DNA from: a virus
Taxonomy: Duplodnaviria; Caudoviricetes
DNA length: 57,076 nucleotides
Virus record (IMG/VR): IMGVR_UViG_3300017914_001948
Coordinates: 1 to 57,076 of that record
Strand: one strand, 5' to 3'
In this document: piece by piece, positions 1 through 57,076 of the stretch
How the letters are laid out: each line of letters starts with the position of its first letter
Numbering within the stretch: position 1 is the stretch's first letter
The notes under the pieces: model-generated
What the model saw: only the letters and a program-made list of their open reading frames with translations
Told to the model about the DNA's origin: nothing
Databases searched by the model: none
Translations under genes and position numbers: made by a program

Positions 1-358
1 ACTTAATTTAATGTTATTTTATACTAATAATGGCGTTGTGAGTGATAATACCACTGGTTGCTTTTCTGGTGGTTATGAAGAACGAACAGATTACGTAAAA
101 ACAGACGTAATTCAAAAAATTACAATACAAACTACAGGTAACGCTACTGATTTTGGTGATCTGTCTCAGGGCGGTATTTTTGGCCAACAGTGTTCAGATG
201 GCACTACAGGTGTTATAGCCCCTGGCAACGGGGTCACTAGTGATGGCAGGATTGATAAAATAACTATAGGAACTCCATCAAATGCGACTGATTTTGGTGA
301 TATGCTTGGTAACAATAGGCGCTATGAGTCCGCTGGAGTTTCAGGTAATGCAGCATAA
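1..358 (+). CDS. C-terminal part of repeat (beta-propeller-like) fibre/adhesin protein, truncated at window edge
   Basis: Frame open to position 2. ITIQTTGNATDFGDL-type repeats and the C-terminal SGNAA are shared with the two downstream paralogues. Confidence 0.75.
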   Translation, partial: LNLMLFYTNNGVVSDNTTGCFSGGYEERTDYVKTDVIQKITIQTTGNATDFGDLSQGGIFGQQCSDGTTGVIAPGNGVTSDGRIDKITIGTPSNATDFGDMLGNNRRYESAGVSGNAA

Positions 359-364
359 GGAATA
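341..364 (+). repeat. 24 bp near-identical direct repeat with 31671-31694 spanning the fibre-gene stop codon
   Basis: TCAGGTAATGCAGCATAAGGAATA vs TCAGGTAAAGCAGCATAAGGAATA; the first 18 bp also occur at 1826-1843. Confidence 0.8.
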
Positions 365-367
365 GAA

Positions 368-1843
368 ATGGGAAGATCTAGAGATATTGCAAAGTTCTTA
401 TCCTCAACAGAGGCAGAGAATACAGACAACAATGCATTGCTTCACACAGGTTCCAGTGTTGGGGTTGATTCTGCACAGGTAAAGAACATCGGTATCGCAT
501 CATACGATACTTTAGATTCACTTCCAATGTCAGGGTTGGTTGCAGGACAACAGGCATTTGTTGACTCTGCACGTAGATTGTATATCTCAAACGGATCTGG
601 TTGGTTCAATGTCGCCGTTGCAAATGCCACACCTCAATGGGATTCTGGTGGGGAACCAGATGCCTCATACGAGATTGCAGATTCTGCCACACCATTGGTT
701 ATTACCGCACGTGCGATTGATAGTGACAACTCTAATATAAATCTTTTGAATCAAAGTTTTGGTACAGACTCTGCGCAATATATGGTCGATATTAGTAATG
801 ACTCATCAGTCTTTACGTTTACGCCAAAGAGTGCCGATAGTATTGGAATTGAAGTTGGATCAGGAAACTTAACAGATTCCAACGGTGACTTTATCTATAC
901 TTTCAAATGGTCAGATGGTATCAATTTTGTCTCTAAAGCGGTGACTATCTCATACAATCCTACAGGTGGTGCGGCTGTGTGGTATGGTGACAGAGCAGTT
1001 GTCTTTGGTGGTAGTAATAGTAATGAAATTCAATATTATAATATAGCAACGCCAGGCAATGCATCTGACTTTGGCGACTTGACATATAATACTAATAGAA
1101 ACGCCGCAATAAGTGATGCGTCTAGAGGTCTCTTATGTAGTATGCCACCAATATACGGTTCTAGAATAGAATATGTCACAATTAGCACAACAGGCAACAG
1201 TACGTTATTTGGCACACTAATAAATGGTCAAGATTATACTGGGGCGGTAAGTGATGCGTCTAGAGGAGTTATAGGTAGTAAATATAATTCAGGTGCGATG
1301 GAATATGTTACAATACAAACAACGGGTAATGGAGCCGTATTTGGTAATTTAGATCCAACACAGGGGTTTGGTAATAACGGCATGGGTAATGGTAGTGATG
1401 GAACCTACGGCATCTTTGCGGGTAAGGGTGGCGTCCAAGATCTTGAAAATTCAATACAAAGAATAACCATTCAAACTCTTGGTGATGGATCGGACTTTGG
1501 ACAACTTTCTGTGAGAAGAGACCTTTATAGTAACCAAAAAGTGTCAGATCAAACACGAACAGTTTTCGCAGGTGGATACACGAATGCAAATAACAATACA
1601 ATAGATTATATAACTACTGCAACGCCTGGAAATGCGACTGACTTTGGAGATACAATCGCCGCTGTTAGAAGTGTAGGAGGAACATCAAATGGTACAACGG
1701 GGGTTTACAGTGGTGGTTATTCTACCATTACTTCCAACGTTCTTCAGTCAATAACAATTCAAACAACAGGTAATGCCACCGATTTCGGAGACTTAGCAAC
1801 AGCAAAAGGTGAAGCTCCTGCAACATCAGGTAATGCAGCATAA
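368..1843 (+). CDS. Modular virion fibre/adhesin: shared ~190 aa DS-rich N-module plus GNATDFGD-repeat C-domain
   Basis: 491 aa ORF with AAGGA RBS. About 7 repeats of Y.TI.T.GN..DFG.L; N-module paralogous to 1843, 4255 and 30237. Confidence 0.75.
   Translation: MGRSRDIAKFLSSTEAENTDNNALLHTGSSVGVDSAQVKNIGIASYDTLDSLPMSGLVAGQQAFVDSARRLYISNGSGWFNVAVANATPQWDSGGEPDASYEIADSATPLVITARAIDSDNSNINLLNQSFGTDSAQYMVDISNDSSVFTFTPKSADSIGIEVGSGNLTDSNGDFIYTFKWSDGINFVSKAVTISYNPTGGAAVWYGDRAVVFGGSNSNEIQYYNIATPGNASDFGDLTYNTNRNAAISDASRGLLCSMPPIYGSRIEYVTISTTGNSTLFGTLINGQDYTGAVSDASRGVIGSKYNSGAMEYVTIQTTGNGAVFGNLDPTQGFGNNGMGNGSDGTYGIFAGKGGVQDLENSIQRITIQTLGDGSDFGQLSVRRDLYSNQKVSDQTRTVFAGGYTNANNNTIDYITTATPGNATDFGDTIAAVRSVGGTSNGTTGVYSGGYSTITSNVLQSITIQTTGNATDFGDLATAKGEAPATSGNAA
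896..924 (+). repeat. 29 bp identical block shared with 30708-30736 at the end of the N-module
   Basis: TATACTTTCAAATGGTCAGATGGTATCAA in both. Also 638-657 = 30456-30475 and 2041-2060 = 30381-30400. Confidence 0.8.
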
Positions 1844-3372
1844 TGAGTAGATCCTTAGACATTGCCAAAATACTTCGGGCAACAGAATTAGATAATACGT
1901 CAAACAATAGACTTCTTTATGATGGTGAAGATGTTAGAGGTATGGATTCTGCAACTGTACAATCCACAGGTATGCAGTACTACTCTACTCTTGATTCTTT
2001 ACCCACAACAAACCTCGAAGTTGGACTTCTTTCTTTCGTGGAAGAAAACCGTAGACTTTACTTGTCTGACGGCAATGGTTGGTATAACACTGCATATGTT
2101 GCCAGTGCACTTCCCTATTGGGTCACAGAACCAGATTCAACATATGAGATTACTGACTCAGCGACACCTCTGACAATTACTGCACTTGCAAACGATTCTG
2201 ACAATCCACTTCTAGTCAATCAAAGTTTTGGTAGTGACTCACAAGAATTTATGGCCACAGTGACTAATGATTCATCAGTCTTTACATTTACACCTAAGTC
2301 TGCAGATAGTATTTCTCAGTCTGTGATTGCAGGAGACTTGACTGACTCCAACGGTGACTTTATATACACATTCAAGTGGAGTGATGGTGTAAACTTTGTT
2401 GCCAAAGAAGTAATTATTACATATAACACTGGCCCAGCTGGTGGTGGAGTGTGGTATGGTGATAGAGGATTGTTACAATATCAACAACCTTCTAGTCCTT
2501 TTAGTGAATATGCAGGTGTCGTTGATATTACTACAAATGGTAACGCCTCTCAATTCGGTTCATTAGAACCAACAGGTAATTATACATCTGCAGCGAGTGA
2601 TAAAACCATTGGTGTTTGGTGCGGGGATGGGTTGTCAGGTCCTATGTGTTACCTAACCTTTGCAACTTCAGGAAATGCAGTTACCTTTGGAGACGGCAAT
2701 TCATATGGTAATTTGAATACTGGGTTCAATATGCAAAGTAATGGCACATATGGAATGATGATGGGCGGATATCAGGTTGGGGCCAATGCAGGGACTGATG
2801 GACTATCACAAGGTTATCAGACTCAGATTCAGAGGTTTACTTTTGCACAAACATCAACAAGACCTACAGATTTTGGTAATTTGCAAGAAGCAACTTTTTA
2901 TTCAGGTGGTCTATCAAGTGCATCAAAAAGTTTTTGTATTGGTGGATCTACCAGTGATGGCAGAACTACAGATATAGAGATTGCATCGTTTAGTACTGCT
3001 GGAACTTCTACAACATTTGGTAATACATCAGCTGGTTCAACTTGGGCATCGGGACTTAGTGATCAAACAAGAGGTGTTTATGCACTAGGTTATACTGGTA
3101 GTCATAATAATACAATTGAATACATCACTTTAGATACATCTGGCGATGCAACAGATTTTGGTAATATGTTACAATCAAAACGTGCCGTAGGGGCAACAAA
3201 TAATTCAACGAGAGGTATATTCTGGGGTGGTTATACTGGTTCTCAACATCGAAGAAATATTGATGTTATTACGATACAAACAACTGGTAATGCAACAGAT
3301 TTTGGTGATTTGCCGGTCGTTGGTAGCTCGGGAACATACGAAAGAAGTGGTTGTTCTGGGAATGCAGCATAA
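1843..3372 (+). CDS. Modular virion fibre/adhesin paralogue (N-module plus GNATDFGD repeats)
   Basis: 509 aa, TAATG-coupled to the previous gene, same architecture, ends SGNAA. Confidence 0.75.
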   Translation: MSRSLDIAKILRATELDNTSNNRLLYDGEDVRGMDSATVQSTGMQYYSTLDSLPTTNLEVGLLSFVEENRRLYLSDGNGWYNTAYVASALPYWVTEPDSTYEITDSATPLTITALANDSDNPLLVNQSFGSDSQEFMATVTNDSSVFTFTPKSADSISQSVIAGDLTDSNGDFIYTFKWSDGVNFVAKEVIITYNTGPAGGGVWYGDRGLLQYQQPSSPFSEYAGVVDITTNGNASQFGSLEPTGNYTSAASDKTIGVWCGDGLSGPMCYLTFATSGNAVTFGDGNSYGNLNTGFNMQSNGTYGMMMGGYQVGANAGTDGLSQGYQTQIQRFTFAQTSTRPTDFGNLQEATFYSGGLSSASKSFCIGGSTSDGRTTDIEIASFSTAGTSTTFGNTSAGSTWASGLSDQTRGVYALGYTGSHNNTIEYITLDTSGDATDFGNMLQSKRAVGATNNSTRGIFWGGYTGSQHRRNIDVITIQTTGNATDFGDLPVVGSSGTYERSGCSGNAA

Positions 3373-3375
3373 ATA
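3368..3375 (+). promoter_or_regulatory. Possible T4-type late promoter variant (CATAAATA)
   Basis: One mismatch to TATAAATA, 30 nt upstream of the 3405 gene. Confidence 0.45.
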
Positions 3376-3404
3376 GTACATCACAACTTTATAATAGGTA
3401 GATT

Positions 3405-4286
3405 ATGAACGAACTTACAAATAAAACACAAAACACTGAACTACAAGCAACTGATCCTGTAACCTTTGGTATCACACCAATATCAAAGAGTAAAATCAAT
3501 CCACAGGCAGTGGCAATCGTGAATGAGTTCTTACCAGAACTAGACGAAAAAACGAAATACTTTGATAGAAATAACTCACAGTCAACTCTATCAATGATGT
3601 CTCTGACAATGTTGAACGGACATTCGCCTCACAGAATGTTACGACAAGTTCTTGCAGAGACAGAGAAAAGAAAAATGGCACTTGCACAATCGCAGGTCTC
3701 ACATGCGAAAGCACTTGAGAAGATACAGAAGATACAGGATAAACTATTTCTAGATCCAGACAACCCAGTACTCAATGCAAAATTACGTGAATCATTTGTA
3801 AGTATTGAGATGATGGAAAGTAAGATTAACGGATCTTTCAAAGACATTGCTACACTGATTACGGCGTACAACAACTTGAAAGAAACACATGGAATTGATG
3901 ATTGGTCAGAAGAGGAGTTTGAACAATCAGAAAAGAAACACCATGTTCGTCGTGGTTTTGAATTGATGTATCGTAACTTGATGGATGGTGGTCGTGCAAG
4001 TACTGCAACGATTGAGTACATGCAACAGTACGGTGTACACCCTCAAGTCGGGTTGGTAGAAGTGAATGCATATATTCAGGGTGTGAATCAATTGATAAAG
4101 AATCAACAAATTCCACATTCTAATCATCTTGAAGAGTTTCTTGATGCGATGGCTGACAAATATTATAAAGAAGCAGACAAAACAACGCAACGCATTTTCG
4201 GTAAGACCGATATTACTAACACCGAAATTGTAAGTCTAATAGAGAAAAAAGAAGATGGCAAACCTCTCGAACCTGAGACAGACTAA
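3405..4286 (+). CDS. Alpha-helical/coiled-coil hypothetical protein inside the fibre cluster (possible assembly chaperone)
   Basis: 293 aa ORF, charged and helical, composition unlike flanking genes. Function is inference only. Confidence 0.6.
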   Translation: MNELTNKTQNTELQATDPVTFGITPISKSKINPQAVAIVNEFLPELDEKTKYFDRNNSQSTLSMMSLTMLNGHSPHRMLRQVLAETEKRKMALAQSQVSHAKALEKIQKIQDKLFLDPDNPVLNAKLRESFVSIEMMESKINGSFKDIATLITAYNNLKETHGIDDWSEEEFEQSEKKHHVRRGFELMYRNLMDGGRASTATIEYMQQYGVHPQVGLVEVNAYIQGVNQLIKNQQIPHSNHLEEFLDAMADKYYKEADKTTQRIFGKTDITNTEIVSLIEKKEDGKPLEPETD

Positions 4287-6084
4287 ACAGGATCAACAAG
4301 AGACCATTGGTCTTGATTCTGCAGGAGTTCTTGGAATAACTGGTCAGGGTGCAGTGCACTATACGTCACTGGACTCTTTACCTGCGACTGGACTCACTGA
4401 AGGTAGTAAGGCCCTTGTAGAGACAGACGAGTTCAATCGTCTTTATTTGTCAGATGGAAACGGTTGGTACAACGTAGGGTTCAATATTACCTATAGTCCT
4501 AGTTGGGACAGTGCACCACAATCTTCATATACAATTGCAGACTCTGTAACACCTTTGGTGATTACTGCACTCGCTATAGATTCAGACACCCCCAATCTAA
4601 TCAACCAGAGTATTCTAAGTGATTCTGGTCAGTATCTTGTTGATGTTACAATCGACTCTTCGGTGTTTACATTTACACCAAAGTCTGCAGATAGTATTGG
4701 TCAAGAAGTAACTGCAGGTAATCTAACAGACTCTAACAACAACAGTTTTACATACACTTTCAAGTTCTCAGATGGAATCAGTGTTGTGAGTCAAATATCC
4801 AGTTTCATTTATAATCTTGCAGGGGCAGCTGCAAGTGTTGCCGCAAGGTTTGGAGATTATACAAGTAGAATAGATTCTGCAAATGCTAATCTGGATACGA
4901 GTGATGCAAGATACTTGTGGGTTGTCAATACTGTGATGTTGAATGATAATAGATTTATTACTGTATATGTAGATGACGACTATTATCAGTGGGTAATTGG
5001 TGGTAAAATAGATGGTGATACAATCACGGTGGGCGATACTATTGCACTCAACCCAGGCAAACAAGGCAGGTATATTGATCTAGCAACGGATGGTGAAGTT
5101 GCAGTTTGCATATATCAAGATAGACACCCATACTATAGCATCGATCACGGATCAACTGAAGAAAAGGCACAAGAACGTTGGTCGTTTGCAAGAGTCATTA
5201 GATTTACAACTTCAGACGGTCTAGTTTTAGAGAGAGGTTCTTCAAGACAAGCTTGTGAAAACCCAGTCTCAAATACCCCAAATAGAGGATTTAAACCACA
5301 AATTGCATGGGTTGGTGGTAATAATTGGATGTATGTATCTGGAAGATTTTCAAGAGCAGGTATTGGTAATCAGGTCTACGCCAATTATGGTAGTTTCACA
5401 AGAAATGGTCTGACACTTACTAGTTCTAAGGCTTCTACTGCATTGCAAACAGAAAGCTTATCTAGTTGGACATTCTCAGAATTTGATCCCTCAAACAGTA
5501 AAGTACTTGTTTCATACAGAACTAACGCTGGTCAACTCCGTATCATGGTGTTTACAGTGACTCAAAGCACAGGTAACGTTTCACCTAATACAACAGTGGG
5601 AAATAATCCAGGCAACGCTATTTCACAAATCCCTATTGCATCATCTGATGTTAGTATACCATATGACGCTAATGAAGGCAAGTGGGTTTATGTTTATAGT
5701 AGAAATGGTGTAAGACTTCTAACTATTGATGGATCTTCATCTACTGAAACTTACGGTACAGAACATACAATTCTACCAAGTAATGCGCTTGGAGCGAGTG
5801 ATTTAGGGGCACCACCATGTAGTACAAGTGCATACTATCATGCAGGTACACAATCTATTAGACTATTCGCTCGGACATATTTTAACACCGATCTTGCCGT
5901 ATTACCAGTAACCATAAACAGTTCCTCATCTATTTCATTTGACAGTGCGAATGCTTGGATAGTTGATAGTGATTACGGTTCAGGTAGTGTTCAGGTTGCA
6001 TACAACGATAGTTCAGGTAAAGGTGTTGCGTGGAAATATTCTAGTGGATTAAAAGTCGCCTCATATACAGATAACGGAGATTAA
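4255..6084 (+). CDS. Modular virion fibre/adhesin: shared N-module plus an unrelated beta-rich C-domain
   Basis: 609 aa. LDSLP..RLYLSDGNGWYN..FTFTPKSADSIG..YTFKFSDG module, followed by a different domain. Confidence 0.7.
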   Translation: MANLSNLRQTKQDQQETIGLDSAGVLGITGQGAVHYTSLDSLPATGLTEGSKALVETDEFNRLYLSDGNGWYNVGFNITYSPSWDSAPQSSYTIADSVTPLVITALAIDSDTPNLINQSILSDSGQYLVDVTIDSSVFTFTPKSADSIGQEVTAGNLTDSNNNSFTYTFKFSDGISVVSQISSFIYNLAGAAASVAARFGDYTSRIDSANANLDTSDARYLWVVNTVMLNDNRFITVYVDDDYYQWVIGGKIDGDTITVGDTIALNPGKQGRYIDLATDGEVAVCIYQDRHPYYSIDHGSTEEKAQERWSFARVIRFTTSDGLVLERGSSRQACENPVSNTPNRGFKPQIAWVGGNNWMYVSGRFSRAGIGNQVYANYGSFTRNGLTLTSSKASTALQTESLSSWTFSEFDPSNSKVLVSYRTNAGQLRIMVFTVTQSTGNVSPNTTVGNNPGNAISQIPIASSDVSIPYDANEGKWVYVYSRNGVRLLTIDGSSSTETYGTEHTILPSNALGASDLGAPPCSTSAYYHAGTQSIRLFARTYFNTDLAVLPVTINSSSSISFDSANAWIVDSDYGSGSVQVAYNDSSGKGVAWKYSSGLKVASYTDNGD

Positions 6085-6090
6085 AAATCT

Positions 6091-6098
6091 TATAAATA
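6091..6098 (+). promoter_or_regulatory. T4-type late promoter TATAAATA
   Basis: Exact consensus, intergenic, upstream of gp13. Confidence 0.8.
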
Positions 6099-6129
6099 GT
6101 ACCAAACACTTTTAGTTTGGAGACTATTC

Positions 6130-6885
6130 ATGGCGAATCCAACCAGTAGGGATGAACTCATTGATTATTGCAAAAGACGTTTAGGTGATCCAGTTCTGGA
6201 AATCAATGTTGATGAAGACCAGATGGAAGATCGTGTAGACGAAGCATTGCAATATTATCAAGAGTATCATTCCGATGCAACAGTACGTACATATCGTAAA
6301 CATCTTGTGACTGCCGCAGATGTTGCGAATGAATACATCTCGTTACCAAGTAACGTTCTAACAGTATCACGTCTATTCCCTGTCATCTCATCCTTCAGTG
6401 GATCTCGTAACTTCTTCGACATCAAGTATCAAATGATGTTGAATGATATTGCGGATTTGCATAATATGGCAGGTGACCTTGCATACTATGAACAGTTGCA
6501 ACAGTATTTGTCAATTCTTGACTTGAAACTAAACGGAACACCTCAAGTACAGTGGTCACGTCATGAAGATAAACTGTACATCTTTGGTGAGTTCGAAAAC
6601 AAGGACATCAAGGCAGGTGACTATCTCGTCATGGAGATTTATACTACACTAGACCCAGAAGAGGCAACAAGTGTTTGGAATGATATGTGGTTGAAAGAAT
6701 ACACAACTGCATTGTTCAAACAACAGTGGGGCATGAACCTAATCAAGTTTGAAGGTGTACAACTGCCTGGCGGTGTCACATTCAACGGTAGACAATTGTA
6801 TGATGATGGGACGGCAGAGATTGAAAGACTGCGTGAGACTATTCGACTTGAACATGAAATGCCTTCAGACTTCTTTATGGGATAA
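6130..6885 (+). CDS. gp13: Neck protein gp13
   Basis: MANPTSRDELIDYCKRRLGDPVLEINVD start, KQQWGMNLIKFEGVQLPGGVTFNG motif, synteny. Confidence 0.93.
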   Translation: MANPTSRDELIDYCKRRLGDPVLEINVDEDQMEDRVDEALQYYQEYHSDATVRTYRKHLVTAADVANEYISLPSNVLTVSRLFPVISSFSGSRNFFDIKYQMMLNDIADLHNMAGDLAYYEQLQQYLSILDLKLNGTPQVQWSRHEDKLYIFGEFENKDIKAGDYLVMEIYTTLDPEEATSVWNDMWLKEYTTALFKQQWGMNLIKFEGVQLPGGVTFNGRQLYDDGTAEIERLRETIRLEHEMPSDFFMG

Positions 6886-6890
6886 TATAA

Positions 6891-7484
6891 ATGGCTCGTA
6901 ATCTTTACTTCTCAGAAAAAGTCAGATCTGAAATGGACCTCTATGAAAACTTAGTCATAGAGGCACTAAAGATTTATGGGCAAGACGTATATTACCTACC
7001 AAGAGAATTAGTAAACAAAGACGATTTATTAGGCGAAGATCCAACTTCACGTTTCCCAACTTCTCATAAAGTCGAAATGTACATTGAGAACACAGAAGGG
7101 TTTGACGGGGAAGGAGATCTATTCACAAGGTTTGGTGTTGAGATTAGAGACGAGGCCACGTTTGTTGTTGCACGTACACGATTTGGTGCACAGGTTCGTA
7201 GACCAGACAATGAAATCAATACAGACAGACCAACTGAAGGGGATTTGATTTATCTACCCCTTGCAAATAAAATGTTCGAGATTCAACATGTCGAACATGA
7301 ACAACCATTCTATCAGATTGAGAACTTGCCAGTCTACAAGATGCGTTGTACATTATTCGAATACACTGGTGAAGACTTTGACACAAGTATTGATGACATT
7401 CAGGATATCGAAAGAACTGGATCTTATCAGTACACTGTTAGTGTCAAGGCACCTAAGAAAGCAACAGGGACGGCGAGTTTATAA
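6891..7484 (+). CDS. gp14: Neck protein gp14 (conserved core; lacks the usual C-terminus)
   Basis: EALKIYGQDVYYLPRE, EGFDGEGDLFTRFGVEIRDE, RPTEGDLIYLPL, HEQPFYQ motifs. Confidence 0.9.
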   Translation: MARNLYFSEKVRSEMDLYENLVIEALKIYGQDVYYLPRELVNKDDLLGEDPTSRFPTSHKVEMYIENTEGFDGEGDLFTRFGVEIRDEATFVVARTRFGAQVRRPDNEINTDRPTEGDLIYLPLANKMFEIQHVEHEQPFYQIENLPVYKMRCTLFEYTGEDFDTSIDDIQDIERTGSYQYTVSVKAPKKATGTASL

Positions 7485-8698
7485 TGGCATTTCTAAAAAG
7501 TTTATCTTCCATATCCCTTGTAGACTCAGGCGAATACTACACATACCAACCAAACGTAAAGTTTATTGGAGGGTTTCCAGATTCGTCTGATCATATTAGG
7601 TTTGGTAATAACTCTCTTGACATGTCAGAGAATAGTTATACCTATGAGGTTGACTCTAATACAAGTATGGATGGGTTCATTGCCTTTTGGTTGTGGGTAG
7701 ACAGTGGTGGGTTACCAGACTCTGCAGGTGCAAATCTGAAACCGTTATGGGAAATGGGTGAAAACGGAAACGGCGCATTCCGCAGAAGGTTTGGTGTAGA
7801 CAACACTGGTCAGTTGGTTGCCGCAACAAAATTTACAAATGTAAATAATATAACCGATTGGCATAATCAAGGTGCGTCATTAATACAAGAAAATCAATGG
7901 AATCATATTTCACTCAGTTTCTATGGTGCTGATCAAGGTTTTGCTACGAGAAGAGCAGATGTTTATATCAATGGAGTGAGAACTTACTACACAAATTCTA
8001 CATCATTCTCTGGATTTTTTCACGACTCTGATATATTATTTGGATCACAGTTGCAGGGTGATTTTAATGGATCTATTTTCTTCGATTCTCCTACTGGAAT
8101 GTATATGGATAACTTATACTTGGACAGTGTAGGATATCCAAATAATCCAAGTTTATATGATTCTGCAAATCCAAATGACTCTAATGGCGGTGCTTGGAAT
8201 ACATCAACCCTCGCCATTCATCAACACTTTAATAATGATAGTGCACGGGCGACTGCAACAATCGACTCAACCAATCAACAGGTGAATGGTCTCACACTTA
8301 CTTACGGTGGTCTCAACTATATTACTGCACCTGCCTTAGTTATTGAAGGTGGAAGTGCGATAGAAAGTAATTACGAAATTGGTGATACTGTTGAAGAAAC
8401 TCTATCTAGTGGAGTAAAGATAACAGGTGAGATTCAAAATGTCAAGCTAGATTCTGCAGGAGATTCAAGTCGAACATATCACCTTGCACATGTAGGTGCA
8501 GATGATGGTGAATATCACACGTTTACTGTGGGCGGAACTCTAATAAATAAAACAAAGTCTGCAGTGCAGGGTTTGGAAATCACAGCAACAGGTGAAGACA
8601 ATAAGATTTCTGAGAATGAACAGAATGATACATTCGAAGACTTGAGTGATGACTTCCTAGACTTCACAGAAGACAATCCATTTGGAGATCCGCAATAA
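7484..8698 (+). CDS. LamG/concanavalin-like virion protein ending in a gp14-type C-terminus
   Basis: FIAFWLWV...NQWNHISLSF...DVYING LamG-like pattern. Ends DFLDFTEDNPFGDPQ, which resembles the C-terminal motif of marine gp14. Confidence 0.65.
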   Translation: MAFLKSLSSISLVDSGEYYTYQPNVKFIGGFPDSSDHIRFGNNSLDMSENSYTYEVDSNTSMDGFIAFWLWVDSGGLPDSAGANLKPLWEMGENGNGAFRRRFGVDNTGQLVAATKFTNVNNITDWHNQGASLIQENQWNHISLSFYGADQGFATRRADVYINGVRTYYTNSTSFSGFFHDSDILFGSQLQGDFNGSIFFDSPTGMYMDNLYLDSVGYPNNPSLYDSANPNDSNGGAWNTSTLAIHQHFNNDSARATATIDSTNQQVNGLTLTYGGLNYITAPALVIEGGSAIESNYEIGDTVEETLSSGVKITGEIQNVKLDSAGDSSRTYHLAHVGADDGEYHTFTVGGTLINKTKSAVQGLEITATGEDNKISENEQNDTFEDLSDDFLDFTEDNPFGDPQ

Positions 8699-9492
8699 TG
8701 TTTGGAACTTATTTTTACCATGAGAAGATCAGGAAATCCGTTTCATTGTTTGGACGGTTGTTCAATAATATCTATGTAATCCGCAAGAATTCTTCTGGTG
8801 GAGTTTTGAATCAATTAAAAGTTCCACTTGCCTATGCACCTCGTGCAAAGTATCTTGAAAGAATAAACCAAACCCCAGACTTGGATACAGACGAGAAGAC
8901 TGCAATAAAACTTCCTCGTATGTCTTTTGAGATTACAAGTTTTGTTTATGACAATACCAGACAATTGACGAAGATAAGTAACTTCAAGGCTGTAGGATCA
9001 ACTCCTCAACAGAGACAGAAGTTTTATTCACCTGTACCATACACAATTTCATTTGATTTGAATATCTATGCAAAGAATCAAGATGATGCGTTACAGATTG
9101 TTGAACAGATTTTACCAACGTTCAACCCTCAGTACACTTTGACAATCAAACCGTTTCCAGACGATTACCCAGAATTCAAAGAAGACATTCCTATTGCAAT
9201 ATTAGGGGTGAACTTCAGTGATGACTTCGAGGCAGAGTATGGTCAACGGAGAACAATTATATACACATTATCATTTGAAATGAAAGTTTCGTTTTACGGA
9301 CCTATCACTTCAGGTGATGTCATTAGAAAGGCAATCCCACATCTGTATTTGCAAGACCAAGGTGCAAATCTAGATTCGGATCAATTGTTATCTACCATTA
9401 CAGTTACACCAGATCCAACCACTGCAATCGGAATGCCAGACAGCGACTTTGGTTTTGACACGGTAATTGAATTAAAGTTTGATAGTGCGTAA
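8698..9492 (+). CDS. gp15: Tail sheath stabiliser/terminator gp15
   Basis: MFGTYFYHEKIRKSVSLFGRLFNNI, KVPLAYAP, LPRMSFE, DDALQIVEQILPTFNP. Confidence 0.93.
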   Translation: MFGTYFYHEKIRKSVSLFGRLFNNIYVIRKNSSGGVLNQLKVPLAYAPRAKYLERINQTPDLDTDEKTAIKLPRMSFEITSFVYDNTRQLTKISNFKAVGSTPQQRQKFYSPVPYTISFDLNIYAKNQDDALQIVEQILPTFNPQYTLTIKPFPDDYPEFKEDIPIAILGVNFSDDFEAEYGQRRTIIYTLSFEMKVSFYGPITSGDVIRKAIPHLYLQDQGANLDSDQLLSTITVTPDPTTAIGMPDSDFGFDTVIELKFDSA

Positions 9493-9502
9493 GGAGAAGT
9501 AA

Positions 9503-10240
9503 ATGGCACTTACACTTAGAAATACAAAAGGTAGTGAACTTACGTTTTCTGAACTGGACGGTAACTTCACTCATTTAGACAATAAAATTGATTCTGACTT
9601 GAATGTGTTGGAAACTAATCTGGATTCTGATATTGCAGCCTTGCAATCAGATAGAGATTCTAACTTTACACATTTCACGGATATTACAGATTCTATCGGA
9701 TCTGCGGCACATATTCAATCGCAACAGATCAAATATAATACTGCAGACTTCCTTGATTCAGAGACTGTAGAACTAGTAGTAGATTCTGCATATGTTCAAT
9801 CAAGAGTAGATTTCGAAACTGTAATCGACTCTGCATATGTTCAACTACGTCAAGCAGATATTTATAGAGACTCTGCGTTCATTACTGGTATTATCGATTC
9901 TGATTATATCACAACACGTCAAAACCTCAGAGACTCTGCGTTTGTCACAGGACTTATCGACAGTGCATACATTGATGCACGTACACCAGATGCGGGTGTA
10001 GACTCTGCAGCTGTTATCGATATTGTTGACAGTGACTATCTCGGAACTAAAGTAAAACAAGTGTTATTGCAACCATTCACAGTTGCAACTGCACCAAGTG
10101 GCACAGAAGGTCAATTGATTTATGTAACAGACGGTGACGATGGTAGTCCATGTCTTGCACTTTATCAAGGTGGTGAGTTCAAAGTTGTATCCACACTAGG
10201 TTCTGCAATTGGTTCTGGTGGAGGCGGCGGAGGCTTCTAA
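9503..10240 (+). CDS. Short fibre-like virion protein with (I/V)DS(A/D)(Y/F) repeats
   Basis: LRNTKGSELTFSELDGNF fibre-type N-terminus, 13 DS motifs, RBS AAGGAG. Confidence 0.7.
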   Translation: MALTLRNTKGSELTFSELDGNFTHLDNKIDSDLNVLETNLDSDIAALQSDRDSNFTHFTDITDSIGSAAHIQSQQIKYNTADFLDSETVELVVDSAYVQSRVDFETVIDSAYVQLRQADIYRDSAFITGIIDSDYITTRQNLRDSAFVTGLIDSAYIDARTPDAGVDSAAVIDIVDSDYLGTKVKQVLLQPFTVATAPSGTEGQLIYVTDGDDGSPCLALYQGGEFKVVSTLGSAIGSGGGGGGF

Positions 10241-10246
10241 TAAACA

Positions 10247-10606
10247 ATGAGTGATGATAATAACAAAATAAATAATGACTATGATTATTCTCGTGAGACT
10301 CTATATGAGTTGATTGAGAAAGGAAAAGACGCTTTAGAAAACATGATTGAGGTTGCTCGTGAAAGCGAGCACCCTCGTGCATATGAGGTATTATCTGGTT
10401 TAATAAAAAACGTTGCAGATGTCAATGATAAACTGCAAGATTTAAATAAAAAACAAAAACAATTAAACGAAGAAGATAAACCAAAATCAATTGAAAATCA
10501 ACAAAACAATTATTACCTTGGTTCTACTGCAGACATCCAAAAGATGTTGAAACAAAATGATGTAATCGATGAACAACCAGAACGAATCATATCTAGGGAA
10601 TCCTAA
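10247..10606 (+). CDS. gp16: Terminase small subunit gp16
   Basis: DYDYSRETLYELIEKG, ESEHPRAYEV, GSTADIQKML; immediately upstream of gp17. Confidence 0.92.
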   Translation: MSDDNNKINNDYDYSRETLYELIEKGKDALENMIEVARESEHPRAYEVLSGLIKNVADVNDKLQDLNKKQKQLNEEDKPKSIENQQNNYYLGSTADIQKMLKQNDVIDEQPERIISRES

Positions 10607-12197
10607 CGTAAAACGAGATGGTGTCTTACAACAGTGGACGCCAGACCTTCTCGCAGAATATAAACGTTGTATGGATGATCCTGTATACTTTGCAGAAAAA
10701 TATGTAAAAGTTATCTCTCTTGACAGAGGGTTAGTTCCGTTTGAACTTTACCCATATCAAAAGAGAATGTTTGATCATTTCAATAGTGAACGATTTAGTA
10801 TTGTTCTTGCCTGTCGTCAATCGGGGAAATCCATTAGTGCGTGTGCATACTTATTATGGTTCGCTCTCTTCAATCCAGAAAAAACAATTGCAGTTCTTGC
10901 GAACAAAGGCGCAACTGCACGAGAGATGTTATCTCGTATCACACTAATGTTGGAGAACATTCCGTTCTTTCTTCAGCCTGGTTCGAAAGCGTTGAACAAA
11001 GGATCGTTAGAGTTTAGTAACAATTCTCGTATCCTTGCAGCGGCGACTTCAGGATCTTCAATTCGTGGTATGTCTGTAAACTTACTCTACTTGGACGAAT
11101 TTGCATTTGTGGAACGTGCCGCAGAATTTTATACATCCACCTACCCAGTTGTATCTGCAGGTAAAGATACAAAGGTTATTATTACGTCAACTGCAAATGG
11201 TATTGGTAATCAGTTTCACAAAATATGGGAAGGTGCAGTTCAAGGCGTAAATGAGTTTACCTCATTTAGAGTAGACTGGTGGGATGTGCCAGGCAGAGAT
11301 GATGAGTGGAAGAAACAAACTATCTCGAATACTTCTCAGTTACAATTCGATCAAGAGTTTGGTAATACATTCTTTGGAACTGGTGACACACTTATTACTG
11401 CAGATTGTCTACTCAACCTACGTGCAATGCCGCCTAAGAAAGTAATGGAAGGTGGTAACTTACTGATCTATGAAGAACCAGTAAAGGGACACGATTACAT
11501 AATGACTGTGGATGTTTCGAAGGGAAGAGGACAGGACTACTCTACTTTTACTTTGATCGATATTAGCACTCGCCCGTTTTCACAGGTTGCTGTATATCTC
11601 AATAACACTATCTCGCCAATACTCTTCCCGAATGTTATTTATAAATATGCAAAACCCTACAACGATGCATACATTGTAGTAGAATCAAATGATCAGGGAA
11701 GTGTTGTATGTAATGGTTTGTATCATGATTTAGAATATGAGAACATGCACGTAGAGTCTTCAGTGAAGGCAAATGCATTAGGTGTAGAGATTACACGTAA
11801 AACAAAAAGACTTGGTTGTAGTGCAATCAAAGATATCTTAGAAACAAATAGACTGAATATTGTAGACGAACAAACTATCTTGGAGATATCAACCTTTGAG
11901 GCAAAAGGACAGTCATACGAAGCGAGTGATGGTAACCATGACGATTTGATGATGAACCTAGTGATGTTTGGGTACTTTGTTTCTACACAATACTTTGCAG
12001 ACATGACAGATATCAATTTGAAACAAATGTTGTTTGAAAAGAAAATGCAAGAGATAGAAAATGATGTTGTTCCGTTTGGGTTTATTGACGATGGTTCAGA
12101 GGCCATTGCTGCAATAGAACATGCAGATGATCCTTGGAAGATACGAGAAGATGAAACTCAACGATTTATCTGGGATGCAGACGATTTATCGCTGTAG
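10569..12197 (+). CDS. gp17: Terminase large subunit gp17
   Basis: YLGNPNVK, Walker A CRQSGKS, LLYLDEFAF, ITSTANG, nuclease motifs DVSKGRGQDYS and HDDLMM. Confidence 0.97.
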   Translation: MNNQNESYLGNPNVKRDGVLQQWTPDLLAEYKRCMDDPVYFAEKYVKVISLDRGLVPFELYPYQKRMFDHFNSERFSIVLACRQSGKSISACAYLLWFALFNPEKTIAVLANKGATAREMLSRITLMLENIPFFLQPGSKALNKGSLEFSNNSRILAAATSGSSIRGMSVNLLYLDEFAFVERAAEFYTSTYPVVSAGKDTKVIITSTANGIGNQFHKIWEGAVQGVNEFTSFRVDWWDVPGRDDEWKKQTISNTSQLQFDQEFGNTFFGTGDTLITADCLLNLRAMPPKKVMEGGNLLIYEEPVKGHDYIMTVDVSKGRGQDYSTFTLIDISTRPFSQVAVYLNNTISPILFPNVIYKYAKPYNDAYIVVESNDQGSVVCNGLYHDLEYENMHVESSVKANALGVEITRKTKRLGCSAIKDILETNRLNIVDEQTILEISTFEAKGQSYEASDGNHDDLMMNLVMFGYFVSTQYFADMTDINLKQMLFEKKMQEIENDVVPFGFIDDGSEAIAAIEHADDPWKIREDETQRFIWDADDLSL

Positions 12198-12208
12198 TTT
12201 CTAAATTA

Positions 12209-12216
12209 TATAAATA
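12209..12216 (+). promoter_or_regulatory. T4-type late promoter TATAAATA
   Basis: Exact consensus upstream of gp18. Confidence 0.8.
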
Positions 12217-12274
12217 ATCGTATGTTGACTATTCGTATCATGGAACATATAATTTTTTAACAAAGGAAGATAAA

Positions 12275-14029
12275 ATGGCACTTTCAACACCGTCTGCTTC
12301 TCCAGCGGTTGTCGTCAAAGAAATAGATCTGACTGGTGGCGTTCCAAACGTTCAGTCAACTACTGGCGCAATTGTTGGGAACTATCGTTGGGGTCCTGCA
12401 GAGCAAAGAGTATTGATCGACAACGAGACTTCTCTTGTCAACACTTTTGCTTCACCAGACTCAGCAAATACCATCGACTTCCACAATGCTTCTTATTTCT
12501 TGCGTTATTCAGGTTCACTTCAAGTTGTTCGTGAAGTTACTTCAGATGCCAAGAATGCCCGTGCAACTATTGGGCAACTTGCAACTGATACTAACTCTTC
12601 ACTACCAACAGAGATTGTGAAGAATGATGACGACTTTGCTGCACAAGAAGCGGCGTTGGATTCCGATTCACATACACTTATCGCACGTTATCCAGGCGAA
12701 CTAGGTAACTCATTGAGAGTTTCTATTTGTCCACCTAATGACAGTGCGTTCACAGATTGGGCATATAAAGATGAGTTTGATGCAAAACCAGGCACATCAG
12801 ATTATGCAACAAAACAAGCAGCATCTAACGATGAAATTCACGTTGTAGTCGTAGATAATGATGGTAAACTAACAGGAACAAAGGGTACAGTTCTAGAACG
12901 TTACCCATTCATGTCAGTTGCCGCAGATGCTAAAAACACCGATGGAACAACAAACTTTGTCAAAGACGTTATCAATGCACGTTCAGAATACGTACACTTC
13001 GTTGGGTTCGATTCTGATTATAGTACTGCACGTGGTAACGGTGTAGTAGACTCAGGTGACGATTTCGCACCAAGTTTAACTGCAGCGACAAACTATGATT
13101 TCGACAAAGGTGTAAACTCAAAAGCACTTGGTACATCTGAGTACATGTCAGGTTACGATTTATTTGAAGATAAAGACATTGTGGAAGTAGACTTCCTCAT
13201 TGCACCTTCAATGAATTCACGTGCAGATCAGACAACAGTCGTCAACGATCTGATTGCAACTGCACAGAACACACGTAAAGACTGTGTGGTAACTGCATCA
13301 CCTGCACGTACAGATGTAGTCAATTTGACTAACACTGCAACAATCACAACTAATGTTACTGCAACTGCAGACACATTTACTAACTCGTCATACTTGGTTG
13401 CCGATGGTAACTTCCTAAAAGTATACGACAAGTATAATGACCAGTATATCCAGATTCCTGCGGCATCGTCCACAGCGGGTATCATGGCCGCAACCGATCT
13501 AAATCGTGCACCATGGTTCTCACCTGCAGGTACAAGACGTGGTGGATATCTAGGTATCACATCAATCTCTTGGTCGCCAACCAAAGCGCAAAGAGACACC
13601 CTATATAAAGCAGGTGTCAACCCAATTGCGAATATCCCAGGCCAAGGTGTACTGTTGTTCGGTGACAAAACAAAACTAAACCGTCCTTCCGCATTTGATC
13701 GTATCAATGTTCGTAGACTATTCCTAGTCTTAGAACGTGCGATTGGTAAGGCAGCGGAACAAGTAATGTTTGAATTCAATGACGAGTTTACTCGTGCAGA
13801 ATTTGTCAACATTGTAGAACCAGTACTTCGTGAAGTAAAAGGTCGTCGTGGTATCACAGACTTTAGAGTCGTGTGTGATGAGACGAACAATACTGGCGCA
13901 GTCGTAGATCGTAACGAGTTTGTAGCAAACATTTTCATCAAACCTGCACGATCAATCAACTACGTCACTCTTAACTTTGTGGCAGTTCGTACAGGTGTTG
14001 ACTTCGAAGAAGTCGTAGGCACAGTGTAA
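12275..14029 (+). CDS. gp18: Tail sheath protein gp18
   Basis: SPAVVVKEIDLT, PWFSPAG, FDRINVRRLF, FEFNDEFTR, IFIKPARSINYVTLNFVA. Confidence 0.97.
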   Translation: MALSTPSASPAVVVKEIDLTGGVPNVQSTTGAIVGNYRWGPAEQRVLIDNETSLVNTFASPDSANTIDFHNASYFLRYSGSLQVVREVTSDAKNARATIGQLATDTNSSLPTEIVKNDDDFAAQEAALDSDSHTLIARYPGELGNSLRVSICPPNDSAFTDWAYKDEFDAKPGTSDYATKQAASNDEIHVVVVDNDGKLTGTKGTVLERYPFMSVAADAKNTDGTTNFVKDVINARSEYVHFVGFDSDYSTARGNGVVDSGDDFAPSLTAATNYDFDKGVNSKALGTSEYMSGYDLFEDKDIVEVDFLIAPSMNSRADQTTVVNDLIATAQNTRKDCVVTASPARTDVVNLTNTATITTNVTATADTFTNSSYLVADGNFLKVYDKYNDQYIQIPAASSTAGIMAATDLNRAPWFSPAGTRRGGYLGITSISWSPTKAQRDTLYKAGVNPIANIPGQGVLLFGDKTKLNRPSAFDRINVRRLFLVLERAIGKAAEQVMFEFNDEFTRAEFVNIVEPVLREVKGRRGITDFRVVCDETNNTGAVVDRNEFVANIFIKPARSINYVTLNFVAVRTGVDFEEVVGTV

Positions 14030-14040
14030 GGAGATAGAAC

Positions 14041-14568
14041 ATGGCAATTTTAGGAGTAGACGATTTTAAAGCAAAACTAAGAGGTGGGGGCGCACGTCCC
14101 AACCTGTTCCAAGTTACCATTAACTATCCAGGCTTTGCCGATGGTAACCCAGAACTGACATCTTTCTTAGTTGAAGCAGCAGAACTGCCTGGATCTACAT
14201 TCGGACAGATCGTAATCCCATTCCGTGGTCGTCAGTTGAAGATGGCAGGTGATCGTACATTCGCAGAGTGGACGACAACTATCATCAACGATACAGACTT
14301 CGCAATCCGTGACGCACTAGAGCGTTGGATGAATGGTATCAATGGTCATAACGAAAATACAGGACTTGCAGTTCCTGTTGCGTATGAGGCAGATCTAAAA
14401 GTTGAACAACTAGATCGTGAAGGGAATGTCTTAAAGACATATAACTTCCGTGGTGCATATCCACAAGATCTTTCACCAATCGCATTGTCATTCGGTGACA
14501 ACGATAACATCGAAAGATTCACATGTACTTGGGTCTATCAGTATTGGGAATCCAATACAACAACTTAA
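14041..14568 (+). CDS. gp19: Tail tube protein gp19
   Basis: GGGARPNLFQV, FRGRQLKMAGDRTFAEWT; follows gp18. Confidence 0.95.
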   Translation: MAILGVDDFKAKLRGGGARPNLFQVTINYPGFADGNPELTSFLVEAAELPGSTFGQIVIPFRGRQLKMAGDRTFAEWTTTIINDTDFAIRDALERWMNGINGHNENTGLAVPVAYEADLKVEQLDREGNVLKTYNFRGAYPQDLSPIALSFGDNDNIERFTCTWVYQYWESNTTT

Positions 14569-14579
14569 CTAAATAAAAG

Positions 14580-14611
14580 ATAGGGCGGTAATACTGCCGC
14601 CCTATTATTTT
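14580..14611 (+). terminator. Intrinsic terminator after gp19
   Basis: ATAGGGCGGTA-ATAC-TGCCGCCCTAT stem followed by a T-rich tail. A late-promoter variant ACTAAATA lies just upstream at 14568-14575. Confidence 0.75.
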
Positions 14612-14625
14612 ATCTGAGGACTACT

Positions 14626-16185
14626 ATGGCAGAAAATGATGGTTTAAAGTTATTTGGTTTCGAAATCAAACGTGCCAAATCTAAAGACGAAGAAAAACGT
14701 CCATCCATTGTTCCACCAAGGGACGATGAAGGTGGAAGTTATGCGACTGCTGCCGGATCTCATTATGGTCAATACCTAAACTTAGACGGTGATGATTCTA
14801 AGGATAACTACCAATTGGTTATGAAATATCGTGGCAATGCGATGCACCCAGAAGTGGATGCAGCGATTGAGGATATTGTAAACGAGTCGATTACTGGTAG
14901 TGAACTAGAACAGACACTCGACTTGAATCTGGACAATGTTGAAGCACCAGATAGAATCAAAAAACTAATTAAAGAAGAATTCGACACCATCTATAGTATG
15001 TTGAACTTCAAAGAAATAGGTCACGACATTTTTCGTCGTTGGTATATTGATGGCCGTTTATATCATCACCTTGTACTAGATGAGAATAAACCGAAAGACG
15101 GAATCAAAGAAATTCGTCCAATTGATGCTGCAAAGATGCGGAAGGTCAAGAAGGTAAAGTACAAGAAAGATCCACAGACAGGTGCAAAGATCGTAGAGAA
15201 GACAGAGGAGTTCTTTATCTACCAAGAGAAACCAGGCAGTTCTACTTCTGGTATCAAGATGACAAACGACTCAGTGTCTTATGTGACATCTGGTCTTCTA
15301 TCAGAAGATCGTAAAAAAGTTGTATCACACTTACACAAGGCCTTGAAACCCATCAACCAATTGCGTATGATGGAAGATGCGTTGGTTATTTACAGACTTG
15401 CACGTGCACCAGAACGTAGAATCTTTTATATTGATGTAGGTAACCTACCTCGTGGTAAGTCTGAACAATATATGAAAGATATCATGGCAAGATATCGTAA
15501 CAAGCTTGTCTATGACGCAAAGACTGGTGAGATCAGAGATGACCGTAAACACCAATCACTACTAGAAGATTTTTGGTTACCACGTAGAGAAGGTGGTAGA
15601 GGTACTGAGATTTCTACACTGCCTGGCGGTGAGAACCTTGGTCAGATTGACGATATCGTATACTTCCAAAAGAGAATGTATCGTTCATTGAATGTACCTA
15701 TCTCTCGTTTGGATACCGAATCTGTATCTGGTATTCTTGGCAGATCTACAGAAATTAATAGAGACGAATTGAAATTCCAGAAGTTTATTGACAGACTTCG
15801 TATGAGATTCTCTCATCTATTCTATGGCATTCTGAAACTACAACTTATCATGAAAGGTATTTGTACCGAAGATGATTGGGATATGTGGAAGAATGATATC
15901 ACAGTTGACTATGTAAAAGACAATCACTTTGCAGAGTTGCGTGATGCAGAGATGTTACAGAACAGACTAGAGAGTCTAGATAGAATCAGCAACTACGTAG
16001 GAGAGTACTTCTCTAAAGAGTGGGTGATGAAAAACGTTCTTATGTTAGATGATGATAACATTGAACAGATGCAAAAACAAATGTCAGGCGAAGAAGAGGA
16101 TGAACCAGAAGAGGAACAACCACCTCAAGGTAACCCTGCAGGACAAAAATTTGAATTAAAACCAGTTCAAGGAGATGAACAGTGA
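14626..16185 (+). CDS. gp20: Portal protein gp20
   Basis: LFGFEI, HPEVDAAIEDIVNE, IYRLARAPERRIFYIDVGNLP, EDFWLPRREGGRGTEISTLPGG. Confidence 0.97.
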   Translation: MAENDGLKLFGFEIKRAKSKDEEKRPSIVPPRDDEGGSYATAAGSHYGQYLNLDGDDSKDNYQLVMKYRGNAMHPEVDAAIEDIVNESITGSELEQTLDLNLDNVEAPDRIKKLIKEEFDTIYSMLNFKEIGHDIFRRWYIDGRLYHHLVLDENKPKDGIKEIRPIDAAKMRKVKKVKYKKDPQTGAKIVEKTEEFFIYQEKPGSSTSGIKMTNDSVSYVTSGLLSEDRKKVVSHLHKALKPINQLRMMEDALVIYRLARAPERRIFYIDVGNLPRGKSEQYMKDIMARYRNKLVYDAKTGEIRDDRKHQSLLEDFWLPRREGGRGTEISTLPGGENLGQIDDIVYFQKRMYRSLNVPISRLDTESVSGILGRSTEINRDELKFQKFIDRLRMRFSHLFYGILKLQLIMKGICTEDDWDMWKNDITVDYVKDNHFAELRDAEMLQNRLESLDRISNYVGEYFSKEWVMKNVLMLDDDNIEQMQKQMSGEEEDEPEEEQPPQGNPAGQKFELKPVQGDEQ

Positions 16186-16469
16186 CAGACGCAGTGAAAG
16201 ACTTGATTCAAAACGCATTGGATCAAGATTATAATAAGGCAAATAAAGTATTCGGTGATATTATGGGACTGAAGGTTCAAGACATTTTGGACCAAGAGAA
16301 GATCCGCATTGCAGATCAAATGTATAATGATGCACCTGAAGAAGAACAATTAGAACTTGATCTGGAAGACGAACCCATCGAAGATGACGTTGACGAATTA
16401 GAAGACGATACCGATGAGGTTACGGATGAAGATGTAACGGAAACACCAGACGAAGAGTCTGAAGAATAG
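16182..16469 (+). CDS. Prohead core protein (gp67-like, acidic)
   Basis: Short ORF with a highly acidic tail between gp20 and gp21; GTG start with GGAG RBS. Confidence 0.7.
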   Translation: MTDAVKDLIQNALDQDYNKANKVFGDIMGLKVQDILDQEKIRIADQMYNDAPEEEQLELDLEDEPIEDDVDELEDDTDEVTDEDVTETPDEESEE

Positions 16470-16475
16470 TATTTG

Positions 16476-16483
16476 TATAAATA
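16476..16483 (+). promoter_or_regulatory. T4-type late promoter TATAAATA
   Basis: Exact consensus, intergenic. Confidence 0.75.
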
Positions 16484-16485
16484 AT

Positions 16486-16698
16486 ATGAAAACATTTAGT
16501 CAAATAAGAGAATCAAAGAAGAAGATGCCGCCAGGCGAACATGTGTGGGATAAGAAGATCAACCGTGTTCCAGTTATGATTCATAAACACAAAGGAATGT
16601 TTGTTGTTTATATTGACGGCGATAGACTAGATGAATACAAGAGCAAAGCAGAAGCGGTGAAAGCGGCGACTGCAATGGTAAAGGTACTAAAGAAATGA
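16486..16698 (+). CDS. Small basic head-core/internal protein (gp68 position)
   Basis: 70 aa; N-terminus MKTFSQIRES resembles the T4 capsid-targeting sequence; ATGA overlap with gp21. Confidence 0.65.
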   Translation: MKTFSQIRESKKKMPPGEHVWDKKINRVPVMIHKHKGMFVVYIDGDRLDEYKSKAEAVKAATAMVKVLKK

Positions 16699-17351
16699 AA
16701 CTGATTGCTGAATATACAGAACAGAATCTTGAAGTTCTCACCGAAGCGGATGAGAAGGGCAAGAAGAAGTATATCATTGAAGGTATCTTTATGCAAGCTG
16801 AACAAAAGAATAGAAACGGCCGTATCTATCCTAAACCAGTAATGGAGAAGGCACTAAACAAGTATGTTGGTGAACAAGTATCTAAGGGTAGAGCCGTGGG
16901 TGAATTGAATCACCCTGAAGGTCCTACGGTCAATCTAGATAAGGTTTCCCACAAAATTGAATCCCTTGATTGGAAGGGTAACGATGTTGTGGGTAAAGCG
17001 ACTATATTGGAAACTCCAATGGGTAAAATCGTACAAGGTTTGCTCGACGGTGGTGTCAATCTAGGCGTATCGACTCGTGGTATGGGAAGTTTGAGCAAAG
17101 GTAATAACGCAATGGTAGTGCAAGACGACTTTATGTTGAATGCAGTAGACATTGTACAAGATCCATCCGCACCAAGCGCATTTGTCAATGGAGTTATGGA
17201 AGGTGTAGAATGGGTATGGAACAACGGTATTATCGAAGCACAAGCAATTGAACAAATGGAGACTGAAATTAAGAAAGCTCCACGTTCCGATCTTTATGAG
17301 ACACAGGTTCGTGAGTTTAAGAATTTCCTCTCGTTACTCAAATCTAAATGA
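16695..17351 (+). CDS. gp21: Prohead protease gp21
   Basis: IEGIFMQAEQKNRNGRIYP, GELNHP, LGVSTRGMGSL, DIVQDPSAPSAFV. Confidence 0.97.
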   Translation: MKLIAEYTEQNLEVLTEADEKGKKKYIIEGIFMQAEQKNRNGRIYPKPVMEKALNKYVGEQVSKGRAVGELNHPEGPTVNLDKVSHKIESLDWKGNDVVGKATILETPMGKIVQGLLDGGVNLGVSTRGMGSLSKGNNAMVVQDDFMLNAVDIVQDPSAPSAFVNGVMEGVEWVWNNGIIEAQAIEQMETEIKKAPRSDLYETQVREFKNFLSLLKSK

Positions 17352-17365
17352 CGAAGGAGTCAAAT

Positions 17366-18430
17366 ATGACTGAACAAGTTCAGGATCAAGAACTCCATGA
17401 CGAAGTAACAGACGAAGTTATGGAAGAAGCTCATGATCCGAAAAACGCAGAAGCGCAGTCTAATGCTTCAGTAGACAAGGCAGGAGATGCAACAGGTAAA
17501 GCACCTACACGTAAGGGTGACCAAACCAAGCAAGATCCAATGCCTCGTACTAAGGCAGCATTGATGGCGGGCATGGTCAAGAAGATGGGTGGCATGAATA
17601 AGGCCCAACTTCAGGCAATGTACAAAGCTGAAGGGTTCGACGAATCTGAAGGCGAAGCGATTGCAGAAGACAAAACAGAAGAATTAAACGTTTCTGTTGA
17701 CTTCTCTGATGATTTGAATGCACTAGTAGCAGAAGAGGCAACTCTATCTGACGCATTCAAAGACAAAGCAGAGACAATCTTTGAAGCGGCAATTAAATCA
17801 AAATTGTCAGAAGAGATTGATCGTCTTGAAGCAAAATACGAAGAAGAATTGGCTGAGGAAGTTGCTCAGACCAAAACTGATCTCGTAGAAAAGGTCGATA
17901 ACTATCTAAACTACGTAGTTGAACAGTGGATGGAAGACAACCAAGTTGCGATCCAAACTGGTCTACGCACTGAGATTGCAGAGAAGTTTATGACATCTCT
18001 GAAAGATCTGTTTACAGAATCTTACATCGAAGTACCAGAGTCAAAAGTTGACCTAGTTGACGAACTTGCTGCAGAGGTTGAAGAACTCGAAGAAGCTCAC
18101 AACCAAGCAATTGCAAAAACAATGGAAATGCAAGAAGAACTGGAAACACTGAAGCGTGATGCAATCATTGCTGAAGCGTCTGCAAATCTTGCAGAGACAC
18201 AAGTTGAGAAACTTAAAAAACTCGCAGAAGATGTAGACTTTGATGACGCAGAAACTTTCGCAGAAAAAGTTGCAACAATCAAAGAATCATACTTCACAAA
18301 GAAAGCATCTGAAGTCGCAGATATTGAAGAAGAAGTACTAGAAGAAGGCGCAGTAGAAACTGTAACTGAATCAACTTCAGACACAATGGCTCAGTACCTT
18401 TCAGCAATCCAACGTACTAATAAATCTTAA
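17366..18430 (+). CDS. gp22: Prohead scaffold gp22
   Basis: Acidic coiled coil with KVDNYLNYVVEQWM and LKDLFTESYIEVPE. Start at 17366 follows AAGGAG. Confidence 0.93.
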   Translation: MTEQVQDQELHDEVTDEVMEEAHDPKNAEAQSNASVDKAGDATGKAPTRKGDQTKQDPMPRTKAALMAGMVKKMGGMNKAQLQAMYKAEGFDESEGEAIAEDKTEELNVSVDFSDDLNALVAEEATLSDAFKDKAETIFEAAIKSKLSEEIDRLEAKYEEELAEEVAQTKTDLVEKVDNYLNYVVEQWMEDNQVAIQTGLRTEIAEKFMTSLKDLFTESYIEVPESKVDLVDELAAEVEELEEAHNQAIAKTMEMQEELETLKRDAIIAEASANLAETQVEKLKKLAEDVDFDDAETFAEKVATIKESYFTKKASEVADIEEEVLEEGAVETVTESTSDTMAQYLSAIQRTNKS

Positions 18431-18445
18431 TTGGGAGTCCTATAA

Positions 18446-19780
18446 ATGACTACAGCATCTTACGATCAATTGATGGAGAAGTGGGCACCTGTACTGAACG
18501 AAGAATCAGCAGGCAAAATCACTGATACCCATCGTAAAGCAGTTACTGCGGCGATCTTGGAAAACCAAGAGCGTGAAATGGCAGAACAAGCTGCTCTTAT
18601 GGAAGCAGCACCAACAAACAACACAAGCAATGCAGCAAACTGGAACCCAGTTCTGATTGCTCTTGTTCGTCGTGCAATGCCAAACTTGATGGCATACGAT
18701 CTATGTGGCGTTCAACCGATGTCAGGTCCAACAGGTCTGATCTTCGCAATGAAGTCAACATACGAAACAACAAAAGCAGGTGTTTCAGCAGGTGACGAAG
18801 CACTGTTCAACGAAGCAGCTGTCGGTTTCTCTGGCGATTCTGCGGCAACAGGTAACGGCGCAACAGGTCCATCAGGTCTATCTGGTTTGACCAACGCAAA
18901 CTCACCACATACCATTGACTCTGACCGTAATGGTCCATATGCAGGTGATCCGTACACAACAGCAGAAGCGGAAGCTCTGGGTTCAACAGGTTCTGAAGAC
19001 TTTGCACAGATGGGTTTCACCATCGAAAAGGCAACTGTGACTGCGAAGTCACGTGCGTTGAAAGCAGAGTACTCACTAGAACTTGCACAAGACTTGAAAG
19101 CGATTCATGGTCTTGACGCAGAGACAGAGTTGGCAAACATCTTGTCAACAGAAATCATGGCTGAAATCAACCGTGAAGTCATCCGTACAATCAACTCACA
19201 AGCGAAAACAGGTGCAACAACATCTAACACATCTGTCAATGGTATCTTCGACGTACAGAACGATGCAGACGGACGTTGGTCAGTTGAGAAGTTCAAAGGT
19301 TTGATCATGCAGATTGAACGTGAAGCAAACCAAATCGCAAAAGACACTCGTCGTGGTAAAGGTAACTTCATGGTCTGTTCATCAGACGTTGCATCAGCAC
19401 TTGCAGCATCAGGTATGATGGATTACGCACCTGCAATGTCAACATCACTACAAGTTGACGACACAGGAAACACATTCGCAGGTGTCCTAAACGGCCGTAT
19501 GCGTGTGTACATCGATCCATATGCGGTAGCAGATTACATCAACGTAGGTTATAAGGGTACTAACCCATATGACGCAGGTGTGTTCTATTGCCCATACGTA
19601 CCACTAACAATGGTTCGTGCAGTTGGTGAAGATACATTCCAACCAAAAATTGGTTTCAAGACACGTTACGGTATGGTATCAAACCCATACGTAGGTTCAA
19701 CACCATCAGATGGTCTTGCAGCAGCGAAGTCAAACCAATACTACCGCATTATGCGTGTAGACAACATTCTAGGTTCATAA
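18446..19780 (+). CDS. gp23: Major capsid protein gp23
   Basis: LVRRAMPNLMAYDLCGVQPMSGPTGLIFAM, KSRALKAEYSLELAQDLKAIHGLDAE, FQPKIGFKTRYG. Confidence 0.98.
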   Translation: MTTASYDQLMEKWAPVLNEESAGKITDTHRKAVTAAILENQEREMAEQAALMEAAPTNNTSNAANWNPVLIALVRRAMPNLMAYDLCGVQPMSGPTGLIFAMKSTYETTKAGVSAGDEALFNEAAVGFSGDSAATGNGATGPSGLSGLTNANSPHTIDSDRNGPYAGDPYTTAEAEALGSTGSEDFAQMGFTIEKATVTAKSRALKAEYSLELAQDLKAIHGLDAETELANILSTEIMAEINREVIRTINSQAKTGATTSNTSVNGIFDVQNDADGRWSVEKFKGLIMQIEREANQIAKDTRRGKGNFMVCSSDVASALAASGMMDYAPAMSTSLQVDDTGNTFAGVLNGRMRVYIDPYAVADYINVGYKGTNPYDAGVFYCPYVPLTMVRAVGEDTFQPKIGFKTRYGMVSNPYVGSTPSDGLAAAKSNQYYRIMRVDNILGS

Positions 19781-19804
19781 GAACTTTTAGAATAAAAAAA
19801 GAAG

Positions 19805-19832
19805 AAGGTGGGGTTCTCCCCACCTTTTTTTT
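19805..19832 (+). terminator. Intrinsic terminator after gp23
   Basis: AAGGTGGGG-TTCT-CCCCACCTT stem running into T8. Confidence 0.9.
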
Positions 19833-19845
19833 AGTTTCATTTTTG

Positions 19846-19853
19846 TATAAATA
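19846..19853 (+). promoter_or_regulatory. T4-type late promoter TATAAATA
   Basis: Exact consensus, 5 nt before the gp3 ATG. Confidence 0.8.
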
Positions 19854-19858
19854 GAGGT

Positions 19859-20416
19859 ATGTCAGATCTAACTAATAATTTTAATTACCTCCAACCCACT
19901 AGTTTCAAACTAGTTATTGATAGAAAGAACTTTCCTAACTTAGAATTCTTTTGTCAAGAGGTTACTCATCCAGGCCTGTTGATTCCATCAGCAGAGGTCC
20001 CAATTCGTCGTATGCAATCTATACCATTGCCTGGCGAATCATTGACAATCAATGAACTGTCAACACAGATTCTTTTGGATGAGAACATGGAGAGTTATAC
20101 AGAAATGTACAATTGGGTGTTGAGAAATCAACATACAAATCTTGGAACTCACAACTCTATGAACAGAGGAGACAAGATTCCAACGTATGCAGATATCACT
20201 CTGTCTATATTATCAAGTCATAACAACACGACTATTCAAGTGAGATATATAGATGCAATGCCAACATCATTGGGAGATATTGTTTTCCAATCAACTGCAT
20301 CTGGTACAGAGTTTATCACATTCCCTGCGACATTCAGATTTAGTTATTTTGAATTGAAAACAATAAATGCAACGACAGGATCTATCACAGATTCCTTTAC
20401 GGTTCCAGTATCATAG
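19859..20416 (+). CDS. gp3: Tail completion/tube terminator gp3
   Basis: NYLQPTSFKLVI..PNLEFFCQ, LDENMESYTEMYNW, SDITL-like ADITLSILSSHNN; gp23-gp3 synteny. Confidence 0.88.
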   Translation: MSDLTNNFNYLQPTSFKLVIDRKNFPNLEFFCQEVTHPGLLIPSAEVPIRRMQSIPLPGESLTINELSTQILLDENMESYTEMYNWVLRNQHTNLGTHNSMNRGDKIPTYADITLSILSSHNNTTIQVRYIDAMPTSLGDIVFQSTASGTEFITFPATFRFSYFELKTINATTGSITDSFTVPVS

Positions 20417-20425
20417 GTAGTATAG

Positions 20426-21955
20426 ATGGGTTCAAGAAATAGACAATTAGCGGCGATCATTACAGACTCTTCAGGTGATATCAAAACTGATGCGTTTGAT
20501 AATCTTATTCAAACTTCTGTTGAACCAGAAGACCTAAACTTTGCCGTAGACGTGAGAGGGGCAGGTCACGAAGCGCCTTGGTTGTGGTCTTGGAACCCCA
20601 CAACTCTACCATATGAACGTACAAAAATTACACTGTCAAACGAAGGCGAAGTTCCAATCTATAAGAAAGGTGATTATAGATTGGATAACTATGCTGCATA
20701 TAACACAAATGGAACATCAAGTCAAGTACATAAAATATTTTTGAAATGGATTGAAGAACCAGGCACTGCAAACCTAGTTGATTGGGTCACATACGATAGT
20801 TCAAATACAGTTGAATTTGCAGGTGTTACAGACGGACTTGGTGCACAGAAAACCCAACGTCTTACTTGGACTATTCCAGAATCATTTGATATTCCAACAC
20901 TAAACACATCTACAACAAACTATAATGTGGGTGCAGTAACAGGTGCATACGTACATAGTGGTATTGCCATGGGTAACAACGTAGACATTGGACCTCTTCG
21001 TAGAGGTAATACCTACAACTTTATTCTAGACTCAACAACAAGTGGACATCCGTTCTACTTGACCACAGATAGTCAAGGTGAGTTCTCTGCAGGAACTTAT
21101 GGTGGAGAATATACAACAGGTGTAACAAACTCACGGGCCCAAGGTAGTTCTGGTACGGATGCCACTGTCACGTTTGTGGTGCCTGATGATGCACCAGATA
21201 CATTATATTATCAGTGTGGTAACCACCAAGTAATGGGTGGGGAGATCACTATCAAAGATCTTGCAGTTGAGTACACTGATGATAATGAACCAATTCTTTA
21301 TTTCCAACACAGTCAAGAGGGACACTTCACACAAGCACCTGTACGTGCAGTTCCAACTATCCCTGGCCAGATGTGTCTTACATTTGATCCAACTAAAGGT
21401 AAGTTCGTTCCTCAAGACTTGAGAGACTATATGGAAAAGACTCCAACATTCGTATCTCGTATTGTTGAGGAAATCAAAGACAACTCAATTGACTCAGATA
21501 GACATTTGGGTATCCTTCGTGCAAAAACAATTATCAACGACAGTGATATCTTTACTGGTGGAACTGGTGGTGTTGACTCTGCAGAAACCACAAGACTGAT
21601 TGACTCAGACTACATTGCAACACGTGCACTTGCAGAAAACCACACTACTTTGATGCAAGATGGAACACTTACAGTAACAACAGGTACTGCAAGATGGTAT
21701 GCCCCACGTGCAGTGAAAATTATTGGAATGAAAGCACACGTATCAACTGCACCTGCAGGGTCTGCAGTAAACATTCGTGTAAATAAAAATGGTTCTTCAC
21801 TAAGAACATTGGTGATCAACGCAGGAAGTACAAGTGCAAACCTTGGTGGTATTGCAGACGATTTATCTGCAGGAGATTATTTGACGGTAGACGTGACTCA
21901 GGTAGGATCTTCTACGGCGGGATCAGACTTAGCACTAATTATTAGATACAGATAG
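20426..21955 (+). CDS. Virion structural protein with a cupredoxin-like domain
   Basis: LRRGNTYNF..GHPFYL..PDDAPDTLYYQCGNHQVMGG; C-terminal LSAGDYLTVDVTQVGS..AGSDL domain typical of phage tail proteins. Confidence 0.65.
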   Translation: MGSRNRQLAAIITDSSGDIKTDAFDNLIQTSVEPEDLNFAVDVRGAGHEAPWLWSWNPTTLPYERTKITLSNEGEVPIYKKGDYRLDNYAAYNTNGTSSQVHKIFLKWIEEPGTANLVDWVTYDSSNTVEFAGVTDGLGAQKTQRLTWTIPESFDIPTLNTSTTNYNVGAVTGAYVHSGIAMGNNVDIGPLRRGNTYNFILDSTTSGHPFYLTTDSQGEFSAGTYGGEYTTGVTNSRAQGSSGTDATVTFVVPDDAPDTLYYQCGNHQVMGGEITIKDLAVEYTDDNEPILYFQHSQEGHFTQAPVRAVPTIPGQMCLTFDPTKGKFVPQDLRDYMEKTPTFVSRIVEEIKDNSIDSDRHLGILRAKTIINDSDIFTGGTGGVDSAETTRLIDSDYIATRALAENHTTLMQDGTLTVTTGTARWYAPRAVKIIGMKAHVSTAPAGSAVNIRVNKNGSSLRTLVINAGSTSANLGGIADDLSAGDYLTVDVTQVGSSTAGSDLALIIRYR

Positions 21956-21963
21956 GAAATAAA

Positions 21964-22215
21964 ATGGCAATTCAACCAGAAGAAAAAACATGGCTTGCTG
22001 ATGTCTTTGGATTTGATAGTAGTCGTAATTTTGTTTATTTCAAAATTGATGATGCTACCGATGAAAAAATCGCAGGACGATATACAAATAGTATTCTAAA
22101 CCATCCAGAAGATTATGGTTTATTGCAAAGTGGAACATATAAAGGTGTTGCAATGTGGGAAGACTCCGCAGGCGAAGTGCAACTATCATCAGACTGTACG
22201 GAGATAACAGAGTAA
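21964..22215 (+). CDS. Hypothetical protein (structural island)
   Basis: 83 aa ORF with AGGA RBS, coupled to the next gene. Confidence 0.6.
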   Translation: MAIQPEEKTWLADVFGFDSSRNFVYFKIDDATDEKIAGRYTNSILNHPEDYGLLQSGTYKGVAMWEDSAGEVQLSSDCTEITE

Positions 22216-23432
22216 TGTTTTTCAAACTAATTTCAAATCACACTAGTTATGGTGGGTCAAGCAACGCCGCCTATGACAATTATAGACAATATGTATTAAA
22301 GGACATTCAGGAGATTATAACTGGAAGTATTACTAGCACTAGTAGTCTTCAAACTTTGGTTTTCAATAGAGACGCAAGTGTTATAACTGGTTCTGCCCCT
22401 ACATCTGGAATTTATAGTCTATATGCAGCAGATAGCAAATCTTATAGTAGTAACGATAACTGGTTTCAGGTAAGAAAATACCACCACGGTAAAGTTATAA
22501 ACAGTTCTTTCAATGCTTACAGAGTTTTAGGAATGCGTTGGCAGAATGAATGGGGTATAGGTACAACTATGGGATCTCATGCTACATCATCTGCGACTGG
22601 TATTACAAATGCATATCCAGGCCAAAACCAATATAATGTTATTAATAATTCAAGCTCGACATACTCATCAGTACACGGTTATGATAGGCCTTCTAATGTT
22701 TATTCAATTACAGGTATTGTAAATGATGCAGTATTTGCAATTCAATTTAAATACGGAAATGTTGATAACACCTATTATGAATCTATGGTTATGGTTGATA
22801 ATGAATATCAACCAAATCTGGATGATCACTTTAGATCTGTAAACCAATATTATTGCCCTACAATGTATATGGGATTTTCAGATACAAACCTAGACGCAAA
22901 TAATGGGCCAAATATGACTGGAACATCGGGTCATAGAGGTGGTCAGGTTATAGGTTCAATTCAAAATCACGGTAATGATTATTCGGCAAGTAATAACTCT
23001 TCATCTTATACCACCGCAGACCATATGGGATATTTTGGAACACAAGTTTATGAAAGAGATTATCAATCAATATTTCCGTCACCATGGTTTGATATGCCAG
23101 ATAGATATCCATTAGCTAATGGTAACTCAGGTTATATTATGCAACCTCTTATGAAATATGGTAGACATGGTATTGTAAATGTACCAAATAGAGCTTATCA
23201 TAAAGATTATAAAGAATTTTCTATGTTGCGTGGTATGTGGCGATCAAATGATAATGGATTCTATACTGGAGAAAGAATTACTGACGATACAGGAAGATCA
23301 TACAGAGCATTTAGATTGCATAAATGTAGTGCTAATAGTGAAACATCTGACGCATATGACGAAGGTTGGTCATACAGTAGACCAAATGCAAGAAGTGCTG
23401 TTTATCTATTCCCTGAAGATGGACAAATCTAA
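22215..23432 (+). CDS. Y/N/S-rich putative virion protein
   Basis: Likely start MFFKL at 22215 (TAATG overlap), about 405 aa. Confidence 0.6.
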   Translation: MFFKLISNHTSYGGSSNAAYDNYRQYVLKDIQEIITGSITSTSSLQTLVFNRDASVITGSAPTSGIYSLYAADSKSYSSNDNWFQVRKYHHGKVINSSFNAYRVLGMRWQNEWGIGTTMGSHATSSATGITNAYPGQNQYNVINNSSSTYSSVHGYDRPSNVYSITGIVNDAVFAIQFKYGNVDNTYYESMVMVDNEYQPNLDDHFRSVNQYYCPTMYMGFSDTNLDANNGPNMTGTSGHRGGQVIGSIQNHGNDYSASNNSSSYTTADHMGYFGTQVYERDYQSIFPSPWFDMPDRYPLANGNSGYIMQPLMKYGRHGIVNVPNRAYHKDYKEFSMLRGMWRSNDNGFYTGERITDDTGRSYRAFRLHKCSANSETSDAYDEGWSYSRPNARSAVYLFPEDGQI

Positions 23433-23755
23433 TGCCCACTCGTTCTGGTTATACTGATTCATCATATCATCTAATTGCAAGTCCCTATGGGTTTGCATAT
23501 GATAGTTCGGGTAGAAGAGATTCTTCCCATGTATTGTCTATCGAGGATACTATTGATAGTGGTGATGGACTTATAACAACTGAAGCAGGATTTAGTTTTG
23601 GTTATGATTCTAACTTTGTGTTCGATGGACAAAATACAGGTTTATCTGTATCAACAAATGCATCGTTAGATTCTGCAAATAATCTAATCAGTACACTCAG
23701 AATACAACTCGAAAATGCACAAGGTGGTGGACCAGTACAAAGGTGGATAACGTAA
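23432..23755 (+). CDS. Small DS-rich putative virion protein
   Basis: 107 aa, TAATG-coupled at both ends, 6 DS motifs. Confidence 0.6.
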   Translation: MPTRSGYTDSSYHLIASPYGFAYDSSGRRDSSHVLSIEDTIDSGDGLITTEAGFSFGYDSNFVFDGQNTGLSVSTNASLDSANNLISTLRIQLENAQGGGPVQRWIT

Positions 23756-24198
23756 TGGCAACAAAAGCAAGACTTATATCAAAAACTTTTGTATCCAGTG
23801 AGGATGGAACAACTATACAATTGAGAGCAGAGAATGCAGACAGTGCGGCACCCTTTGTAGAAACAATTGAAGTTGTCAGTGGCACTGCAGAGTTGACAGA
23901 CTCAAACGAAGGTACTATCGATACATTTGATGGTACTGAAGTTCGTGCCGCACATTATCATATGATATGTAATACAACAGGTGATAGTGATCATCAAGCG
24001 CAACAGATCTTTATTACACACAACGGAGACAGTGCAACTCTTGTTTCTTATGGAACACTTTTGCACGGTTCAAGTACAATCGTAATCTACGATGCAGATA
24101 TAAACGACAGTGATACCGTTTCACTCAAGGCAGATCCTCAAGGAGTTGATGGGTTAAAGTTTTCTTTCAAAAGAATTGATACGGCGGTCACTTCGTAA
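23755..24198 (+). CDS. Putative virion protein (IDTF..RAAHY..THNG fibre-associated domain)
   Basis: Start MATK at 23755. The motif resembles a domain repeated in marine myophage fibres. Confidence 0.6.
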   Translation: MATKARLISKTFVSSEDGTTIQLRAENADSAAPFVETIEVVSGTAELTDSNEGTIDTFDGTEVRAAHYHMICNTTGDSDHQAQQIFITHNGDSATLVSYGTLLHGSSTIVIYDADINDSDTVSLKADPQGVDGLKFSFKRIDTAVTS

Positions 24199-24201
24199 AC
24201 A

Positions 24202-24209
24202 TATAAATA
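24202..24209 (+). promoter_or_regulatory. T4-type late promoter TATAAATA
   Basis: Exact consensus, intergenic. Confidence 0.8.
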
Positions 24210-24231
24210 TAAGAAAAATTAAGAGGTTTTC

Positions 24232-24540
24232 ATGGCGAAGGCAGCATTCAGAGTAGAAGACGGTATCATCCCAGGCCATACCGATAACAGTTTAGGACAT
24301 TCAACTGCAAAGTTCAAAAATGTTCATTTGTCTGGTGATGTTCATGCATCAACTATAAATGCATCCAATGATGTAAACGTAACTGGTGACTTGGATGTTG
24401 ACGGTTCTACATCTCTGATCAACTTGAGCGCTACGGGAACTACAATCAACTTACCGAATTTTGAAGGCGGCGGTGGCGGAGGCGGAGGCAGCGGTGTCTC
24501 TCAAGCACAAGCAATTGCTTTCGCAGTGGCATTAGGATAA
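24232..24540 (+). CDS. Small fibre-like protein with poly-Gly linker and AIAFAVALG terminus
   Basis: 102 aa with GAGG RBS; the terminal motif is typical of small phage tail proteins. Confidence 0.65.
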   Translation: MAKAAFRVEDGIIPGHTDNSLGHSTAKFKNVHLSGDVHASTINASNDVNVTGDLDVDGSTSLINLSATGTTINLPNFEGGGGGGGGSGVSQAQAIAFAVALG

Positions 24541-24544
24541 AATC

Positions 24545-27500
24545 ATGGCAAAGAAACTTTTAGCAACGAACTATAGCATCAATTCAGATAGTGATAAAAT
24601 TACCGTCAAAGGTTTTTATCGTGCGGAACAATTCCAACTGATTACAGATGTCACACCTGAAACTGGTGGTACGATCCTTTATAACTTTGCGGATGCAAAC
24701 AAAGGTCATAAAGGTGCAGAGTTTGATACTCTAAGTGAGACAACAACTTTCTTCTTAGAGACAGACCTAAGTGCATTAGGTATTGACTCAACATCATCTA
24801 TTCAGATTATTGTGGATCACCCTGAAACCGAAATGGAAGTGTCGGACTCATTACTTGATCCCGTTCATAAGATTCGTGTTTCTACCCCAGAAAACCTAAT
24901 CGATACCGACTTTGAATATGGTCTCCAGCCTACGAAGTGGGAGACGTTAGAACTATCTAATAACGTTCCATCATTCTTCGTTGCGGATGGTGACACTGCA
25001 TTAGATATTGTTGATACTATTACATCTATTGCGGGGTCAGATCTTGTCAAGGTTGCATGTACGGATGCACATAACTTGGTTGTTGGTACACCAGTTGATG
25101 TCTCTGGTCTAGACTTTAGAACTGCAGAAGGTAAATTCCTAATCATCTCTGCAGACTCAAATAACTTTTACTATCGTGCAAACTCACCACTACCTACAAC
25201 TGGTGAAATTGGTTCTATCTATACGGCAATTACGCCTGGTTCATTCTATGCAGGTTCTCAGATTCCATACGATGATTCAGACGGTTTGACAACAGATGAA
25301 TCAGACCCATCAACACTTACTGTTACTACTCCAGACGTACACGGATTTGTTGACAATTCGCAATTCTATCTTGTAAATACTATTGCATCTAAATCTCTAA
25401 AAGTTGAAGATAATAAAACTGCACCAGATGGTGATCCTGCAATTGACAAACGTGATACATTTGAGAGACAGGTATCACTAGATTTGTCTAAAACGAAAAC
25501 AAATGCTATCCGTGGTAGACATAGTTTCTACTTTGGAAACGATGCAATTGATACATCAAATAACCAAATCACTTGGACTAATCACCAGATGAATAATAAC
25601 TACTGTGTGATTTATGTACCACCAGCAGGAGCGAGTGGTATTGGTGGTTTGTCACGTTTTGAAATTTATTACGTAAGAAGAGTGGATGCGAATACAATTG
25701 AGTTGACAGCCTCACAGAACGGATCAGCGATCAATTTCTCATCTGCAGGTGATGATAGTGTTGCACAACACTCGTTACATATGTTATATGAGATTCGTCG
25801 TTCATATGCACCGTATAGAAACTCTTACACATATCACTATACTTGGAGTTACTACACAGGTGGTAACTATTCTGGTTTGGATATGGCTACACGTTACTCA
25901 GATCCAAATACTGGATCTTCATACTATGGTTTAGGCGCTAAACGTCAAGACGGTCTGATGACAATGGTTCGCAACTATTCATATCCAGCATACACTAATC
26001 GGTGGATAGACTATTACAGACCCATATACCAAGATAGATACAATTATTATGGTGGTAGCCACAATACATATATGGACTTTCCAGAATATGATAACACTAC
26101 ACCAGCAAATCACCCTTCAAGATGGAACCCTATTGAAGACTTTGGTAGATATCAACCATATAGTTGGAATAGTTATTATATCGAATATAGTAGATATTAT
26201 AGAATTCAAAAATCTTATTATCAAGGAACCTACAATTACTACTGGGGTGCTCGTAGAATATTCATGTTCCCATTCATCTTTGACGAAGAATCGGACACAT
26301 TCTTCTCTGCAGATCATGGCCTAGAACAAGGTAATACTGTATCCTTTGCGACTAAATCAGGTTCAGCACCGACTCTGAACAATGGAACTAGTATGAGTAG
26401 TACTGCAGCCAACACAAATTTGTCAGACGGTGACTATACCGTTGAACGTGTATCTAAAGATAGATTCAGACTACAAGGTCAAAGAATTCAAACTGCAGTC
26501 GGTGATTCTGATAATGCGTATGAGATTATTGGTAATGTAACAAATAAGAATGCTAACTCATTCTATGTTGGACAACACGGTCTAATCCAAGACCAAGAAC
26601 TAAAACTAACTACTTCTGGATCTCCAACTATTCCTTCTGTGCCTACTGGTGCAGTTACACCAAAATGGAAACTGAATTCTCAAGGTAATGCACCATTTAT
26701 TGCAAAAATCATCAATGATGCGGTTGATGATCATATTGCTAATCATTCGGATTTCACCAACCACCAAAACTTCAGAACATCAAATCATAATGGTAATTCA
26801 CAAAGATTGATGGAAGGGAGTTCGGCGGGACTCAGTGGCACGAGACCAGTTGACTACGTAAACACTCAGTACTCATCTAACAGTCTTCGTATTGTTAGAA
26901 ATGGTTCAACTGTTCATAGCGCTAGTTATACAAACTATAATGATTTCTATTTGGGAAGATTTGATCTGACCACTCCACAAAACTTGTTTGCAAGTACTGC
27001 TGCAGCTCAGTATGGCATCTTCAGATTGGCGACACCATGGCAACAATACACCTCAATTCCATATTACATGGACTTGACTTTCGGTGGTGATGATGCACAT
27101 GGTAATACGTCAGACGGTACATTTACCACAAACAATTGGTGGAGATTCTATAACTACACCTATATGGATCATTACACATCACGCACATATCCAAACTATG
27201 CTACAAGTAACTATGATGGCACTGTGACTGGAACCACATCAGGACACCAGTGGAGATATGATTTATCGTATGCTACAGTAGAACGATCTTGGGCATTTAC
27301 TCAATTCATAGTAACATTTGGTAAAACGACTACTAGTCAAGGTTGGTCTGGATATAGTACAGGTAGTAGTGGAAAAGATACAAATTTGTATCAAAGAAAT
27401 ACATATAATTCATACAGTTATCTGTACGATCAATCTCTAAAACAAGATGAAATTACTATGCGATTGTTCTTCGCAGGTAACACATCTCTAAACTTTAGCA

Positions 27501-30232
27501 CTAGTGATGCTACTCGTTTGGTAGAACGTGTAATTCAAGATATCGACGAAAAGTTTATCAATCCAACATTTGCAGAAAATGATGTTCTAACAGTAAACGT
27601 TATTGATAACAACAGATTCTCACTATCTAATGATGGTGCATTGATTGACCTAACAGATAGTGGTGATAACTTGGATAGTGCAAACTTCCTCAAGTTTACT
27701 TTGGAAGACGTTCAGGGTGCGGCAGATGGATCTTACTCTGCAGAATCTGTGGGTGAGAATCTAATCAAACTAAACACACCTTTCCAAATCGAAGGTAACG
27801 CTGAAATTATTGATGCAGATAACATCGACTCTGCAACAATTCCAATCGTAGATGGTCACTCATTCTTATCGGGCACTAAAGTAGTATATACGAATGGTTC
27901 TGATAGTGCACTTGAGACATTGACTGACGGTGAAACATATTATGTTCATGCCGTTGATGACGTTTATATCAGACTTCATGATAATGTACAAGATGCCGTT
28001 ACTGGTAACAATCCATTACAAGTTACTGCAGATTCTGCACTTGCAACGCATACGATCAAGAGTACTTCGATTGCAGGTAGAACTAAGGCTGCAGGTCTTG
28101 TAAAATTAGGTGATGGATCTAAGAAAGTCATTGGCGATCAAACACTATTCAAACGATTCTTCAAGGCGGGTGATGCGATCTTCTTCAAGAATGATTCAGC
28201 TGATCCAGGCATATTAGAAGAAAACCAAGTTGCAGTTATCTCTGACGATGAAAACATGGAACTAGTAAACCCCGCTGGTTTCTCTCATGATGGTGCAGAA
28301 CACTTCGTAAAGACAAACATTTACGCAAAACCAGATGGTTACTCAGTACACAGACCATTTGATGGTGGTGTTGAGATTGGTGCGGGTACTGCCCCACTAT
28401 CACAAATCACACGTCAAACTCGTAAGTATTTCCGTTATCAGTCAGGTAAAGGTATTCAAACATCTCTTGCAATCAACTTCAACCCACCTGTAATTATGGA
28501 AACAGTTTCTGCAAACGGTACACTTATAACAGTTACTACAAAGTATCCTCACAACTTGTCTGCAGGAATGGAAATCACAGTTGAAGGTGCGTCTGATGCG
28601 AACTATAATGGTTCACATGAAATCACAGAAGACATTGATGATTACACATTCACATATACTGCCGACGCTGCACCAAACGCCTCTGTACCATCAGGTATTG
28701 TGCAATACGTAGTTGATGGATACTCTGGTTCGTTTACACGTGCGGGTATGTTTGATAATCAGAACGGATTCTTCTTCGAATATGATGGTGCAGTTCTACA
28801 CTGTGTAAGACGTTCATCAACTACTCAGTTGTCAGGTACAGTTCGTGCAACAAAAGGTAGTGGCCTTATTGAAGGTACAAGAACAAACTTCACTGGACAG
28901 TTGTCTGATGGTGACAAAGTTGTTATTCGTGGTCAGACATATAAGATTGTGAAAATTGAAAACAGAACTCAAATGTATGTTCAACCACAGTATCGTGGTA
29001 TCACAACAGATGGTATCATCCTTACAAAGACTGTAGATGTAAGAGTACCACAAGACCAATGGAACTTAGATAAGTGTGATGGAACTGGTAAAGAAGGGTT
29101 TACACTAAATACATCTAAAATCCAGATGGCATATATGGACTATTCATGGTATGGTGCGGGTAAGATTCGTTTCGGGTTCAAGGATCGTAAAGGTCACGTA
29201 AGATACGCACACGAGTTTATCCACAACAACCGTTTGGACGAAGCATACATGCGTTCAGGTAACCTTCCTGCGAAGTATGAAATCGAAAATGATGCAGAAC
29301 CAACTTACGCACCAACACTATTCCACTGGGGTACATCGGTGATTATGGATGGTACGTTTGATGACGACAAAGCATATCTATTTACTGCTCCGTCGAAGAA
29401 CTTGTCATTTACAAACGGTCAGGCGTTGACTGCGAACTTATCTTCGAACTCATCGTTAGTGCGTCGATACAACAGAGATAGAAGAACATATGACTGGTAT
29501 GTTCGTCTTCCATTCTCAACTAATGACGCAAGTAAGTTCTCTACTGGTACAAAACTGTATCAGAGTACAAACTTGACAGGACAAGAGGTTTCGTACACAG
29601 ACTACGGTAGCGGTGCATTCCGTGTTCATATCTACATTGAATCTGGATGGTCTACTCCTGTCCAATATCCAATTGTATCAAGTGGTGCAACGGTAAATAT
29701 TGGTCAACCTGCCTCTGGTGGTGATGATATCCAACTTGGTACAGATATTATTCCATTGGTGTCTCTGAGACTTGCACCTTCTGTTGACAACAACTTGACT
29801 GGTAATCTTGGTGAACGTGACATCATCAACAGAATGCAGTTGAAACTTGCAGAAGTTGGTTTGATTTTGACACACGATTGTGAAGTAAAACTTATCTTGA
29901 ACGGTGACATCAGTACAGTGAATTGGGAGAACGTGAAGTCTCCATCATTGTCACAGTTGATCAAACATGAACAAGGAGATCAGATTACAGGTGGTAACGA
30001 AGTGTTCTCATTCCGTGCATCTGGTGGTGCAAACGGTGCATCGAATACATCTAACTTCTCACTTGGTGACTTGATCGATATGGGTAACTCAATTCTAGGT
30101 GGTGATGGTATCTTCCCGAATGGTCCAGACATCTTGACTGTGGCAATTCAGGTTGTAGATACATCAGCAATCAATGCGTCCCAACCATTCACTGCATCAT
30201 CAAGAATTACTTGGTCAGAATCACAGGCGTAA
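24545..30232 (+). CDS. Giant (1895 aa) virion structural protein
   Basis: RVSTPENLIDTDFEYGLQPTKWE, RQTRKYFRYQSGKG and MDYSWYGAGKIRFG motifs typical of marine myophage structural proteins; repeated H(G/N)L..G..V modules. Confidence 0.75.
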   Translation: MAKKLLATNYSINSDSDKITVKGFYRAEQFQLITDVTPETGGTILYNFADANKGHKGAEFDTLSETTTFFLETDLSALGIDSTSSIQIIVDHPETEMEVSDSLLDPVHKIRVSTPENLIDTDFEYGLQPTKWETLELSNNVPSFFVADGDTALDIVDTITSIAGSDLVKVACTDAHNLVVGTPVDVSGLDFRTAEGKFLIISADSNNFYYRANSPLPTTGEIGSIYTAITPGSFYAGSQIPYDDSDGLTTDESDPSTLTVTTPDVHGFVDNSQFYLVNTIASKSLKVEDNKTAPDGDPAIDKRDTFERQVSLDLSKTKTNAIRGRHSFYFGNDAIDTSNNQITWTNHQMNNNYCVIYVPPAGASGIGGLSRFEIYYVRRVDANTIELTASQNGSAINFSSAGDDSVAQHSLHMLYEIRRSYAPYRNSYTYHYTWSYYTGGNYSGLDMATRYSDPNTGSSYYGLGAKRQDGLMTMVRNYSYPAYTNRWIDYYRPIYQDRYNYYGGSHNTYMDFPEYDNTTPANHPSRWNPIEDFGRYQPYSWNSYYIEYSRYYRIQKSYYQGTYNYYWGARRIFMFPFIFDEESDTFFSADHGLEQGNTVSFATKSGSAPTLNNGTSMSSTAANTNLSDGDYTVERVSKDRFRLQGQRIQTAVGDSDNAYEIIGNVTNKNANSFYVGQHGLIQDQELKLTTSGSPTIPSVPTGAVTPKWKLNSQGNAPFIAKIINDAVDDHIANHSDFTNHQNFRTSNHNGNSQRLMEGSSAGLSGTRPVDYVNTQYSSNSLRIVRNGSTVHSASYTNYNDFYLGRFDLTTPQNLFASTAAAQYGIFRLATPWQQYTSIPYYMDLTFGGDDAHGNTSDGTFTTNNWWRFYNYTYMDHYTSRTYPNYATSNYDGTVTGTTSGHQWRYDLSYATVERSWAFTQFIVTFGKTTTSQGWSGYSTGSSGKDTNLYQRNTYNSYSYLYDQSLKQDEITMRLFFAGNTSLNFSTSDATRLVERVIQDIDEKFINPTFAENDVLTVNVIDNNRFSLSNDGALIDLTDSGDNLDSANFLKFTLEDVQGAADGSYSAESVGENLIKLNTPFQIEGNAEIIDADNIDSATIPIVDGHSFLSGTKVVYTNGSDSALETLTDGETYYVHAVDDVYIRLHDNVQDAVTGNNPLQVTADSALATHTIKSTSIAGRTKAAGLVKLGDGSKKVIGDQTLFKRFFKAGDAIFFKNDSADPGILEENQVAVISDDENMELVNPAGFSHDGAEHFVKTNIYAKPDGYSVHRPFDGGVEIGAGTAPLSQITRQTRKYFRYQSGKGIQTSLAINFNPPVIMETVSANGTLITVTTKYPHNLSAGMEITVEGASDANYNGSHEITEDIDDYTFTYTADAAPNASVPSGIVQYVVDGYSGSFTRAGMFDNQNGFFFEYDGAVLHCVRRSSTTQLSGTVRATKGSGLIEGTRTNFTGQLSDGDKVVIRGQTYKIVKIENRTQMYVQPQYRGITTDGIILTKTVDVRVPQDQWNLDKCDGTGKEGFTLNTSKIQMAYMDYSWYGAGKIRFGFKDRKGHVRYAHEFIHNNRLDEAYMRSGNLPAKYEIENDAEPTYAPTLFHWGTSVIMDGTFDDDKAYLFTAPSKNLSFTNGQALTANLSSNSSLVRRYNRDRRTYDWYVRLPFSTNDASKFSTGTKLYQSTNLTGQEVSYTDYGSGAFRVHIYIESGWSTPVQYPIVSSGATVNIGQPASGGDDIQLGTDIIPLVSLRLAPSVDNNLTGNLGERDIINRMQLKLAEVGLILTHDCEVKLILNGDISTVNWENVKSPSLSQLIKHEQGDQITGGNEVFSFRASGGANGASNTSNFSLGDLIDMGNSILGGDGIFPNGPDILTVAIQVVDTSAINASQPFTASSRITWSESQA

Positions 30233-30236
30233 TAAT

Positions 30237-31688
30237 ATGGCAAAAAGTATCAATCGTAAACTGGCAGAACTTATCGAAGGTGACGGAACTACCGATCTCG
30301 GCGGTGGGGGAACAACTTATTATGACACCCTCGACTCTCTTCCTGTTACTGAATTAACAGCAGGGAATACTGCATTTGTTGAAGAAAACCGTAGACTTTA
30401 TGTTTCTGATGGTAGTGGTTGGTATAATGCCTCTTTTGTTAATAGGGGTCCTCGTTGGGATTCTGGTGGGGAACCTAATGCCTCATACCAGATTGCAGAT
30501 TCTGCAACACCTCTTATTATTACAGCTCGTGCAATTGATAGTGATAATGTCAATTTTATAAATCAAGCAGTTGCTAGTGATTCTGCTCAATATATGGTTG
30601 ATATATCCATTGATTCATCCGTATTCACTTTTACTCCTAAATCTGCAGATAGTATTGGTGCATCTGTGGCATCAGGTGATCTAACAGATTCTAATGGTGA
30701 CTTCATTTATACTTTCAAATGGTCAGATGGTATCAACTTTGTAAGTAAGGCAGTGACCATTACTTATAATCTAATTGCAGATCTTGTAAATTATGGTGAT
30801 AGGGCAATATTCTTTGGTGGTTCAGGTGGTGCAACAAACCAAGAAATAGATTATGTAGATATTACTACACTAGGTAATGCATCAGACTTTGGCGATCTAA
30901 CGGAAGAAAGCCGACATGGTGCTGCTGCATCAAATAGTGTGCGGGGTATGAGATTTGGTGGTCGCACCAACGATAACACCACCAAAGATACTATAGACTA
31001 CGTAACTATTGCATCGCCTGGAAATGCAACCGATTTTGCCAACTTGACTGGGGTTGTACAACAACATGCGGGATTCGGTGACGGCACTTATGCATTTGCT
31101 GCAGGTGGTGGAACTAGTAACAGCAGTTATGGAAATGTAATACAACGTTGGACTGTGGATACTACTAGCGATGCATCAGACTTTGGTGATCAAACCATAA
31201 CTAGTAGAGGTGGTGAAGGAGTTGCATCTAAAACCAGAGGTGTATGGAATTTAGGTCAAAACTCTGTTGGAAATTATATCAACACAATGGAATATATAAC
31301 TACCTCAACCCCTGCCAATTCAACAGACTTTGGAGATATGGTGGTAATTGGTAAAGACCGTGCGGCAGGTTCAAATCAAGTTTATGGAATTTTCGCAAAT
31401 GGATATTCGAATGCGGGTGGCGATATTGATCGTATAACTATTGAAACTACAGGAAATGCTACTGACTTTGGTAACATTGCACATAGTGAAGTCGCAGGAG
31501 GTGGAGCGGGGGCTGCAAACGCAACAAGAATGATTTATGCAGGTGGTAATACACCATCACCCGATTTTACCAAACTCAATATTATTGAATATGTAACAAT
31601 AGCTACGCCTGGCAACGGAACAGACTTTGGTGATCTAACTGCAGCTAGAAATTCAATCTCTGGTGGCACATCAGGTAAAGCAGCATAA
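30237..31688 (+). CDS. Modular fibre/adhesin paralogue (N-module plus GNATDFGD repeats)
   Basis: Start MAKSINRK at 30237; blocks of DNA identity with the 368 and 1843 genes; ends SGKAA. Confidence 0.75.
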   Translation: MAKSINRKLAELIEGDGTTDLGGGGTTYYDTLDSLPVTELTAGNTAFVEENRRLYVSDGSGWYNASFVNRGPRWDSGGEPNASYQIADSATPLIITARAIDSDNVNFINQAVASDSAQYMVDISIDSSVFTFTPKSADSIGASVASGDLTDSNGDFIYTFKWSDGINFVSKAVTITYNLIADLVNYGDRAIFFGGSGGATNQEIDYVDITTLGNASDFGDLTEESRHGAAASNSVRGMRFGGRTNDNTTKDTIDYVTIASPGNATDFANLTGVVQQHAGFGDGTYAFAAGGGTSNSSYGNVIQRWTVDTTSDASDFGDQTITSRGGEGVASKTRGVWNLGQNSVGNYINTMEYITTSTPANSTDFGDMVVIGKDRAAGSNQVYGIFANGYSNAGGDIDRITIETTGNATDFGNIAHSEVAGGGAGAANATRMIYAGGNTPSPDFTKLNIIEYVTIATPGNGTDFGDLTAARNSISGGTSGKAA

Positions 31689-31700
31689 GGAATAAATACC

Positions 31701-31729
31701 TTTACATTATTCTTTTATTGTGATATAAT
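31701..31729 (+). promoter_or_regulatory. Sigma70-type promoter for uvsY (probably leaderless)
   Basis: TTTACA-17-TATAAT with extended TG; ATG 6 nt downstream. Confidence 0.75.
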
Positions 31730-31735
31730 ACACGT

Positions 31736-32182
31736 ATGATTGACTTGAAAAATATACTCCAAATGTGGTCGGAAGACTGCCAGATAAATCAAATGAAACT
31801 AGATGAATCTTCTCGTGTAACTCCTCAGTTACATGCGAAGTATCTAGAACTTTTATCTCAAACAAAACTTATGTTGAAACGTGCAGAGTTTGCACAAAAG
31901 GGGTTGTTGAAAGACAAGTGGTTATATTACAACGGTAAGATGTCAGAAGAAGAACTGAACGAGAAAGGGTGGGACCCTGATCCGTTCAACGGTCTAAAAG
32001 TACTGAAAGGTGAACTGGATTACTACTACGATTCAGATCCAGAAATTCAGAAGTCTGAAGAAAAGATTCAGTATTATAAGACCGTAATTGAGACGCTAAC
32101 AGATATTATAGATAATCTGAAGTGGCGTCATCAGACAATAGGTAATATAATCAAGTGGAAACAATTCGAGTCAGGAAGCTAG
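31736..32182 (+). CDS. uvsY: Recombination mediator UvsY
   Basis: WSEDCQI..LDESS..PQLHAKY, KWLYYNGK, WRHQTIGNIIKWKQFESG. Confidence 0.9.
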   Translation: MIDLKNILQMWSEDCQINQMKLDESSRVTPQLHAKYLELLSQTKLMLKRAEFAQKGLLKDKWLYYNGKMSEEELNEKGWDPDPFNGLKVLKGELDYYYDSDPEIQKSEEKIQYYKTVIETLTDIIDNLKWRHQTIGNIIKWKQFESGS

Positions 32183-33648
32183 ACCATTCCAATCTACTTA
32201 TAGAATCCGACAGTGGTATTGCACAGGAACTGAATGAGTTCTTCTCATTCTTCGTGCCTGGGTATAAGTTTATGCCTGCATTCAAAAACAAACTGTGGGA
32301 TGGAAAGATTCGACTCTTCACTATAAGAGATCGAACACTACCTGTTGGTCTATTCTATCATCTCTCAGACTTTGCAGACCAACGTGGATATGAACTAGTA
32401 TCCGAAGATTCTAAGTATGGTAAACCAGACGACAGAACACGTGTAACCCCAAAACATCTCCAAGAGTTTCTAGACACAATAGACCTACCTTTCCCTCTTA
32501 GAGATTATCAGTTCCAGTGTGTCGGTGAGGCACTGGTTCGTAAACGTGCAATCTTACTATCACCTACTGGATCTGGCAAGTCGTATATGATTTATGCACT
32601 TGCGCAATTCTGGTTGAAGATGTTGTCGAATGGGTTTGGATATCCAAAGGGTGGACGTGTTCTTATCATTGTCCCCACAACATCTCTTGTTGAACAGATG
32701 CACAACGACTTTATAAACTATGGTATGCCTGAACGTGGGATGCATAAGATATACTCAGGTAAAGATAAGTCGGTAGATAGTAGTATTGTTATATCCACAT
32801 GGCAGTCAATATATAAACTTCCGAAGGTTTGGTTCGAACAATTCGGTTGCGTGTTTGGGGATGAGGTACATGGATTCAAATCTAAATCTCTGATGAACAT
32901 TATGAATAAGTGTTCAGAGGCAGAATATCGTTTTGGAACTACTGGTACACTCGACGGATCTCAAACACACGAATTAGTTTTGCAAGGTTTGTTTGGTAAG
33001 ATATACAAAGTAACAACCACAAAGAAACTACAAGACAGTGAAACTCTCGCACCTCTGACTATACAGAGACTCGAACTCAAGTACGACGAGAAAACACGTA
33101 AAGAGTTTGGTAAACAAACCTATCAAGATGAAATAGATTTTATTGTATCACACGATAAACGTAACAAGTTTATTCGTAACCTAGCCACCTCACTTACTGG
33201 TAATACATTGGTACTATATAATTACGTAGACAAACACGGTAAACCACTGTTCAATTCTATCAGAGATAAGGTAGATGAGAATAGGAAAGTTTACTTCGTC
33301 TCTGGCGAAACCGATACCACAGATAGAGAAGCGATTCGAGGAATCGTAGAAAGTGTGGATGGTGCAATCGTAGTCGCCTCTCTTGGGACTTTTTCTACAG
33401 GCATAAATATTAGAAACCTACACAATATTATATTTGCGTCACCAAGCAAATCGCAGGTTAGAGTCCTGCAATCTATTGGTAGAGGGTTGAGAAAAAGTGA
33501 TGATGGAAGGGAAACCACCTTGTACGATATAAGTGATGATATTAGTTGGAAACAAAGGAAGAACTTTTGTTTACTCCACTCTTGGGAACGCAATAAAATA
33601 TACCAAAGAGAACAATTCAAATGTAAGACTTCGGTGATTGAACTATGA
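32155..33648 (+). CDS. uvsW: RNA-DNA helicase UvsW
   Basis: WDGKIRLF, SPTGSGKS, GDEVH, GTTGT, LQSIGRGLRK. Confidence 0.95.
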   Translation: METIRVRKLDHSNLLIESDSGIAQELNEFFSFFVPGYKFMPAFKNKLWDGKIRLFTIRDRTLPVGLFYHLSDFADQRGYELVSEDSKYGKPDDRTRVTPKHLQEFLDTIDLPFPLRDYQFQCVGEALVRKRAILLSPTGSGKSYMIYALAQFWLKMLSNGFGYPKGGRVLIIVPTTSLVEQMHNDFINYGMPERGMHKIYSGKDKSVDSSIVISTWQSIYKLPKVWFEQFGCVFGDEVHGFKSKSLMNIMNKCSEAEYRFGTTGTLDGSQTHELVLQGLFGKIYKVTTTKKLQDSETLAPLTIQRLELKYDEKTRKEFGKQTYQDEIDFIVSHDKRNKFIRNLATSLTGNTLVLYNYVDKHGKPLFNSIRDKVDENRKVYFVSGETDTTDREAIRGIVESVDGAIVVASLGTFSTGINIRNLHNIIFASPSKSQVRVLQSIGRGLRKSDDGRETTLYDISDDISWKQRKNFCLLHSWERNKIYQREQFKCKTSVIEL

Positions 33649-34100
33649 ATTTGAGACAATTTAGACTTTCAAATAATGATGAGATCGTTGCAGATATTAT
33701 CGAAGTTGTCGAAGAGGGTGACATTGTAATTCGTAATGTACTAAAGATCTTTGCTGCAGAAGATTTTGAAAATGATGTTCGTTACTATTCTTTCAAACCA
33801 TGGGTATCCTTTCAAGATGATTTGTCTAAGATTTCTGTTCTAAATGTTGGACACATTATCGTAGAGAATGAACCGTCAGAGGCATTGTTGAACCATTACT
33901 TATCTGCACTTGCACAAATTCAGAAGGCTACTAATCGTGCGTCTTTTGACATTGAAAAATTGCAGAAAGAATCTGAAGGGATGGATGATGATGAACTCAG
34001 AGACTTCTTACGTGATAAAATTGACAACTGGGAAATGATGACTGATTCTGGTGATGATAATATAATTGCCTTCCGCCCTTCTAAAGATAAAATGCACTGA
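33645..34100 (+). CDS. Conserved-type hypothetical protein between uvsW and gp55
   Basis: 151 aa, ATGA overlap with uvsW; the position is typical of marine T4-likes. Confidence 0.7.
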   Translation: MNLRQFRLSNNDEIVADIIEVVEEGDIVIRNVLKIFAAEDFENDVRYYSFKPWVSFQDDLSKISVLNVGHIIVENEPSEALLNHYLSALAQIQKATNRASFDIEKLQKESEGMDDDELRDFLRDKIDNWEMMTDSGDDNIIAFRPSKDKMH

Positions 34101-34133
34101 GGGTATATCCCCACTCTCAGCAACAACTCTTTA

Positions 34134-34161
34134 ATTATACACTATTTTTCAGATTTGTCAA
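34134..34161 (-). promoter_or_regulatory. Minus-strand sigma70-consensus promoter with no downstream ORF
   Basis: Reverse strand reads TTGACA-16-TATAAT (+ strand TGTCAA 34156-61, ATTATA 34134-39). Confidence 0.55.
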
Positions 34162-34206
34162 CCCCCTAATTTATCTTTTTTTCTATTTCAATCAAAAAAA
34201 TACTAT

Positions 34207-34235
34207 TTGATATCCACGAGTGTTTGTGGTATAAT
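34207..34235 (+). promoter_or_regulatory. Sigma70-type promoter for the gp55 operon
   Basis: TTGATA-17-TATAAT with extended TG. Confidence 0.75.
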
Positions 34236-34256
34236 AAGGTATTGAAAGGAAATAAT

Positions 34257-34850
34257 ATGGCAAGAAGAAATAAACAAAGCGCACATTATGTCAACAATGC
34301 AGATTTTTCCAATGCAGTTGTCGAATATGTCAAAACGGTAAATGCCGCTAAAGATGAAGGGAAAGAACTTCCCAAGGTGCCAGATTATGTCGCTCAATGT
34401 TTTCTAAGTATTGCAGAGGGTCTATCCCATAAGTCAAACTTTATTCGTTACACATACCGTGAGGAAATGGTAATGGATGCAGTTGAGAATTGTTTGAAGG
34501 CGATTGAGAATTATGACATTGCTGCCGCTACACGGACAGGTAAACCAAATGCGTTTGCATACTTTACACAAATTACATGGTATGCATTCCTGCGTAGGAT
34601 TGCCAAAGAAAAGAAACAACAAGATATCAAACTAAAATATCTGACACGTTCAGGTATTGAAAGTTTTGTTGATGGTGACTTCGATGATGCCACTATGGGT
34701 GTTGTTGGTTCTTTCGTAGATACTCTACGTGATCGTATTGATCGTGTTCGTCATATGGACACAGAGGTAAAAGAACTGGTCAAAGAAGAGAAAGAGAAGA
34801 AGAAACGTGCAGTCATTGTAGACTCTGACTTGAAAGGGTTTATGGAGTGA
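34257..34850 (+). CDS. gp55: Late sigma factor gp55
   Basis: HYVNNADF, IAEGLSHKSNFIRYTYREEMVMDAVENCL, NAFAYFTQITWYAFLRRIAKEKKQ; start after AAGGA. Confidence 0.95.
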   Translation: MARRNKQSAHYVNNADFSNAVVEYVKTVNAAKDEGKELPKVPDYVAQCFLSIAEGLSHKSNFIRYTYREEMVMDAVENCLKAIENYDIAAATRTGKPNAFAYFTQITWYAFLRRIAKEKKQQDIKLKYLTRSGIESFVDGDFDDATMGVVGSFVDTLRDRIDRVRHMDTEVKELVKEEKEKKKRAVIVDSDLKGFME

Positions 34851-35908
34851 AGATTGCAATTTTGAATGATACTCACTGTGGTATTCGTAACTCGTCTGAT
34901 ATCTTTCTAAAGAACGCAGAGGATTTTTTTGGTAATGTATTTTTTCCGTACTGTGAAGAACATGGTATTAAGCAAATCGTTCACTTGGGCGATTACTATG
35001 ATCATCGCAAGTTTGTTAATTTTAAAGCTCTCAACCATAATCGTAAACACTTCCTAGATCGTATGCGTGAATTGGGTATGCATATGGATATTATTCCAGG
35101 CAACCATGACACGTTCTATAAAAATACGAATGATTTGAATTCTCTGAAAGAGTGTCTTGGACATTACATGAATGAGATCCACATCATTATGGAACCTACG
35201 GTGATGGACTATGATGGTTTCAAACTTGCAATGTTACCTTGGATTACATCTGAGAACTACAGCGAGTCTATCAAGTTCATTCAGAATTGTAAGGCAGACT
35301 GGTTGGGTGGCCACCTAGAACTAAACGGATTTGAAATGATGCGTGGGGTTCGTAATACACATGGTATGGATCACAAAATATTCAATCGTTTTGAGAAAGT
35401 TTTGACTGGTCATTACCACGTTGGTTCGATGCAGGATAACGTACATTATCTTGGATCTCAAATGGAGTTCTTTTGGAGTGATGCAGATGATCCAAAATAT
35501 TTTCACGTTCTTGACACGGACACTAGGGAACTCGACAGAGTTCGCAATCCTTATACTCTTTTTCATCGGGTTTATTATGACGATGAGCGGAATGATTACT
35601 CTGATTACGATGTCTCTCAGGCTGATGGGAAGTTCGTAAAAATTGTTGTAGTAAACAAGAAAAACCTCTTTACATTTGATCGATTTGTTGATAGAATACA
35701 AGATAGACCAATACACGAACTGAAGATCGCAGAGAACTTTGATGAGTTTATTGGTGAGAATGTAGGAGATGATGAGATTGCGTTTGATGATACGACAACG
35801 ATTGTTGATTCTTATGTTGACGGTGTGGATACAGATCTGGACAAGGATCGTATCAAGATTCGTATGCGTGAACTCATGACAGAAGCACAAGCGCTAGAAG
35901 TAGTATGA
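34847..35908 (+). CDS. gp47: Mre11/SbcD-like recombination nuclease gp47
   Basis: DTHCG, LGDYYD, GNHD, GHLE, GHYH metallophosphoesterase motifs. Confidence 0.95.
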   Translation: MKIAILNDTHCGIRNSSDIFLKNAEDFFGNVFFPYCEEHGIKQIVHLGDYYDHRKFVNFKALNHNRKHFLDRMRELGMHMDIIPGNHDTFYKNTNDLNSLKECLGHYMNEIHIIMEPTVMDYDGFKLAMLPWITSENYSESIKFIQNCKADWLGGHLELNGFEMMRGVRNTHGMDHKIFNRFEKVLTGHYHVGSMQDNVHYLGSQMEFFWSDADDPKYFHVLDTDTRELDRVRNPYTLFHRVYYDDERNDYSDYDVSQADGKFVKIVVVNKKNLFTFDRFVDRIQDRPIHELKIAENFDEFIGENVGDDEIAFDDTTTIVDSYVDGVDTDLDKDRIKIRMRELMTEAQALEVV

Positions 35909-37620
35909 TACGTTTTGAAAAAGTACGGTGGAAAAACTTTCTATCCACTGGTAATAAATTTACTGAGATTGATTTGGGTGCGCACAAGACTACACTTGTT
36001 GTAGGTCACAATGGTGCAGGCAAGTCAACAATCTTGGATGCATTGTCATTCGGGTTGTTCGGTAAACCACATCGCAATATCAATAAGGGACAGTTGGTAA
36101 ACTCAATCAACAACAAGGATACTGTAGTTGAGGTTACGTTCTCTATTGGTTCAAACCAATTCAGAGTGATGCGTGGTATCAAACCAAATCTATTTGAGAT
36201 TTGGAAAAATGGTACTATGATCAACCAATCTTCTCATGCAAAAGAATACCAGAAGATCCTTGAACAAAATATTCTCAAGTTGAACCACAAGTCATTCCAC
36301 CAAGTAGTGGTACTTGGTTCTTCATCTTTCATTCCTTTTATGCAGTTGGCTGGTGGTCATCGCAGAGATGTAATTGAGGATCTTCTGGATATCAATATCT
36401 TTTCTAAAATGAATACTATTCTAAAAGAAAAGAATTCTCTTTTGAAAGACAAGTTGAAAGATCTTGACTATGACTTAGAGATTACGAAAGAGAAGATCGA
36501 ACTTCAGAAGAAATACATTCGTGAAGTTGAGGAACTGAGTAATGATCAGATTGAAGAAAAACAACAAGAAATCTTGCAAGCGCAGGTATCTATCAGTGAA
36601 CTCAACGATGAGAATGTTGGTATCACAGAAGAAGTCGAGAAACTGCAAGAAGGATTGCAAGACGGTCTTGACAAGAACAATTCGAAAAAGCAATCTCTCC
36701 TTCAGTATAAGGCTGAGTTCAATCAAAAAATCAAAACCCTTGTCAAAGAAAGTAAATTCTACGAAGAGAACGATACGTGTCCCACGTGTTCCCAAGATAT
36801 CGGTGAGGATCTTAGATCAGGTAAGTTGCAATCTGCAAAGACTAAGGCGAATGAACTACAGAAGGCATTGGATGATGTCGCTGAACAATCGTCTGTTGTT
36901 GAATCAAATCTTACAAGGTTCAATGAGATTGCCGCAACCATACGAGACAAATCATCCACACTTTCTTCTAACAATAAAGAAATCTCACGGTTGCAAGGAC
37001 AAGTGCGAAATCTTACCGATGCCATCAATAAGATACAGGGAAGTGATGGGGATGCTGTAAAGTCTAAGGAAGATCTAGATATTTTAAATAAATCAAAAGA
37101 ATCAATCTTCGAAGAAAAGATTCTTGCGAATGAAGAGTATTCATACAATAGTGTGATGGTTGAGATGTTGAAGGACACTGGTATCAAGACAAAGATTATC
37201 AAGCAGTACCTACCAGTTATCAACAAACTAACTAATCAGTATCTACAGATCCTAGACTTCTTTGTTCACTTCAATCTAGACGAGAGTTTCGCAGAGACAA
37301 TTCGTTCTCGTCACAGAGATGCGTTTACTTACGATTCCTTCAGTGAGGGTGAGAAACAACGTATCGACTTGGCCCTGTTGTTTACTTGGAGACAGATTGC
37401 TAAGATGAAGAACTCAGTCGCAACAAACCTATTGTTGTTGGATGAGACATTCGATTCGTCTTTGGATCACGAGGGTGTTGAGAACCTACTGAAGATTCTA
37501 CACACACTGGATGATGACACGAATGTATTTGTAATATCACATAAAGGTGAAGTTCTTGATGGTAAATTCGATTCTAAGATTGAATTCAAGAAAGAGAAAA
37601 ACTTCAGCAAAATGTGTTGA
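35905..37620 (+). CDS. gp46: Rad50/SbcC-like ATPase gp46
   Basis: GHNGAGKS, CPTC zinc hook, FSEGEKQRIDL, LLDETFD. Confidence 0.96.
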   Translation: MIRFEKVRWKNFLSTGNKFTEIDLGAHKTTLVVGHNGAGKSTILDALSFGLFGKPHRNINKGQLVNSINNKDTVVEVTFSIGSNQFRVMRGIKPNLFEIWKNGTMINQSSHAKEYQKILEQNILKLNHKSFHQVVVLGSSSFIPFMQLAGGHRRDVIEDLLDINIFSKMNTILKEKNSLLKDKLKDLDYDLEITKEKIELQKKYIREVEELSNDQIEEKQQEILQAQVSISELNDENVGITEEVEKLQEGLQDGLDKNNSKKQSLLQYKAEFNQKIKTLVKESKFYEENDTCPTCSQDIGEDLRSGKLQSAKTKANELQKALDDVAEQSSVVESNLTRFNEIAATIRDKSSTLSSNNKEISRLQGQVRNLTDAINKIQGSDGDAVKSKEDLDILNKSKESIFEEKILANEEYSYNSVMVEMLKDTGIKTKIIKQYLPVINKLTNQYLQILDFFVHFNLDESFAETIRSRHRDAFTYDSFSEGEKQRIDLALLFTWRQIAKMKNSVATNLLLLDETFDSSLDHEGVENLLKILHTLDDDTNVFVISHKGEVLDGKFDSKIEFKKEKNFSKMC

Positions 37621-37645
37621 CATTTACCAACTGTTGTGGTATAAT
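37617..37645 (+). promoter_or_regulatory. Sigma70 consensus promoter for gp45
   Basis: TTGACA-17-TATAAT with extended TG. Confidence 0.85.
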
Positions 37646-37674
37646 ATAGACAATATAATCACGGAGAACATATT

Positions 37675-38352
37675 ATGGAATTACAAGAACAAACACTAAA
37701 CGTTCTTAAAAACTTTTCGGACATCAATCCGAATATTCTTATCAATGAAGGTAACATTGTCAAGACGATTAGTGAGGCAAAGAACGTACTCGCTACTGCA
37801 GTCGTAGACAATGAGTTTACTCAGAAGTTTGGCATTTATGATTTGAAAGAATTTATAAGTGTCTTGAATTTGGTTGACCAACCTAATCTAAAGTTCGCTG
37901 ATGAATCTGTTACTGTGAGTGATCAGTCTGGTCGATCAAAGGTTCGGTATTTCTTCTCACCAGAAGAAACACTGACATCACCCCAGAAAGATATTAAGAT
38001 GCCAGAGTGTGAAGTTCGGTTTGAACTGAACGGTGACACCTTGAATAAACTGCGTAGTGCTGCAAATGCACTTGGACACAGTGAAGTCGCAATCACTGCA
38101 GGTGACGGCGTCTTGATTCTTTCTGTGGTTGATAATGAGAATGCGACATCAAATACTTATTCTATTGATGTTCCTTGTATCACAAAACCAGATGAACCAT
38201 TTAAGTTTGTGATAAATATCTCTAACCTCAAAATCATCCCAGGCGACTATGAGGTGGGGATCTCATCTAAACTGATTAGTGAGTTCTCTAATAAAGAAGT
38301 AAACGTCCGTTACTGGATTGCCCTTGAAAAGACATCAACATTTGGAGTATAA
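37675..38352 (+). CDS. gp45: Sliding clamp gp45
   Basis: LKNFSDINPNI, FGIYDLKEF, NLKIIPGDYEV, YWIALE. Confidence 0.95.
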   Translation: MELQEQTLNVLKNFSDINPNILINEGNIVKTISEAKNVLATAVVDNEFTQKFGIYDLKEFISVLNLVDQPNLKFADESVTVSDQSGRSKVRYFFSPEETLTSPQKDIKMPECEVRFELNGDTLNKLRSAANALGHSEVAITAGDGVLILSVVDNENATSNTYSIDVPCITKPDEPFKFVINISNLKIIPGDYEVGISSKLISEFSNKEVNVRYWIALEKTSTFGV

Positions 38353-38355
38353 AGA

Positions 38356-38562
38356 ATGTCTAATGATCAAATGAATGAGTTGATGAAACTCGCAAATAAT
38401 GTATCACGTTCAACTGTTGCGGTTGTAGATGCAATCACACAGCGTGGTGGGTTCAAAGGTGAAGAACTATCCACTATTGGTCAGTTGCGTGACCAGTCTA
38501 TCCAAGTCATTTCTCTTGTAGAGAATATGCAACAAGACATGGCAATGGAGACCGAAGAATAA
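38356..38562 (+). CDS. Hypothetical protein
   Basis: 68 aa with GGAG RBS; VDAITQRGGFKGEELSTIG. Confidence 0.7.
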   Translation: MSNDQMNELMKLANNVSRSTVAVVDAITQRGGFKGEELSTIGQLRDQSIQVISLVENMQQDMAMETEE

Positions 38563-38564
38563 TA

Positions 38565-38592
38565 TTGACATTCTAACTCAATTTGATATAAT
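38565..38592 (+). promoter_or_regulatory. Sigma70-type promoter for gp44
   Basis: TTGACA-16-TATAAT with TG. Confidence 0.7.
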
Positions 38593-38615
38593 GTTTTTTT
38601 GTGATGGAGTTTTGA

Positions 38616-39551
38616 ATGGACCAATTTCTTTGGGTGGAAAAGTATCGCCCACAAACTATTGACGATTGTATCTTGCCTAGTGCAATGAAAGATACTTTCA
38701 ATAAGATTGCAGAATCTGGTGAACTACCTAATATGTTGTTCACTGGTACTGCAGGCCTTGGTAAGACAACAGTTGCCAAGGCACTATGCAACATGCTTGA
38801 TCTAGACTTTATTGTCATCAACGGATCTGAAGAAGGCAATATCGACACTCTCCGTGGTAAGATCAAGCAGTTTGCAAGTACAGTCTCACTTCAAGGTGGT
38901 TACAAGGTTGTGATCCTTGATGAGGCTGACTATCTGAATCCACAGTCAACACAACCTGCTCTTCGTGGTTTCATTGAAGAGTTTGCCAACAACTGTAGAT
39001 TCATACTCACTTGTAACTTCAAGAATCGTATCATTGAACCTCTGCACTCACGGTGTGGTGTGTATGAGTTCAATACGACTAAGAAGGAACTTGCCAACCT
39101 TGCCGCCCTCTTCTTCAAACGGTTTACTAAAATCCTTGATGAAGAAGGTGTTAAGTATAAAAGTAAACCTCTTGTAGATTTAGTTATGAAACACGCCCCA
39201 GACTGGCGGAGAGTCTTGAATGAAGGTCAACGTTATTCGTTGACTGGTATGATTGATGAAGGTGTGTTACATACAACTTCTGACAAAAACTATGATGATT
39301 TGTTCACCCACCTAAAAACAAAAGATTTCAAAAAGATGCGATCTTGGGTGGTAAACAATATAGATACTGATGCGTCTGCAATTTTTAGAGGCATCTATGA
39401 TCGTATGGCGCAGAAGGTAACCCCTTCTTCCATTCCACAACTCGTTCTTATTCTGGCAGATTATCAGTACAAGAATGCATTTGTGGCAGATCACGAACTC
39501 AACGTAGTTGCATGTCTTACAGAGGTTATGGCAAATGTCGAATTTACTTAG
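38616..39551 (+). CDS. gp44: Clamp loader large subunit gp44
   Basis: LWVEKYRP, GTAGLGKTT, ILDEAD, FILTCN, PLHSRC. Confidence 0.96.
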   Translation: MDQFLWVEKYRPQTIDDCILPSAMKDTFNKIAESGELPNMLFTGTAGLGKTTVAKALCNMLDLDFIVINGSEEGNIDTLRGKIKQFASTVSLQGGYKVVILDEADYLNPQSTQPALRGFIEEFANNCRFILTCNFKNRIIEPLHSRCGVYEFNTTKKELANLAALFFKRFTKILDEEGVKYKSKPLVDLVMKHAPDWRRVLNEGQRYSLTGMIDEGVLHTTSDKNYDDLFTHLKTKDFKKMRSWVVNNIDTDASAIFRGIYDRMAQKVTPSSIPQLVLILADYQYKNAFVADHELNVVACLTEVMANVEFT

Positions 39552-39834
39552 TCTATATACGCAGAATAATTGTCCCTTTTGTGTCATCATGAAAGATAAA
39601 CTTGATGACTGGGGGATGAATTATGAAATAATTAATATTTCTGAAGATGCAAGTGGTAAAGAGTTCCTGAAGTCAAAGGGACATCGTACAGTTCCACAAT
39701 TGTATTTCAAAGATGTTTTGTTGAATACTGTGGATACTGTAGAGTTTACCTTAGAGAATCTATTGTGGGAGATGCGTGAAAGTGTTCCCTCTAAATTTCC
39801 CTGCGAAGATTCTGGTGTTGAGGATATGTCGTGA
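39535..39834 (+). CDS. Glutaredoxin (NrdC/NrdH-like)
   Basis: YTQNNCPFC and HRTVPQLY motifs. Confidence 0.85.
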   Translation: MSNLLSLYTQNNCPFCVIMKDKLDDWGMNYEIINISEDASGKEFLKSKGHRTVPQLYFKDVLLNTVDTVEFTLENLLWEMRESVPSKFPCEDSGVEDMS

Positions 39835-40205
39835 ACCCATTCGAATACGTCAATTCAATCAACACGTCTAAGAAAGATATTATGGTAGATGATCTGTCGG
39901 AAAAGGCATATAACTCCTTCATGGTAAACAGATCTCTATCATACTTTCAGGATACGGTATTATTTGCAAATGAAATGAATATCAACCACCACCTAGACAA
40001 CCGTCTACAATATCATTTTCTTATAAATATGATTAGGAAACGCAAACGATTCTCCAAATGGCAGAAGAGTGAGTGTGACAGTGACGTGGAAGTAGTCAAG
40101 GAATATTATGGTTACAATAATGAAAAGGCCAGACAAGTCTTGACCCTTCTTACAAGTGAACAACTAAATATATTGAAACAGAAGGTATATAAAGGTGGAA
40201 GATAA
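39831..40205 (+). CDS. gp62: Clamp loader small subunit gp62
   Basis: YNSFMVNRSLSYF..FANEMN, RKRKRFSKW, VKEYYGYNNEKA. Confidence 0.93.
   Translation: MNPFEYVNSINTSKKDIMVDDLSEKAYNSFMVNRSLSYFQDTVLFANEMNINHHLDNRLQYHFLINMIRKRKRFSKWQKSECDSDVEVVKEYYGYNNEKARQVLTLLTSEQLNILKQKVYKGGR
40022..40029 (+). promoter_or_regulatory. Late promoter consensus inside gp62, upstream of regA
   Basis: Exact TATAAATA, but intragenic. Confidence 0.4.
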
Positions 40206-40599
40206 TAAAATTGTAGAGTGGACACCTTCCTCTATGTTAGAAGTATCTCTAAACGAACCAGATGATTTTCTAAAGGTTCGAGAGACACTTACTCGTATTG
40301 GTGTTGCCTCTCGCAAAGATAAAAAACTATATCAGTCTTGCCATATTTTGCATAAACAAGGTAGATACTTCATTGTGCACTTTAAAGAATTATTCTTGTT
40401 GGACGGTAAGAAGTCTAACCTAGAAGAAAATGATATTGCTAGACGCAATACTATTGCACAATTGATGAGTGATTGGGGATTGATTTCCGTAGACGGATCT
40501 GTAGAACCTCTCGCTCCTATGAGACAGATAAAGATTATACCATATAAAGAAAAACAAGAATGGGAATTGTGTCCGAAGTATAACATCGGATCTAAATAA
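40195..40599 (+). CDS. regA: Translational repressor RegA
   Basis: PDDFLKVRETLTRIGVASR, QSCHILHKQGRYFIVHFKELF, WELCPKYNIG. Confidence 0.96.
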   Translation: MEDNKIVEWTPSSMLEVSLNEPDDFLKVRETLTRIGVASRKDKKLYQSCHILHKQGRYFIVHFKELFLLDGKKSNLEENDIARRNTIAQLMSDWGLISVDGSVEPLAPMRQIKIIPYKEKQEWELCPKYNIGSK

Positions 40600-40609
40600 G
40601 GGAATACAA

Positions 40610-41281
40610 ATGCAACGGTTTACTCAGTTTTATATAGAAGAAGGTGTCAATGATCCAGCGATCTTCAAGGCAGTCTTCTTAGCGGGTGGTCCAGGCAGTG
40701 GTAAGTCATTTATGGTAGGTAAGACTGCTTTGACTTCATTTGGCATGAAACTGATAAATAGTGATCCTGCTTTCGAGGCACAACTTGCAAAGGCAGGACT
40801 CAAAGCAACACCAGATGACATCTTCACAGATAAAGGTCAGGCTGCACGTAAGGTGGCAAAGACACTTACGAAGAAGCAAATGGAACTGGCGATCAATGGT
40901 CGTCTTGGACTTGTGATTGATGGTACTGGTAAAGATTACGACAAGATCTCTGGGCAGGCTACGAAACTCAAACAAATGGGTTACGAAGTGGCGATGATCT
41001 TTGTCAACACAGATTTGCAGACTGCAATCGATAGAGACCAAAAACGTTCAAGAACACTTGGTGCAAAAGAAGTTACTAAGATGTGGAACGATGTACAAAA
41101 GAACCTTGGTAAGTTCCAAAAGTTCTTTGGTAACATGATGGTGATTGTAGACAACTCTGATGGTGCAGACTACGAAACTGGTTCTATGACTGCGTACAAG
41201 AAAATGAAATCTTGGGCAGCGAAGAAACCAACAAAACCTGCAGCAAAAAAATGGATTGATTCCCAACGTAAAGGGAAATAA
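40610..41281 (+). CDS. P-loop kinase (zeta-toxin/AAA_33-like)
   Basis: AVFLAGGPGSGKS, LINSD, LVIDGTG, MIFVNT..A..R..R.R. Confidence 0.8.
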   Translation: MQRFTQFYIEEGVNDPAIFKAVFLAGGPGSGKSFMVGKTALTSFGMKLINSDPAFEAQLAKAGLKATPDDIFTDKGQAARKVAKTLTKKQMELAINGRLGLVIDGTGKDYDKISGQATKLKQMGYEVAMIFVNTDLQTAIDRDQKRSRTLGAKEVTKMWNDVQKNLGKFQKFFGNMMVIVDNSDGADYETGSMTAYKKMKSWAAKKPTKPAAKKWIDSQRKGK

Positions 41282-41297
41282 TTTTATATATAATATC

Positions 41298-41353
41298 GGA
41301 CATGCAGATAGTCTGGTGTCCATTTCATCTTGCTTGATCAAAAGGAGATAACA
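41298..41353 (+). promoter_or_regulatory. ROSE-like RNA thermometer in the hsp20 5'UTR
   Basis: Hairpin 41298-41321, then hairpin 41327-41349 in which UCUUGCUU pairs with AAGGAGA (the SD) with a bulged G. Confidence 0.7.
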
Positions 41354-41821
41354 ATGACAGGCGTACATTCTTTGTTCCCACGTTCATCATTCGTGGGTTT
41401 CGATCACTTATTCAATGAACTAGAATATGTTGCAAAACATGCTCAAGATCATTACCCACCTCATAACATCATCAAAACTGGTGAACACGATTATTTAATC
41501 GAACTTGCGGTTGCAGGGTTCTCTCGTGACGAATTGTCTATTGAGGTGAAAGATCGTACTCTAAACGTAACAGGAGAACATAAATCTAGAGGTAGAGAGT
41601 TTATTCATCGTGGAATCTCTACGAAGAAATTCAAACGCACCTTTAGGCTGTCTGAACACGTACAAGTACACGGAGCGGATCTGGTGGACGGAATATTGTC
41701 AGTAGAACTGAAATATGTAATTCCCGAAGAACTGCGTCCTCGTAAAATCGAAATCGGTCATTACGAGGAATTATCACATGACACAAATACTAAAGAACTT
41801 CTTCAAGAAGATAATCGCTAA
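41354..41821 (+). CDS. hsp20: Small heat shock protein (Hsp20/IbpA-like)
   Basis: VGFDHLF, YPPHNI, IELAVAGF, HRGIS..FKRTFRL, GADLVDGILSVEL, PRKIEI. Confidence 0.95.
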   Translation: MTGVHSLFPRSSFVGFDHLFNELEYVAKHAQDHYPPHNIIKTGEHDYLIELAVAGFSRDELSIEVKDRTLNVTGEHKSRGREFIHRGISTKKFKRTFRLSEHVQVHGADLVDGILSVELKYVIPEELRPRKIEIGHYEELSHDTNTKELLQEDNR

Positions 41822-41978
41822 CTATCAATACAGACGTGATGTCAATGCAACCATCAAAGAGTTACAAAAACTAACTAATGCTGAGTTGAATGACATTGGA
41901 CTATCACGTGGTGACATCTGGCACGTTGCACATGAGTCACACTCTAATACAAATTTTAATTTGAGAGGGTGGGTGTAA
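41778..41978 (+). CDS. DUF1127 (YjiS-like) small protein
   Basis: TIKELQKLTNAELNDIGLSRGDI matches the DUF1127 L..L.D..L.DIGL.R.DI signature; GAGG RBS. Confidence 0.8.
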   Translation: MTQILKNFFKKIIANYQYRRDVNATIKELQKLTNAELNDIGLSRGDIWHVAHESHSNTNFNLRGWV

Positions 41979-42157
41979 TGAACCATGTTGAAACTATTAC
42001 TGTTGGTAACAGTTCTGTTATCGCCCGAATCTGGGAGAGCATTAAAATTCGTTTCGAGATCATCGGGTATAGTAGAGCAGCATCACAACTTGCAATCGCA
42101 GGTCGTTATGACGAAGCAAAGGCGTGCATGTTAGAAGTTGCTAAACTGAGAAACTGA
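41978..42157 (+). CDS. Hypothetical small protein
   Basis: TAATG-coupled to the DUF1127 gene, 59 aa. Confidence 0.6.
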   Translation: MNHVETITVGNSSVIARIWESIKIRFEIIGYSRAASQLAIAGRYDEAKACMLEVAKLRN

Positions 42158-42171
42158 TAGAAAAGTTCAGT

Positions 42172-42195
42172 AGAGGGGCGGGTAACTGCCCCTTT
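42172..42195 (+). terminator. Probable terminator closing the hsp20 operon
   Basis: AGAGGGGCGG-GTAA-CTGCCCCTTT hairpin with a short T tail. Confidence 0.65.
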
Positions 42196-42216
42196 GATCT
42201 TTACAAGGACACACAA

Positions 42217-42636
42217 ATGTTAAAAAATATTGTAAATAAAATACCAGAATTTTGTTTAAGTCACTGGTTACTTCGAATCCCTCTTGCAATTTTGTTTTTA
42301 CAACAAGGTCTTGATAAATGGCCCTTCTCTGTAGAAGATGCCATTGCAATGGACTTACCACCTCTTGTGTGGTTATTTGTTGTATTAGGTGAGATTGGTG
42401 CAGGCCTTGGATTGTTGTTTGGTGGGTTGTTAGGTATAAAGTTTTGGAACGATCTTCTTCAAGCGTTTGGTGATATGGTTACACGATTTAGTGGTATCGT
42501 TATGTGTTGCATTATGACTGGTGTAATTTGGTTGAGTGAACCAACCAGTCTGACAGACGTACTACTCTATGACAACTATCATGCCCTATTGTGGGTAGGT
42601 GGTTTATTCTTTGCACTAAGAGGAAATAGAACATGA
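42217..42636 (+). CDS. DoxX-family membrane protein
   Basis: LLRIPLAILFLQQGLDK, GEIGAGLGLLFG, TRFSG; about 4 hydrophobic segments. Confidence 0.8.
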   Translation: MLKNIVNKIPEFCLSHWLLRIPLAILFLQQGLDKWPFSVEDAIAMDLPPLVWLFVVLGEIGAGLGLLFGGLLGIKFWNDLLQAFGDMVTRFSGIVMCCIMTGVIWLSEPTSLTDVLLYDNYHALLWVGGLFFALRGNRT

Positions 42637-42845
42637 ATATGCGAAAAGAACTATTGATGGCTGCACGTGCACATGCTGCAGCGCATGTAGAAAAACACAG
42701 ACTCAATGTTGAAGTTTACCTAAATAACCCTGCAGGTATTGGAGAACACTCTGATATCATGGAAGCAATCGAAACCGAATTGGAGGAGATGGCAAAATAT
42801 GAAGATCATTTGGAAATTCTTAACAAATACTTCAGTAAAACATAA
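42633..42845 (+). CDS. Hypothetical protein
   Basis: NVEVYLNNPAGIGEHSDIMEAIE; ATGA overlap. Confidence 0.7.
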   Translation: MNMRKELLMAARAHAAAHVEKHRLNVEVYLNNPAGIGEHSDIMEAIETELEEMAKYEDHLEILNKYFSKT

Positions 42846-42916
42846 AGACTTGAGTGAACACAGAGTTCACACAACTTTATATGAAGACTTATGCATGTAA
42901 CACACAGGAGACACAC

Positions 42917-43150
42917 ATGTCAAACCCTTATCAAATCCGTACAGATATCCTTGCAATGGCAAAAGATATCCTAGATAAACAATACGATATGCAAATGCAA
43001 GTGGCGCACCAAGTCATGGAAATGCATAAAGAGAATGCTGAACAAGCATTAGAAGCATATAAGAAATATGTTCCAAAACAAATTACGCCAGAAGAAATCA
43101 AGTCACAGGCGGACAAACTATACGAATTTGTAACTGACAAGAAAGAGTAA
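42917..43150 (+). CDS. Hypothetical protein
   Basis: Start MSNPYQIR after AGGAG. Confidence 0.7.
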   Translation: MSNPYQIRTDILAMAKDILDKQYDMQMQVAHQVMEMHKENAEQALEAYKKYVPKQITPEEIKSQADKLYEFVTDKKE

Positions 43151-43152
43151 TT

Positions 43153-44037
43153 ATGAGTGAATTTGAATTTGATTTTATGCCTCATCATCTTGAAAAAATG
43201 ATCCCAGGCAATAAACAACATGAAGAGTGGTACGCATCGTTATGTGAACTATTACCAAAATATGGCATCACAACACAACGCCGTGTTGCACACTTTGTAT
43301 CGCAATGTGCACATGAAAGTGCAAACTTCAAACGACTCGAAGAAAATCTAAACTATTCTGCAAAAGCACTACGTGCAGTCTTTGGTCGTTACTTCGGTGA
43401 TGCGCCAAAACGTGATGCAGATGAATACCATCGTCAACCTGAAATGATTGCCAACTATGTTTATATGGATGAGTTCCGTAAGTACAAGATGGGTAATGTC
43501 AATGAGGGTGATGGATGGTTGTTCCGTGGCCGTGGTCTAAAACAATTGACAGGCAGACACAACTATACAAAGTTCGGTGAATCTGTAGGTATGACTGCAG
43601 AAGAGGCGGCAGAGTATGTTGCATCGTTCAAAGGTGCAATTGAGTCTGCATGTTGGTTCTGGGACACAAACAATCTAAATGATATCGCAGACACGGATAA
43701 TGTCAAACTCATGACCAAAAAGATCAACGGTGGATCTATTGGTCTTGCAGATCGTCAAGAACGTTATGTAAATGCAATGCGAGTTCTGGATATGGACATC
43801 GAAGATCTGATGGATGAAGATGATGATATTGAAGATATCATTGATGACATCGGAGTATTGCGTAAAGGTTCACGTGGTGACGGTGTCAAAATTATGCAGG
43901 AAGCACTAGGAATTGGTGCGGATGGTGTATTTGGACCAGGCACAGAACGTGCACTAAAACAATGGCAGGCAGAAAATGGTCTTGTAGTAGACGGTATCGC
44001 AGGTCCTGCAACATTTGAGAAACTATTGGAGGACTAA
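43153..44037 (+). CDS. GH19 endolysin with C-terminal peptidoglycan-binding domain
   Basis: AHFVSQCAHES..LEENLNYS, GDGWLFRGRGLKQLTGRHNY, TKKINGG; LRKGSRGDGVK..DGVFGPGT..DGIAGPAT. Confidence 0.9.
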   Translation: MSEFEFDFMPHHLEKMIPGNKQHEEWYASLCELLPKYGITTQRRVAHFVSQCAHESANFKRLEENLNYSAKALRAVFGRYFGDAPKRDADEYHRQPEMIANYVYMDEFRKYKMGNVNEGDGWLFRGRGLKQLTGRHNYTKFGESVGMTAEEAAEYVASFKGAIESACWFWDTNNLNDIADTDNVKLMTKKINGGSIGLADRQERYVNAMRVLDMDIEDLMDEDDDIEDIIDDIGVLRKGSRGDGVKIMQEALGIGADGVFGPGTERALKQWQAENGLVVDGIAGPATFEKLLED

Positions 44038-44319
44038 ATGTCATTAGATATTTTGAATGCAGGTACACGTAACATCATGGAACGTTGTATCACTGCACTA
44101 GGTGAAGATACTGCATGGCAAATCTTTGACAATGTTGTTTCAAACGAAGGTGAAACTCGTGAACAACTTGTACGTGATATGGGAGACGACAATCTTACTA
44201 TGCACGTGGCAATGGAGTGGACTACACATCTAGAACAGAACGATATCGCAGATGCAGATAATCTTGGTATCGTCGCTACAGCACAACAAAATGCATTTGC
44301 AGTCATAGAATCTTCTTGA
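44038..44319 (+). CDS. Hypothetical acidic protein
   Basis: 93 aa with GGAGG RBS, directly after the lysin. Confidence 0.65.
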   Translation: MSLDILNAGTRNIMERCITALGEDTAWQIFDNVVSNEGETREQLVRDMGDDNLTMHVAMEWTTHLEQNDIADADNLGIVATAQQNAFAVIESS

Positions 44320-44344
44320 CATCTAACGATACGTTTGATATAAT
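44316..44344 (+). promoter_or_regulatory. Sigma70 consensus promoter for gp43 (probably leaderless)
   Basis: TTGACA-17-TATAAT; ATG 6 nt downstream. Confidence 0.8.
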
Positions 44345-44350
44345 ACACGT

Positions 44351-46864
44351 ATGTTTTATACCAATGTTGTTCGTTACTCAAACTTTATTCTTTACCGTGG
44401 TTATGATGACCACGGTAAAAAAGTTTTCAAAAAAGAAAAGTTCAAACCAAAGTTCTTTGTACCATCCAAAGAGAAAACTGGATGGCGTGGTTTGGATGGA
44501 AGAGATATCGGTTCGGTTGAGTTCGAAACGATGCGAGATGCACGTGACTGGCTAGAACAGTACAAGTCCGTGGGTGGGTTCGATGTGTACGGAACCACCA
44601 ACTATCTACATCAGTACATCACTGATAAGTTTCCTAAAGAAGTAAAATTTGACCGTGACATGATCAACGTCACGACTATCGATATTGAGACTGACTACGA
44701 AGGTGGGTTTCCCAACCCAAACGTGGCAGACCAACCTGTTCTCGCTATCACTATGAAGAACAATATCGATGGTGTGTACTATGTGTGGGGTCTACAGGAC
44801 TATGATGAATCTGCTGCACTCATCAAACCTGTAAAGTATTTCAAGTGTAAAGATGAACCAGAACTTCTCGCTCGGTTTGTCAATCATTGGAGACAAGAAG
44901 AAAACTTACCAGATGTTATTACTGGTTGGAACGTGCGGTTCTTTGACGTACCGTATCTAATCAATCGTATCAACCGTGTCTGTGGAGTTGAGATGGTTCG
45001 GTTGATGTCACCATGGGGTCTAATCGATCAAGTCAAAGTCAAGAAGATGACTCGTGAAGAAACTACCTATGACATCAAAGGTGTGTCTGTACTTGACTAC
45101 ATTGAATTGTTTCAGAAGTTTGGTTATGCATACGGTAAACAAGAGTCGTATAAACTTGACCACATTGCTCACGTTGTGTTAGGTGAGAAGAAACTATCAT
45201 ATGAAGAGTCTGGTTCTCTACGTAACTTGTATAAGGATGACTTCCAACGATATATCGACTATAACATGAAAGATGTGCAGTTGGTGGATCGTCTTGAAGA
45301 CAAGATGGGACTTATTACCTTGGGTATGACTGTGGCGTACAAGGGTGGTGTGAACTACCAAGATGCGTTTGGTACTACAGGTATCTGGGAATCTATCATT
45401 CACAGAAAACTAAATGAATCAAAAATTGTACCATCTGCAAACAAACCACAGAATGAGAAGGCAGACTTCGCAGGTGGTTATGTGAAGAACCCAGAGGTGG
45501 GTGCGCACGATTGGGTAGTGTCGTTTGACTTGAACTCACTGTATCCTAACATCATTGTTCAGTGGAACATGTCACCAGAGACTTTGACAGATCGTCAAGT
45601 AAATGGTGGAGTAGATTATTATCTGTCTATGTTTGGTAGAGATGCGGAGATGGTTCATCCTGCACACAAAGAAGATAACCTTACAGTCGCTACCAATGGA
45701 TCTACCTACAGTAAGAATATTGACGGTATGATTCCTAATATCATTATTGAATACTATGATGAACGTAGAATTGTAAAGAAACAGATGTTGTCTGCAGAAC
45801 AGTCTTATCAGAAAGAGAAGACATACGAATTAGAGAAACAGATTAACACACTGCACAACCAACAGATGGCTATTAAGATTTTGATGAACTCTCTGTATGG
45901 TGCAATGGGTAATCGTTACTTCAAGTATTATGACCTTCGTATTGCGGAAGGTGTCACACTGACTGGTCAGATGGTTATTCAGTGGGCAGAGAAAGCAATC
46001 AACAAAGAGATGAACAAAATTCTAAAGACTGATGGTGAAGACTATGTTATCGCTATCGACACTGACTCTTTGTACATCAACTTTGGTCCTATGGTAAAAC
46101 AGTTGAACCCCAAAGATCCTGTCAAGTTTCTTGATAAGATTGCAAACGATCACTTCGAACCTCTACTCAAGAAGGCGTATGATGATCTGTTCAAGGGTAT
46201 GAACTGTCACAAACCACGGATGGAGATGTCACGTGAGGTCATCGCAGACCGTGGTATTTGGACTGCAAAGAAAAGATACATTCTCAACGTGCACAATTCT
46301 GAAGGTGTTCAGTATGAAGAACCTAAACTGAAGATGATGGGTATCGAGGCAATCAAGTCCTCAACTCCTGAGATTTGTCGTGATAAGTTCAGAGAGGCGT
46401 TCAAGATTATTATCTCGTCCACAGAGAAAGAAACACAGGACTTTATCCAACGGTTCAAACAAGAGTTCAAGTCTCTACCACCTGAGTCCGTTGCATTTCC
46501 ACGTGGTGTGTCCAACATTGTAGACTGGTCAGATCGTAAGAATGTGTACAAGAAAGGCACACCCATTCACGTGCGTGGATCTCTACTATACAATAAACAG
46601 TTGAAGGATTACAAACTTACAAACAAATATGAATTAATTGAAAATGGTAGTCGTATCAAATTCTGTTATCTCAAAATGCCTAATACGTTGAAAGAGAACG
46701 TGGTATCATTCCCTGATGTGATCCCACAAGAGTTTGGACTACATAGATACGTAGATTACGACAAACAGTTTGAGAAGACATTCATCGAACCATTGAAGAT
46801 GATACTTGATGCGATTGGTTGGAACGTAGAAGAACAACAAACTTTGGAGGATTTTTTTGGATGA
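44351..46864 (+). CDS. gp43: Family B DNA polymerase gp43
   Basis: DIETD and GWNVRFFD exonuclease motifs, [28 protein letters not shown]-terminal TLEDFFG clamp-binding motif. Confidence 0.98.
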
Positions 46865-47217
46865 AAGCAGGTAAAGTATGGGGTACGACAGAACTTATTG
46901 AAGCAAATGGTGCTTTAGAGTTTCATCGTATTCAAATGAATAAAGGCGGAGTGTGTTCTAAACACCTCCATGAATTTAAATGGAATGGTTTCTTTGTTGA
47001 AAAGGGCGTAATGTTAGTTCGTGTTTGGCAAAAAGATTATGATCTTGTTGATGAAACTATTTTATATGAAGGCGATTATCATAAAGTAAAGCCTGGCGTA
47101 TATCATCAATTCGAATGTTTAGAGTCAGGTATTGCGTATGAATTGTATTGGGCTGAGTTTAACCACAATGACATTGTAAGAGAAACGGTTGGTTTTATGG
47201 AGAACGAAAATGTCTAA
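46861..47217 (+). CDS. Cupin-fold protein (sugar isomerase-like)
   Basis: [26 protein letters not shown]. Confidence 0.75.
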
Positions 47218-47584
47218 CTTTGAACGAGTACGAGTATTCATGGAAACTTTCGGACAGGAAGTAAAACGCAATCCAGAGTTTCCAGACCAAGAGACTGCAG
47301 CACTGCGACTAGAGTTGATTGCAGAAGAACTTGGTGAACTCGAAGAGGCAATTGCGAACAAAGATCTGGTTGAGGTTGCAGACGCACTCACAGATATTCT
47401 GTATGTGACATATGGTGCAGGACATGCATTTGGACTTGACCTTGATGAATGTTTCAAAGAAGTGCAACGTTCTAATATGAGTAAACTTGGACTAGATGGT
47501 AAACCTATCTATCGTCAAGATGGTAAGGTTCTAAAGGGTCCAAACTTCAAGGAACCTGATCTAAAAAAGACTTTACATCTGTAA
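47210..47584 (+). CDS. All-alpha NTP pyrophosphohydrolase (MazG/PRA-PH-like)
   Basis: LIAEELGEL..EVADALTDILYVTYG, EVQRSNMSK, DGKVLKGP. Confidence 0.88.
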   Translation: MSNFERVRVFMETFGQEVKRNPEFPDQETAALRLELIAEELGELEEAIANKDLVEVADALTDILYVTYGAGHAFGLDLDECFKEVQRSNMSKLGLDGKPIYRQDGKVLKGPNFKEPDLKKTLHL

Positions 47585-47600
47585 AGTTTTCTGGTATAAT
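47572..47600 (+). promoter_or_regulatory. Sigma70-type promoter (probably leaderless)
   Basis: TTTACA-17-TATAAT with TG; ATG 6 nt downstream. Confidence 0.75.
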
Positions 47601-47606
47601 AAACTC

Positions 47607-48719
47607 ATGATATTAGAACATTCAGATGCAGTTTATGCAGCACAGAAACTTACGGAATACTTTAGAGACTTCGGACGTATCGATGATTACTTTCGTGCTC
47701 GTAAAATAGAACGTGTAAAAAACATTCCTACACCATTGCCTGGTTTTAGTATGGAAGACGATCTATTTCAAGATTATAATATGCATCCAGAGGATATGAA
47801 CTTTGTAATTACACAAATTTCCTCATCCACATTTGATACTCTGTTAGAAAAAGTTGCATCGTTTTCACCTGACAATGCGCCAGGCAAAGAAATGAAACTG
47901 GTTATCAAAGAAACTAATACAAATACTATTGTTGGTTTTATAAAATTAGGTTCACCACTTATCAACTCTAAACCCAGAAATGATTACTTAGGTGGTGTAC
48001 CAGATCTACCAGTATTCAACAAACGTGCTATCATGGGTTTTAACATTGTTCCAGTTCAACCATTTGGGTACAACTATCTTGGTGGTAAACTTATTGCAGC
48101 AATCTGTAACTCACATGAAGTACGCAGAAAATTAAACAAGAAATACGATACGGAATTTTGTTTATTCGAGACTACTTCTCTTTATGGTAACATCAAGGGG
48201 GCATCCATGTATGATGGTATGAAACCTTTTCTCAGATACAAAGGTGATACTCAGTCTAAGTTTCTATTGACGCTTGGTGAGGATATCTATCCAGAAATGA
48301 AAAAATGGTTCATAGAAAGGAATAATGGTGAAGAATTGATTCACAAGGGTGCGTCTTCACGTAAACTAAAAACGCAAACCAAGATGGTCAGTATTATAAG
48401 ACAAAGTCTCGCTAAATATGATAAACACGCTGCAATTAACTTTTCAAAAGATATTGCAAAAGCAGGTGATGTTACTACACAGAAAAGATTTTATATGGGT
48501 GAGTATGGATACTCAAACGTAAAAGATGTTTTACTTGGTAAGACTGAAACATTGACTAAAGCAGAAAACTTTGACAGGTTTGAACTTGACGGTGTAATCA
48601 CATGGTGGAGAAAACTTGCTACTAAGAGATACAACAAAATGATTGCAGAAGGAAAGGTTCGTAAAGATTTAGAAGTCTGGAATCAGGACACAATGCACAG
48701 GATTGATATTATACGATGA
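47607..48719 (+). CDS. DUF4338/DruA-like protein
   Basis: PGK...GFIKLGSP...RNDYLG, PVQPFGYNYLGGKL, FETTSLYG..SMYD pattern, recognised from memory. Confidence 0.6.
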   Translation: MILEHSDAVYAAQKLTEYFRDFGRIDDYFRARKIERVKNIPTPLPGFSMEDDLFQDYNMHPEDMNFVITQISSSTFDTLLEKVASFSPDNAPGKEMKLVIKETNTNTIVGFIKLGSPLINSKPRNDYLGGVPDLPVFNKRAIMGFNIVPVQPFGYNYLGGKLIAAICNSHEVRRKLNKKYDTEFCLFETTSLYGNIKGASMYDGMKPFLRYKGDTQSKFLLTLGEDIYPEMKKWFIERNNGEELIHKGASSRKLKTQTKMVSIIRQSLAKYDKHAAINFSKDIAKAGDVTTQKRFYMGEYGYSNVKDVLLGKTETLTKAENFDRFELDGVITWWRKLATKRYNKMIAEGKVRKDLEVWNQDTMHRIDIIR

Positions 48720-49702
48720 ACATAACAATTGCACGATTACGGTCTAACGTAAAATATAACGGCCCACTAGAAACCGTCTTAGATAGTTTCTTTGAGAACT
48801 ATGTAAAGTGGATGAGAGAGAATCCACAGTATAGATACGACACTTACAACGTATCATTTAATCAACGTAGACCAGTACGAACACCAGAGACTATCGATAA
48901 GGCAGATGTAATTGTAATTCCATCAGATTCAGAATTCAGATACCATGGTGAACTGCAAATGAATCCCAAAGACTTGGCAAAGTCTCAATCACACATTGAA
49001 AAGATTGCACCATTCTTTGAGGGTAAAACTGTTATCATGTGGAGAAGTGATAGAGGTGACACCGAAGAACTTTATCGAAGTTTCTTGCCTAACATAAAAA
49101 ACTTTATCACAATAGACGAAGTAGATTTTAGTGGAAACATTCATGGTATGAAGTATCACTTTATCCAGAGATTAAAAAACCCATTGGCGGAAATGATTGG
49201 TACAGAGAAGACAATCGACTTTGGATATTGGGGTAGAATGAAACATGGTAACGATAGAGAAAAGACAATCAGAAAAATCTATCGTTCAGAACTATCAACT
49301 GTGATGATTGGTGGATTTCCATCTGGTGTAAAGAGACAGTCTGCTTGGATTAAGGATTGGAACAAATTATATCCACTATTAGAACCAGCAAGATGCACTC
49401 TTTGTTTCAATTGGATTGACCAGACGGCGACAACTAGTAGGTATCCAGAAGCACTTTCAATTGGTATGATCCCATTTGTCTGGCAAGACTATGATATCAA
49501 CAACACATATAATATTGATCCATGGCAACGAATCACTTCACCAGAAGAGTTAGTAGAGAAGGCAATATTACTAAGAGACGAGAAATTTTTTGAAAAAAAA
49601 TTAGAAGAATTTCGTGCCAACTATTCTAAGGTATTGCTAACACAGGAAGAATACTTTAAATTATTTTCAGAAAAAATGAATTCTGCCCTTGACTTGTTAT
49701 GA
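48716..49702 (+). CDS. GT-B glycosyltransferase resembling T4 DNA beta-glucosyltransferase
   Basis: IDFGYWGRMKHGNDREK and TSRYPEALSIGMIPFVWQDYD resemble the T4 BGT C-domain motifs; similar size and syntenic position. Confidence 0.6.
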   Translation: MNITIARLRSNVKYNGPLETVLDSFFENYVKWMRENPQYRYDTYNVSFNQRRPVRTPETIDKADVIVIPSDSEFRYHGELQMNPKDLAKSQSHIEKIAPFFEGKTVIMWRSDRGDTEELYRSFLPNIKNFITIDEVDFSGNIHGMKYHFIQRLKNPLAEMIGTEKTIDFGYWGRMKHGNDREKTIRKIYRSELSTVMIGGFPSGVKRQSAWIKDWNKLYPLLEPARCTLCFNWIDQTATTSRYPEALSIGMIPFVWQDYDINNTYNIDPWQRITSPEELVEKAILLRDEKFFEKKLEEFRANYSKVLLTQEEYFKLFSEKMNSALDLL

Positions 49703-49717
49703 TAACTTTGGTATATT
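49689..49717 (+). promoter_or_regulatory. Sigma70-type promoter
   Basis: TTGACT-17-TATATT with TG. Confidence 0.6.
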
Positions 49718-49759
49718 GTATAAGTAAGATGAATTGAAACTTGAAGAAGAGGTTAAATT

Positions 49760-51010
49760 ATGAATGTAATTCCGAAGACTATCGTAGAAACTGACTTTGG
49801 TGATGTCCCTGAAAATTATGAAGGGTATCTCTATCGGTTTACTAACTTGGAGACTAATCAGATGTATGTAGGTATTCACAAGGGTAAGTTTGGCGATGGA
49901 TATTGGAACTCTGCTACTGATAAGGATATGCAGAATGAACTTGCTGGTAATGGTAAGTTTAAGTATGAAATCCTTGAGTATGGAGATTATAATACCATGA
50001 CTGCTCGTGAGCATGAAATCTTGAAGTCTGAAAATGCTCCGAATAATCCTTTGTACTACAATAAGACTGTAGGATCTCCAAAGTTTACCACTGTCAGACT
50101 TGAGGAGGTATTGGCAATCGTGGAAAAGATTCGTAATGAAGGATTTCCTATTGCAAAGGAACCCATTGAGACTGTTGTTAATATGAAGCGTTTACAGGTT
50201 CGCACTGAAGATATAAGTGATCACCAGACTGAGATTTCTCAGAAGGTAGACGATGCATTGGGTAACACTGATGGATATATGACTGTCGTTCTTGAGGATC
50301 GTGGCGGTGAAGATATGCGTATTGACGGTAACCACTCTGTCTATGGTATTGCAAAGTCTAAGTATGGTAAGAAAATTAACGTAATGCGTGTGCCCAAAGA
50401 TGTACACGAGGGTTATAATGATGCTGAAGTTCAGTTGATGGGTAACCTCCTGAATGCAAAGCCTGAACGTCCTACTGTTCCTCTTGATGCAGATGATGCT
50501 CTCAAACAGTTGATTAAGAACTTCACTGACTTGGGCACTCCTGTCACTGATGCGTCTAACAAGACACTGTTGATTGCAATGGGATTTTCAACCAAGAAGT
50601 CGAATGCAATTATCAAGAAGGCAAAGGTTGAACAGGATACTTTGATTGCTGCAATGGGTGGTAAGATTAAGATTGATTGGGATGCATCACCCTTTAATAC
50701 TCGTCTTGAAAGCATCCTTGAAGATGCAAAGGATGCCAATACTATGGCACTGACGGTTTCATCTGGTATGGTTCATGTATCTCGTATCTTGAACGAAATT
50801 TACCAGACCAATACTGGTCGTGAACAGTTGAAGCAGAATGCAAAGAAGGAAATTAAGATTTTTGTAAAACATCCCTCTGAATACTACTATAGCAATTGGA
50901 AGGACAAACAGGAACAGTCAGATACGAAGTTTTTGAAGTACTTTGCAAAGCCTTTGGGTATCACTGTTCGTTTTATTGACTTGCCGATGTACGAATCAGA
51001 TATCATGTAA
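49760..51010 (+). CDS. GIY-YIG (Seg-like) nuclease domain fused to a long C-terminal region with a ParB/Srx-like motif
   Basis: GYLYRFTNLETNQMYVGIH..Y, RE.EIL, YYNK; later RIDGNH; GAGG RBS. Confidence 0.65.
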   Translation: MNVIPKTIVETDFGDVPENYEGYLYRFTNLETNQMYVGIHKGKFGDGYWNSATDKDMQNELAGNGKFKYEILEYGDYNTMTAREHEILKSENAPNNPLYYNKTVGSPKFTTVRLEEVLAIVEKIRNEGFPIAKEPIETVVNMKRLQVRTEDISDHQTEISQKVDDALGNTDGYMTVVLEDRGGEDMRIDGNHSVYGIAKSKYGKKINVMRVPKDVHEGYNDAEVQLMGNLLNAKPERPTVPLDADDALKQLIKNFTDLGTPVTDASNKTLLIAMGFSTKKSNAIIKKAKVEQDTLIAAMGGKIKIDWDASPFNTRLESILEDAKDANTMALTVSSGMVHVSRILNEIYQTNTGREQLKQNAKKEIKIFVKHPSEYYYSNWKDKQEQSDTKFLKYFAKPLGITVRFIDLPMYESDIM

Positions 51011-52065
51011 TGAAGATACTACTTCCCTTTCAAGACCCTTACAATCATGCCCTCACTCACCCAATCGTGAGTGGGGGTACTGAAATGTTCTGTAAGAGCA
51101 TTTACGATAACTTTAATACGACAGTACACCAAGTGCCGTATGAGAGTATTGATTATTCTATGAAAGACAAAAAAAAGATATCACGAGATATTATTAATCA
51201 TGCAGAAAATATTGGTGCAGATGTTATTATATCAAACTTTGCACAAGCAATATATTGTGGTTCTGAAATTATTAAATCCCACATACCAATTATGATTGTT
51301 GAACATTGTGTATATCCAATGGCATCATGTATTACCAGATGGAACAATGCAATAGACAATGGACACTCTGTCTTTTGGGTTTCCAAGTGGCAAGAAAAGA
51401 AATATAAAAAGATGGCAGAAAGAACTAACCAGAGAGTTGTTCCGATAACAGGTTATATTAATCCATCTTATTGTAAACAGAAACCCCAAATAAATGAAAC
51501 AGAATATGATTGTGGAACTATAGGCAGATGTGATAGTGGTAAGAATCCATTTAAATTAAAACACATGACAAAGGGTAAAGATATTTCAAGTCTTGTTATC
51601 ACATCATCTACACAACTGAAGAAAGATATTCCATATTATAATAAAAATAAAGATTGGGATGACGTTGTGTGGAATGAACCGTATGATAAAGTTATAGATA
51701 ATATTGCTAAGTGTAACACATACTTTTCTACATGGAATGGTGAAACTTGGGGAATTACTGCAATGGAAGCTTTGTCCTGTGGTGTACCTGTCATATTGAA
51801 TTGTGATAATGATGGTGACCATGCATCTGAAATAATTCCAGCACATAAAGATCATTACAAAAAGATTCCAAACAATGACAAGGATGCATTATATAATGCA
51901 ATAAAGAGTTTTGATGTAGACCGAAAAGAGATTCAAGAAATGACTTGGGAAAAACATAGTCTAGATGGTTGGAAGTTACAGTTTGCAGATGCTGTGAATA
52001 GAACCATAGATAATTTTAACAGATATAATTTTAACAGACCAAGTTTATCTGCATTTATGTCTTGA
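51010..52065 (+). CDS. GT4-family glycosyltransferase
   Basis: SGGTEMF, VSKWQ, IGRCDSGKN, ETWGITAMEALSCGVPVI. Confidence 0.88.
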   Translation: MKILLPFQDPYNHALTHPIVSGGTEMFCKSIYDNFNTTVHQVPYESIDYSMKDKKKISRDIINHAENIGADVIISNFAQAIYCGSEIIKSHIPIMIVEHCVYPMASCITRWNNAIDNGHSVFWVSKWQEKKYKKMAERTNQRVVPITGYINPSYCKQKPQINETEYDCGTIGRCDSGKNPFKLKHMTKGKDISSLVITSSTQLKKDIPYYNKNKDWDDVVWNEPYDKVIDNIAKCNTYFSTWNGETWGITAMEALSCGVPVILNCDNDGDHASEIIPAHKDHYKKIPNNDKDALYNAIKSFDVDRKEIQEMTWEKHSLDGWKLQFADAVNRTIDNFNRYNFNRPSLSAFMS

Positions 52066-52090
52066 CAAACGGTATCTTATTTGATATATT
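52062..52090 (+). promoter_or_regulatory. Sigma70-type promoter (probably leaderless)
   Basis: TTGACA-17-TATATT with TG; ATG 6 nt downstream. Confidence 0.7.
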
Positions 52091-52096
52091 ACTGTT

Positions 52097-53026
52097 ATGC
52101 TTTCTTTTACAATATTCAAAAATCGTTTTGATAATAAAACAAATAAGAAACTACAAGTCAACGGATTCGATCAGTTGGAACAACTGTTGTATTCATTGTC
52201 TAAAAAACCACTGAAAGGCAAAGAAGATGCGCAACTTATTTCACCTGCAACTTATACAGATGGGACTACACGAGCCAACAAGAATGTATTATCTTGGTCA
52301 AATTGGTGTGCTGTTGACGTTGATGATTTCGAATTTGAAGGGGACCTAACAAATGTTCTATATGATAAGTTTGGTCACTATCGTTACATTTGTTATAGCA
52401 CTGCAAGCAGTACGGAAGATCTACCAAAGTTTCGTCTTGTCTTCCCTCTTACTGGTGATGTACGGGCCGATGATATCAAACATTTCTGGTTCTCGTTACA
52501 GTCAGAACTTGGGGAACTCGGTGACAAGCAGACTAAGGACTTGTCTCGCATGTATTACATCCCTGCGAAATATGACGGCGCTTATAACTTTATATTCAGT
52601 AATCCTAACGGCAATCCTATTGATCCAAATGAGTTGATGGTCAAATGGCCCTATGCGGAGAAGGCAAATCTAAATAACTTCTTTGATAGACTTCCTGACG
52701 AAATACAAAAACAAGTCATGGAACATCGTAAATCAAAACTAGACAACACAAATATAAACTGGTCATCGTATAGAGACTGTCCATTCTTTCCCAGAAAGTT
52801 AGAATCAGAATATCGATTGATTACTAACACTGGTTGGTATCACAAAATGTATCAAATCATGGTGGCGATTGCAGGTAACGCTATCAATAAAAAATATCCT
52901 ATTACTTCTGCAGAAATATCTAAGATGTGTAGAGAACTAGATATGGAGACTGGTAACTGGTACAAGAACAGACCACTAGATAAAGAAGCAGACAGAGCGT
53001 TAGAGTACGTTTATAAAAATATGTAG
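52097..53026 (+). CDS. AEP/primase-polymerase-like protein
   Basis: AVDVDD, YSTASS...PKFRLVFPL, D..TKDLSRMYYIP. Confidence 0.65.
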   Translation: MLSFTIFKNRFDNKTNKKLQVNGFDQLEQLLYSLSKKPLKGKEDAQLISPATYTDGTTRANKNVLSWSNWCAVDVDDFEFEGDLTNVLYDKFGHYRYICYSTASSTEDLPKFRLVFPLTGDVRADDIKHFWFSLQSELGELGDKQTKDLSRMYYIPAKYDGAYNFIFSNPNGNPIDPNELMVKWPYAEKANLNNFFDRLPDEIQKQVMEHRKSKLDNTNINWSSYRDCPFFPRKLESEYRLITNTGWYHKMYQIMVAIAGNAINKKYPITSAEISKMCRELDMETGNWYKNRPLDKEADRALEYVYKNM

Positions 53027-53028
53027 GA

Positions 53029-53859
53029 ATGAATATGAAAAATATTGTAATTGTTGGACACGGATATGTCGGTAAGGCAGTTGAGTATGGGTTCAACATC
53101 AAACTAAAGAATAAGATTCAACTCATCGATCCCTTATATAATAATTCAATCGACGATATCACTGGATGTGATGTTTCATTTGTATGTGTACCAACTCCGT
53201 TTGGAGAAGATGGTAAGATTGATTCATCTATTGTAGAAGATGTGACAGAACAACTCTTGGAACAAACTCGTGGGTGGGTCGTTATCAAGTCTACAGTTAT
53301 TCCAAGTGTTGTGGCGAAGTTGAGTGAAAACCAACGAGTAATCTATAACCCAGAGTTTTTGACAGAAAAGAATGCGTTAGATGATTTCGTCAATCCACCT
53401 ATGCATATCTTCGGTGGATCTTCTTCTGCAACTAATATGTTAGAAGAATTATATAAAAACAACAGTCGTTGCAAACCTTGTCCAGTATTCAAAATGTCTG
53501 CACAGGATGCATCTTTTGTAAAATATGGAATCAATAGTTTCCTTGCAACAAAGGTTATGTGGTTCAATCAGTATAAGGAGTTAATTGATCAACATGGTTC
53601 TGATTACGATACTATTATTAATGCTATTGGTACTGATTCCAGAATTGGTCACAGTCACGTTCAAGTGCCTGGCCCTGATGGTCGTAGGGGTTATGGTGGT
53701 GCTTGTTTTCCAAAAGATACATCAGCATTATCAAACTTCGACTACGATAGACACCTCACCATCTTACGTACCGTCATCACCGCCAATAATTACATTAGAG
53801 CTGGATACGAATTAGATGATCGTGAAAAAGAACAAAATGTTGTTTACATGAAACGATAA
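53029..53859 (+). CDS. ugd: UDP-glucose 6-dehydrogenase (short form)
   Basis: GHGYVG, FVCVPTP, IKSTVIP, NPEFLTE, GYGGACFPKD. Confidence 0.9.
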   Translation: MNMKNIVIVGHGYVGKAVEYGFNIKLKNKIQLIDPLYNNSIDDITGCDVSFVCVPTPFGEDGKIDSSIVEDVTEQLLEQTRGWVVIKSTVIPSVVAKLSENQRVIYNPEFLTEKNALDDFVNPPMHIFGGSSSATNMLEELYKNNSRCKPCPVFKMSAQDASFVKYGINSFLATKVMWFNQYKELIDQHGSDYDTIINAIGTDSRIGHSHVQVPGPDGRRGYGGACFPKDTSALSNFDYDRHLTILRTVITANNYIRAGYELDDREKEQNVVYMKR

Positions 53860-53871
53860 CTGTGTTATAAT
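53843..53871 (+). promoter_or_regulatory. Sigma70-type promoter
   Basis: TTTACA-17-TATAAT with TG. Confidence 0.7.
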
Positions 53872-53888
53872 ACAGTAAAGGAGATAAG

Positions 53889-54845
53889 ATGGCGTATATT
53901 GCAATTACTGGTATGGCAGGGTTTATCGGGTTCCACCTTGCACAGAAACTAAAGAAAGATGGTAATGAAGTTGTTGGGTTTGACAACTTCAATGATTATT
54001 ATGATGTGGATCTAAAGGAAGATCGTGCAAGAGTTTTGAAAGAAGACTATGATATTACTGTAAGTAATGTTGATCTGAAAAGTGCAGAAGATGTAGAACG
54101 ATGGATTGGTATTCGTCACCCAGACGTAGTGATTCATCTCGCTGCATATGCAGGTGTTCGTAACTCTATGGAAAACCCTACAGACTATATTGAAAACAAT
54201 GTGGTAGGTACTCACAATCTGATTGAGGCGTGTACAAAGAAAGGTATTCAAAGGGTAATCTTTGCATCTACATCATGTGTCATGGCGGGTAATGAACTTC
54301 CATGGAATGAAGATGACAAGTGCGGTTACCAGTTGAACCCATACGGTTATACTAAATTTACAAATGAATCACAATTTATGGCGAGTACGATTCCGTCTAC
54401 GATTGGTCTTCGATTCTTTACAGTCTATGGCCCTTGGGGTCGCCCTGATATGGCACTCTTTGACTTTACCAAAAAGATTATTGCGGAAGAAGAAATCGAA
54501 CTATTCAACTTCGGTGACATGATCCGTGACTTTACATACGTAGACGATATCGTTCAAGGTATTGGTATCGTAACAAATCATATTATCGAAAATCCAAATC
54601 AAAAAGAAATTTACAATATTGGTAATGGTCGTCAAGTTCCGTTGATGGACTTTGTAGATAATATTGAGAAACAACTTGATCGCAAAGCTATCAAGAAGTA
54701 TGTAGAGAAACATCCTGCAGATACGCAAGCAACTTGGTCTGACACTACTAAGTTACAGTCACTTGGGTACAAGGCAGAAACTTCTATTGAAGAAGGTGTA
54801 GAGAAATTTATAAACTGGTATAAGTGGTATTACAATGTCAATTGA
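53889..54845 (+). CDS. NAD-dependent epimerase (UDP-glucuronate 4-epimerase-like)
   Basis: TGMAGFIGFH, DNFNDYYDV.LK..R, HLAAYAGVRNS, YGYTK, RFFTVYGPWGRPDMA, RDFTYVDD. Confidence 0.9.
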   Translation: MAYIAITGMAGFIGFHLAQKLKKDGNEVVGFDNFNDYYDVDLKEDRARVLKEDYDITVSNVDLKSAEDVERWIGIRHPDVVIHLAAYAGVRNSMENPTDYIENNVVGTHNLIEACTKKGIQRVIFASTSCVMAGNELPWNEDDKCGYQLNPYGYTKFTNESQFMASTIPSTIGLRFFTVYGPWGRPDMALFDFTKKIIAEEEIELFNFGDMIRDFTYVDDIVQGIGIVTNHIIENPNQKEIYNIGNGRQVPLMDFVDNIEKQLDRKAIKKYVEKHPADTQATWSDTTKLQSLGYKAETSIEEGVEKFINWYKWYYNVN

Positions 54846-54954
54846 TTTGTTATATAAAAATATTGCGGAGTTTCATAACATCACAGTGAGTGAACTGAAA
54901 CAACGTATTGTAAATGGTGAACGTCTGGTGCATGAGTACTGGATGTCACAATGA
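54835..54954 (+). CDS. 39 aa hypothetical protein (not in the ORF track)
   Basis: MSIDLLYKNIAEFHNITVSELKQRIVNGERLVHEYWMSQ; fills the gap and overlaps both neighbours (ATGA with 54951). Confidence 0.5.
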   Translation: MSIDLLYKNIAEFHNITVSELKQRIVNGERLVHEYWMSQ

Positions 54955-55379
54955 TTGTAGGTATTACTTTTAGTACGTTTGACTTGTTACATGCAGGTCA
55001 CATTGCTATGTTGCGTGAAGCAAAGACAACCTGTGATTATCTTATCTGTGGACTGCAGGTAGATCCATCACTTGATAGACCAGAGAAAAATGCGCCAGTG
55101 CAGACTCTGGTTGAACGGTGGACACAGTTACAGGGTGTCAAGTATGTGGATGAGATTATCCCATATCAGTCTGAGAAAGACTTGGAAGATATCCTACAAT
55201 TGTTCCAGATCGATGTAAAGATCATGGGACAAGAATATAAAGAAAAAGATTTTACTGGCAAATCTATCTGCACACAACGTGGGATAGAGATATATTATAA
55301 TGACCGTAGTCATAGATTCTCATCTAGTGATTTACGTAAACGAGTTCAAGAAAAAGAAAATGCAGCAAAGATATCATGA
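54951..55379 (+). CDS. Glycerol-3-phosphate cytidylyltransferase (TagD-like)
   Basis: TFSTFDLLHAGH, CDYLICGL, VKYVDEII, RSHRFSSSDLR. Confidence 0.88.
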   Translation: MIVGITFSTFDLLHAGHIAMLREAKTTCDYLICGLQVDPSLDRPEKNAPVQTLVERWTQLQGVKYVDEIIPYQSEKDLEDILQLFQIDVKIMGQEYKEKDFTGKSICTQRGIEIYYNDRSHRFSSSDLRKRVQEKENAAKIS

Positions 55380-55434
55380 ATGGATAAAAGAACAGTATAA
55401 AAAATATCCTGTTGACTTAGAAGACAGTGCGTGA
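55360..55434 (+). CDS. Possible 24 aa peptide
   Basis: MQQRYHEWIKEQYKKYPVDLEDSA; overlaps the end of the TagD-like gene and the uvsX promoter. Confidence 0.3.
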   Translation: MQQRYHEWIKEQYKKYPVDLEDSA

Positions 55435-55440
55435 TATAAT
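55412..55440 (+). promoter_or_regulatory. Sigma70-type promoter for uvsX
   Basis: TTGACT-17-TATAAT with TG, followed by AAGGAG RBS. Confidence 0.75.
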
Positions 55441-55460
55441 ATCGGAAAAGGAGAAACTAA

Positions 55461-56489
55461 ATGTCAATTATGGATAAACTAAAAAAGAACAGTAAACTGG
55501 ATAATACATCTGTTCTTGCCGAGTCGAAGTTCTTTACAGAGAAAGACATGGTTCCTACAAGTGTTCCGATGATCAACGTTGCATTGTCTGGATCTATTGA
55601 TGGTGGTCTGGCACCAGGCCTGACAGTTCTTGCAGGTCCATCCAAACACTTCAAAACATCTTTTGCTCTTATCATGGCAAGTGCGTATCTGGAAAAGTAT
55701 CCTGATGCTGCAGTGTTGTTCTATGACTCAGAGTTTGGTTCGCCTCAATCGTACTTTGAACAGTACGGTATTGATGCGTCTCGTGTTTTGCATACACCTA
55801 TCACAAATGTAGAAGAACTAAAGTTTGATTTGATTTCTCAACTAGAGGCATTGAGTCGTGATGATAAAGTTATCGTCGTAATCGATTCTATTGGTAACCT
55901 TGCATCTAAAAAAGAACTAGAAGATGCAATCAATGAAAAATCGGTTGCAGATATGTCACGTGCAAAATCTCTCAAAGGTTTGTTCCGTATGTGCACACCG
56001 TATCTTGCAATGAAGAACATTCCAATGGTGGCAGTAAACCACACGTACAAAGAGATTGGATTGTTTCCAAAAGATATCGTTGGTGGTGGTACAGGTGTAT
56101 ATTATTCTGCAGATAACATTTGGATTCTTGGTCGTCAACAAGACAAGGTTGGGACGGAGATCAAAGGTTATCACTTTGTAATCAATGTAGAGAAGTCTCG
56201 TTATGTGAAAGAGAAGTCTAAGATTCCTATCAGTGTTTCTTGGGACGGTGGTGTGAGTACCTACAGTGGACTACTGGCTGTCGCACTTGACGGTGGGTAT
56301 GTTGTAAAACCATCCAATGGTTGGTATCAACGGAATGGATCAGATAGTAAGGTGCGTGAGAAAGAAACTCTCAACTGGGCATTCTGGCAACCTATCTTTG
56401 AAGGAACTGACTTCAAGGACTTTGTAAAGTCTAAGTTTTCAATCGGTGGTAATGTCTCTAACGAACTTGATATTGAAAATGCAGCATAA
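55461..56489 (+). CDS. uvsX: RecA-like recombinase UvsX
   Basis: NVALSG, AGPSKHFKT, FYDSEFG, IDSIGNLASKKE, GGGTGVYYSAD, KSRYVKEK. Confidence 0.96.
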   Translation: MSIMDKLKKNSKLDNTSVLAESKFFTEKDMVPTSVPMINVALSGSIDGGLAPGLTVLAGPSKHFKTSFALIMASAYLEKYPDAAVLFYDSEFGSPQSYFEQYGIDASRVLHTPITNVEELKFDLISQLEALSRDDKVIVVIDSIGNLASKKELEDAINEKSVADMSRAKSLKGLFRMCTPYLAMKNIPMVAVNHTYKEIGLFPKDIVGGGTGVYYSADNIWILGRQQDKVGTEIKGYHFVINVEKSRYVKEKSKIPISVSWDGGVSTYSGLLAVALDGGYVVKPSNGWYQRNGSDSKVREKETLNWAFWQPIFEGTDFKDFVKSKFSIGGNVSNELDIENAA

Positions 56490-56814
56490 CGAAAACGAAA
56501 CGTATGAACTAATCCCAGGCGAAGGTGACAATGATCAGTGTTGGCACATTCGCATTCTTGAAGGTGACTTTGTCGAGACTGTAATTCAGTTCGGCAATGT
56601 CACTATTCATGGTGGTGAAGATGACGAAGATGGACATATGAAATTCAATTTTCATATTGTTACATCGCCAGATTCTGAACTGACTGAAGAAAGTGAGGAA
56701 CTACAAGAGACTGCAGGCGAGATTCTGCTTGCACTTATTGAAGAAAACTTGTATAATAACACAAGTGAAATGATGATAAAAGAACCTCACGAAGAAGAAT
56801 GGAAACGTGCGTGA
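56479..56814 (+). CDS. Small acidic protein at the gp40 position
   Basis: Lies between uvsX and gp41 as gp40 does in T4; sequence identity to gp40 not established. Confidence 0.6.
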   Translation: MQHNENETYELIPGEGDNDQCWHIRILEGDFVETVIQFGNVTIHGGEDDEDGHMKFNFHIVTSPDSELTEESEELQETAGEILLALIEENLYNNTSEMMIKEPHEEEWKRA

Positions 56815-57076
56815 ATACTAACCTAGAACAAGTAATCCTTCGTAATCTGTTGACAGATGAAAAGTATATGCGTAAAGTATTACCTTTCATCAAACCAGAT
56901 TACTTTGGTGGGATTTATCGTATCTTATTCAAAGAAGTTGGTAAGTTTGTATCTAAATACAATAAACTGCCTTCTGTAGAATCATTCAAGATTGAATTAG
57001 ATAATTCTGAAAAACTAGGTGGTGAAAATTATACTGTGGCAATGGATATCTTGCCTCAGTTGTTCTCTAATGAAAA
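56811..57076 (+). CDS. gp41: Replicative helicase gp41, N-terminus (runs off window; not in the ORF track)
   Basis: GTG start; LEQVILRNLLTDEKYMRKVLPFIKPDYF is a typical gp41 N-terminus. Confidence 0.88.
   Translation, partial: MNTNLEQVILRNLLTDEKYMRKVLPFIKPDYFGGIYRILFKEVGKFVSKYNKLPSVESFKIELDNSEKLGGENYTVAMDILPQLFSNE

Follow-up and report, generated by a model that had tools for sequence, protein, structure and literature searches.

Bare CCNGG and CCGG sites are purged from a marine T4-like phage contig, and the surviving flanked sites suggest a GpC-context shield

Every CCWGG site in a contig that covers about 33% of a marine T4-like myophage genome is flanked so that it overlaps a GpC step. 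The window, meaning the whole analyzed stretch of 57,076 nucleotides, contains 38 such sites between positions 221 and 56519, with no strand assigned to the set. Each site is an in-frame Pro-Gly codon pair (phase 0), and a G on the 5′ side or a C on the 3′ side is present in 38/38. The contig was detected only in seawater metagenome runs. Restriction avoidance combined with a GpC-context shield is the best explanation for this pattern, with a probability of about 0.65. The counts establish the avoidance, the flank rule, its distribution in related phages, and its association with the gene at positions 47607–48719. We infer from the sequence that a modification exists, which base bears it, and that the product of this gene makes it.

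The first C of the CCWGG sites is located at positions 221, 1052, 1625, 5053, 5608, 6766, 10977, 11289, 12692, 12788, 13637, 14128, 14188, 15232, 15622, 16531, 19970, 20030, 20759, 21362, 22617, 24271, 25235, 28205, 31017, 31608, 32257, 35096, 38239, 40691, 43204, 43936, 47092, 47739, 47880, 53668, 55614, and 56515. Twenty-three of these are CCAGG and 15 are CCTGG. The first C occupies codon position 1 in 38/38, and the 67 called ORFs contain no Pro-Gly dipeptide besides these 38. No other dipeptide invariably spells CCNGG, and since Pro-Gly does so, no synonymous codon can eliminate the forced sites. The dipeptide is written as CCA-GGC in 23 cases, as nnG-CCT-GGn in 13, and as CCT-GGC without a preceding G in 2, and these counts match exactly those of the first-pass annotation. 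The codons CCC and CCG are not used in any of the 38 pairs, and CCA-GGT and CCA-GGA are missing, as had been reported before the recount; CCA-GGG is missing as well. The two pairs without a preceding G, both CCCTGGC, appear on the plus strand at positions 221–225 (GCC-CCT-GGC) and 21362–21366 (ATC-CCT-GGC), where the flank present is that of CCTGGC alone (the T-strand). The single context CCAGGC/GCCTGG, named in the first-pass annotation, holds for 36 of the 38 CCWGG sites in this contig; the relatives use both orientations, and the rule there is a G on the 5′ side or a C on the 3′ side.

The codon-shuffled count suggested in the first-pass annotation was run on the window, and the bias stands. 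With 200 synonymous codon shuffles, CCAGGC/GCCTGG is the most over-represented hexamer (36 vs 6.0 expected, z 13.3), and ACCTGG/CCAGGT appears 0 times vs 24.5 expected. The sites were also divided by frame and flank using 100 shuffles. For the Pro-Gly-forced sites, 38 are flanked (6.9 expected) and 0 are bare (25.7 expected). For the other frames the values are 0 flanked (4.4 expected) and 0 bare (17.2 expected), and no CCNGG is found outside the Pro-Gly frame anywhere in the window, where ∼22 are expected. Bare CCWGG sites overall number 0 vs about 43 expected, and CCAGGA, CCAGGT, and unflanked CCAGGG together number 0 vs about 41 expected. The window shows two features of restriction-site avoidance, namely under-representation relative to a null that preserves protein and codon usage, and a strand-symmetric effect on palindromic words.

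The effect is also observed in the adjoining codons. The Gly codon after CCA is GGC in 23/23 cases, compared with 12/148 (8%) after GCA, ACA, or TCA and 142/1341 for all Gly codons. A G-ending codon is found before CCT-Gly in 13/15 cases, and before CCT plus other codons in 4/64 and 14/119. This codon-choice effect is specific to the CCNGG word. Selection acts on the DNA in a strand-symmetric manner, with CCAGGC and GCCTGG both present and the same flank rule on both strands. The earlier claim that the bias operates on DNA and not on translation is upheld by the two orientations and by the empty frames. A codon-pair effect in translation, or a mutational bias, would account for sites that all lie in one reading frame and for a bias visible as codon choice. 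Such an origin is exceedingly improbable, given that CCA requires a C after it and CCT a G before it, that GGC is rare after the other NCA codons, and that CCNGG is missing from the two other frames. Selection on the mutation rate of a single site is too weak for 38/38, and S-CAM9, Syn19, and other phages that do not avoid CCNGG write Pro-Gly bare.

Only two CCGG sites are found in the window (no strand assigned), at positions 3313–3316 (GCCGGT) and 14753–14756 (GCCGGA). The recount agrees with the annotation that there are no others and that both are GCCGG. The total of 2 compares with 44.1 expected, with 0 bare sites (29.9 expected) and 2 flanked sites (16.0 expected). Every CCSGG contains CCGG, and therefore the absence of CCSGG is trivial and not a separate fact. 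A GpC inside the word gives no such exemption in the window, which weighs against the shield explanation: CGCG (0 vs 49.2 expected) and AGCT (31 vs 110) are purged, and GCATGC, GAGCTC, and GCTAGC are all at 0. Also absent are 15 of the 22 hexamers that contain four G/C and lack GGC/GCC. As in the ordinary short-palindrome avoidance of virulent phages, many palindromes are missing relative to a codon-preserving null; in the window, however, the avoidance is conditional on the adjoining base, reaches neighboring codons, and lowers the use of Pro-Gly.

The rule shared with the relatives is wider and simpler than a single context, in that every site has to overlap a GpC step, through a preceding G or a following C. 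Across 80 related IMG/VR loci, 343/356 CCWGG and 55/56 CCSGG sites are flanked, compared with 135/520 and 47/111 in a comparison set of 77 gp23-related loci. No comparable flank enrichment is observed for eight control 5–6-mers. Both the 80 related loci and the cultured cyanophage S-SSM7 accept GCCAGG too; the strict CCAGGC orientation, or extended GCC(T) context, is seen in this contig alone. In the whole genome of S-SSM7, bare CCWGG sites number 10 vs 203.7 expected, and flanked forced sites 183 vs 38.7 expected. The conserved Pro-Gly at residues 92–93 of the DruA-like gene product is encoded by at least nine flanked codon solutions in the 80 related loci and is bare in 2 loci; it is bare in the non-pattern phages S-CAM9, HTVC008M, S-PRM1, S-B68, S-T4, and S-SCSM2R. 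The observed/expected ratio for Pro-Gly is 0.88, 0.82, and 0.71 in pattern phages vs 1.0–1.33 in six others, and the flanked sites are thus not neutral. A CCNGG footprint is also present in C48C1 (bare 19 vs 152.8 expected, flanked 69 vs 67), where no DruA-like gene and no C5-methyltransferase match were found and the sole annotated methylase is Dam-like, which makes C48C1 an exception to the link between gene and footprint.

In the relatives the exemption reaches other C-initial words. For CTGCAG in S-SSM7, 0 bare sites (46.1 expected) and 27 flanked sites (38.2 expected) are found. Strongly avoided palindromes were counted in 10 genomes with a DruA-like gene (DruA-positive). Those starting with CC have 126 flanked copies vs 378 expected and 4 bare vs 863, and those starting with C and then a non-C base have 43 flanked vs 150 expected and 3 bare vs 248. 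For palindromes starting with G, T, and A, the flanked copies number 1 vs 108, 1 vs 133, and 21 vs 248 expected, respectively. This is hard to ascribe to the flank taste of one nuclease. An explanation of that type would dispense with a modification altogether: the nucleases would need a non-G base before CC (HCCNGGD-type recognition), and a flanking G:C would remove the site. In the CCGG/CCNGG family of enzymes, cleavage takes place ahead of the first C and flank specificity varies (SexAI, PfoI, PasI, BsaWI), which counts for this explanation. So do the occurrence of the pattern in C48C1 without a candidate gene and the absence of matches to the known DNA-modifying families PF00145, PF01555, and QueC in the window or the complete S-SSM7 genome. 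S-SSM7, which is DruA-positive, spares flanked CCWGG but not CCGG (flanked CCGG 0 vs 64.5 expected; flanked CAATTG 0 vs 36.2), and the orientation bias of the contig could stem from unequal cutting of the two strands. HCCNGGD-type recognition is nevertheless unlikely, because the 5′-G exemption is common to at least five words (CCGG, CCNGG, CTGCAG, CTCGAG, and CCATGG), all C-initial, and several unrelated nucleases would need one odd negative flank rule in common.

A CCNGG nuclease encoded by the phage itself, which would degrade host DNA while the phage genome is purged of its sites, is very unlikely. Such an enzyme would be compatible with a CCNGG rule that is constant in the clade while CGCG varies from 0 to 58 and CCGG from 0 to 26 per locus. 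It would likewise suit S-SSM7 and Syn19, which share an isolation host and both avoid CCGG, GGCC, and AGCT, with CCNGG avoided in S-SSM7 only. No nuclease-like gene, however, is common to S-SSM7 and C48C1 yet missing from Syn19, S-SSM5, and S-CAM9; the only four ORFs with this distribution encode an "antioxidant protein", an epimerase, a UDP-glucose dehydrogenase-like protein, and a 71-aa protein. A search for Vsr gave no match, S-SSM7 retains 10 bare sites, and the G-flank exemption at other words is left unexplained by such a nuclease.

Restriction avoidance with a GpC-context shield has a parallel in cyanophage S-B43, for which CmoA-CmoX-CmoY cytosine hypermodification is described as confined to a GC motif and as blocking a restriction enzyme (Yang et al., Nat Commun 2025, PMC12783734). 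Like the window, S-B43 is a T4-like phage with CCGG purged and the survivors G/C-flanked (bare 0 vs 172.9 expected; flanked 8 vs 54.6; 8/8 survivors flanked). For CACGTG, 0 bare (9.8 expected) and 6 flanked sites (9.2 expected) are found, and AGCT is avoided in this GpC modifier too (256 vs 630 expected). Unlike the window, S-B43 does not avoid CCNGG (292 vs 293.6 expected), and its writer, CmoX, is a C5-methyltransferase-fold enzyme. Of the earlier proposal of a restriction purge with protection by an overlapping GC step, the avoidance fits, the survivors all overlap a GC step, and S-B43 provides a parallel; the GCC(T) context applies to this contig only. Phage C5-methyltransferase/TET clusters are described as hypermodifying Gp5mC (Burke et al., PNAS 2021, PMC8256090). 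The GpC context is the same as that proposed for the window, where no methyltransferase partner was found. The mark reported by Burke and colleagues is said to be sparse and post-replicative in a GpC context and is held to shield phage DNA from restriction.

A shield consisting of 7-deazaguanine or another guanine mark in a GGC context is highly improbable. Phage CAjan reportedly carries a deazaguanine-type mark at GA and GGC (attributed to Kot et al., 2020). CCWGGC contains GGC, and the window alone cannot separate GGC from GpC. The commonest CCWGG context in CAjan (19 vs 7.1) and 9g (19 vs 6.2) is TCCAGGA, which has GA on both strands. QueC is present in CAjan and 9g, which served as the control for the search, but was not found in the window (a partial contig), C48C1, or the L136 record, and S-SSM7 gave a sub-threshold score of 16.2 bits only. 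The search for the TGT family missed the enzyme of CAjan itself and is uninformative. The exempt sites of S-SSM7 include G-CTGCAG and G-CTCGAG, which lack GGC.

The most likely candidate for the writer of the GpC mark is the product of a plus-strand gene at positions 47607–48719, a DruA/DUF4338-like protein of 370 aa with a putative GNAT fold, and the odds for this assignment are a little short of even. The first-pass annotation had proposed to look for the modifier gene outside the window; the best candidate is inside it. The match to Pfam PF14236 is marginal (28.3 bits vs a cut-off of 27) and covers residues 73–192, or profile positions 62–181 of 297 only. The protein matches phrog_19197 (function unknown) with an E value of 5.8e-152. 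The domain DUF4338 is described as a GNAT domain (PMC10853773). A structure model of low confidence (mean pLDDT 64.9) gave Mu Mom (8bv8_A) as the top VIA-align match, with Z 8.0, rmsd 4.2, 154 aligned residues, and 9% identity, tied with other GNATs at Z 7.5–7.7. Foldseek with the same model gave GNAT-type chains with a best E of 7.5e-3, and a profile of 23 homologues against PDB chains gave no match at E up to 1, Mom included. The homologue of one relative is annotated as "methylcarbamoylase mom". The neighbors in the window encode a DNA polymerase, a cupin, MazG, an unknown ORF, a homing-endonuclease-like fusion, and a glycosyltransferase, and the homologues of relatives are located among clamp-loader genes. 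The marginal PF14236 match is shared with DruA of Druantia but the defense context is not, as a druABCDE-type operon is absent around 47607–48719. Many marine T4-like phages have a homologue, among them three in culture: S-CAM9, S-SSM7, and the pelagiphage HTVC008M.

The link between gene and footprint was assessed in 20 cultured related phages with bare CCGG purged, 11 of them DruA-positive and 9 DruA-negative. At least two flanked CCGG sites are kept in 10/11 DruA-positive phages (112 summed) and in 0/9 DruA-negative phages (1 copy summed vs about 286 expected). Fisher's test gives p 1.2e-4 with the phages treated as independent although they are related. The restriction of the exemption to DruA-positive or CmoX-positive phages also argues against HCCNGGD-type recognition.

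Mu Mom is described as a GNAT-fold enzyme that modifies double-stranded DNA after replication and protects against many restriction enzymes (Nat Commun 2026, PMC13219725). Mom targets adenine in SAS, whereas the footprint points to GpC. An SAS adenine target was rejected: each CCAGG contains CAG, which conforms to SAS, but the copies that lack a neighboring G:C have been lost, and the exemption follows that G:C pair. A new DNA-modifying activity of the DruA/DUF4338-like GNAT protein, namely post-replicative acylation at GpC, for example at the cytosine N4 amine, as a cytosine counterpart of Mom, is a possibility whose odds are likewise somewhat short of even. Under the shield explanation, the phage DNA has been selected to lose short nuclease words, including CCGG, CCNGG, CGCG, and many palindromic hexamers. 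The forced sites are written so that the outer C follows a G: CCA is followed by GGC, a rare Gly codon, or CCT is preceded by a codon that ends in G. The phage would mark GpC steps, most likely on cytosine, and a marked outer C, on one strand or on both, would block the nuclease. By analogy with Mu Mom, the 47607–48719 protein may act on double-stranded DNA after replication. A symmetric GpC mark alone does not explain the 36 CCAGGC vs 2 lone CCTGGC sites in the contig. If the explanation is correct, silent codon choice alone reveals the target of a marine nuclease pressure (bare CCNGG and CCGG) and the sequence context (GpC) of a phage DNA mark. The candidate writer would come from a family without an assigned function, the namesake of a component of Druantia defense, and the bacterial Druantia protein DruA may share such base-modifying chemistry. 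Selection on DNA sites can suffice to fix a neighboring codon and to thin out a protein dipeptide.

A methyltransferase outside the window, as anticipated in the first-pass annotation, gained no support. The C5-methyltransferase family (PF00145) gave no match in S-SSM7 and S-CAM9, which are complete and have the footprint, or in 17 other relatives, and the same search recovers CmoX in S-B43 with an E value of 4.9e-54. A tblastn search with S-B43 CmoX gave no match in the window, which covers about 33% of a genome, or in 83 clade loci. Separately, 2OG-Fe(II) oxygenases are annotated in relatives.

The window contains 38 CCWGG sites (W is A or T), which are all of its 38 Pro-Gly dipeptides, and the first C falls at codon position 1 in 38 of 38. 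The spellings are 23 CCA-GGC, 13 G-CCT-GGn, and 2 CCT-GGC without a leading G, exactly as the first-pass annotation had counted them. Its claim that both CCGG sites of the window are GCCGG was likewise borne out. CCSGG (S is C or G) is absent, which adds nothing because each CCSGG holds a CCGG. Synonymous codon shuffles were used as the null for the window counts. The count of CCAGGC/GCCTGG against this null, which the same annotation had proposed, gave 36 versus 6.0 expected, making it the top over-represented hexamer, and CCAGGT/ACCTGG appears 0 times versus 24.5 expected. A site overlapping a GpC step (G on its 5' side or C on its 3' side) is called flanked and any other site bare; in-frame Pro-Gly pairs, which always spell CCNGG, are called forced, and sites in other reading frames free. 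Forced flanked CCWGG sites number 38 versus 6.9 expected, forced bare sites 0 versus 25.7, and sites in the other frames 0 versus 21.6. GGC accounts for 10.6% of Gly codons and for 8% after GCA, ACA, or TCA, and it is used in 23 of 23 cases after CCA. A G-ending codon precedes CCT in 6–12% of cases generally and in 13 of 15 when Gly is next. The flank rule is identical when read on either strand and therefore acts on DNA. The flank observation for CCWGG and CCGG is real and strong. The Gly-Pro dipeptide occurs at half of expectation (22 versus 43.3; Pro-Gly, 38 versus 43.3), and GGWCC is slightly low (23 versus 35.5 expected).

The window is the entire database record, a linear piece that represents an estimated 33% of a genome. 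The 67 ORFs called are all on the + strand and cover 99% of the sequence. A T4-type gene set was named using Pfam and PHROGs, with structural genes for the neck, gp15, both terminase subunits, sheath, tube, portal, prohead protease, scaffold, and gp23, and replication and recombination genes for UvsW, gp46, gp45, gp44/62, Hsp20, family B polymerase, and UvsX. A zeta-toxin/AAA_33-type P-loop kinase is encoded amid the replication genes at 40610–41281. By gp23, phage C48C1 comes closest among cultured phages (65.7% identity), followed by Pelagibacter and Synechococcus myophages (55–60%). No DNA similarity to cultured phages was detected by megablast, and sensitive blastn returned three short matches covering 2% of the window. 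Three sequencing runs from one study contain 0.87–0.95 of the sampled window words. All 20 of the 20 matches listed in the run search are water or biofilm metagenomes, with the window sequence in seawater-type runs only, so the origin is no narrower than "marine".

Two sets of 80 IMG/VR loci were compared with the window. Among the loci retrieved via gp23, all CCWGG sites are flanked in L013, L028, and L050 only, and 135 of 520 are flanked in the other 77. The second set was retrieved via the protein encoded at 47607–48719, to which its members are 70–83% identical, and thus comprises closer kin of the window. Here G precedes or C follows 343 of 356 CCWGG sites, 336 of these sites are Pro-Gly pairs in frame, and CCSGG is flanked in 55 of 56 cases. 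No comparable flank enrichment was found for the control words GGWCC, GGSCC, CGWCG, GCWGC, CCWCC, CCNNGG, CAWGG, and CCWTG. One conserved Pro-Gly is written in at least nine different flanked spellings across these loci, which argues that selection keeps the rule in place, beyond mere inheritance. The rule is also present in loci with normal CCGG and CGCG levels and is therefore independent of both words. In the CCGG-poor loci of this set, 51 of 53 surviving CCGG sites are flanked, many of them homologous to one another.

Synechococcus phage S-SSM7 (GU071098.1) follows the rule genome-wide, with bare CCWGG at 10 versus 203.7 expected. Its forced flanked sites number 183 versus 38.7, free flanked sites 13 versus 29.5, and free bare sites 1 versus 75.6. 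CTGCAG survives in S-SSM7 only beside GpC (bare, 0 versus 46.1; flanked, 27 versus 38.2), and CCATGG behaves similarly (bare, 3 versus 24.7; flanked, 18 versus 13.2). Flanked CCWGG, CTGCAG, CTCGAG, and CCATGG are exempt in this phage; CCGG and CAATTG are not. ATGCAT, TTCGAA, GGTACC, GTGCAC, and TACGTA are wholly absent from it. The rule is also present in C48C1, where CCNGG stands at 19 versus 152.8 for bare and 69 versus 67 for flanked sites. Syn19, which has the same isolation host strain as S-SSM7, leaves CCNGG unavoided (137 versus 139.9). Observed/expected ratios for Pro-Gly are 0.88, 0.82, and 0.71 in phages that purge bare CCNGG and 1.0–1.33 in six that do not.

The window phage looks to be under broad nuclease pressure. 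CGCG is absent (0 versus 49 expected), and TTAA (88 versus 309) and AGCT (31 versus 110) are scarce. Among palindromic hexamers with four G/C and no GGC or GCC, 15 of 22 are wholly absent, each with 2.6 to 8.3 expected; the remainder (CACGTG, CAGCTG, CCATGG, CTGCAG, GTGCAC, TGCGCA, and AGCGCT) are at or above expectation. A sparing of hexamer palindromes that do contain GGC or GCC was not significant, as only two such words have four G/C. No flank rule was seen at the partly avoided words TTAA, AGCT, GCGC, GGCC, AATT, and TCGA. The trinucleotides AGC (248 versus 566) and GCT (190 versus 333) are depleted on both strands, and TGC (868 versus 656), TGCA (530 versus 363), and CTGCAG (55 versus 22) are enriched. 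GCT is a T4 primase recognition triplet.

Restriction avoidance combined with protection at an overlapping GC step, as the first-pass annotation had suggested, is the best-supported reading of these sequence patterns, with the mark itself predicted; that annotation had pointed outside the window for the modifying enzyme, and the likely writer lies inside it. Alternatively, there is no shield and the nuclease is simply unable to act on G-CC, which is unlikely since one odd flank rule would have to be common to several unrelated nucleases. Three observations bear against this alternative. Cyanophage S-B43, whose CmoX is reported to carboxymethylate cytosine within a GC motif, a mark that blocks HhaI (Yang et al. 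2025, PMC12783734), carries the same kind of footprint at its own avoided word, CCGG (bare, 0 versus 172.9; flanked, 8 versus 54.6), and at CACGTG (bare, 0 versus 9.8; flanked, 6 versus 9.2). When ten genomes with a homologue of the 47607–48719 gene were pooled, purged C-initial palindromes retained roughly a third of the expected G/C-flanked copies (169 versus 528; bare, 7 versus 1111), whereas those starting with G or T kept about 1% of flanked copies. A marked C in GpC would account for the exemption of the flanked C-initial words. Finally, 10 of 11 phages that purge bare CCGG and carry this gene's homologue retain between 2 and 37 flanked CCGG sites, whereas nine such phages without it keep 1 in total versus about 286 expected (10/11 versus 0/9; Fisher p = 1.2e-4, uncorrected for relatedness). 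For 15 phages of this comparison, 50–100 kb of each genome was covered. Phages with bare CCGG unpurged were left out, namely Sf-CH8 (49 versus 96), SynMITS9220M01 (19 versus 85.1), S-SM2 (17 versus 60.8), S-B68 (207 CCGG in 80 kb), and S-SKS1 (25 versus 32.7), and S-B43 and C48C1 were kept apart. Four results fit the shield reading poorly: C48C1 has the footprint with neither the 47607–48719 homologue nor a cytosine methylase, S-SSM7 does not exempt flanked CCGG or CAATTG, purging in the window extends to the internal-GpC words CGCG and AGCT, and the window holds to a strict CCAGGC orientation.

The likely writer of the putative mark is the 370-residue protein encoded at 47607–48719 (+). It has a marginal Pfam match to DruA/DUF4338 and belongs to a PHROGs family of unknown function. 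DUF4338 is termed a GNAT domain by Aravind and colleagues (PMC10853773). A structure prediction drawing on 23 homologues reached a modest pLDDT of 64.9; Foldseek gave weak GNAT matches only, and VIA-align placed phage Mu Mom first (Z 8.0), tied with other GNATs. Mom is described as belonging to the GNATs and as acylating adenine within SAS in double-stranded DNA, using Gly-tRNA (PMC13219725). The window footprint is unlike SAS adenine, so the resemblance would be one of mechanism and not of membership. A search for C5-methyltransferases gave no match in the compared relatives and recovered CmoX in S-B43. A link between the DruA-like gene and avoidance of CCWGG was rejected, since seven cultured phages with the gene leave CCWGG unavoided; the gene goes with the flank exemption and not with the choice of avoided word. 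GpC-context phage marks are already known, and a GNAT-type writer would be new. A literature search limited to article texts returned no printed account of the flank rule.

The rule is symmetric in S-SSM7, where GCCAGG and CCAGGC are each tolerated. In the window the only flank that matters is the C following CCAGG (36 sites, plus 2 GCCAGGG), and the 80 loci retrieved via the 47607–48719 protein lean the same way more weakly (118 versus 85). Separate CTGGC depletion was ruled out as the cause (DCTGGC, 31 versus 38.8 expected; DCAGGC, 29 versus 35.5). The putative writer may have an extended preference that sets the strict orientation, or the nuclease may be unequally sensitive to the putative mark on the A- or T-strand.

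A 7-deazaguanine mark at GGC was rejected because QueC was found in the 7-deazaguanine phages CAjan and 9g but, above the cut-off, in none of the window, S-SSM7, and C48C1, and because the exempt words in S-SSM7 include some lacking GGC. CCWGG is unavoided in the whole genomes of CAjan and 9g (L205–L210), where its commonest context is TCCAGGA (19 versus 7.1 and 19 versus 6.2), with GA on both strands. A TGT family search gave no match in five records but also missed CAjan's own enzyme, and an EcoRII-C search was silent for its controls as well; both are uninformative. No Vsr was found in five records, and an N6_N4 methylase search matched in S-BM3 only.

A 4-base overlap joins the stop of the DruA-like gene to a 328-residue ORF (48716–49702), for which neither Pfam nor PHROGs gave a match and no homologue was found in S-SSM7. 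The cluster at 49760–55379 encodes a homing-endonuclease-like N-terminus fused to an unknown domain, a GT4 glycosyltransferase, a primase-like protein, UDP-glucose dehydrogenase, an NAD-dependent epimerase, and a small cytidylyltransferase-like protein. The dehydrogenase and epimerase are common to the window, S-SSM7, and C48C1; these nucleotide-sugar genes were dropped as a lead because the dehydrogenase is also present in S-SCSM2R, which does not avoid CCWGG. Homologues of the window dehydrogenase are found in phages with hypermodified DNA, for example Bacillus phage SP-15 and Campylobacter CP220-type phages.

Follow-up and report, generated by a model that had tools for sequence, protein, structure and literature searches.

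In phage T4 the stretch from the DNA polymerase gene to the recombinase gene has the order 43-imm-42-b-gt-segA-uvsX, as the initial annotation of the present locus stated, and gp42 in this slot is a dCMP hydroxymethylase. A preprint by Pyle et al. (bioRxiv 10.1101/2023.12.21.572611) reports hexuronic acid placed on 5-hydroxymethylcytosine (5hmC) by way of a glycosyltransferase and an epimerase, and heptose by way of a cytidylyltransferase and a GT-B enzyme resembling T4 betaGT. Lee et al. 2026 (PMC13326640) describe DNA glycosyltransferases of a GT4-like type, NDP-sugar genes carried by phages, and a DNA arabinosyltransferase system of phage HY126. Comparable genes of pelagimyophages have been read as modifying the host O-chain (PMC7029224), an interpretation that counts against a DNA target.

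The window analysed here is a whole IMG/VR record (IMGVR_UViG_3300017914_001948; 57,076 nucleotides), about 33% of one genome, from an uncultured, marine, T4-like phage. We propose, with a probability of roughly 55%, that its gp43–uvsX interval is an early DNA-modification island of separately inherited parts, and that the phage's own DNA is glycosylated without a gp42-type hydroxymethylase. The ten reading frames previously listed for the interval are all present on the plus strand, and are given below with their flanking genes.

44351..46864, plus strand: gp43 DNA polymerase, left flank (tblastn against phage DNA polymerases; best match Phage C48C1, 53%)
46861..47217, plus strand: small metal-binding cupin (Cupin_2 2.8e-5, below the cut-off; phrog_7851 3e-13)
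47210..47584, plus strand: MazG/PRA-PH-type NTP pyrophosphohydrolase (PF01503 1.9e-24; phrog_671 2.6e-43); alternative start TTG at 47189
47607..48719, plus strand: DruA/DUF4338-type protein (PF14236 1.2e-6; PADLOC DruA 7.8e-9; phrog_19197 5.8e-152)
48716..49702, plus strand: GT-B glycosyltransferase with a T4 BGT-like fold, p328 (structure model; no Pfam family)
49760..51010, plus strand: fused GIY-YIG nuclease domain (phrog_314 8.6e-11; SegE_GIY-YIG 8.6e-5; PADLOC homing endonuclease 6e-5)
51010..52065, plus strand: GT4/GT1-type GT-B glycosyltransferase (PF00534, Glycos_transf_1, 1.1e-7; phrog_2170 1.2e-6)
52097..53026, plus strand: AEP primase-polymerase-like protein (phrog_9765 3.4e-47)
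53029..53859, plus strand: short UGDH-family dehydrogenase, 276 residues (PF03721 4.9e-17; PF00984 1.9e-17)
53889..54845, plus strand: SDR epimerase (PF01370 8e-51)
54951..55379, plus strand: small HIGH-motif nucleotidyltransferase, cytidylyltransferase-like (PF01467 1.5e-13)
55461..56489, plus strand: UvsX recombinase, right flank (homology to sister-locus UvsX; 74-85% identity to sister-locus and C48C1 UvsX)

The 328-residue p328 was modeled with high confidence (AF2; pLDDT 93.9, pTM 0.90). In a Foldseek search of the PDB, ranks 1 to 12 are all T4 BGT or AGT (1j39: E 5e-8, TMq 0.65), and rank 20 is the enzyme of the HY126 system; hhalign aligns p328 with T4 BGT over 160 columns (probability 53%, E 1.4e-4), and PF09198 clusters are among its ESM Atlas neighbours. 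The BGT-like fold anticipated for this gene product is thus confirmed, and p328 is, at the level of the predicted structure, a relative of the T4 DNA glucosyltransferase. It matched no Pfam family, however, PF09198 included. General GT-B enzymes give E-values only about 100-fold weaker than BGT, and the fold matches also take in protein N-glycosyltransferases and TagF.

What occupies this interval in related phages? We compared 28 complete islands spanning AEP to uvsX (26 IMG/VR loci, the window and C48C1). Fifteen carry a ThyA-family gene whose product shares 50-55% identity with T4 gp42 and always keeps C148, D171 and D179; the gene is accompanied by dCMP deaminase, DUF1599 ('nucleotide modification associated domain 1') and either a PF11440 DNA alpha-glucosyltransferase (1.4e-54) or a 338-residue protein with UDP-galactopyranose mutase. 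Twelve islands, the window's among them, have UGDH and epimerase genes without a ThyA gene, and one is of neither type. The two types share components: 8 of the 15 gp42 cassettes contain a cytidylyltransferase homologue, and one island (L027) combines gp42, AGT, epimerase, UGDH and cytidylyltransferase. Across the sister islands the same slot holds gp42, AGT, TAGT, Mom and DNA methyltransferases (Dam, C5); TAGT (PF20691) occurs in three window-type records (G011, G001 and G012; 4e-49 to 1.5e-43), and the complete C48C1 genome encodes a TET_JBP protein (3.3e-17) in an operon with UDP-galactopyranose mutase. The fold of p328, the presence of gp42 and AGT in the same slot of sister islands, and TAGT and TET in relatives make DNA the best reading of the target.

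The window has no thymidylate-synthase-type gene, as the initial annotation noted, and searches of it gave no match to ThyA-family, ThyX-independent, TET/JBP or 2OG-oxygenase enzymes; the lack of a base-hydroxylating enzyme within the window counts against a DNA target. Among five records bearing the BGT-like gene (95%, 84%, 65%, 41% and 32% complete), none has a ThyA-family gene, and the first three gave no TET_JBP match. Neither ThyA nor TET was found in the complete genome of HTVC008M or in G001, a 55% complete record whose window-type island includes TAGT. Either a further kind of acceptor is used, or the sugars go to something other than DNA.

The timing of expression, predicted from consensus motifs, also bears on the target. 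The five top-scoring sigma-70-like sites, each matching 11/12 or better and with TG, all lie on the plus strand just upstream of the gp43 (44316-44344, 12/12), DruA-like, AEP (52062-52090), epimerase (53843-53871) and uvsX (55412-55440) genes. The DruA-like site (47572..47600, plus strand, 11/12 with TG) resembles an early-type promoter, by consensus match only, and lies 7 bases upstream of the gene's ATG (47607); a 10/12 site with TG (49689-49717) lies by the GIY-YIG gene. Promoter-like sites overall are not above shuffled sequence (59 versus 47.1, sd 7.5). The late motif TATAAATA is absent from 44-57 kb and has seven plus-strand copies at or below 40 kb; late motifs precede the structural genes. 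With early-type promoters and no late motif, the island is probably expressed early. DNA, host surface and virion coat had all been considered as targets; the p328 fold, the sister-slot content and the early promoters favour DNA, and the other two gain no support.

The last three genes (Part C, 53029-55379) would supply activated donors. The UGDH-like protein has the NAD-binding and central catalytic domains and, by Pfam, no C-terminal UDP-binding domain: TIGR03026 covers positions 69-294 of 413 (147 bits versus a cut-off of 189.8), and 4a7p is aligned over residues 80-299 of 446, with the GGACFPKD cysteine motif kept. UGDH-like genes in sister loci are similarly short. The SDR epimerase appears closest in sequence to UDP-glucuronate 4-epimerase-type enzymes (5u4q 4.9e-74; 6zl6/6zld 2.2e-42; MoeE5 6kv9 1.4e-38), suggesting that the pair together leads to a hexuronic acid. 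The earlier proposal of a UDP-GlcA/GalA route is therefore plausible for the epimerase, but synthesis of UDP-glucuronate is not assured because the dehydrogenase lacks the UDP-binding domain. The third enzyme, previously called a CDP-glycerol synthase, is a small nucleotidyltransferase that its matches do not separate from others of this kind: TIGR01518 (glycerol-3-phosphate cytidylyltransferase) reaches 71.9 bits and rfaE domain II 71.0, both far below cut-off, and the PDB matches are ethanolamine-phosphate cytidylyltransferase (1.2e-18) and TagD (1e-14). Its product may be a CDP-alcohol-phosphate or an NDP-heptose, with CDP-glycerol one of several candidates.

Such enzymes raise the question of host envelope remodelling, in which the LPS, capsule or teichoic-like surface would be changed soon after infection, perhaps so that competing phages are kept out. 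UGDH, UDP-GlcA epimerase, a TagD/RfaE-like nucleotidyltransferase and a GT4 are classic envelope-glycan enzymes, the GT4 weakly matches EPS/LPS transferases, and pelagimyophages carrying rfaE, UGDH and glycosyltransferases are the ones taken to modify the O-chain (PMC7029224); early expression is compatible with superinfection exclusion, and no base-hydroxylating enzyme was found in the window, nor ThyA or TET in the BGT-like-bearing records searched for them. We nevertheless regard this reading as doubtful: no membrane component such as a flippase, polymerase or lipid-carrier transferase was seen among the ten genes, both T4 DNA glucosyltransferases head the structural matches of p328, homologues of the same three supply enzymes occur within gp42/AGT cassettes, Mom, TAGT, Dam and C5 methyltransferases are neighbours in related islands, and a replication module surrounds the locus.

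It is also conceivable, if unlikely, that unrelated accessory genes have merely piled up in this hypervariable interval, in which case the transferases could act on another target such as RNA or a small molecule. Close relatives differ strongly in its content, and the treatment of all ten genes as one pathway is not borne out: the locus comprises a mobile cassette (Part A, 47607-52065), the AEP gene (Part B) and the supply set. For at least three of the ten, an independent role is plausible. Part B is a lineage-core replication gene outside the sugar pathway, whose relatives in IMG/VR number at least 597 and always lie close to gp43, and whose residues D74, D76 and D148 are invariant; the complete C48C1 genome has the AEP gene and no gp61 homologue, whereas HTVC008M shows the reverse, and the AEP gene most likely stands in for the gp61 primase. 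The MazG-like product resembles the DR2231 enzyme, its closest solved structure (2.7e-13), and the GIY-YIG domain (about residues 15-113) is Seg-like; the remaining 300 or so residues may be ParB/Srx-like, a lead from the ESM Atlas alone (0.93 and 0.92). The cupin (WbuC-type match 5.7e-4) occurs only in hydroxymethylase-free sister loci (6/80).

Part A is a mobile cassette of a DruA-type GNAT, the BGT-fold transferase, the GIY-YIG protein and the GT4. Across distant backbones its DruA-like (83% identity) and BGT-like (87-90%) genes are far more alike than gp43 (43-48%), a pattern that shows lateral exchange. The DruA-like protein has a GNAT-like core and a helical C-terminal part; the suggested DUF4338 relationship stands (PF14236, 28.3 bits versus a cut-off of 27). 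For Mom, a profile comparison with Mu Mom gave no match, and a poor model (pLDDT 56) gave only weak GNAT matches (Mom at rank 6, E 0.048). The linkage is guilt by association on metagenomic, related and partly redundant contigs: of the 68 BGT-like loci whose upstream sequence extends to 1.2 kb or more, 64 have the DruA-like gene, directly upstream in 36 and with a cytidylyltransferase in between in 13. By tblastn label a TAGT-like gene follows the BGT-like gene in 24/80 loci and a Mom-family gene in 6/80; Pfam was applied to these followers at L217 only (TAGT 5e-15; Mom PF25680 7.7e-51). The GT4 had no match in the phage collection searched, and its homologues come after the BGT-like gene in related cassettes. 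The DruA-like/BGT-like/cytidylyltransferase/GT4 set thus recurs, with shuffled order, on many backbones, and the UGDH-epimerase-(cytidylyltransferase) set is present in 12/12 hydroxymethylase-free islands, neither of which is expected of unrelated genes. Overlaps at the DruA-like/BGT-like (ATGA, read directly in the sequence as previously described) and GIY-YIG/GT4 (TAATG) junctions indicate co-translation; gp43 and the cupin gene also overlap by ATGA.

Glycosylation of virion or other proteins, with the two transferases decorating phage structural or host proteins, is very improbable: a weak match of the GT4 (3.5e-4, well short of the cut-off) to SdgA, an O-glycosyltransferase of SD-repeat adhesins, HMW1C-type protein N-glycosyltransferases from rank 13 of the p328 fold search, and a GNAT beside a cupin and transferase that could modify protein side chains (compare HTVC008M, whose JmjC-like cupin, without BLAST similarity to that of the window, lies between its BGT-like and DruA-like genes) stand against an island lacking the late motifs of structural genes, surrounding early replication genes, a DNA-centred sister context and, in a non-systematic look by eye, no DS-repeat protein among the translated structural proteins.

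As for glycosylation of the phage's own DNA, the analysis establishes what the genes are, the BGT-like fold of p328, the linkage statistics, the make-up of the sister islands and the absence of ThyA and TET from the window and near-complete relatives; that DNA is the target, which sugars it carries and how the steps follow one another we infer. The acceptor would be something other than gp42-made 5hmC, and its maker either the DruA-type protein or an oxygenase (TET/JBP, as in C48C1) encoded outside the third of the genome analysed here. After replication, the BGT-fold enzyme would place the first sugar on this acceptor group, and the GT4 enzyme would then extend or diversify it, probably with hexuronic acid. 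An anionic DNA sugar, initially thought possibly novel, would not be new in kind, hexuronic-acid and heptose modifications being already known from the preprint of Pyle et al. The GIY-YIG gene may encode a selfish or a discriminating nuclease, either spreading the cassette by homing or cutting unmodified DNA, and the finished sugar would guard the phage DNA against host nucleases.

The stretch between gp43 and uvsX is best read, at a probability of roughly 0.55, as an island for sugar hypermodification of DNA that works without a classical hydroxymethylase. Checks of the ORF identities against Pfam, PHROGs and NCBIfam bore out the ten genes that the initial annotation had placed there, and its account of the corresponding T4 map, with gp42, beta-gt and segA between gene 43 and uvsX, is correct. 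The genes concerned are listed here.

Genes between gp43 and uvsX
46861-47217, + strand, small cupin, overlapping gp43 by ATGA
47210-47584, + strand, MazG/PRA-PH pyrophosphohydrolase
47607-48719, + strand, DruA-like protein
48716-49702, + strand, BGT-like protein of 328 aa (p328), overlapping the DruA-like gene by ATGA
49760-51010, + strand, GIY-YIG fusion of 416 aa with an N-terminal GIY-YIG domain
51010-52065, + strand, GT4/GT1-type transferase, overlapping the GIY-YIG gene by TAATG
52097-53026, + strand, primase-like protein (AEP)
53029-53859, + strand, UGDH-like protein
53889-54845, + strand, SDR epimerase
54951-55379, + strand, cytidylyltransferase
55461-56489, + strand, uvsX, the right flank of the island

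The three overlaps were read directly in the sequence, among them the ATGA junction by which the DUF4338-like and BGT-like genes had been said to be coupled. All genes of the window, a linear IMG/VR contig that CheckV estimates to be 33% complete, run on the + strand. Its gp43 polymerase (44351-46864) is at most 53% identical to those of deposited phages, with Phage C48C1 at the top and cyanomyoviruses next at about 47%, and we therefore assign the contig to an uncultured marine T4-like phage. Queried with the entire island, megablast found no near-identical DNA in the phage collection. Searches of PDB sequences returned nothing significant for p328, the DruA-like protein, AEP or the GIY-YIG fusion, only spurious repeat-protein matches for the GT4 protein, and nothing usable for the cupin. 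The nearest relative of the MazG-like protein is DR2231, which we take to be a dUTPase-like MazG enzyme. Elsewhere in the window we noted a P-loop kinase between regA and Hsp20 (40610-41281; Zeta_toxin at 1.3e-10 and AAA_33 domains), possibly a nucleotide, polynucleotide or sugar-nucleotide kinase, a glutaredoxin between two clamp-loader genes (39508-39834), a DoxX-like membrane protein (42217-42636) and, just 5' of gp43, a likely endolysin with a GH19-like part and PG_binding_1 (43153-44037).

The five strongest sigma-70-like sites between 44 and 57 kb, each agreeing with the consensus at 11 or more of 12 positions and carrying TG, all lie on the + strand, directly 5' of gp43, the DruA-like gene, the AEP gene, the epimerase gene and uvsX. 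The GIY-YIG gene has a 10/12 site ahead of it. Counted together, such sites do not exceed what shuffled sequence yields. For the T4-type late motif TATAAATA the window has nine matches against 3.8 expected; its seven + strand copies (6091, 11640, 12209, 16476, 19846, 24202 and 40022) are all found at or below 40 kb, for the most part in gaps that lead into structural genes, and the island has none. This distribution of promoter-like sites and late motifs fits early expression of the island together with the replication genes.

A search of 1.84 billion representatives returned 163 relatives of p328, and an AlphaFold model built on a 43-sequence alignment reached a pLDDT of 93.9 and a pTM of 0.90. 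When this predicted model, a two-domain GT-B fold closest to solved BGT, was compared with the PDB, T4 BGT took ranks 1-3, 9, 10 and 12 and T4 AGT ranks 4-8 and 11 (top match 1j39, E 5e-8, TMq 0.65), followed with E values about 100-fold weaker by protein N-glycosyltransferases, the phage HY126 transferase, MshA/BshA-type GT4 enzymes and TagF. With all of the top 12 matches falling on T4 BGT or AGT, the BGT-like fold proposed in the initial annotation holds. In the profile comparison with T4 BGT that the annotation had asked for, hhalign aligned 160 columns of the C-terminal, donor-binding half (probability 53%, E 1.4e-4), with the family-invariant residues R242 and E245 in the aligned TxRxxE stretch, but Pfam assigned no family at E <= 0.01, PF09198 (CAZy GT63) included. 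Profile comparison with T4 AGT gave a probability of 5.9%, and the ESM Atlas neighbours of p328 include clusters bearing PF09198. We call p328 a BGT-fold transferase, as its predicted structure indicates, and, given the missing PF09198 match, do not place it in the BGT family. Two proteins of the C48C1 TET operon, the 344-aa protein and GLF, were considered as relatives of p328 and ruled out by comparison as unrelated.

What fills the same slot in sister phages? Among 28 complete islands running from the AEP gene to uvsX (26 IMG/VR loci, the window and C48C1), 15 hold a ThyA-family gene. Five of these 15 genes were aligned to T4 gp42 and are 50-55% identical to it, with C148, D171 and D179 kept; by the criteria for separating hydroxymethylases from the 5-hydroxy-dCMP synthase signature in the accessible text of Lee et al. 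2026 (PMC13326640), the predicted signature of the sister genes is of the hydroxymethylase type and not of the 5-hydroxy-dCMP synthase type. Twelve islands, the window and C48C1 included, have the UGDH-like and epimerase genes, with or without the cytidylyltransferase, and no ThyA-family gene (window-type islands), and one has neither. We infer from these contents that the interval is a DNA-modification slot with alternative fillings. Around the ThyA gene in two gp42-type loci, L027 and L028, Pfam recognises DUF1599 ('nucleotide modification associated domain 1'), a dCMP deaminase, a UDG-superfamily protein, a short SDR and a C5 DNA methylase-like gene, accompanied either by a DNA alpha-glucosyltransferase (PF11440, 1.4e-54) or by a 338-aa protein and a UDP-galactopyranose mutase (1.4e-54). 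With the gp42 orthologue, these genes amount to a full T4-like cytosine-modification set, which occupies the slot at L027:8984-16042 and also in L028, L047, L052 and L067. Homologues of the window's cytidylyltransferase (64-70% identical) sit inside 8 of the 15 gp42-type cassettes, and in L027 an epimerase (63%) and a UGDH-like gene (58%) adjoin the AGT gene.

The likeness to the gp42/BGT/AGT/segA system of T4 lies in the gp43-uvsX slot, in a GT-B transferase nearest to T4 BGT and AGT, in a GIY-YIG nuclease gene that adjoins the BGT-like gene as segA adjoins b-gt, and in the sister phages, which keep gp42 orthologues and the PF11440 AGT in this slot. Unlike in T4, no ThyA-family gene is found in the window or in near-complete genomes bearing the BGT-like gene, the transferase lacks a PF09198 match, and it is coupled to a DruA-type GNAT and accompanied by a GT4 enzyme and phage sugar-nucleotide enzymes.

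The claim that the window has no thymidylate-synthase-type gene was confirmed by a ThyA-family search, and the window, 33% of the genome, likewise gave no match to TET/JBP, 2OG-FeII_Oxy_3 or 2OG-FeII_Oxy_5. With T4 matched as a positive control, the ThyA family was also absent from the complete genomes of C48C1 and HTVC008M, from a 55% complete IMG/VR record with a window-type island (G001), and from all five p328-bearing records searched (95, 84, 65, 41 and 32% complete). Of 14 records, only that of C48C1 had a TET_JBP match (3.3e-17). There a 472-aa TET_JBP protein comes first in an operon (L249:5584-9031, record positions 49583-53030), with a 344-aa protein and then a UDP-galactopyranose mutase after it. 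The record labels each of the three 'hypothetical', and the arrangement suggests a TET-dependent galactofuranosyl DNA modification. TAGT scored above its cut-off in 4 of the 14 records, three of them with window-type islands, in which TAGT and a GT4-like gene replace the window's cassette. The TAGT-bearing records and the TET_JBP of C48C1 tie the hydroxymethylase-free island type to TET-type chemistry in some relatives; in the window, 33% of its phage's genome, and in the nearly complete pelagimyophage-like genomes the searches found no hydroxylase. C48C1 also carries an isocitrate lyase-family gene (L249:176-1417, 4.4e-94) and a di-haem cytochrome c peroxidase-like gene (L249:13991-15412, 3.5e-23), both annotated 'hypothetical', which are possible auxiliary metabolic genes.

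Window proteins were placed by tblastn on IMG/VR loci, 80 of at least 597 AEP relatives, 80 of 110 DruA-like relatives and 80 of 202 p328 relatives being examined. The closest backbone, L074, is 82% identical in gp43, 82% in the cupin and 83% in MazG, and there the order is gp43, cupin, MazG, DruA-like (51%) and AEP, with no transferases. The window's DruA-like protein and p328 are 83% and 87-90% identical, respectively, to those on contigs whose gp43 is only 43-48% identical. Since the similarity of these two proteins lies far above that of gp43, and L074 lacks the transferases, the cassette has moved between backbones. Upstream sequence of 1.2 kb or more was available in 68 p328-relative loci, and a DruA-like gene is present in 64 of them; it is the immediate upstream neighbour in 36 of the 68, and in 13 a small cytidylyltransferase stands between the two. 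The converse linkage fails, with the BGT-like transferase in only 28 of 80 DruA-like loci. The deposited phage collection has the DruA-like gene in 31 records, mostly cyanophages, and a p328 homologue only in HTVC008M; cyanophage homologues of the DruA-like protein are 43-50% identical to it.

Downstream of p328 the partners vary and, by tblastn labels, include the GIY-YIG fusion, GT4, TAGT-like genes (24/80) and Mom-family genes (6/80). In the corresponding interval of the pelagimyophage-like genome L217 (7984-10406) Pfam places TAGT (PF20691, 5e-15), Mom, endonuclease VII-like and MazG/PRA-PH genes by the DruA-like and BGT-like genes. HTVC008M, whose DruA-like and BGT-like homologues are 52.5% and 37.6% identical to those of the window, has right after gp46 a run of three genes, gp104-gp106 (L002:4549-7259), all annotated 'hypothetical', that encode the p328 homologue, a JmjC-like cupin (1.8e-7) and a second DruA-family protein (5.5e-18). 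The window cupin has no BLAST similarity to this JmjC-like cupin, and the idea that the two are the same component was dropped for that reason. In a 95%-complete pelagimyophage-like genome, L180, the gp43-uvsX island also contains an IMPDH/GMP-reductase-family gene (10608-11780, 5.6e-69), which follows the DruA-like, cytidylyltransferase, BGT-like and GT4 genes.

The protein coupled to p328 had been annotated as DUF4338-like, with Mom-type GNATs as a possible second affinity, and profile matches support the first of these. Residues 73-192 match PF14236 at 28.3 bits (cut-off 27, E 1.2e-6), the PADLOC DruA model matches at 7.8e-9, and most of the 120 homologues listed carry a precomputed PF14236 match; Pfam gives no match to the Mom family PF25680, and hhalign against Mu Mom gives a probability of 0.4%. 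Its structural model is poor (pLDDT 56, from a shallow alignment of 10 sequences 52-83% identical), and with that model the PDB search returned weak GNAT matches, the best at E 0.026 and Mom (8bv8) sixth at E 0.048. In L217 a true Mom-family gene (PF25680, 7.7e-51) lies beside the DruA-like gene, and because both occur there together we take them to be different families. Pfam, hhalign and this co-occurrence do not support assigning the DruA-like sequence to the Mom family. DUF4338 is termed a GNAT domain in the accessible part of one report (PMC10853773), and a cyanophage paper, in the text available, names a DruA-like homologue 'mom' on structural grounds (PMC12801897). ORF152 of Synechococcus phage S-SCSM2R (PQ898602.1), recorded as 'methylcarbamoylase mom', is a homologue 49% identical to the window's DruA-like protein.

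The domain matches in Pfam and PADLOC are the likeness to DruA of the Druantia system; here, by contrast, the protein is phage-encoded, stands without DruB-E and matches over a core of only about 120 residues. None of the Druantia partners DruB-E is among its neighbours, which are phage replication and transferase genes, and PADLOC run on seven proteins matched only DruA and one homing-endonuclease model, with no further defence match. The DruA/DUF4338 phage family is very large, at least 6001 sequence clusters being matched.

For the supply of sugars, the annotation of a UDP-glucuronate epimerase-like enzyme is supported. Its nearest solved relatives are 5u4q (4.9e-74), 6zl6/6zld (2.2e-42) and MoeE5 (1.4e-38), ahead of the GalE and WbgU types, and it is closest to UDP-hexuronate 4-epimerases, its predicted specificity; 6zl6 and MoeE5 are presumably UDP-glucuronate 4-epimerases. 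The UDP-Glc dehydrogenase can be retained as to its NAD-binding and catalytic domains, though not as a full-length enzyme. The 276-aa protein has the NAD-binding PF03721 (4.9e-17) with its Rossmann motif and the central PF00984 (1.9e-17), and its GGACFPKD, with the catalytic cysteine, aligns with GGSCFPKD of 4a7p, but it ends at position 294 of the 413-position profile, scores 147 bits against an equivalog cut-off of 189.8, and has no C-terminal UDP-binding domain in Pfam; the next gene begins 30 bases on. Sister loci encode a similarly shortened protein. The label of CDP-glycerol synthase is one of several that would fit: TIGR01518 (TagD) scores 71.9 bits against a cut-off of 165.4, rfaE domain II is tied with it at 71.0, also far below its cut-off, and in the PDB an ethanolamine-phosphate cytidylyltransferase (1.2e-18) is ahead of the glycerol-3-phosphate enzyme TagD (1e-14).

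The AEP-like protein was confirmed as such, but its inclusion in the glyco-modification pathway was not. It belongs to the archaeo-eukaryotic primase (AEP) superfamily by its match to phrog_9765 ('DNA primase', 3.4e-47), Pfam giving no match, and the DxD residues D74 and D76 as well as D148 are invariant across 10 sequences at 53-76% identity. Its gene lies just 3' of gp43 throughout the window's lineage, gp43 being seen in 66 of 80 AEP loci and the remaining loci being truncated. The complete C48C1 genome encodes AEP (54% identical) and lacks a gp61-type primase homologue, whereas in HTVC008M gp61 is present and AEP missing; the query for gp61 was the gp61-like protein of HTVC008M, which found T4 gp61 at 1.5e-52 as a positive control, Toprim_2 having been dropped as a probe because it had no match in the T4 control. 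Given the linkage to gp43, this exclusivity in C48C1 and HTVC008M and the invariant acidic residues, AEP is most simply read, on sequence grounds, as the replicative primase of the lineage, outside the sugar pathway. In these two phages AEP and the DnaG-type gp61 seem mutually exclusive. One primase thus seems to have been exchanged for a non-orthologous one in this very abundant marine T4-like clade, a point of separate interest for T4-type replisomes.

Clusters for sugar hypermodification of DNA have been described from other phages. In the accessible portion of Pyle et al. (bioRxiv 10.1101/2023.12.21.572611), reconstituted metavirome clusters put hexose, HexNAc, heptose, Kdo-like and hexuronic-acid sugars on 5hmC, the HexA product being epimerase-dependent and the heptose requiring a cytidylyltransferase and a T4-betaGT-like enzyme. 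The available text of Lee et al. 2026 (PMC13326640) describes arabinosyl and galactosyl 5-hydroxycytosine systems, GT4-like DNA arabinosyltransferases, phage NDP-sugar genes and ThyA homologues producing 5-hydroxy-dCMP. As far as these texts extend, the island shares with such clusters transferases of the GT-B and GT4 types paired with an epimerase, the cytidylyltransferase with a T4-betaGT-like enzyme, and phage NDP-sugar genes, of which UDP-galactopyranose mutase is an example. The clusters are, however, defined there by a C5-methyltransferase with 5mYOX/TET or by a ThyA homologue, none of which is seen in the window, and the same portions mention neither a UGDH-like gene nor a DruA-type GNAT, although supplementary tables may list similar contigs. 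A DNA glycosyltransferase-type gene beside tailoring enzymes is present at the island, the BGT-fold transferase, GT4, epimerase, UGDH-like and cytidylyltransferase genes all lying within 8.5 kb, and a base-hydroxylating enzyme is not found in the window, 33% of the genome. No DruA-like/BGT-like phage cassette was found described in the parts consulted of the literature on DUF4338, DruA/Druantia, DUF1599 and C48C1.

The strongest rival is remodelling of the host envelope, which we regard as unlikely. In the accessible text of Zaragoza-Solas et al. 2020 (PMC7029224), pelagimyophage rfaE, UGDH and transferase genes are read as modifying the host O-chain, and these 'LPS-related' genes resemble ours in forming small clusters of rfaE-like, UGDH and glycosyltransferase genes in marine T4-like phages; at the window, by contrast, the neighbourhood evidence points to DNA. 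That the genes belong to no common pathway is somewhat less probable again. Protein glycosylation, which the initial annotation had envisaged for a DS-motif virion coat, is improbable, and a look by eye at the 1895-aa protein and the portal-to-capsid proteins showed no DS repeats.

If the island does act on DNA, how might an acceptor arise? Phage Mu Mom is a GNAT-fold enzyme that modifies adenine in a glycyl-tRNA-dependent manner (PMC13219725), and the DruA-like protein resembles it as a putative GNAT-like protein in a phage DNA-metabolism setting, the fold comparison of the two having used a poor model. We tentatively propose, by analogy and as a doubtful rather than a favoured possibility, that the acceptor on DNA comes from the DruA-type protein itself, independently of hydroxymethylase and TET. 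In the manner of Mom, it would acylate or aminoacylate a canonical base; the coupled BGT-fold enzyme would glycosylate the group so added, the GT4 enzyme would extend it with hexuronic acid, and the dehydrogenase lacking its UDP-binding domain may form the uronic acid on the DNA-bound sugar. If true, members of one of the most abundant ocean phage groups would glycosylate their DNA by a pathway that needs neither hydroxymethylase nor TET.

Should sugar hypermodification of DNA prove the correct reading, abundant uncultured marine T4-like phages would exchange DNA-modification cassettes in one fixed slot, some using gp42 with alpha-glucosyl or galactofuranosyl chemistry and others, the phage of the window among them, no known base-hydroxylating enzyme. 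The known chemistry of phage DNA would be extended, and the DruA/DUF4338 phage family would gain a function. Modified DNA can resist virome-library and restriction enzymes, and new DNA glycosyltransferases would be useful reagents. The 'LPS-like' auxiliary genes of marine phages would, in that case, need rereading.
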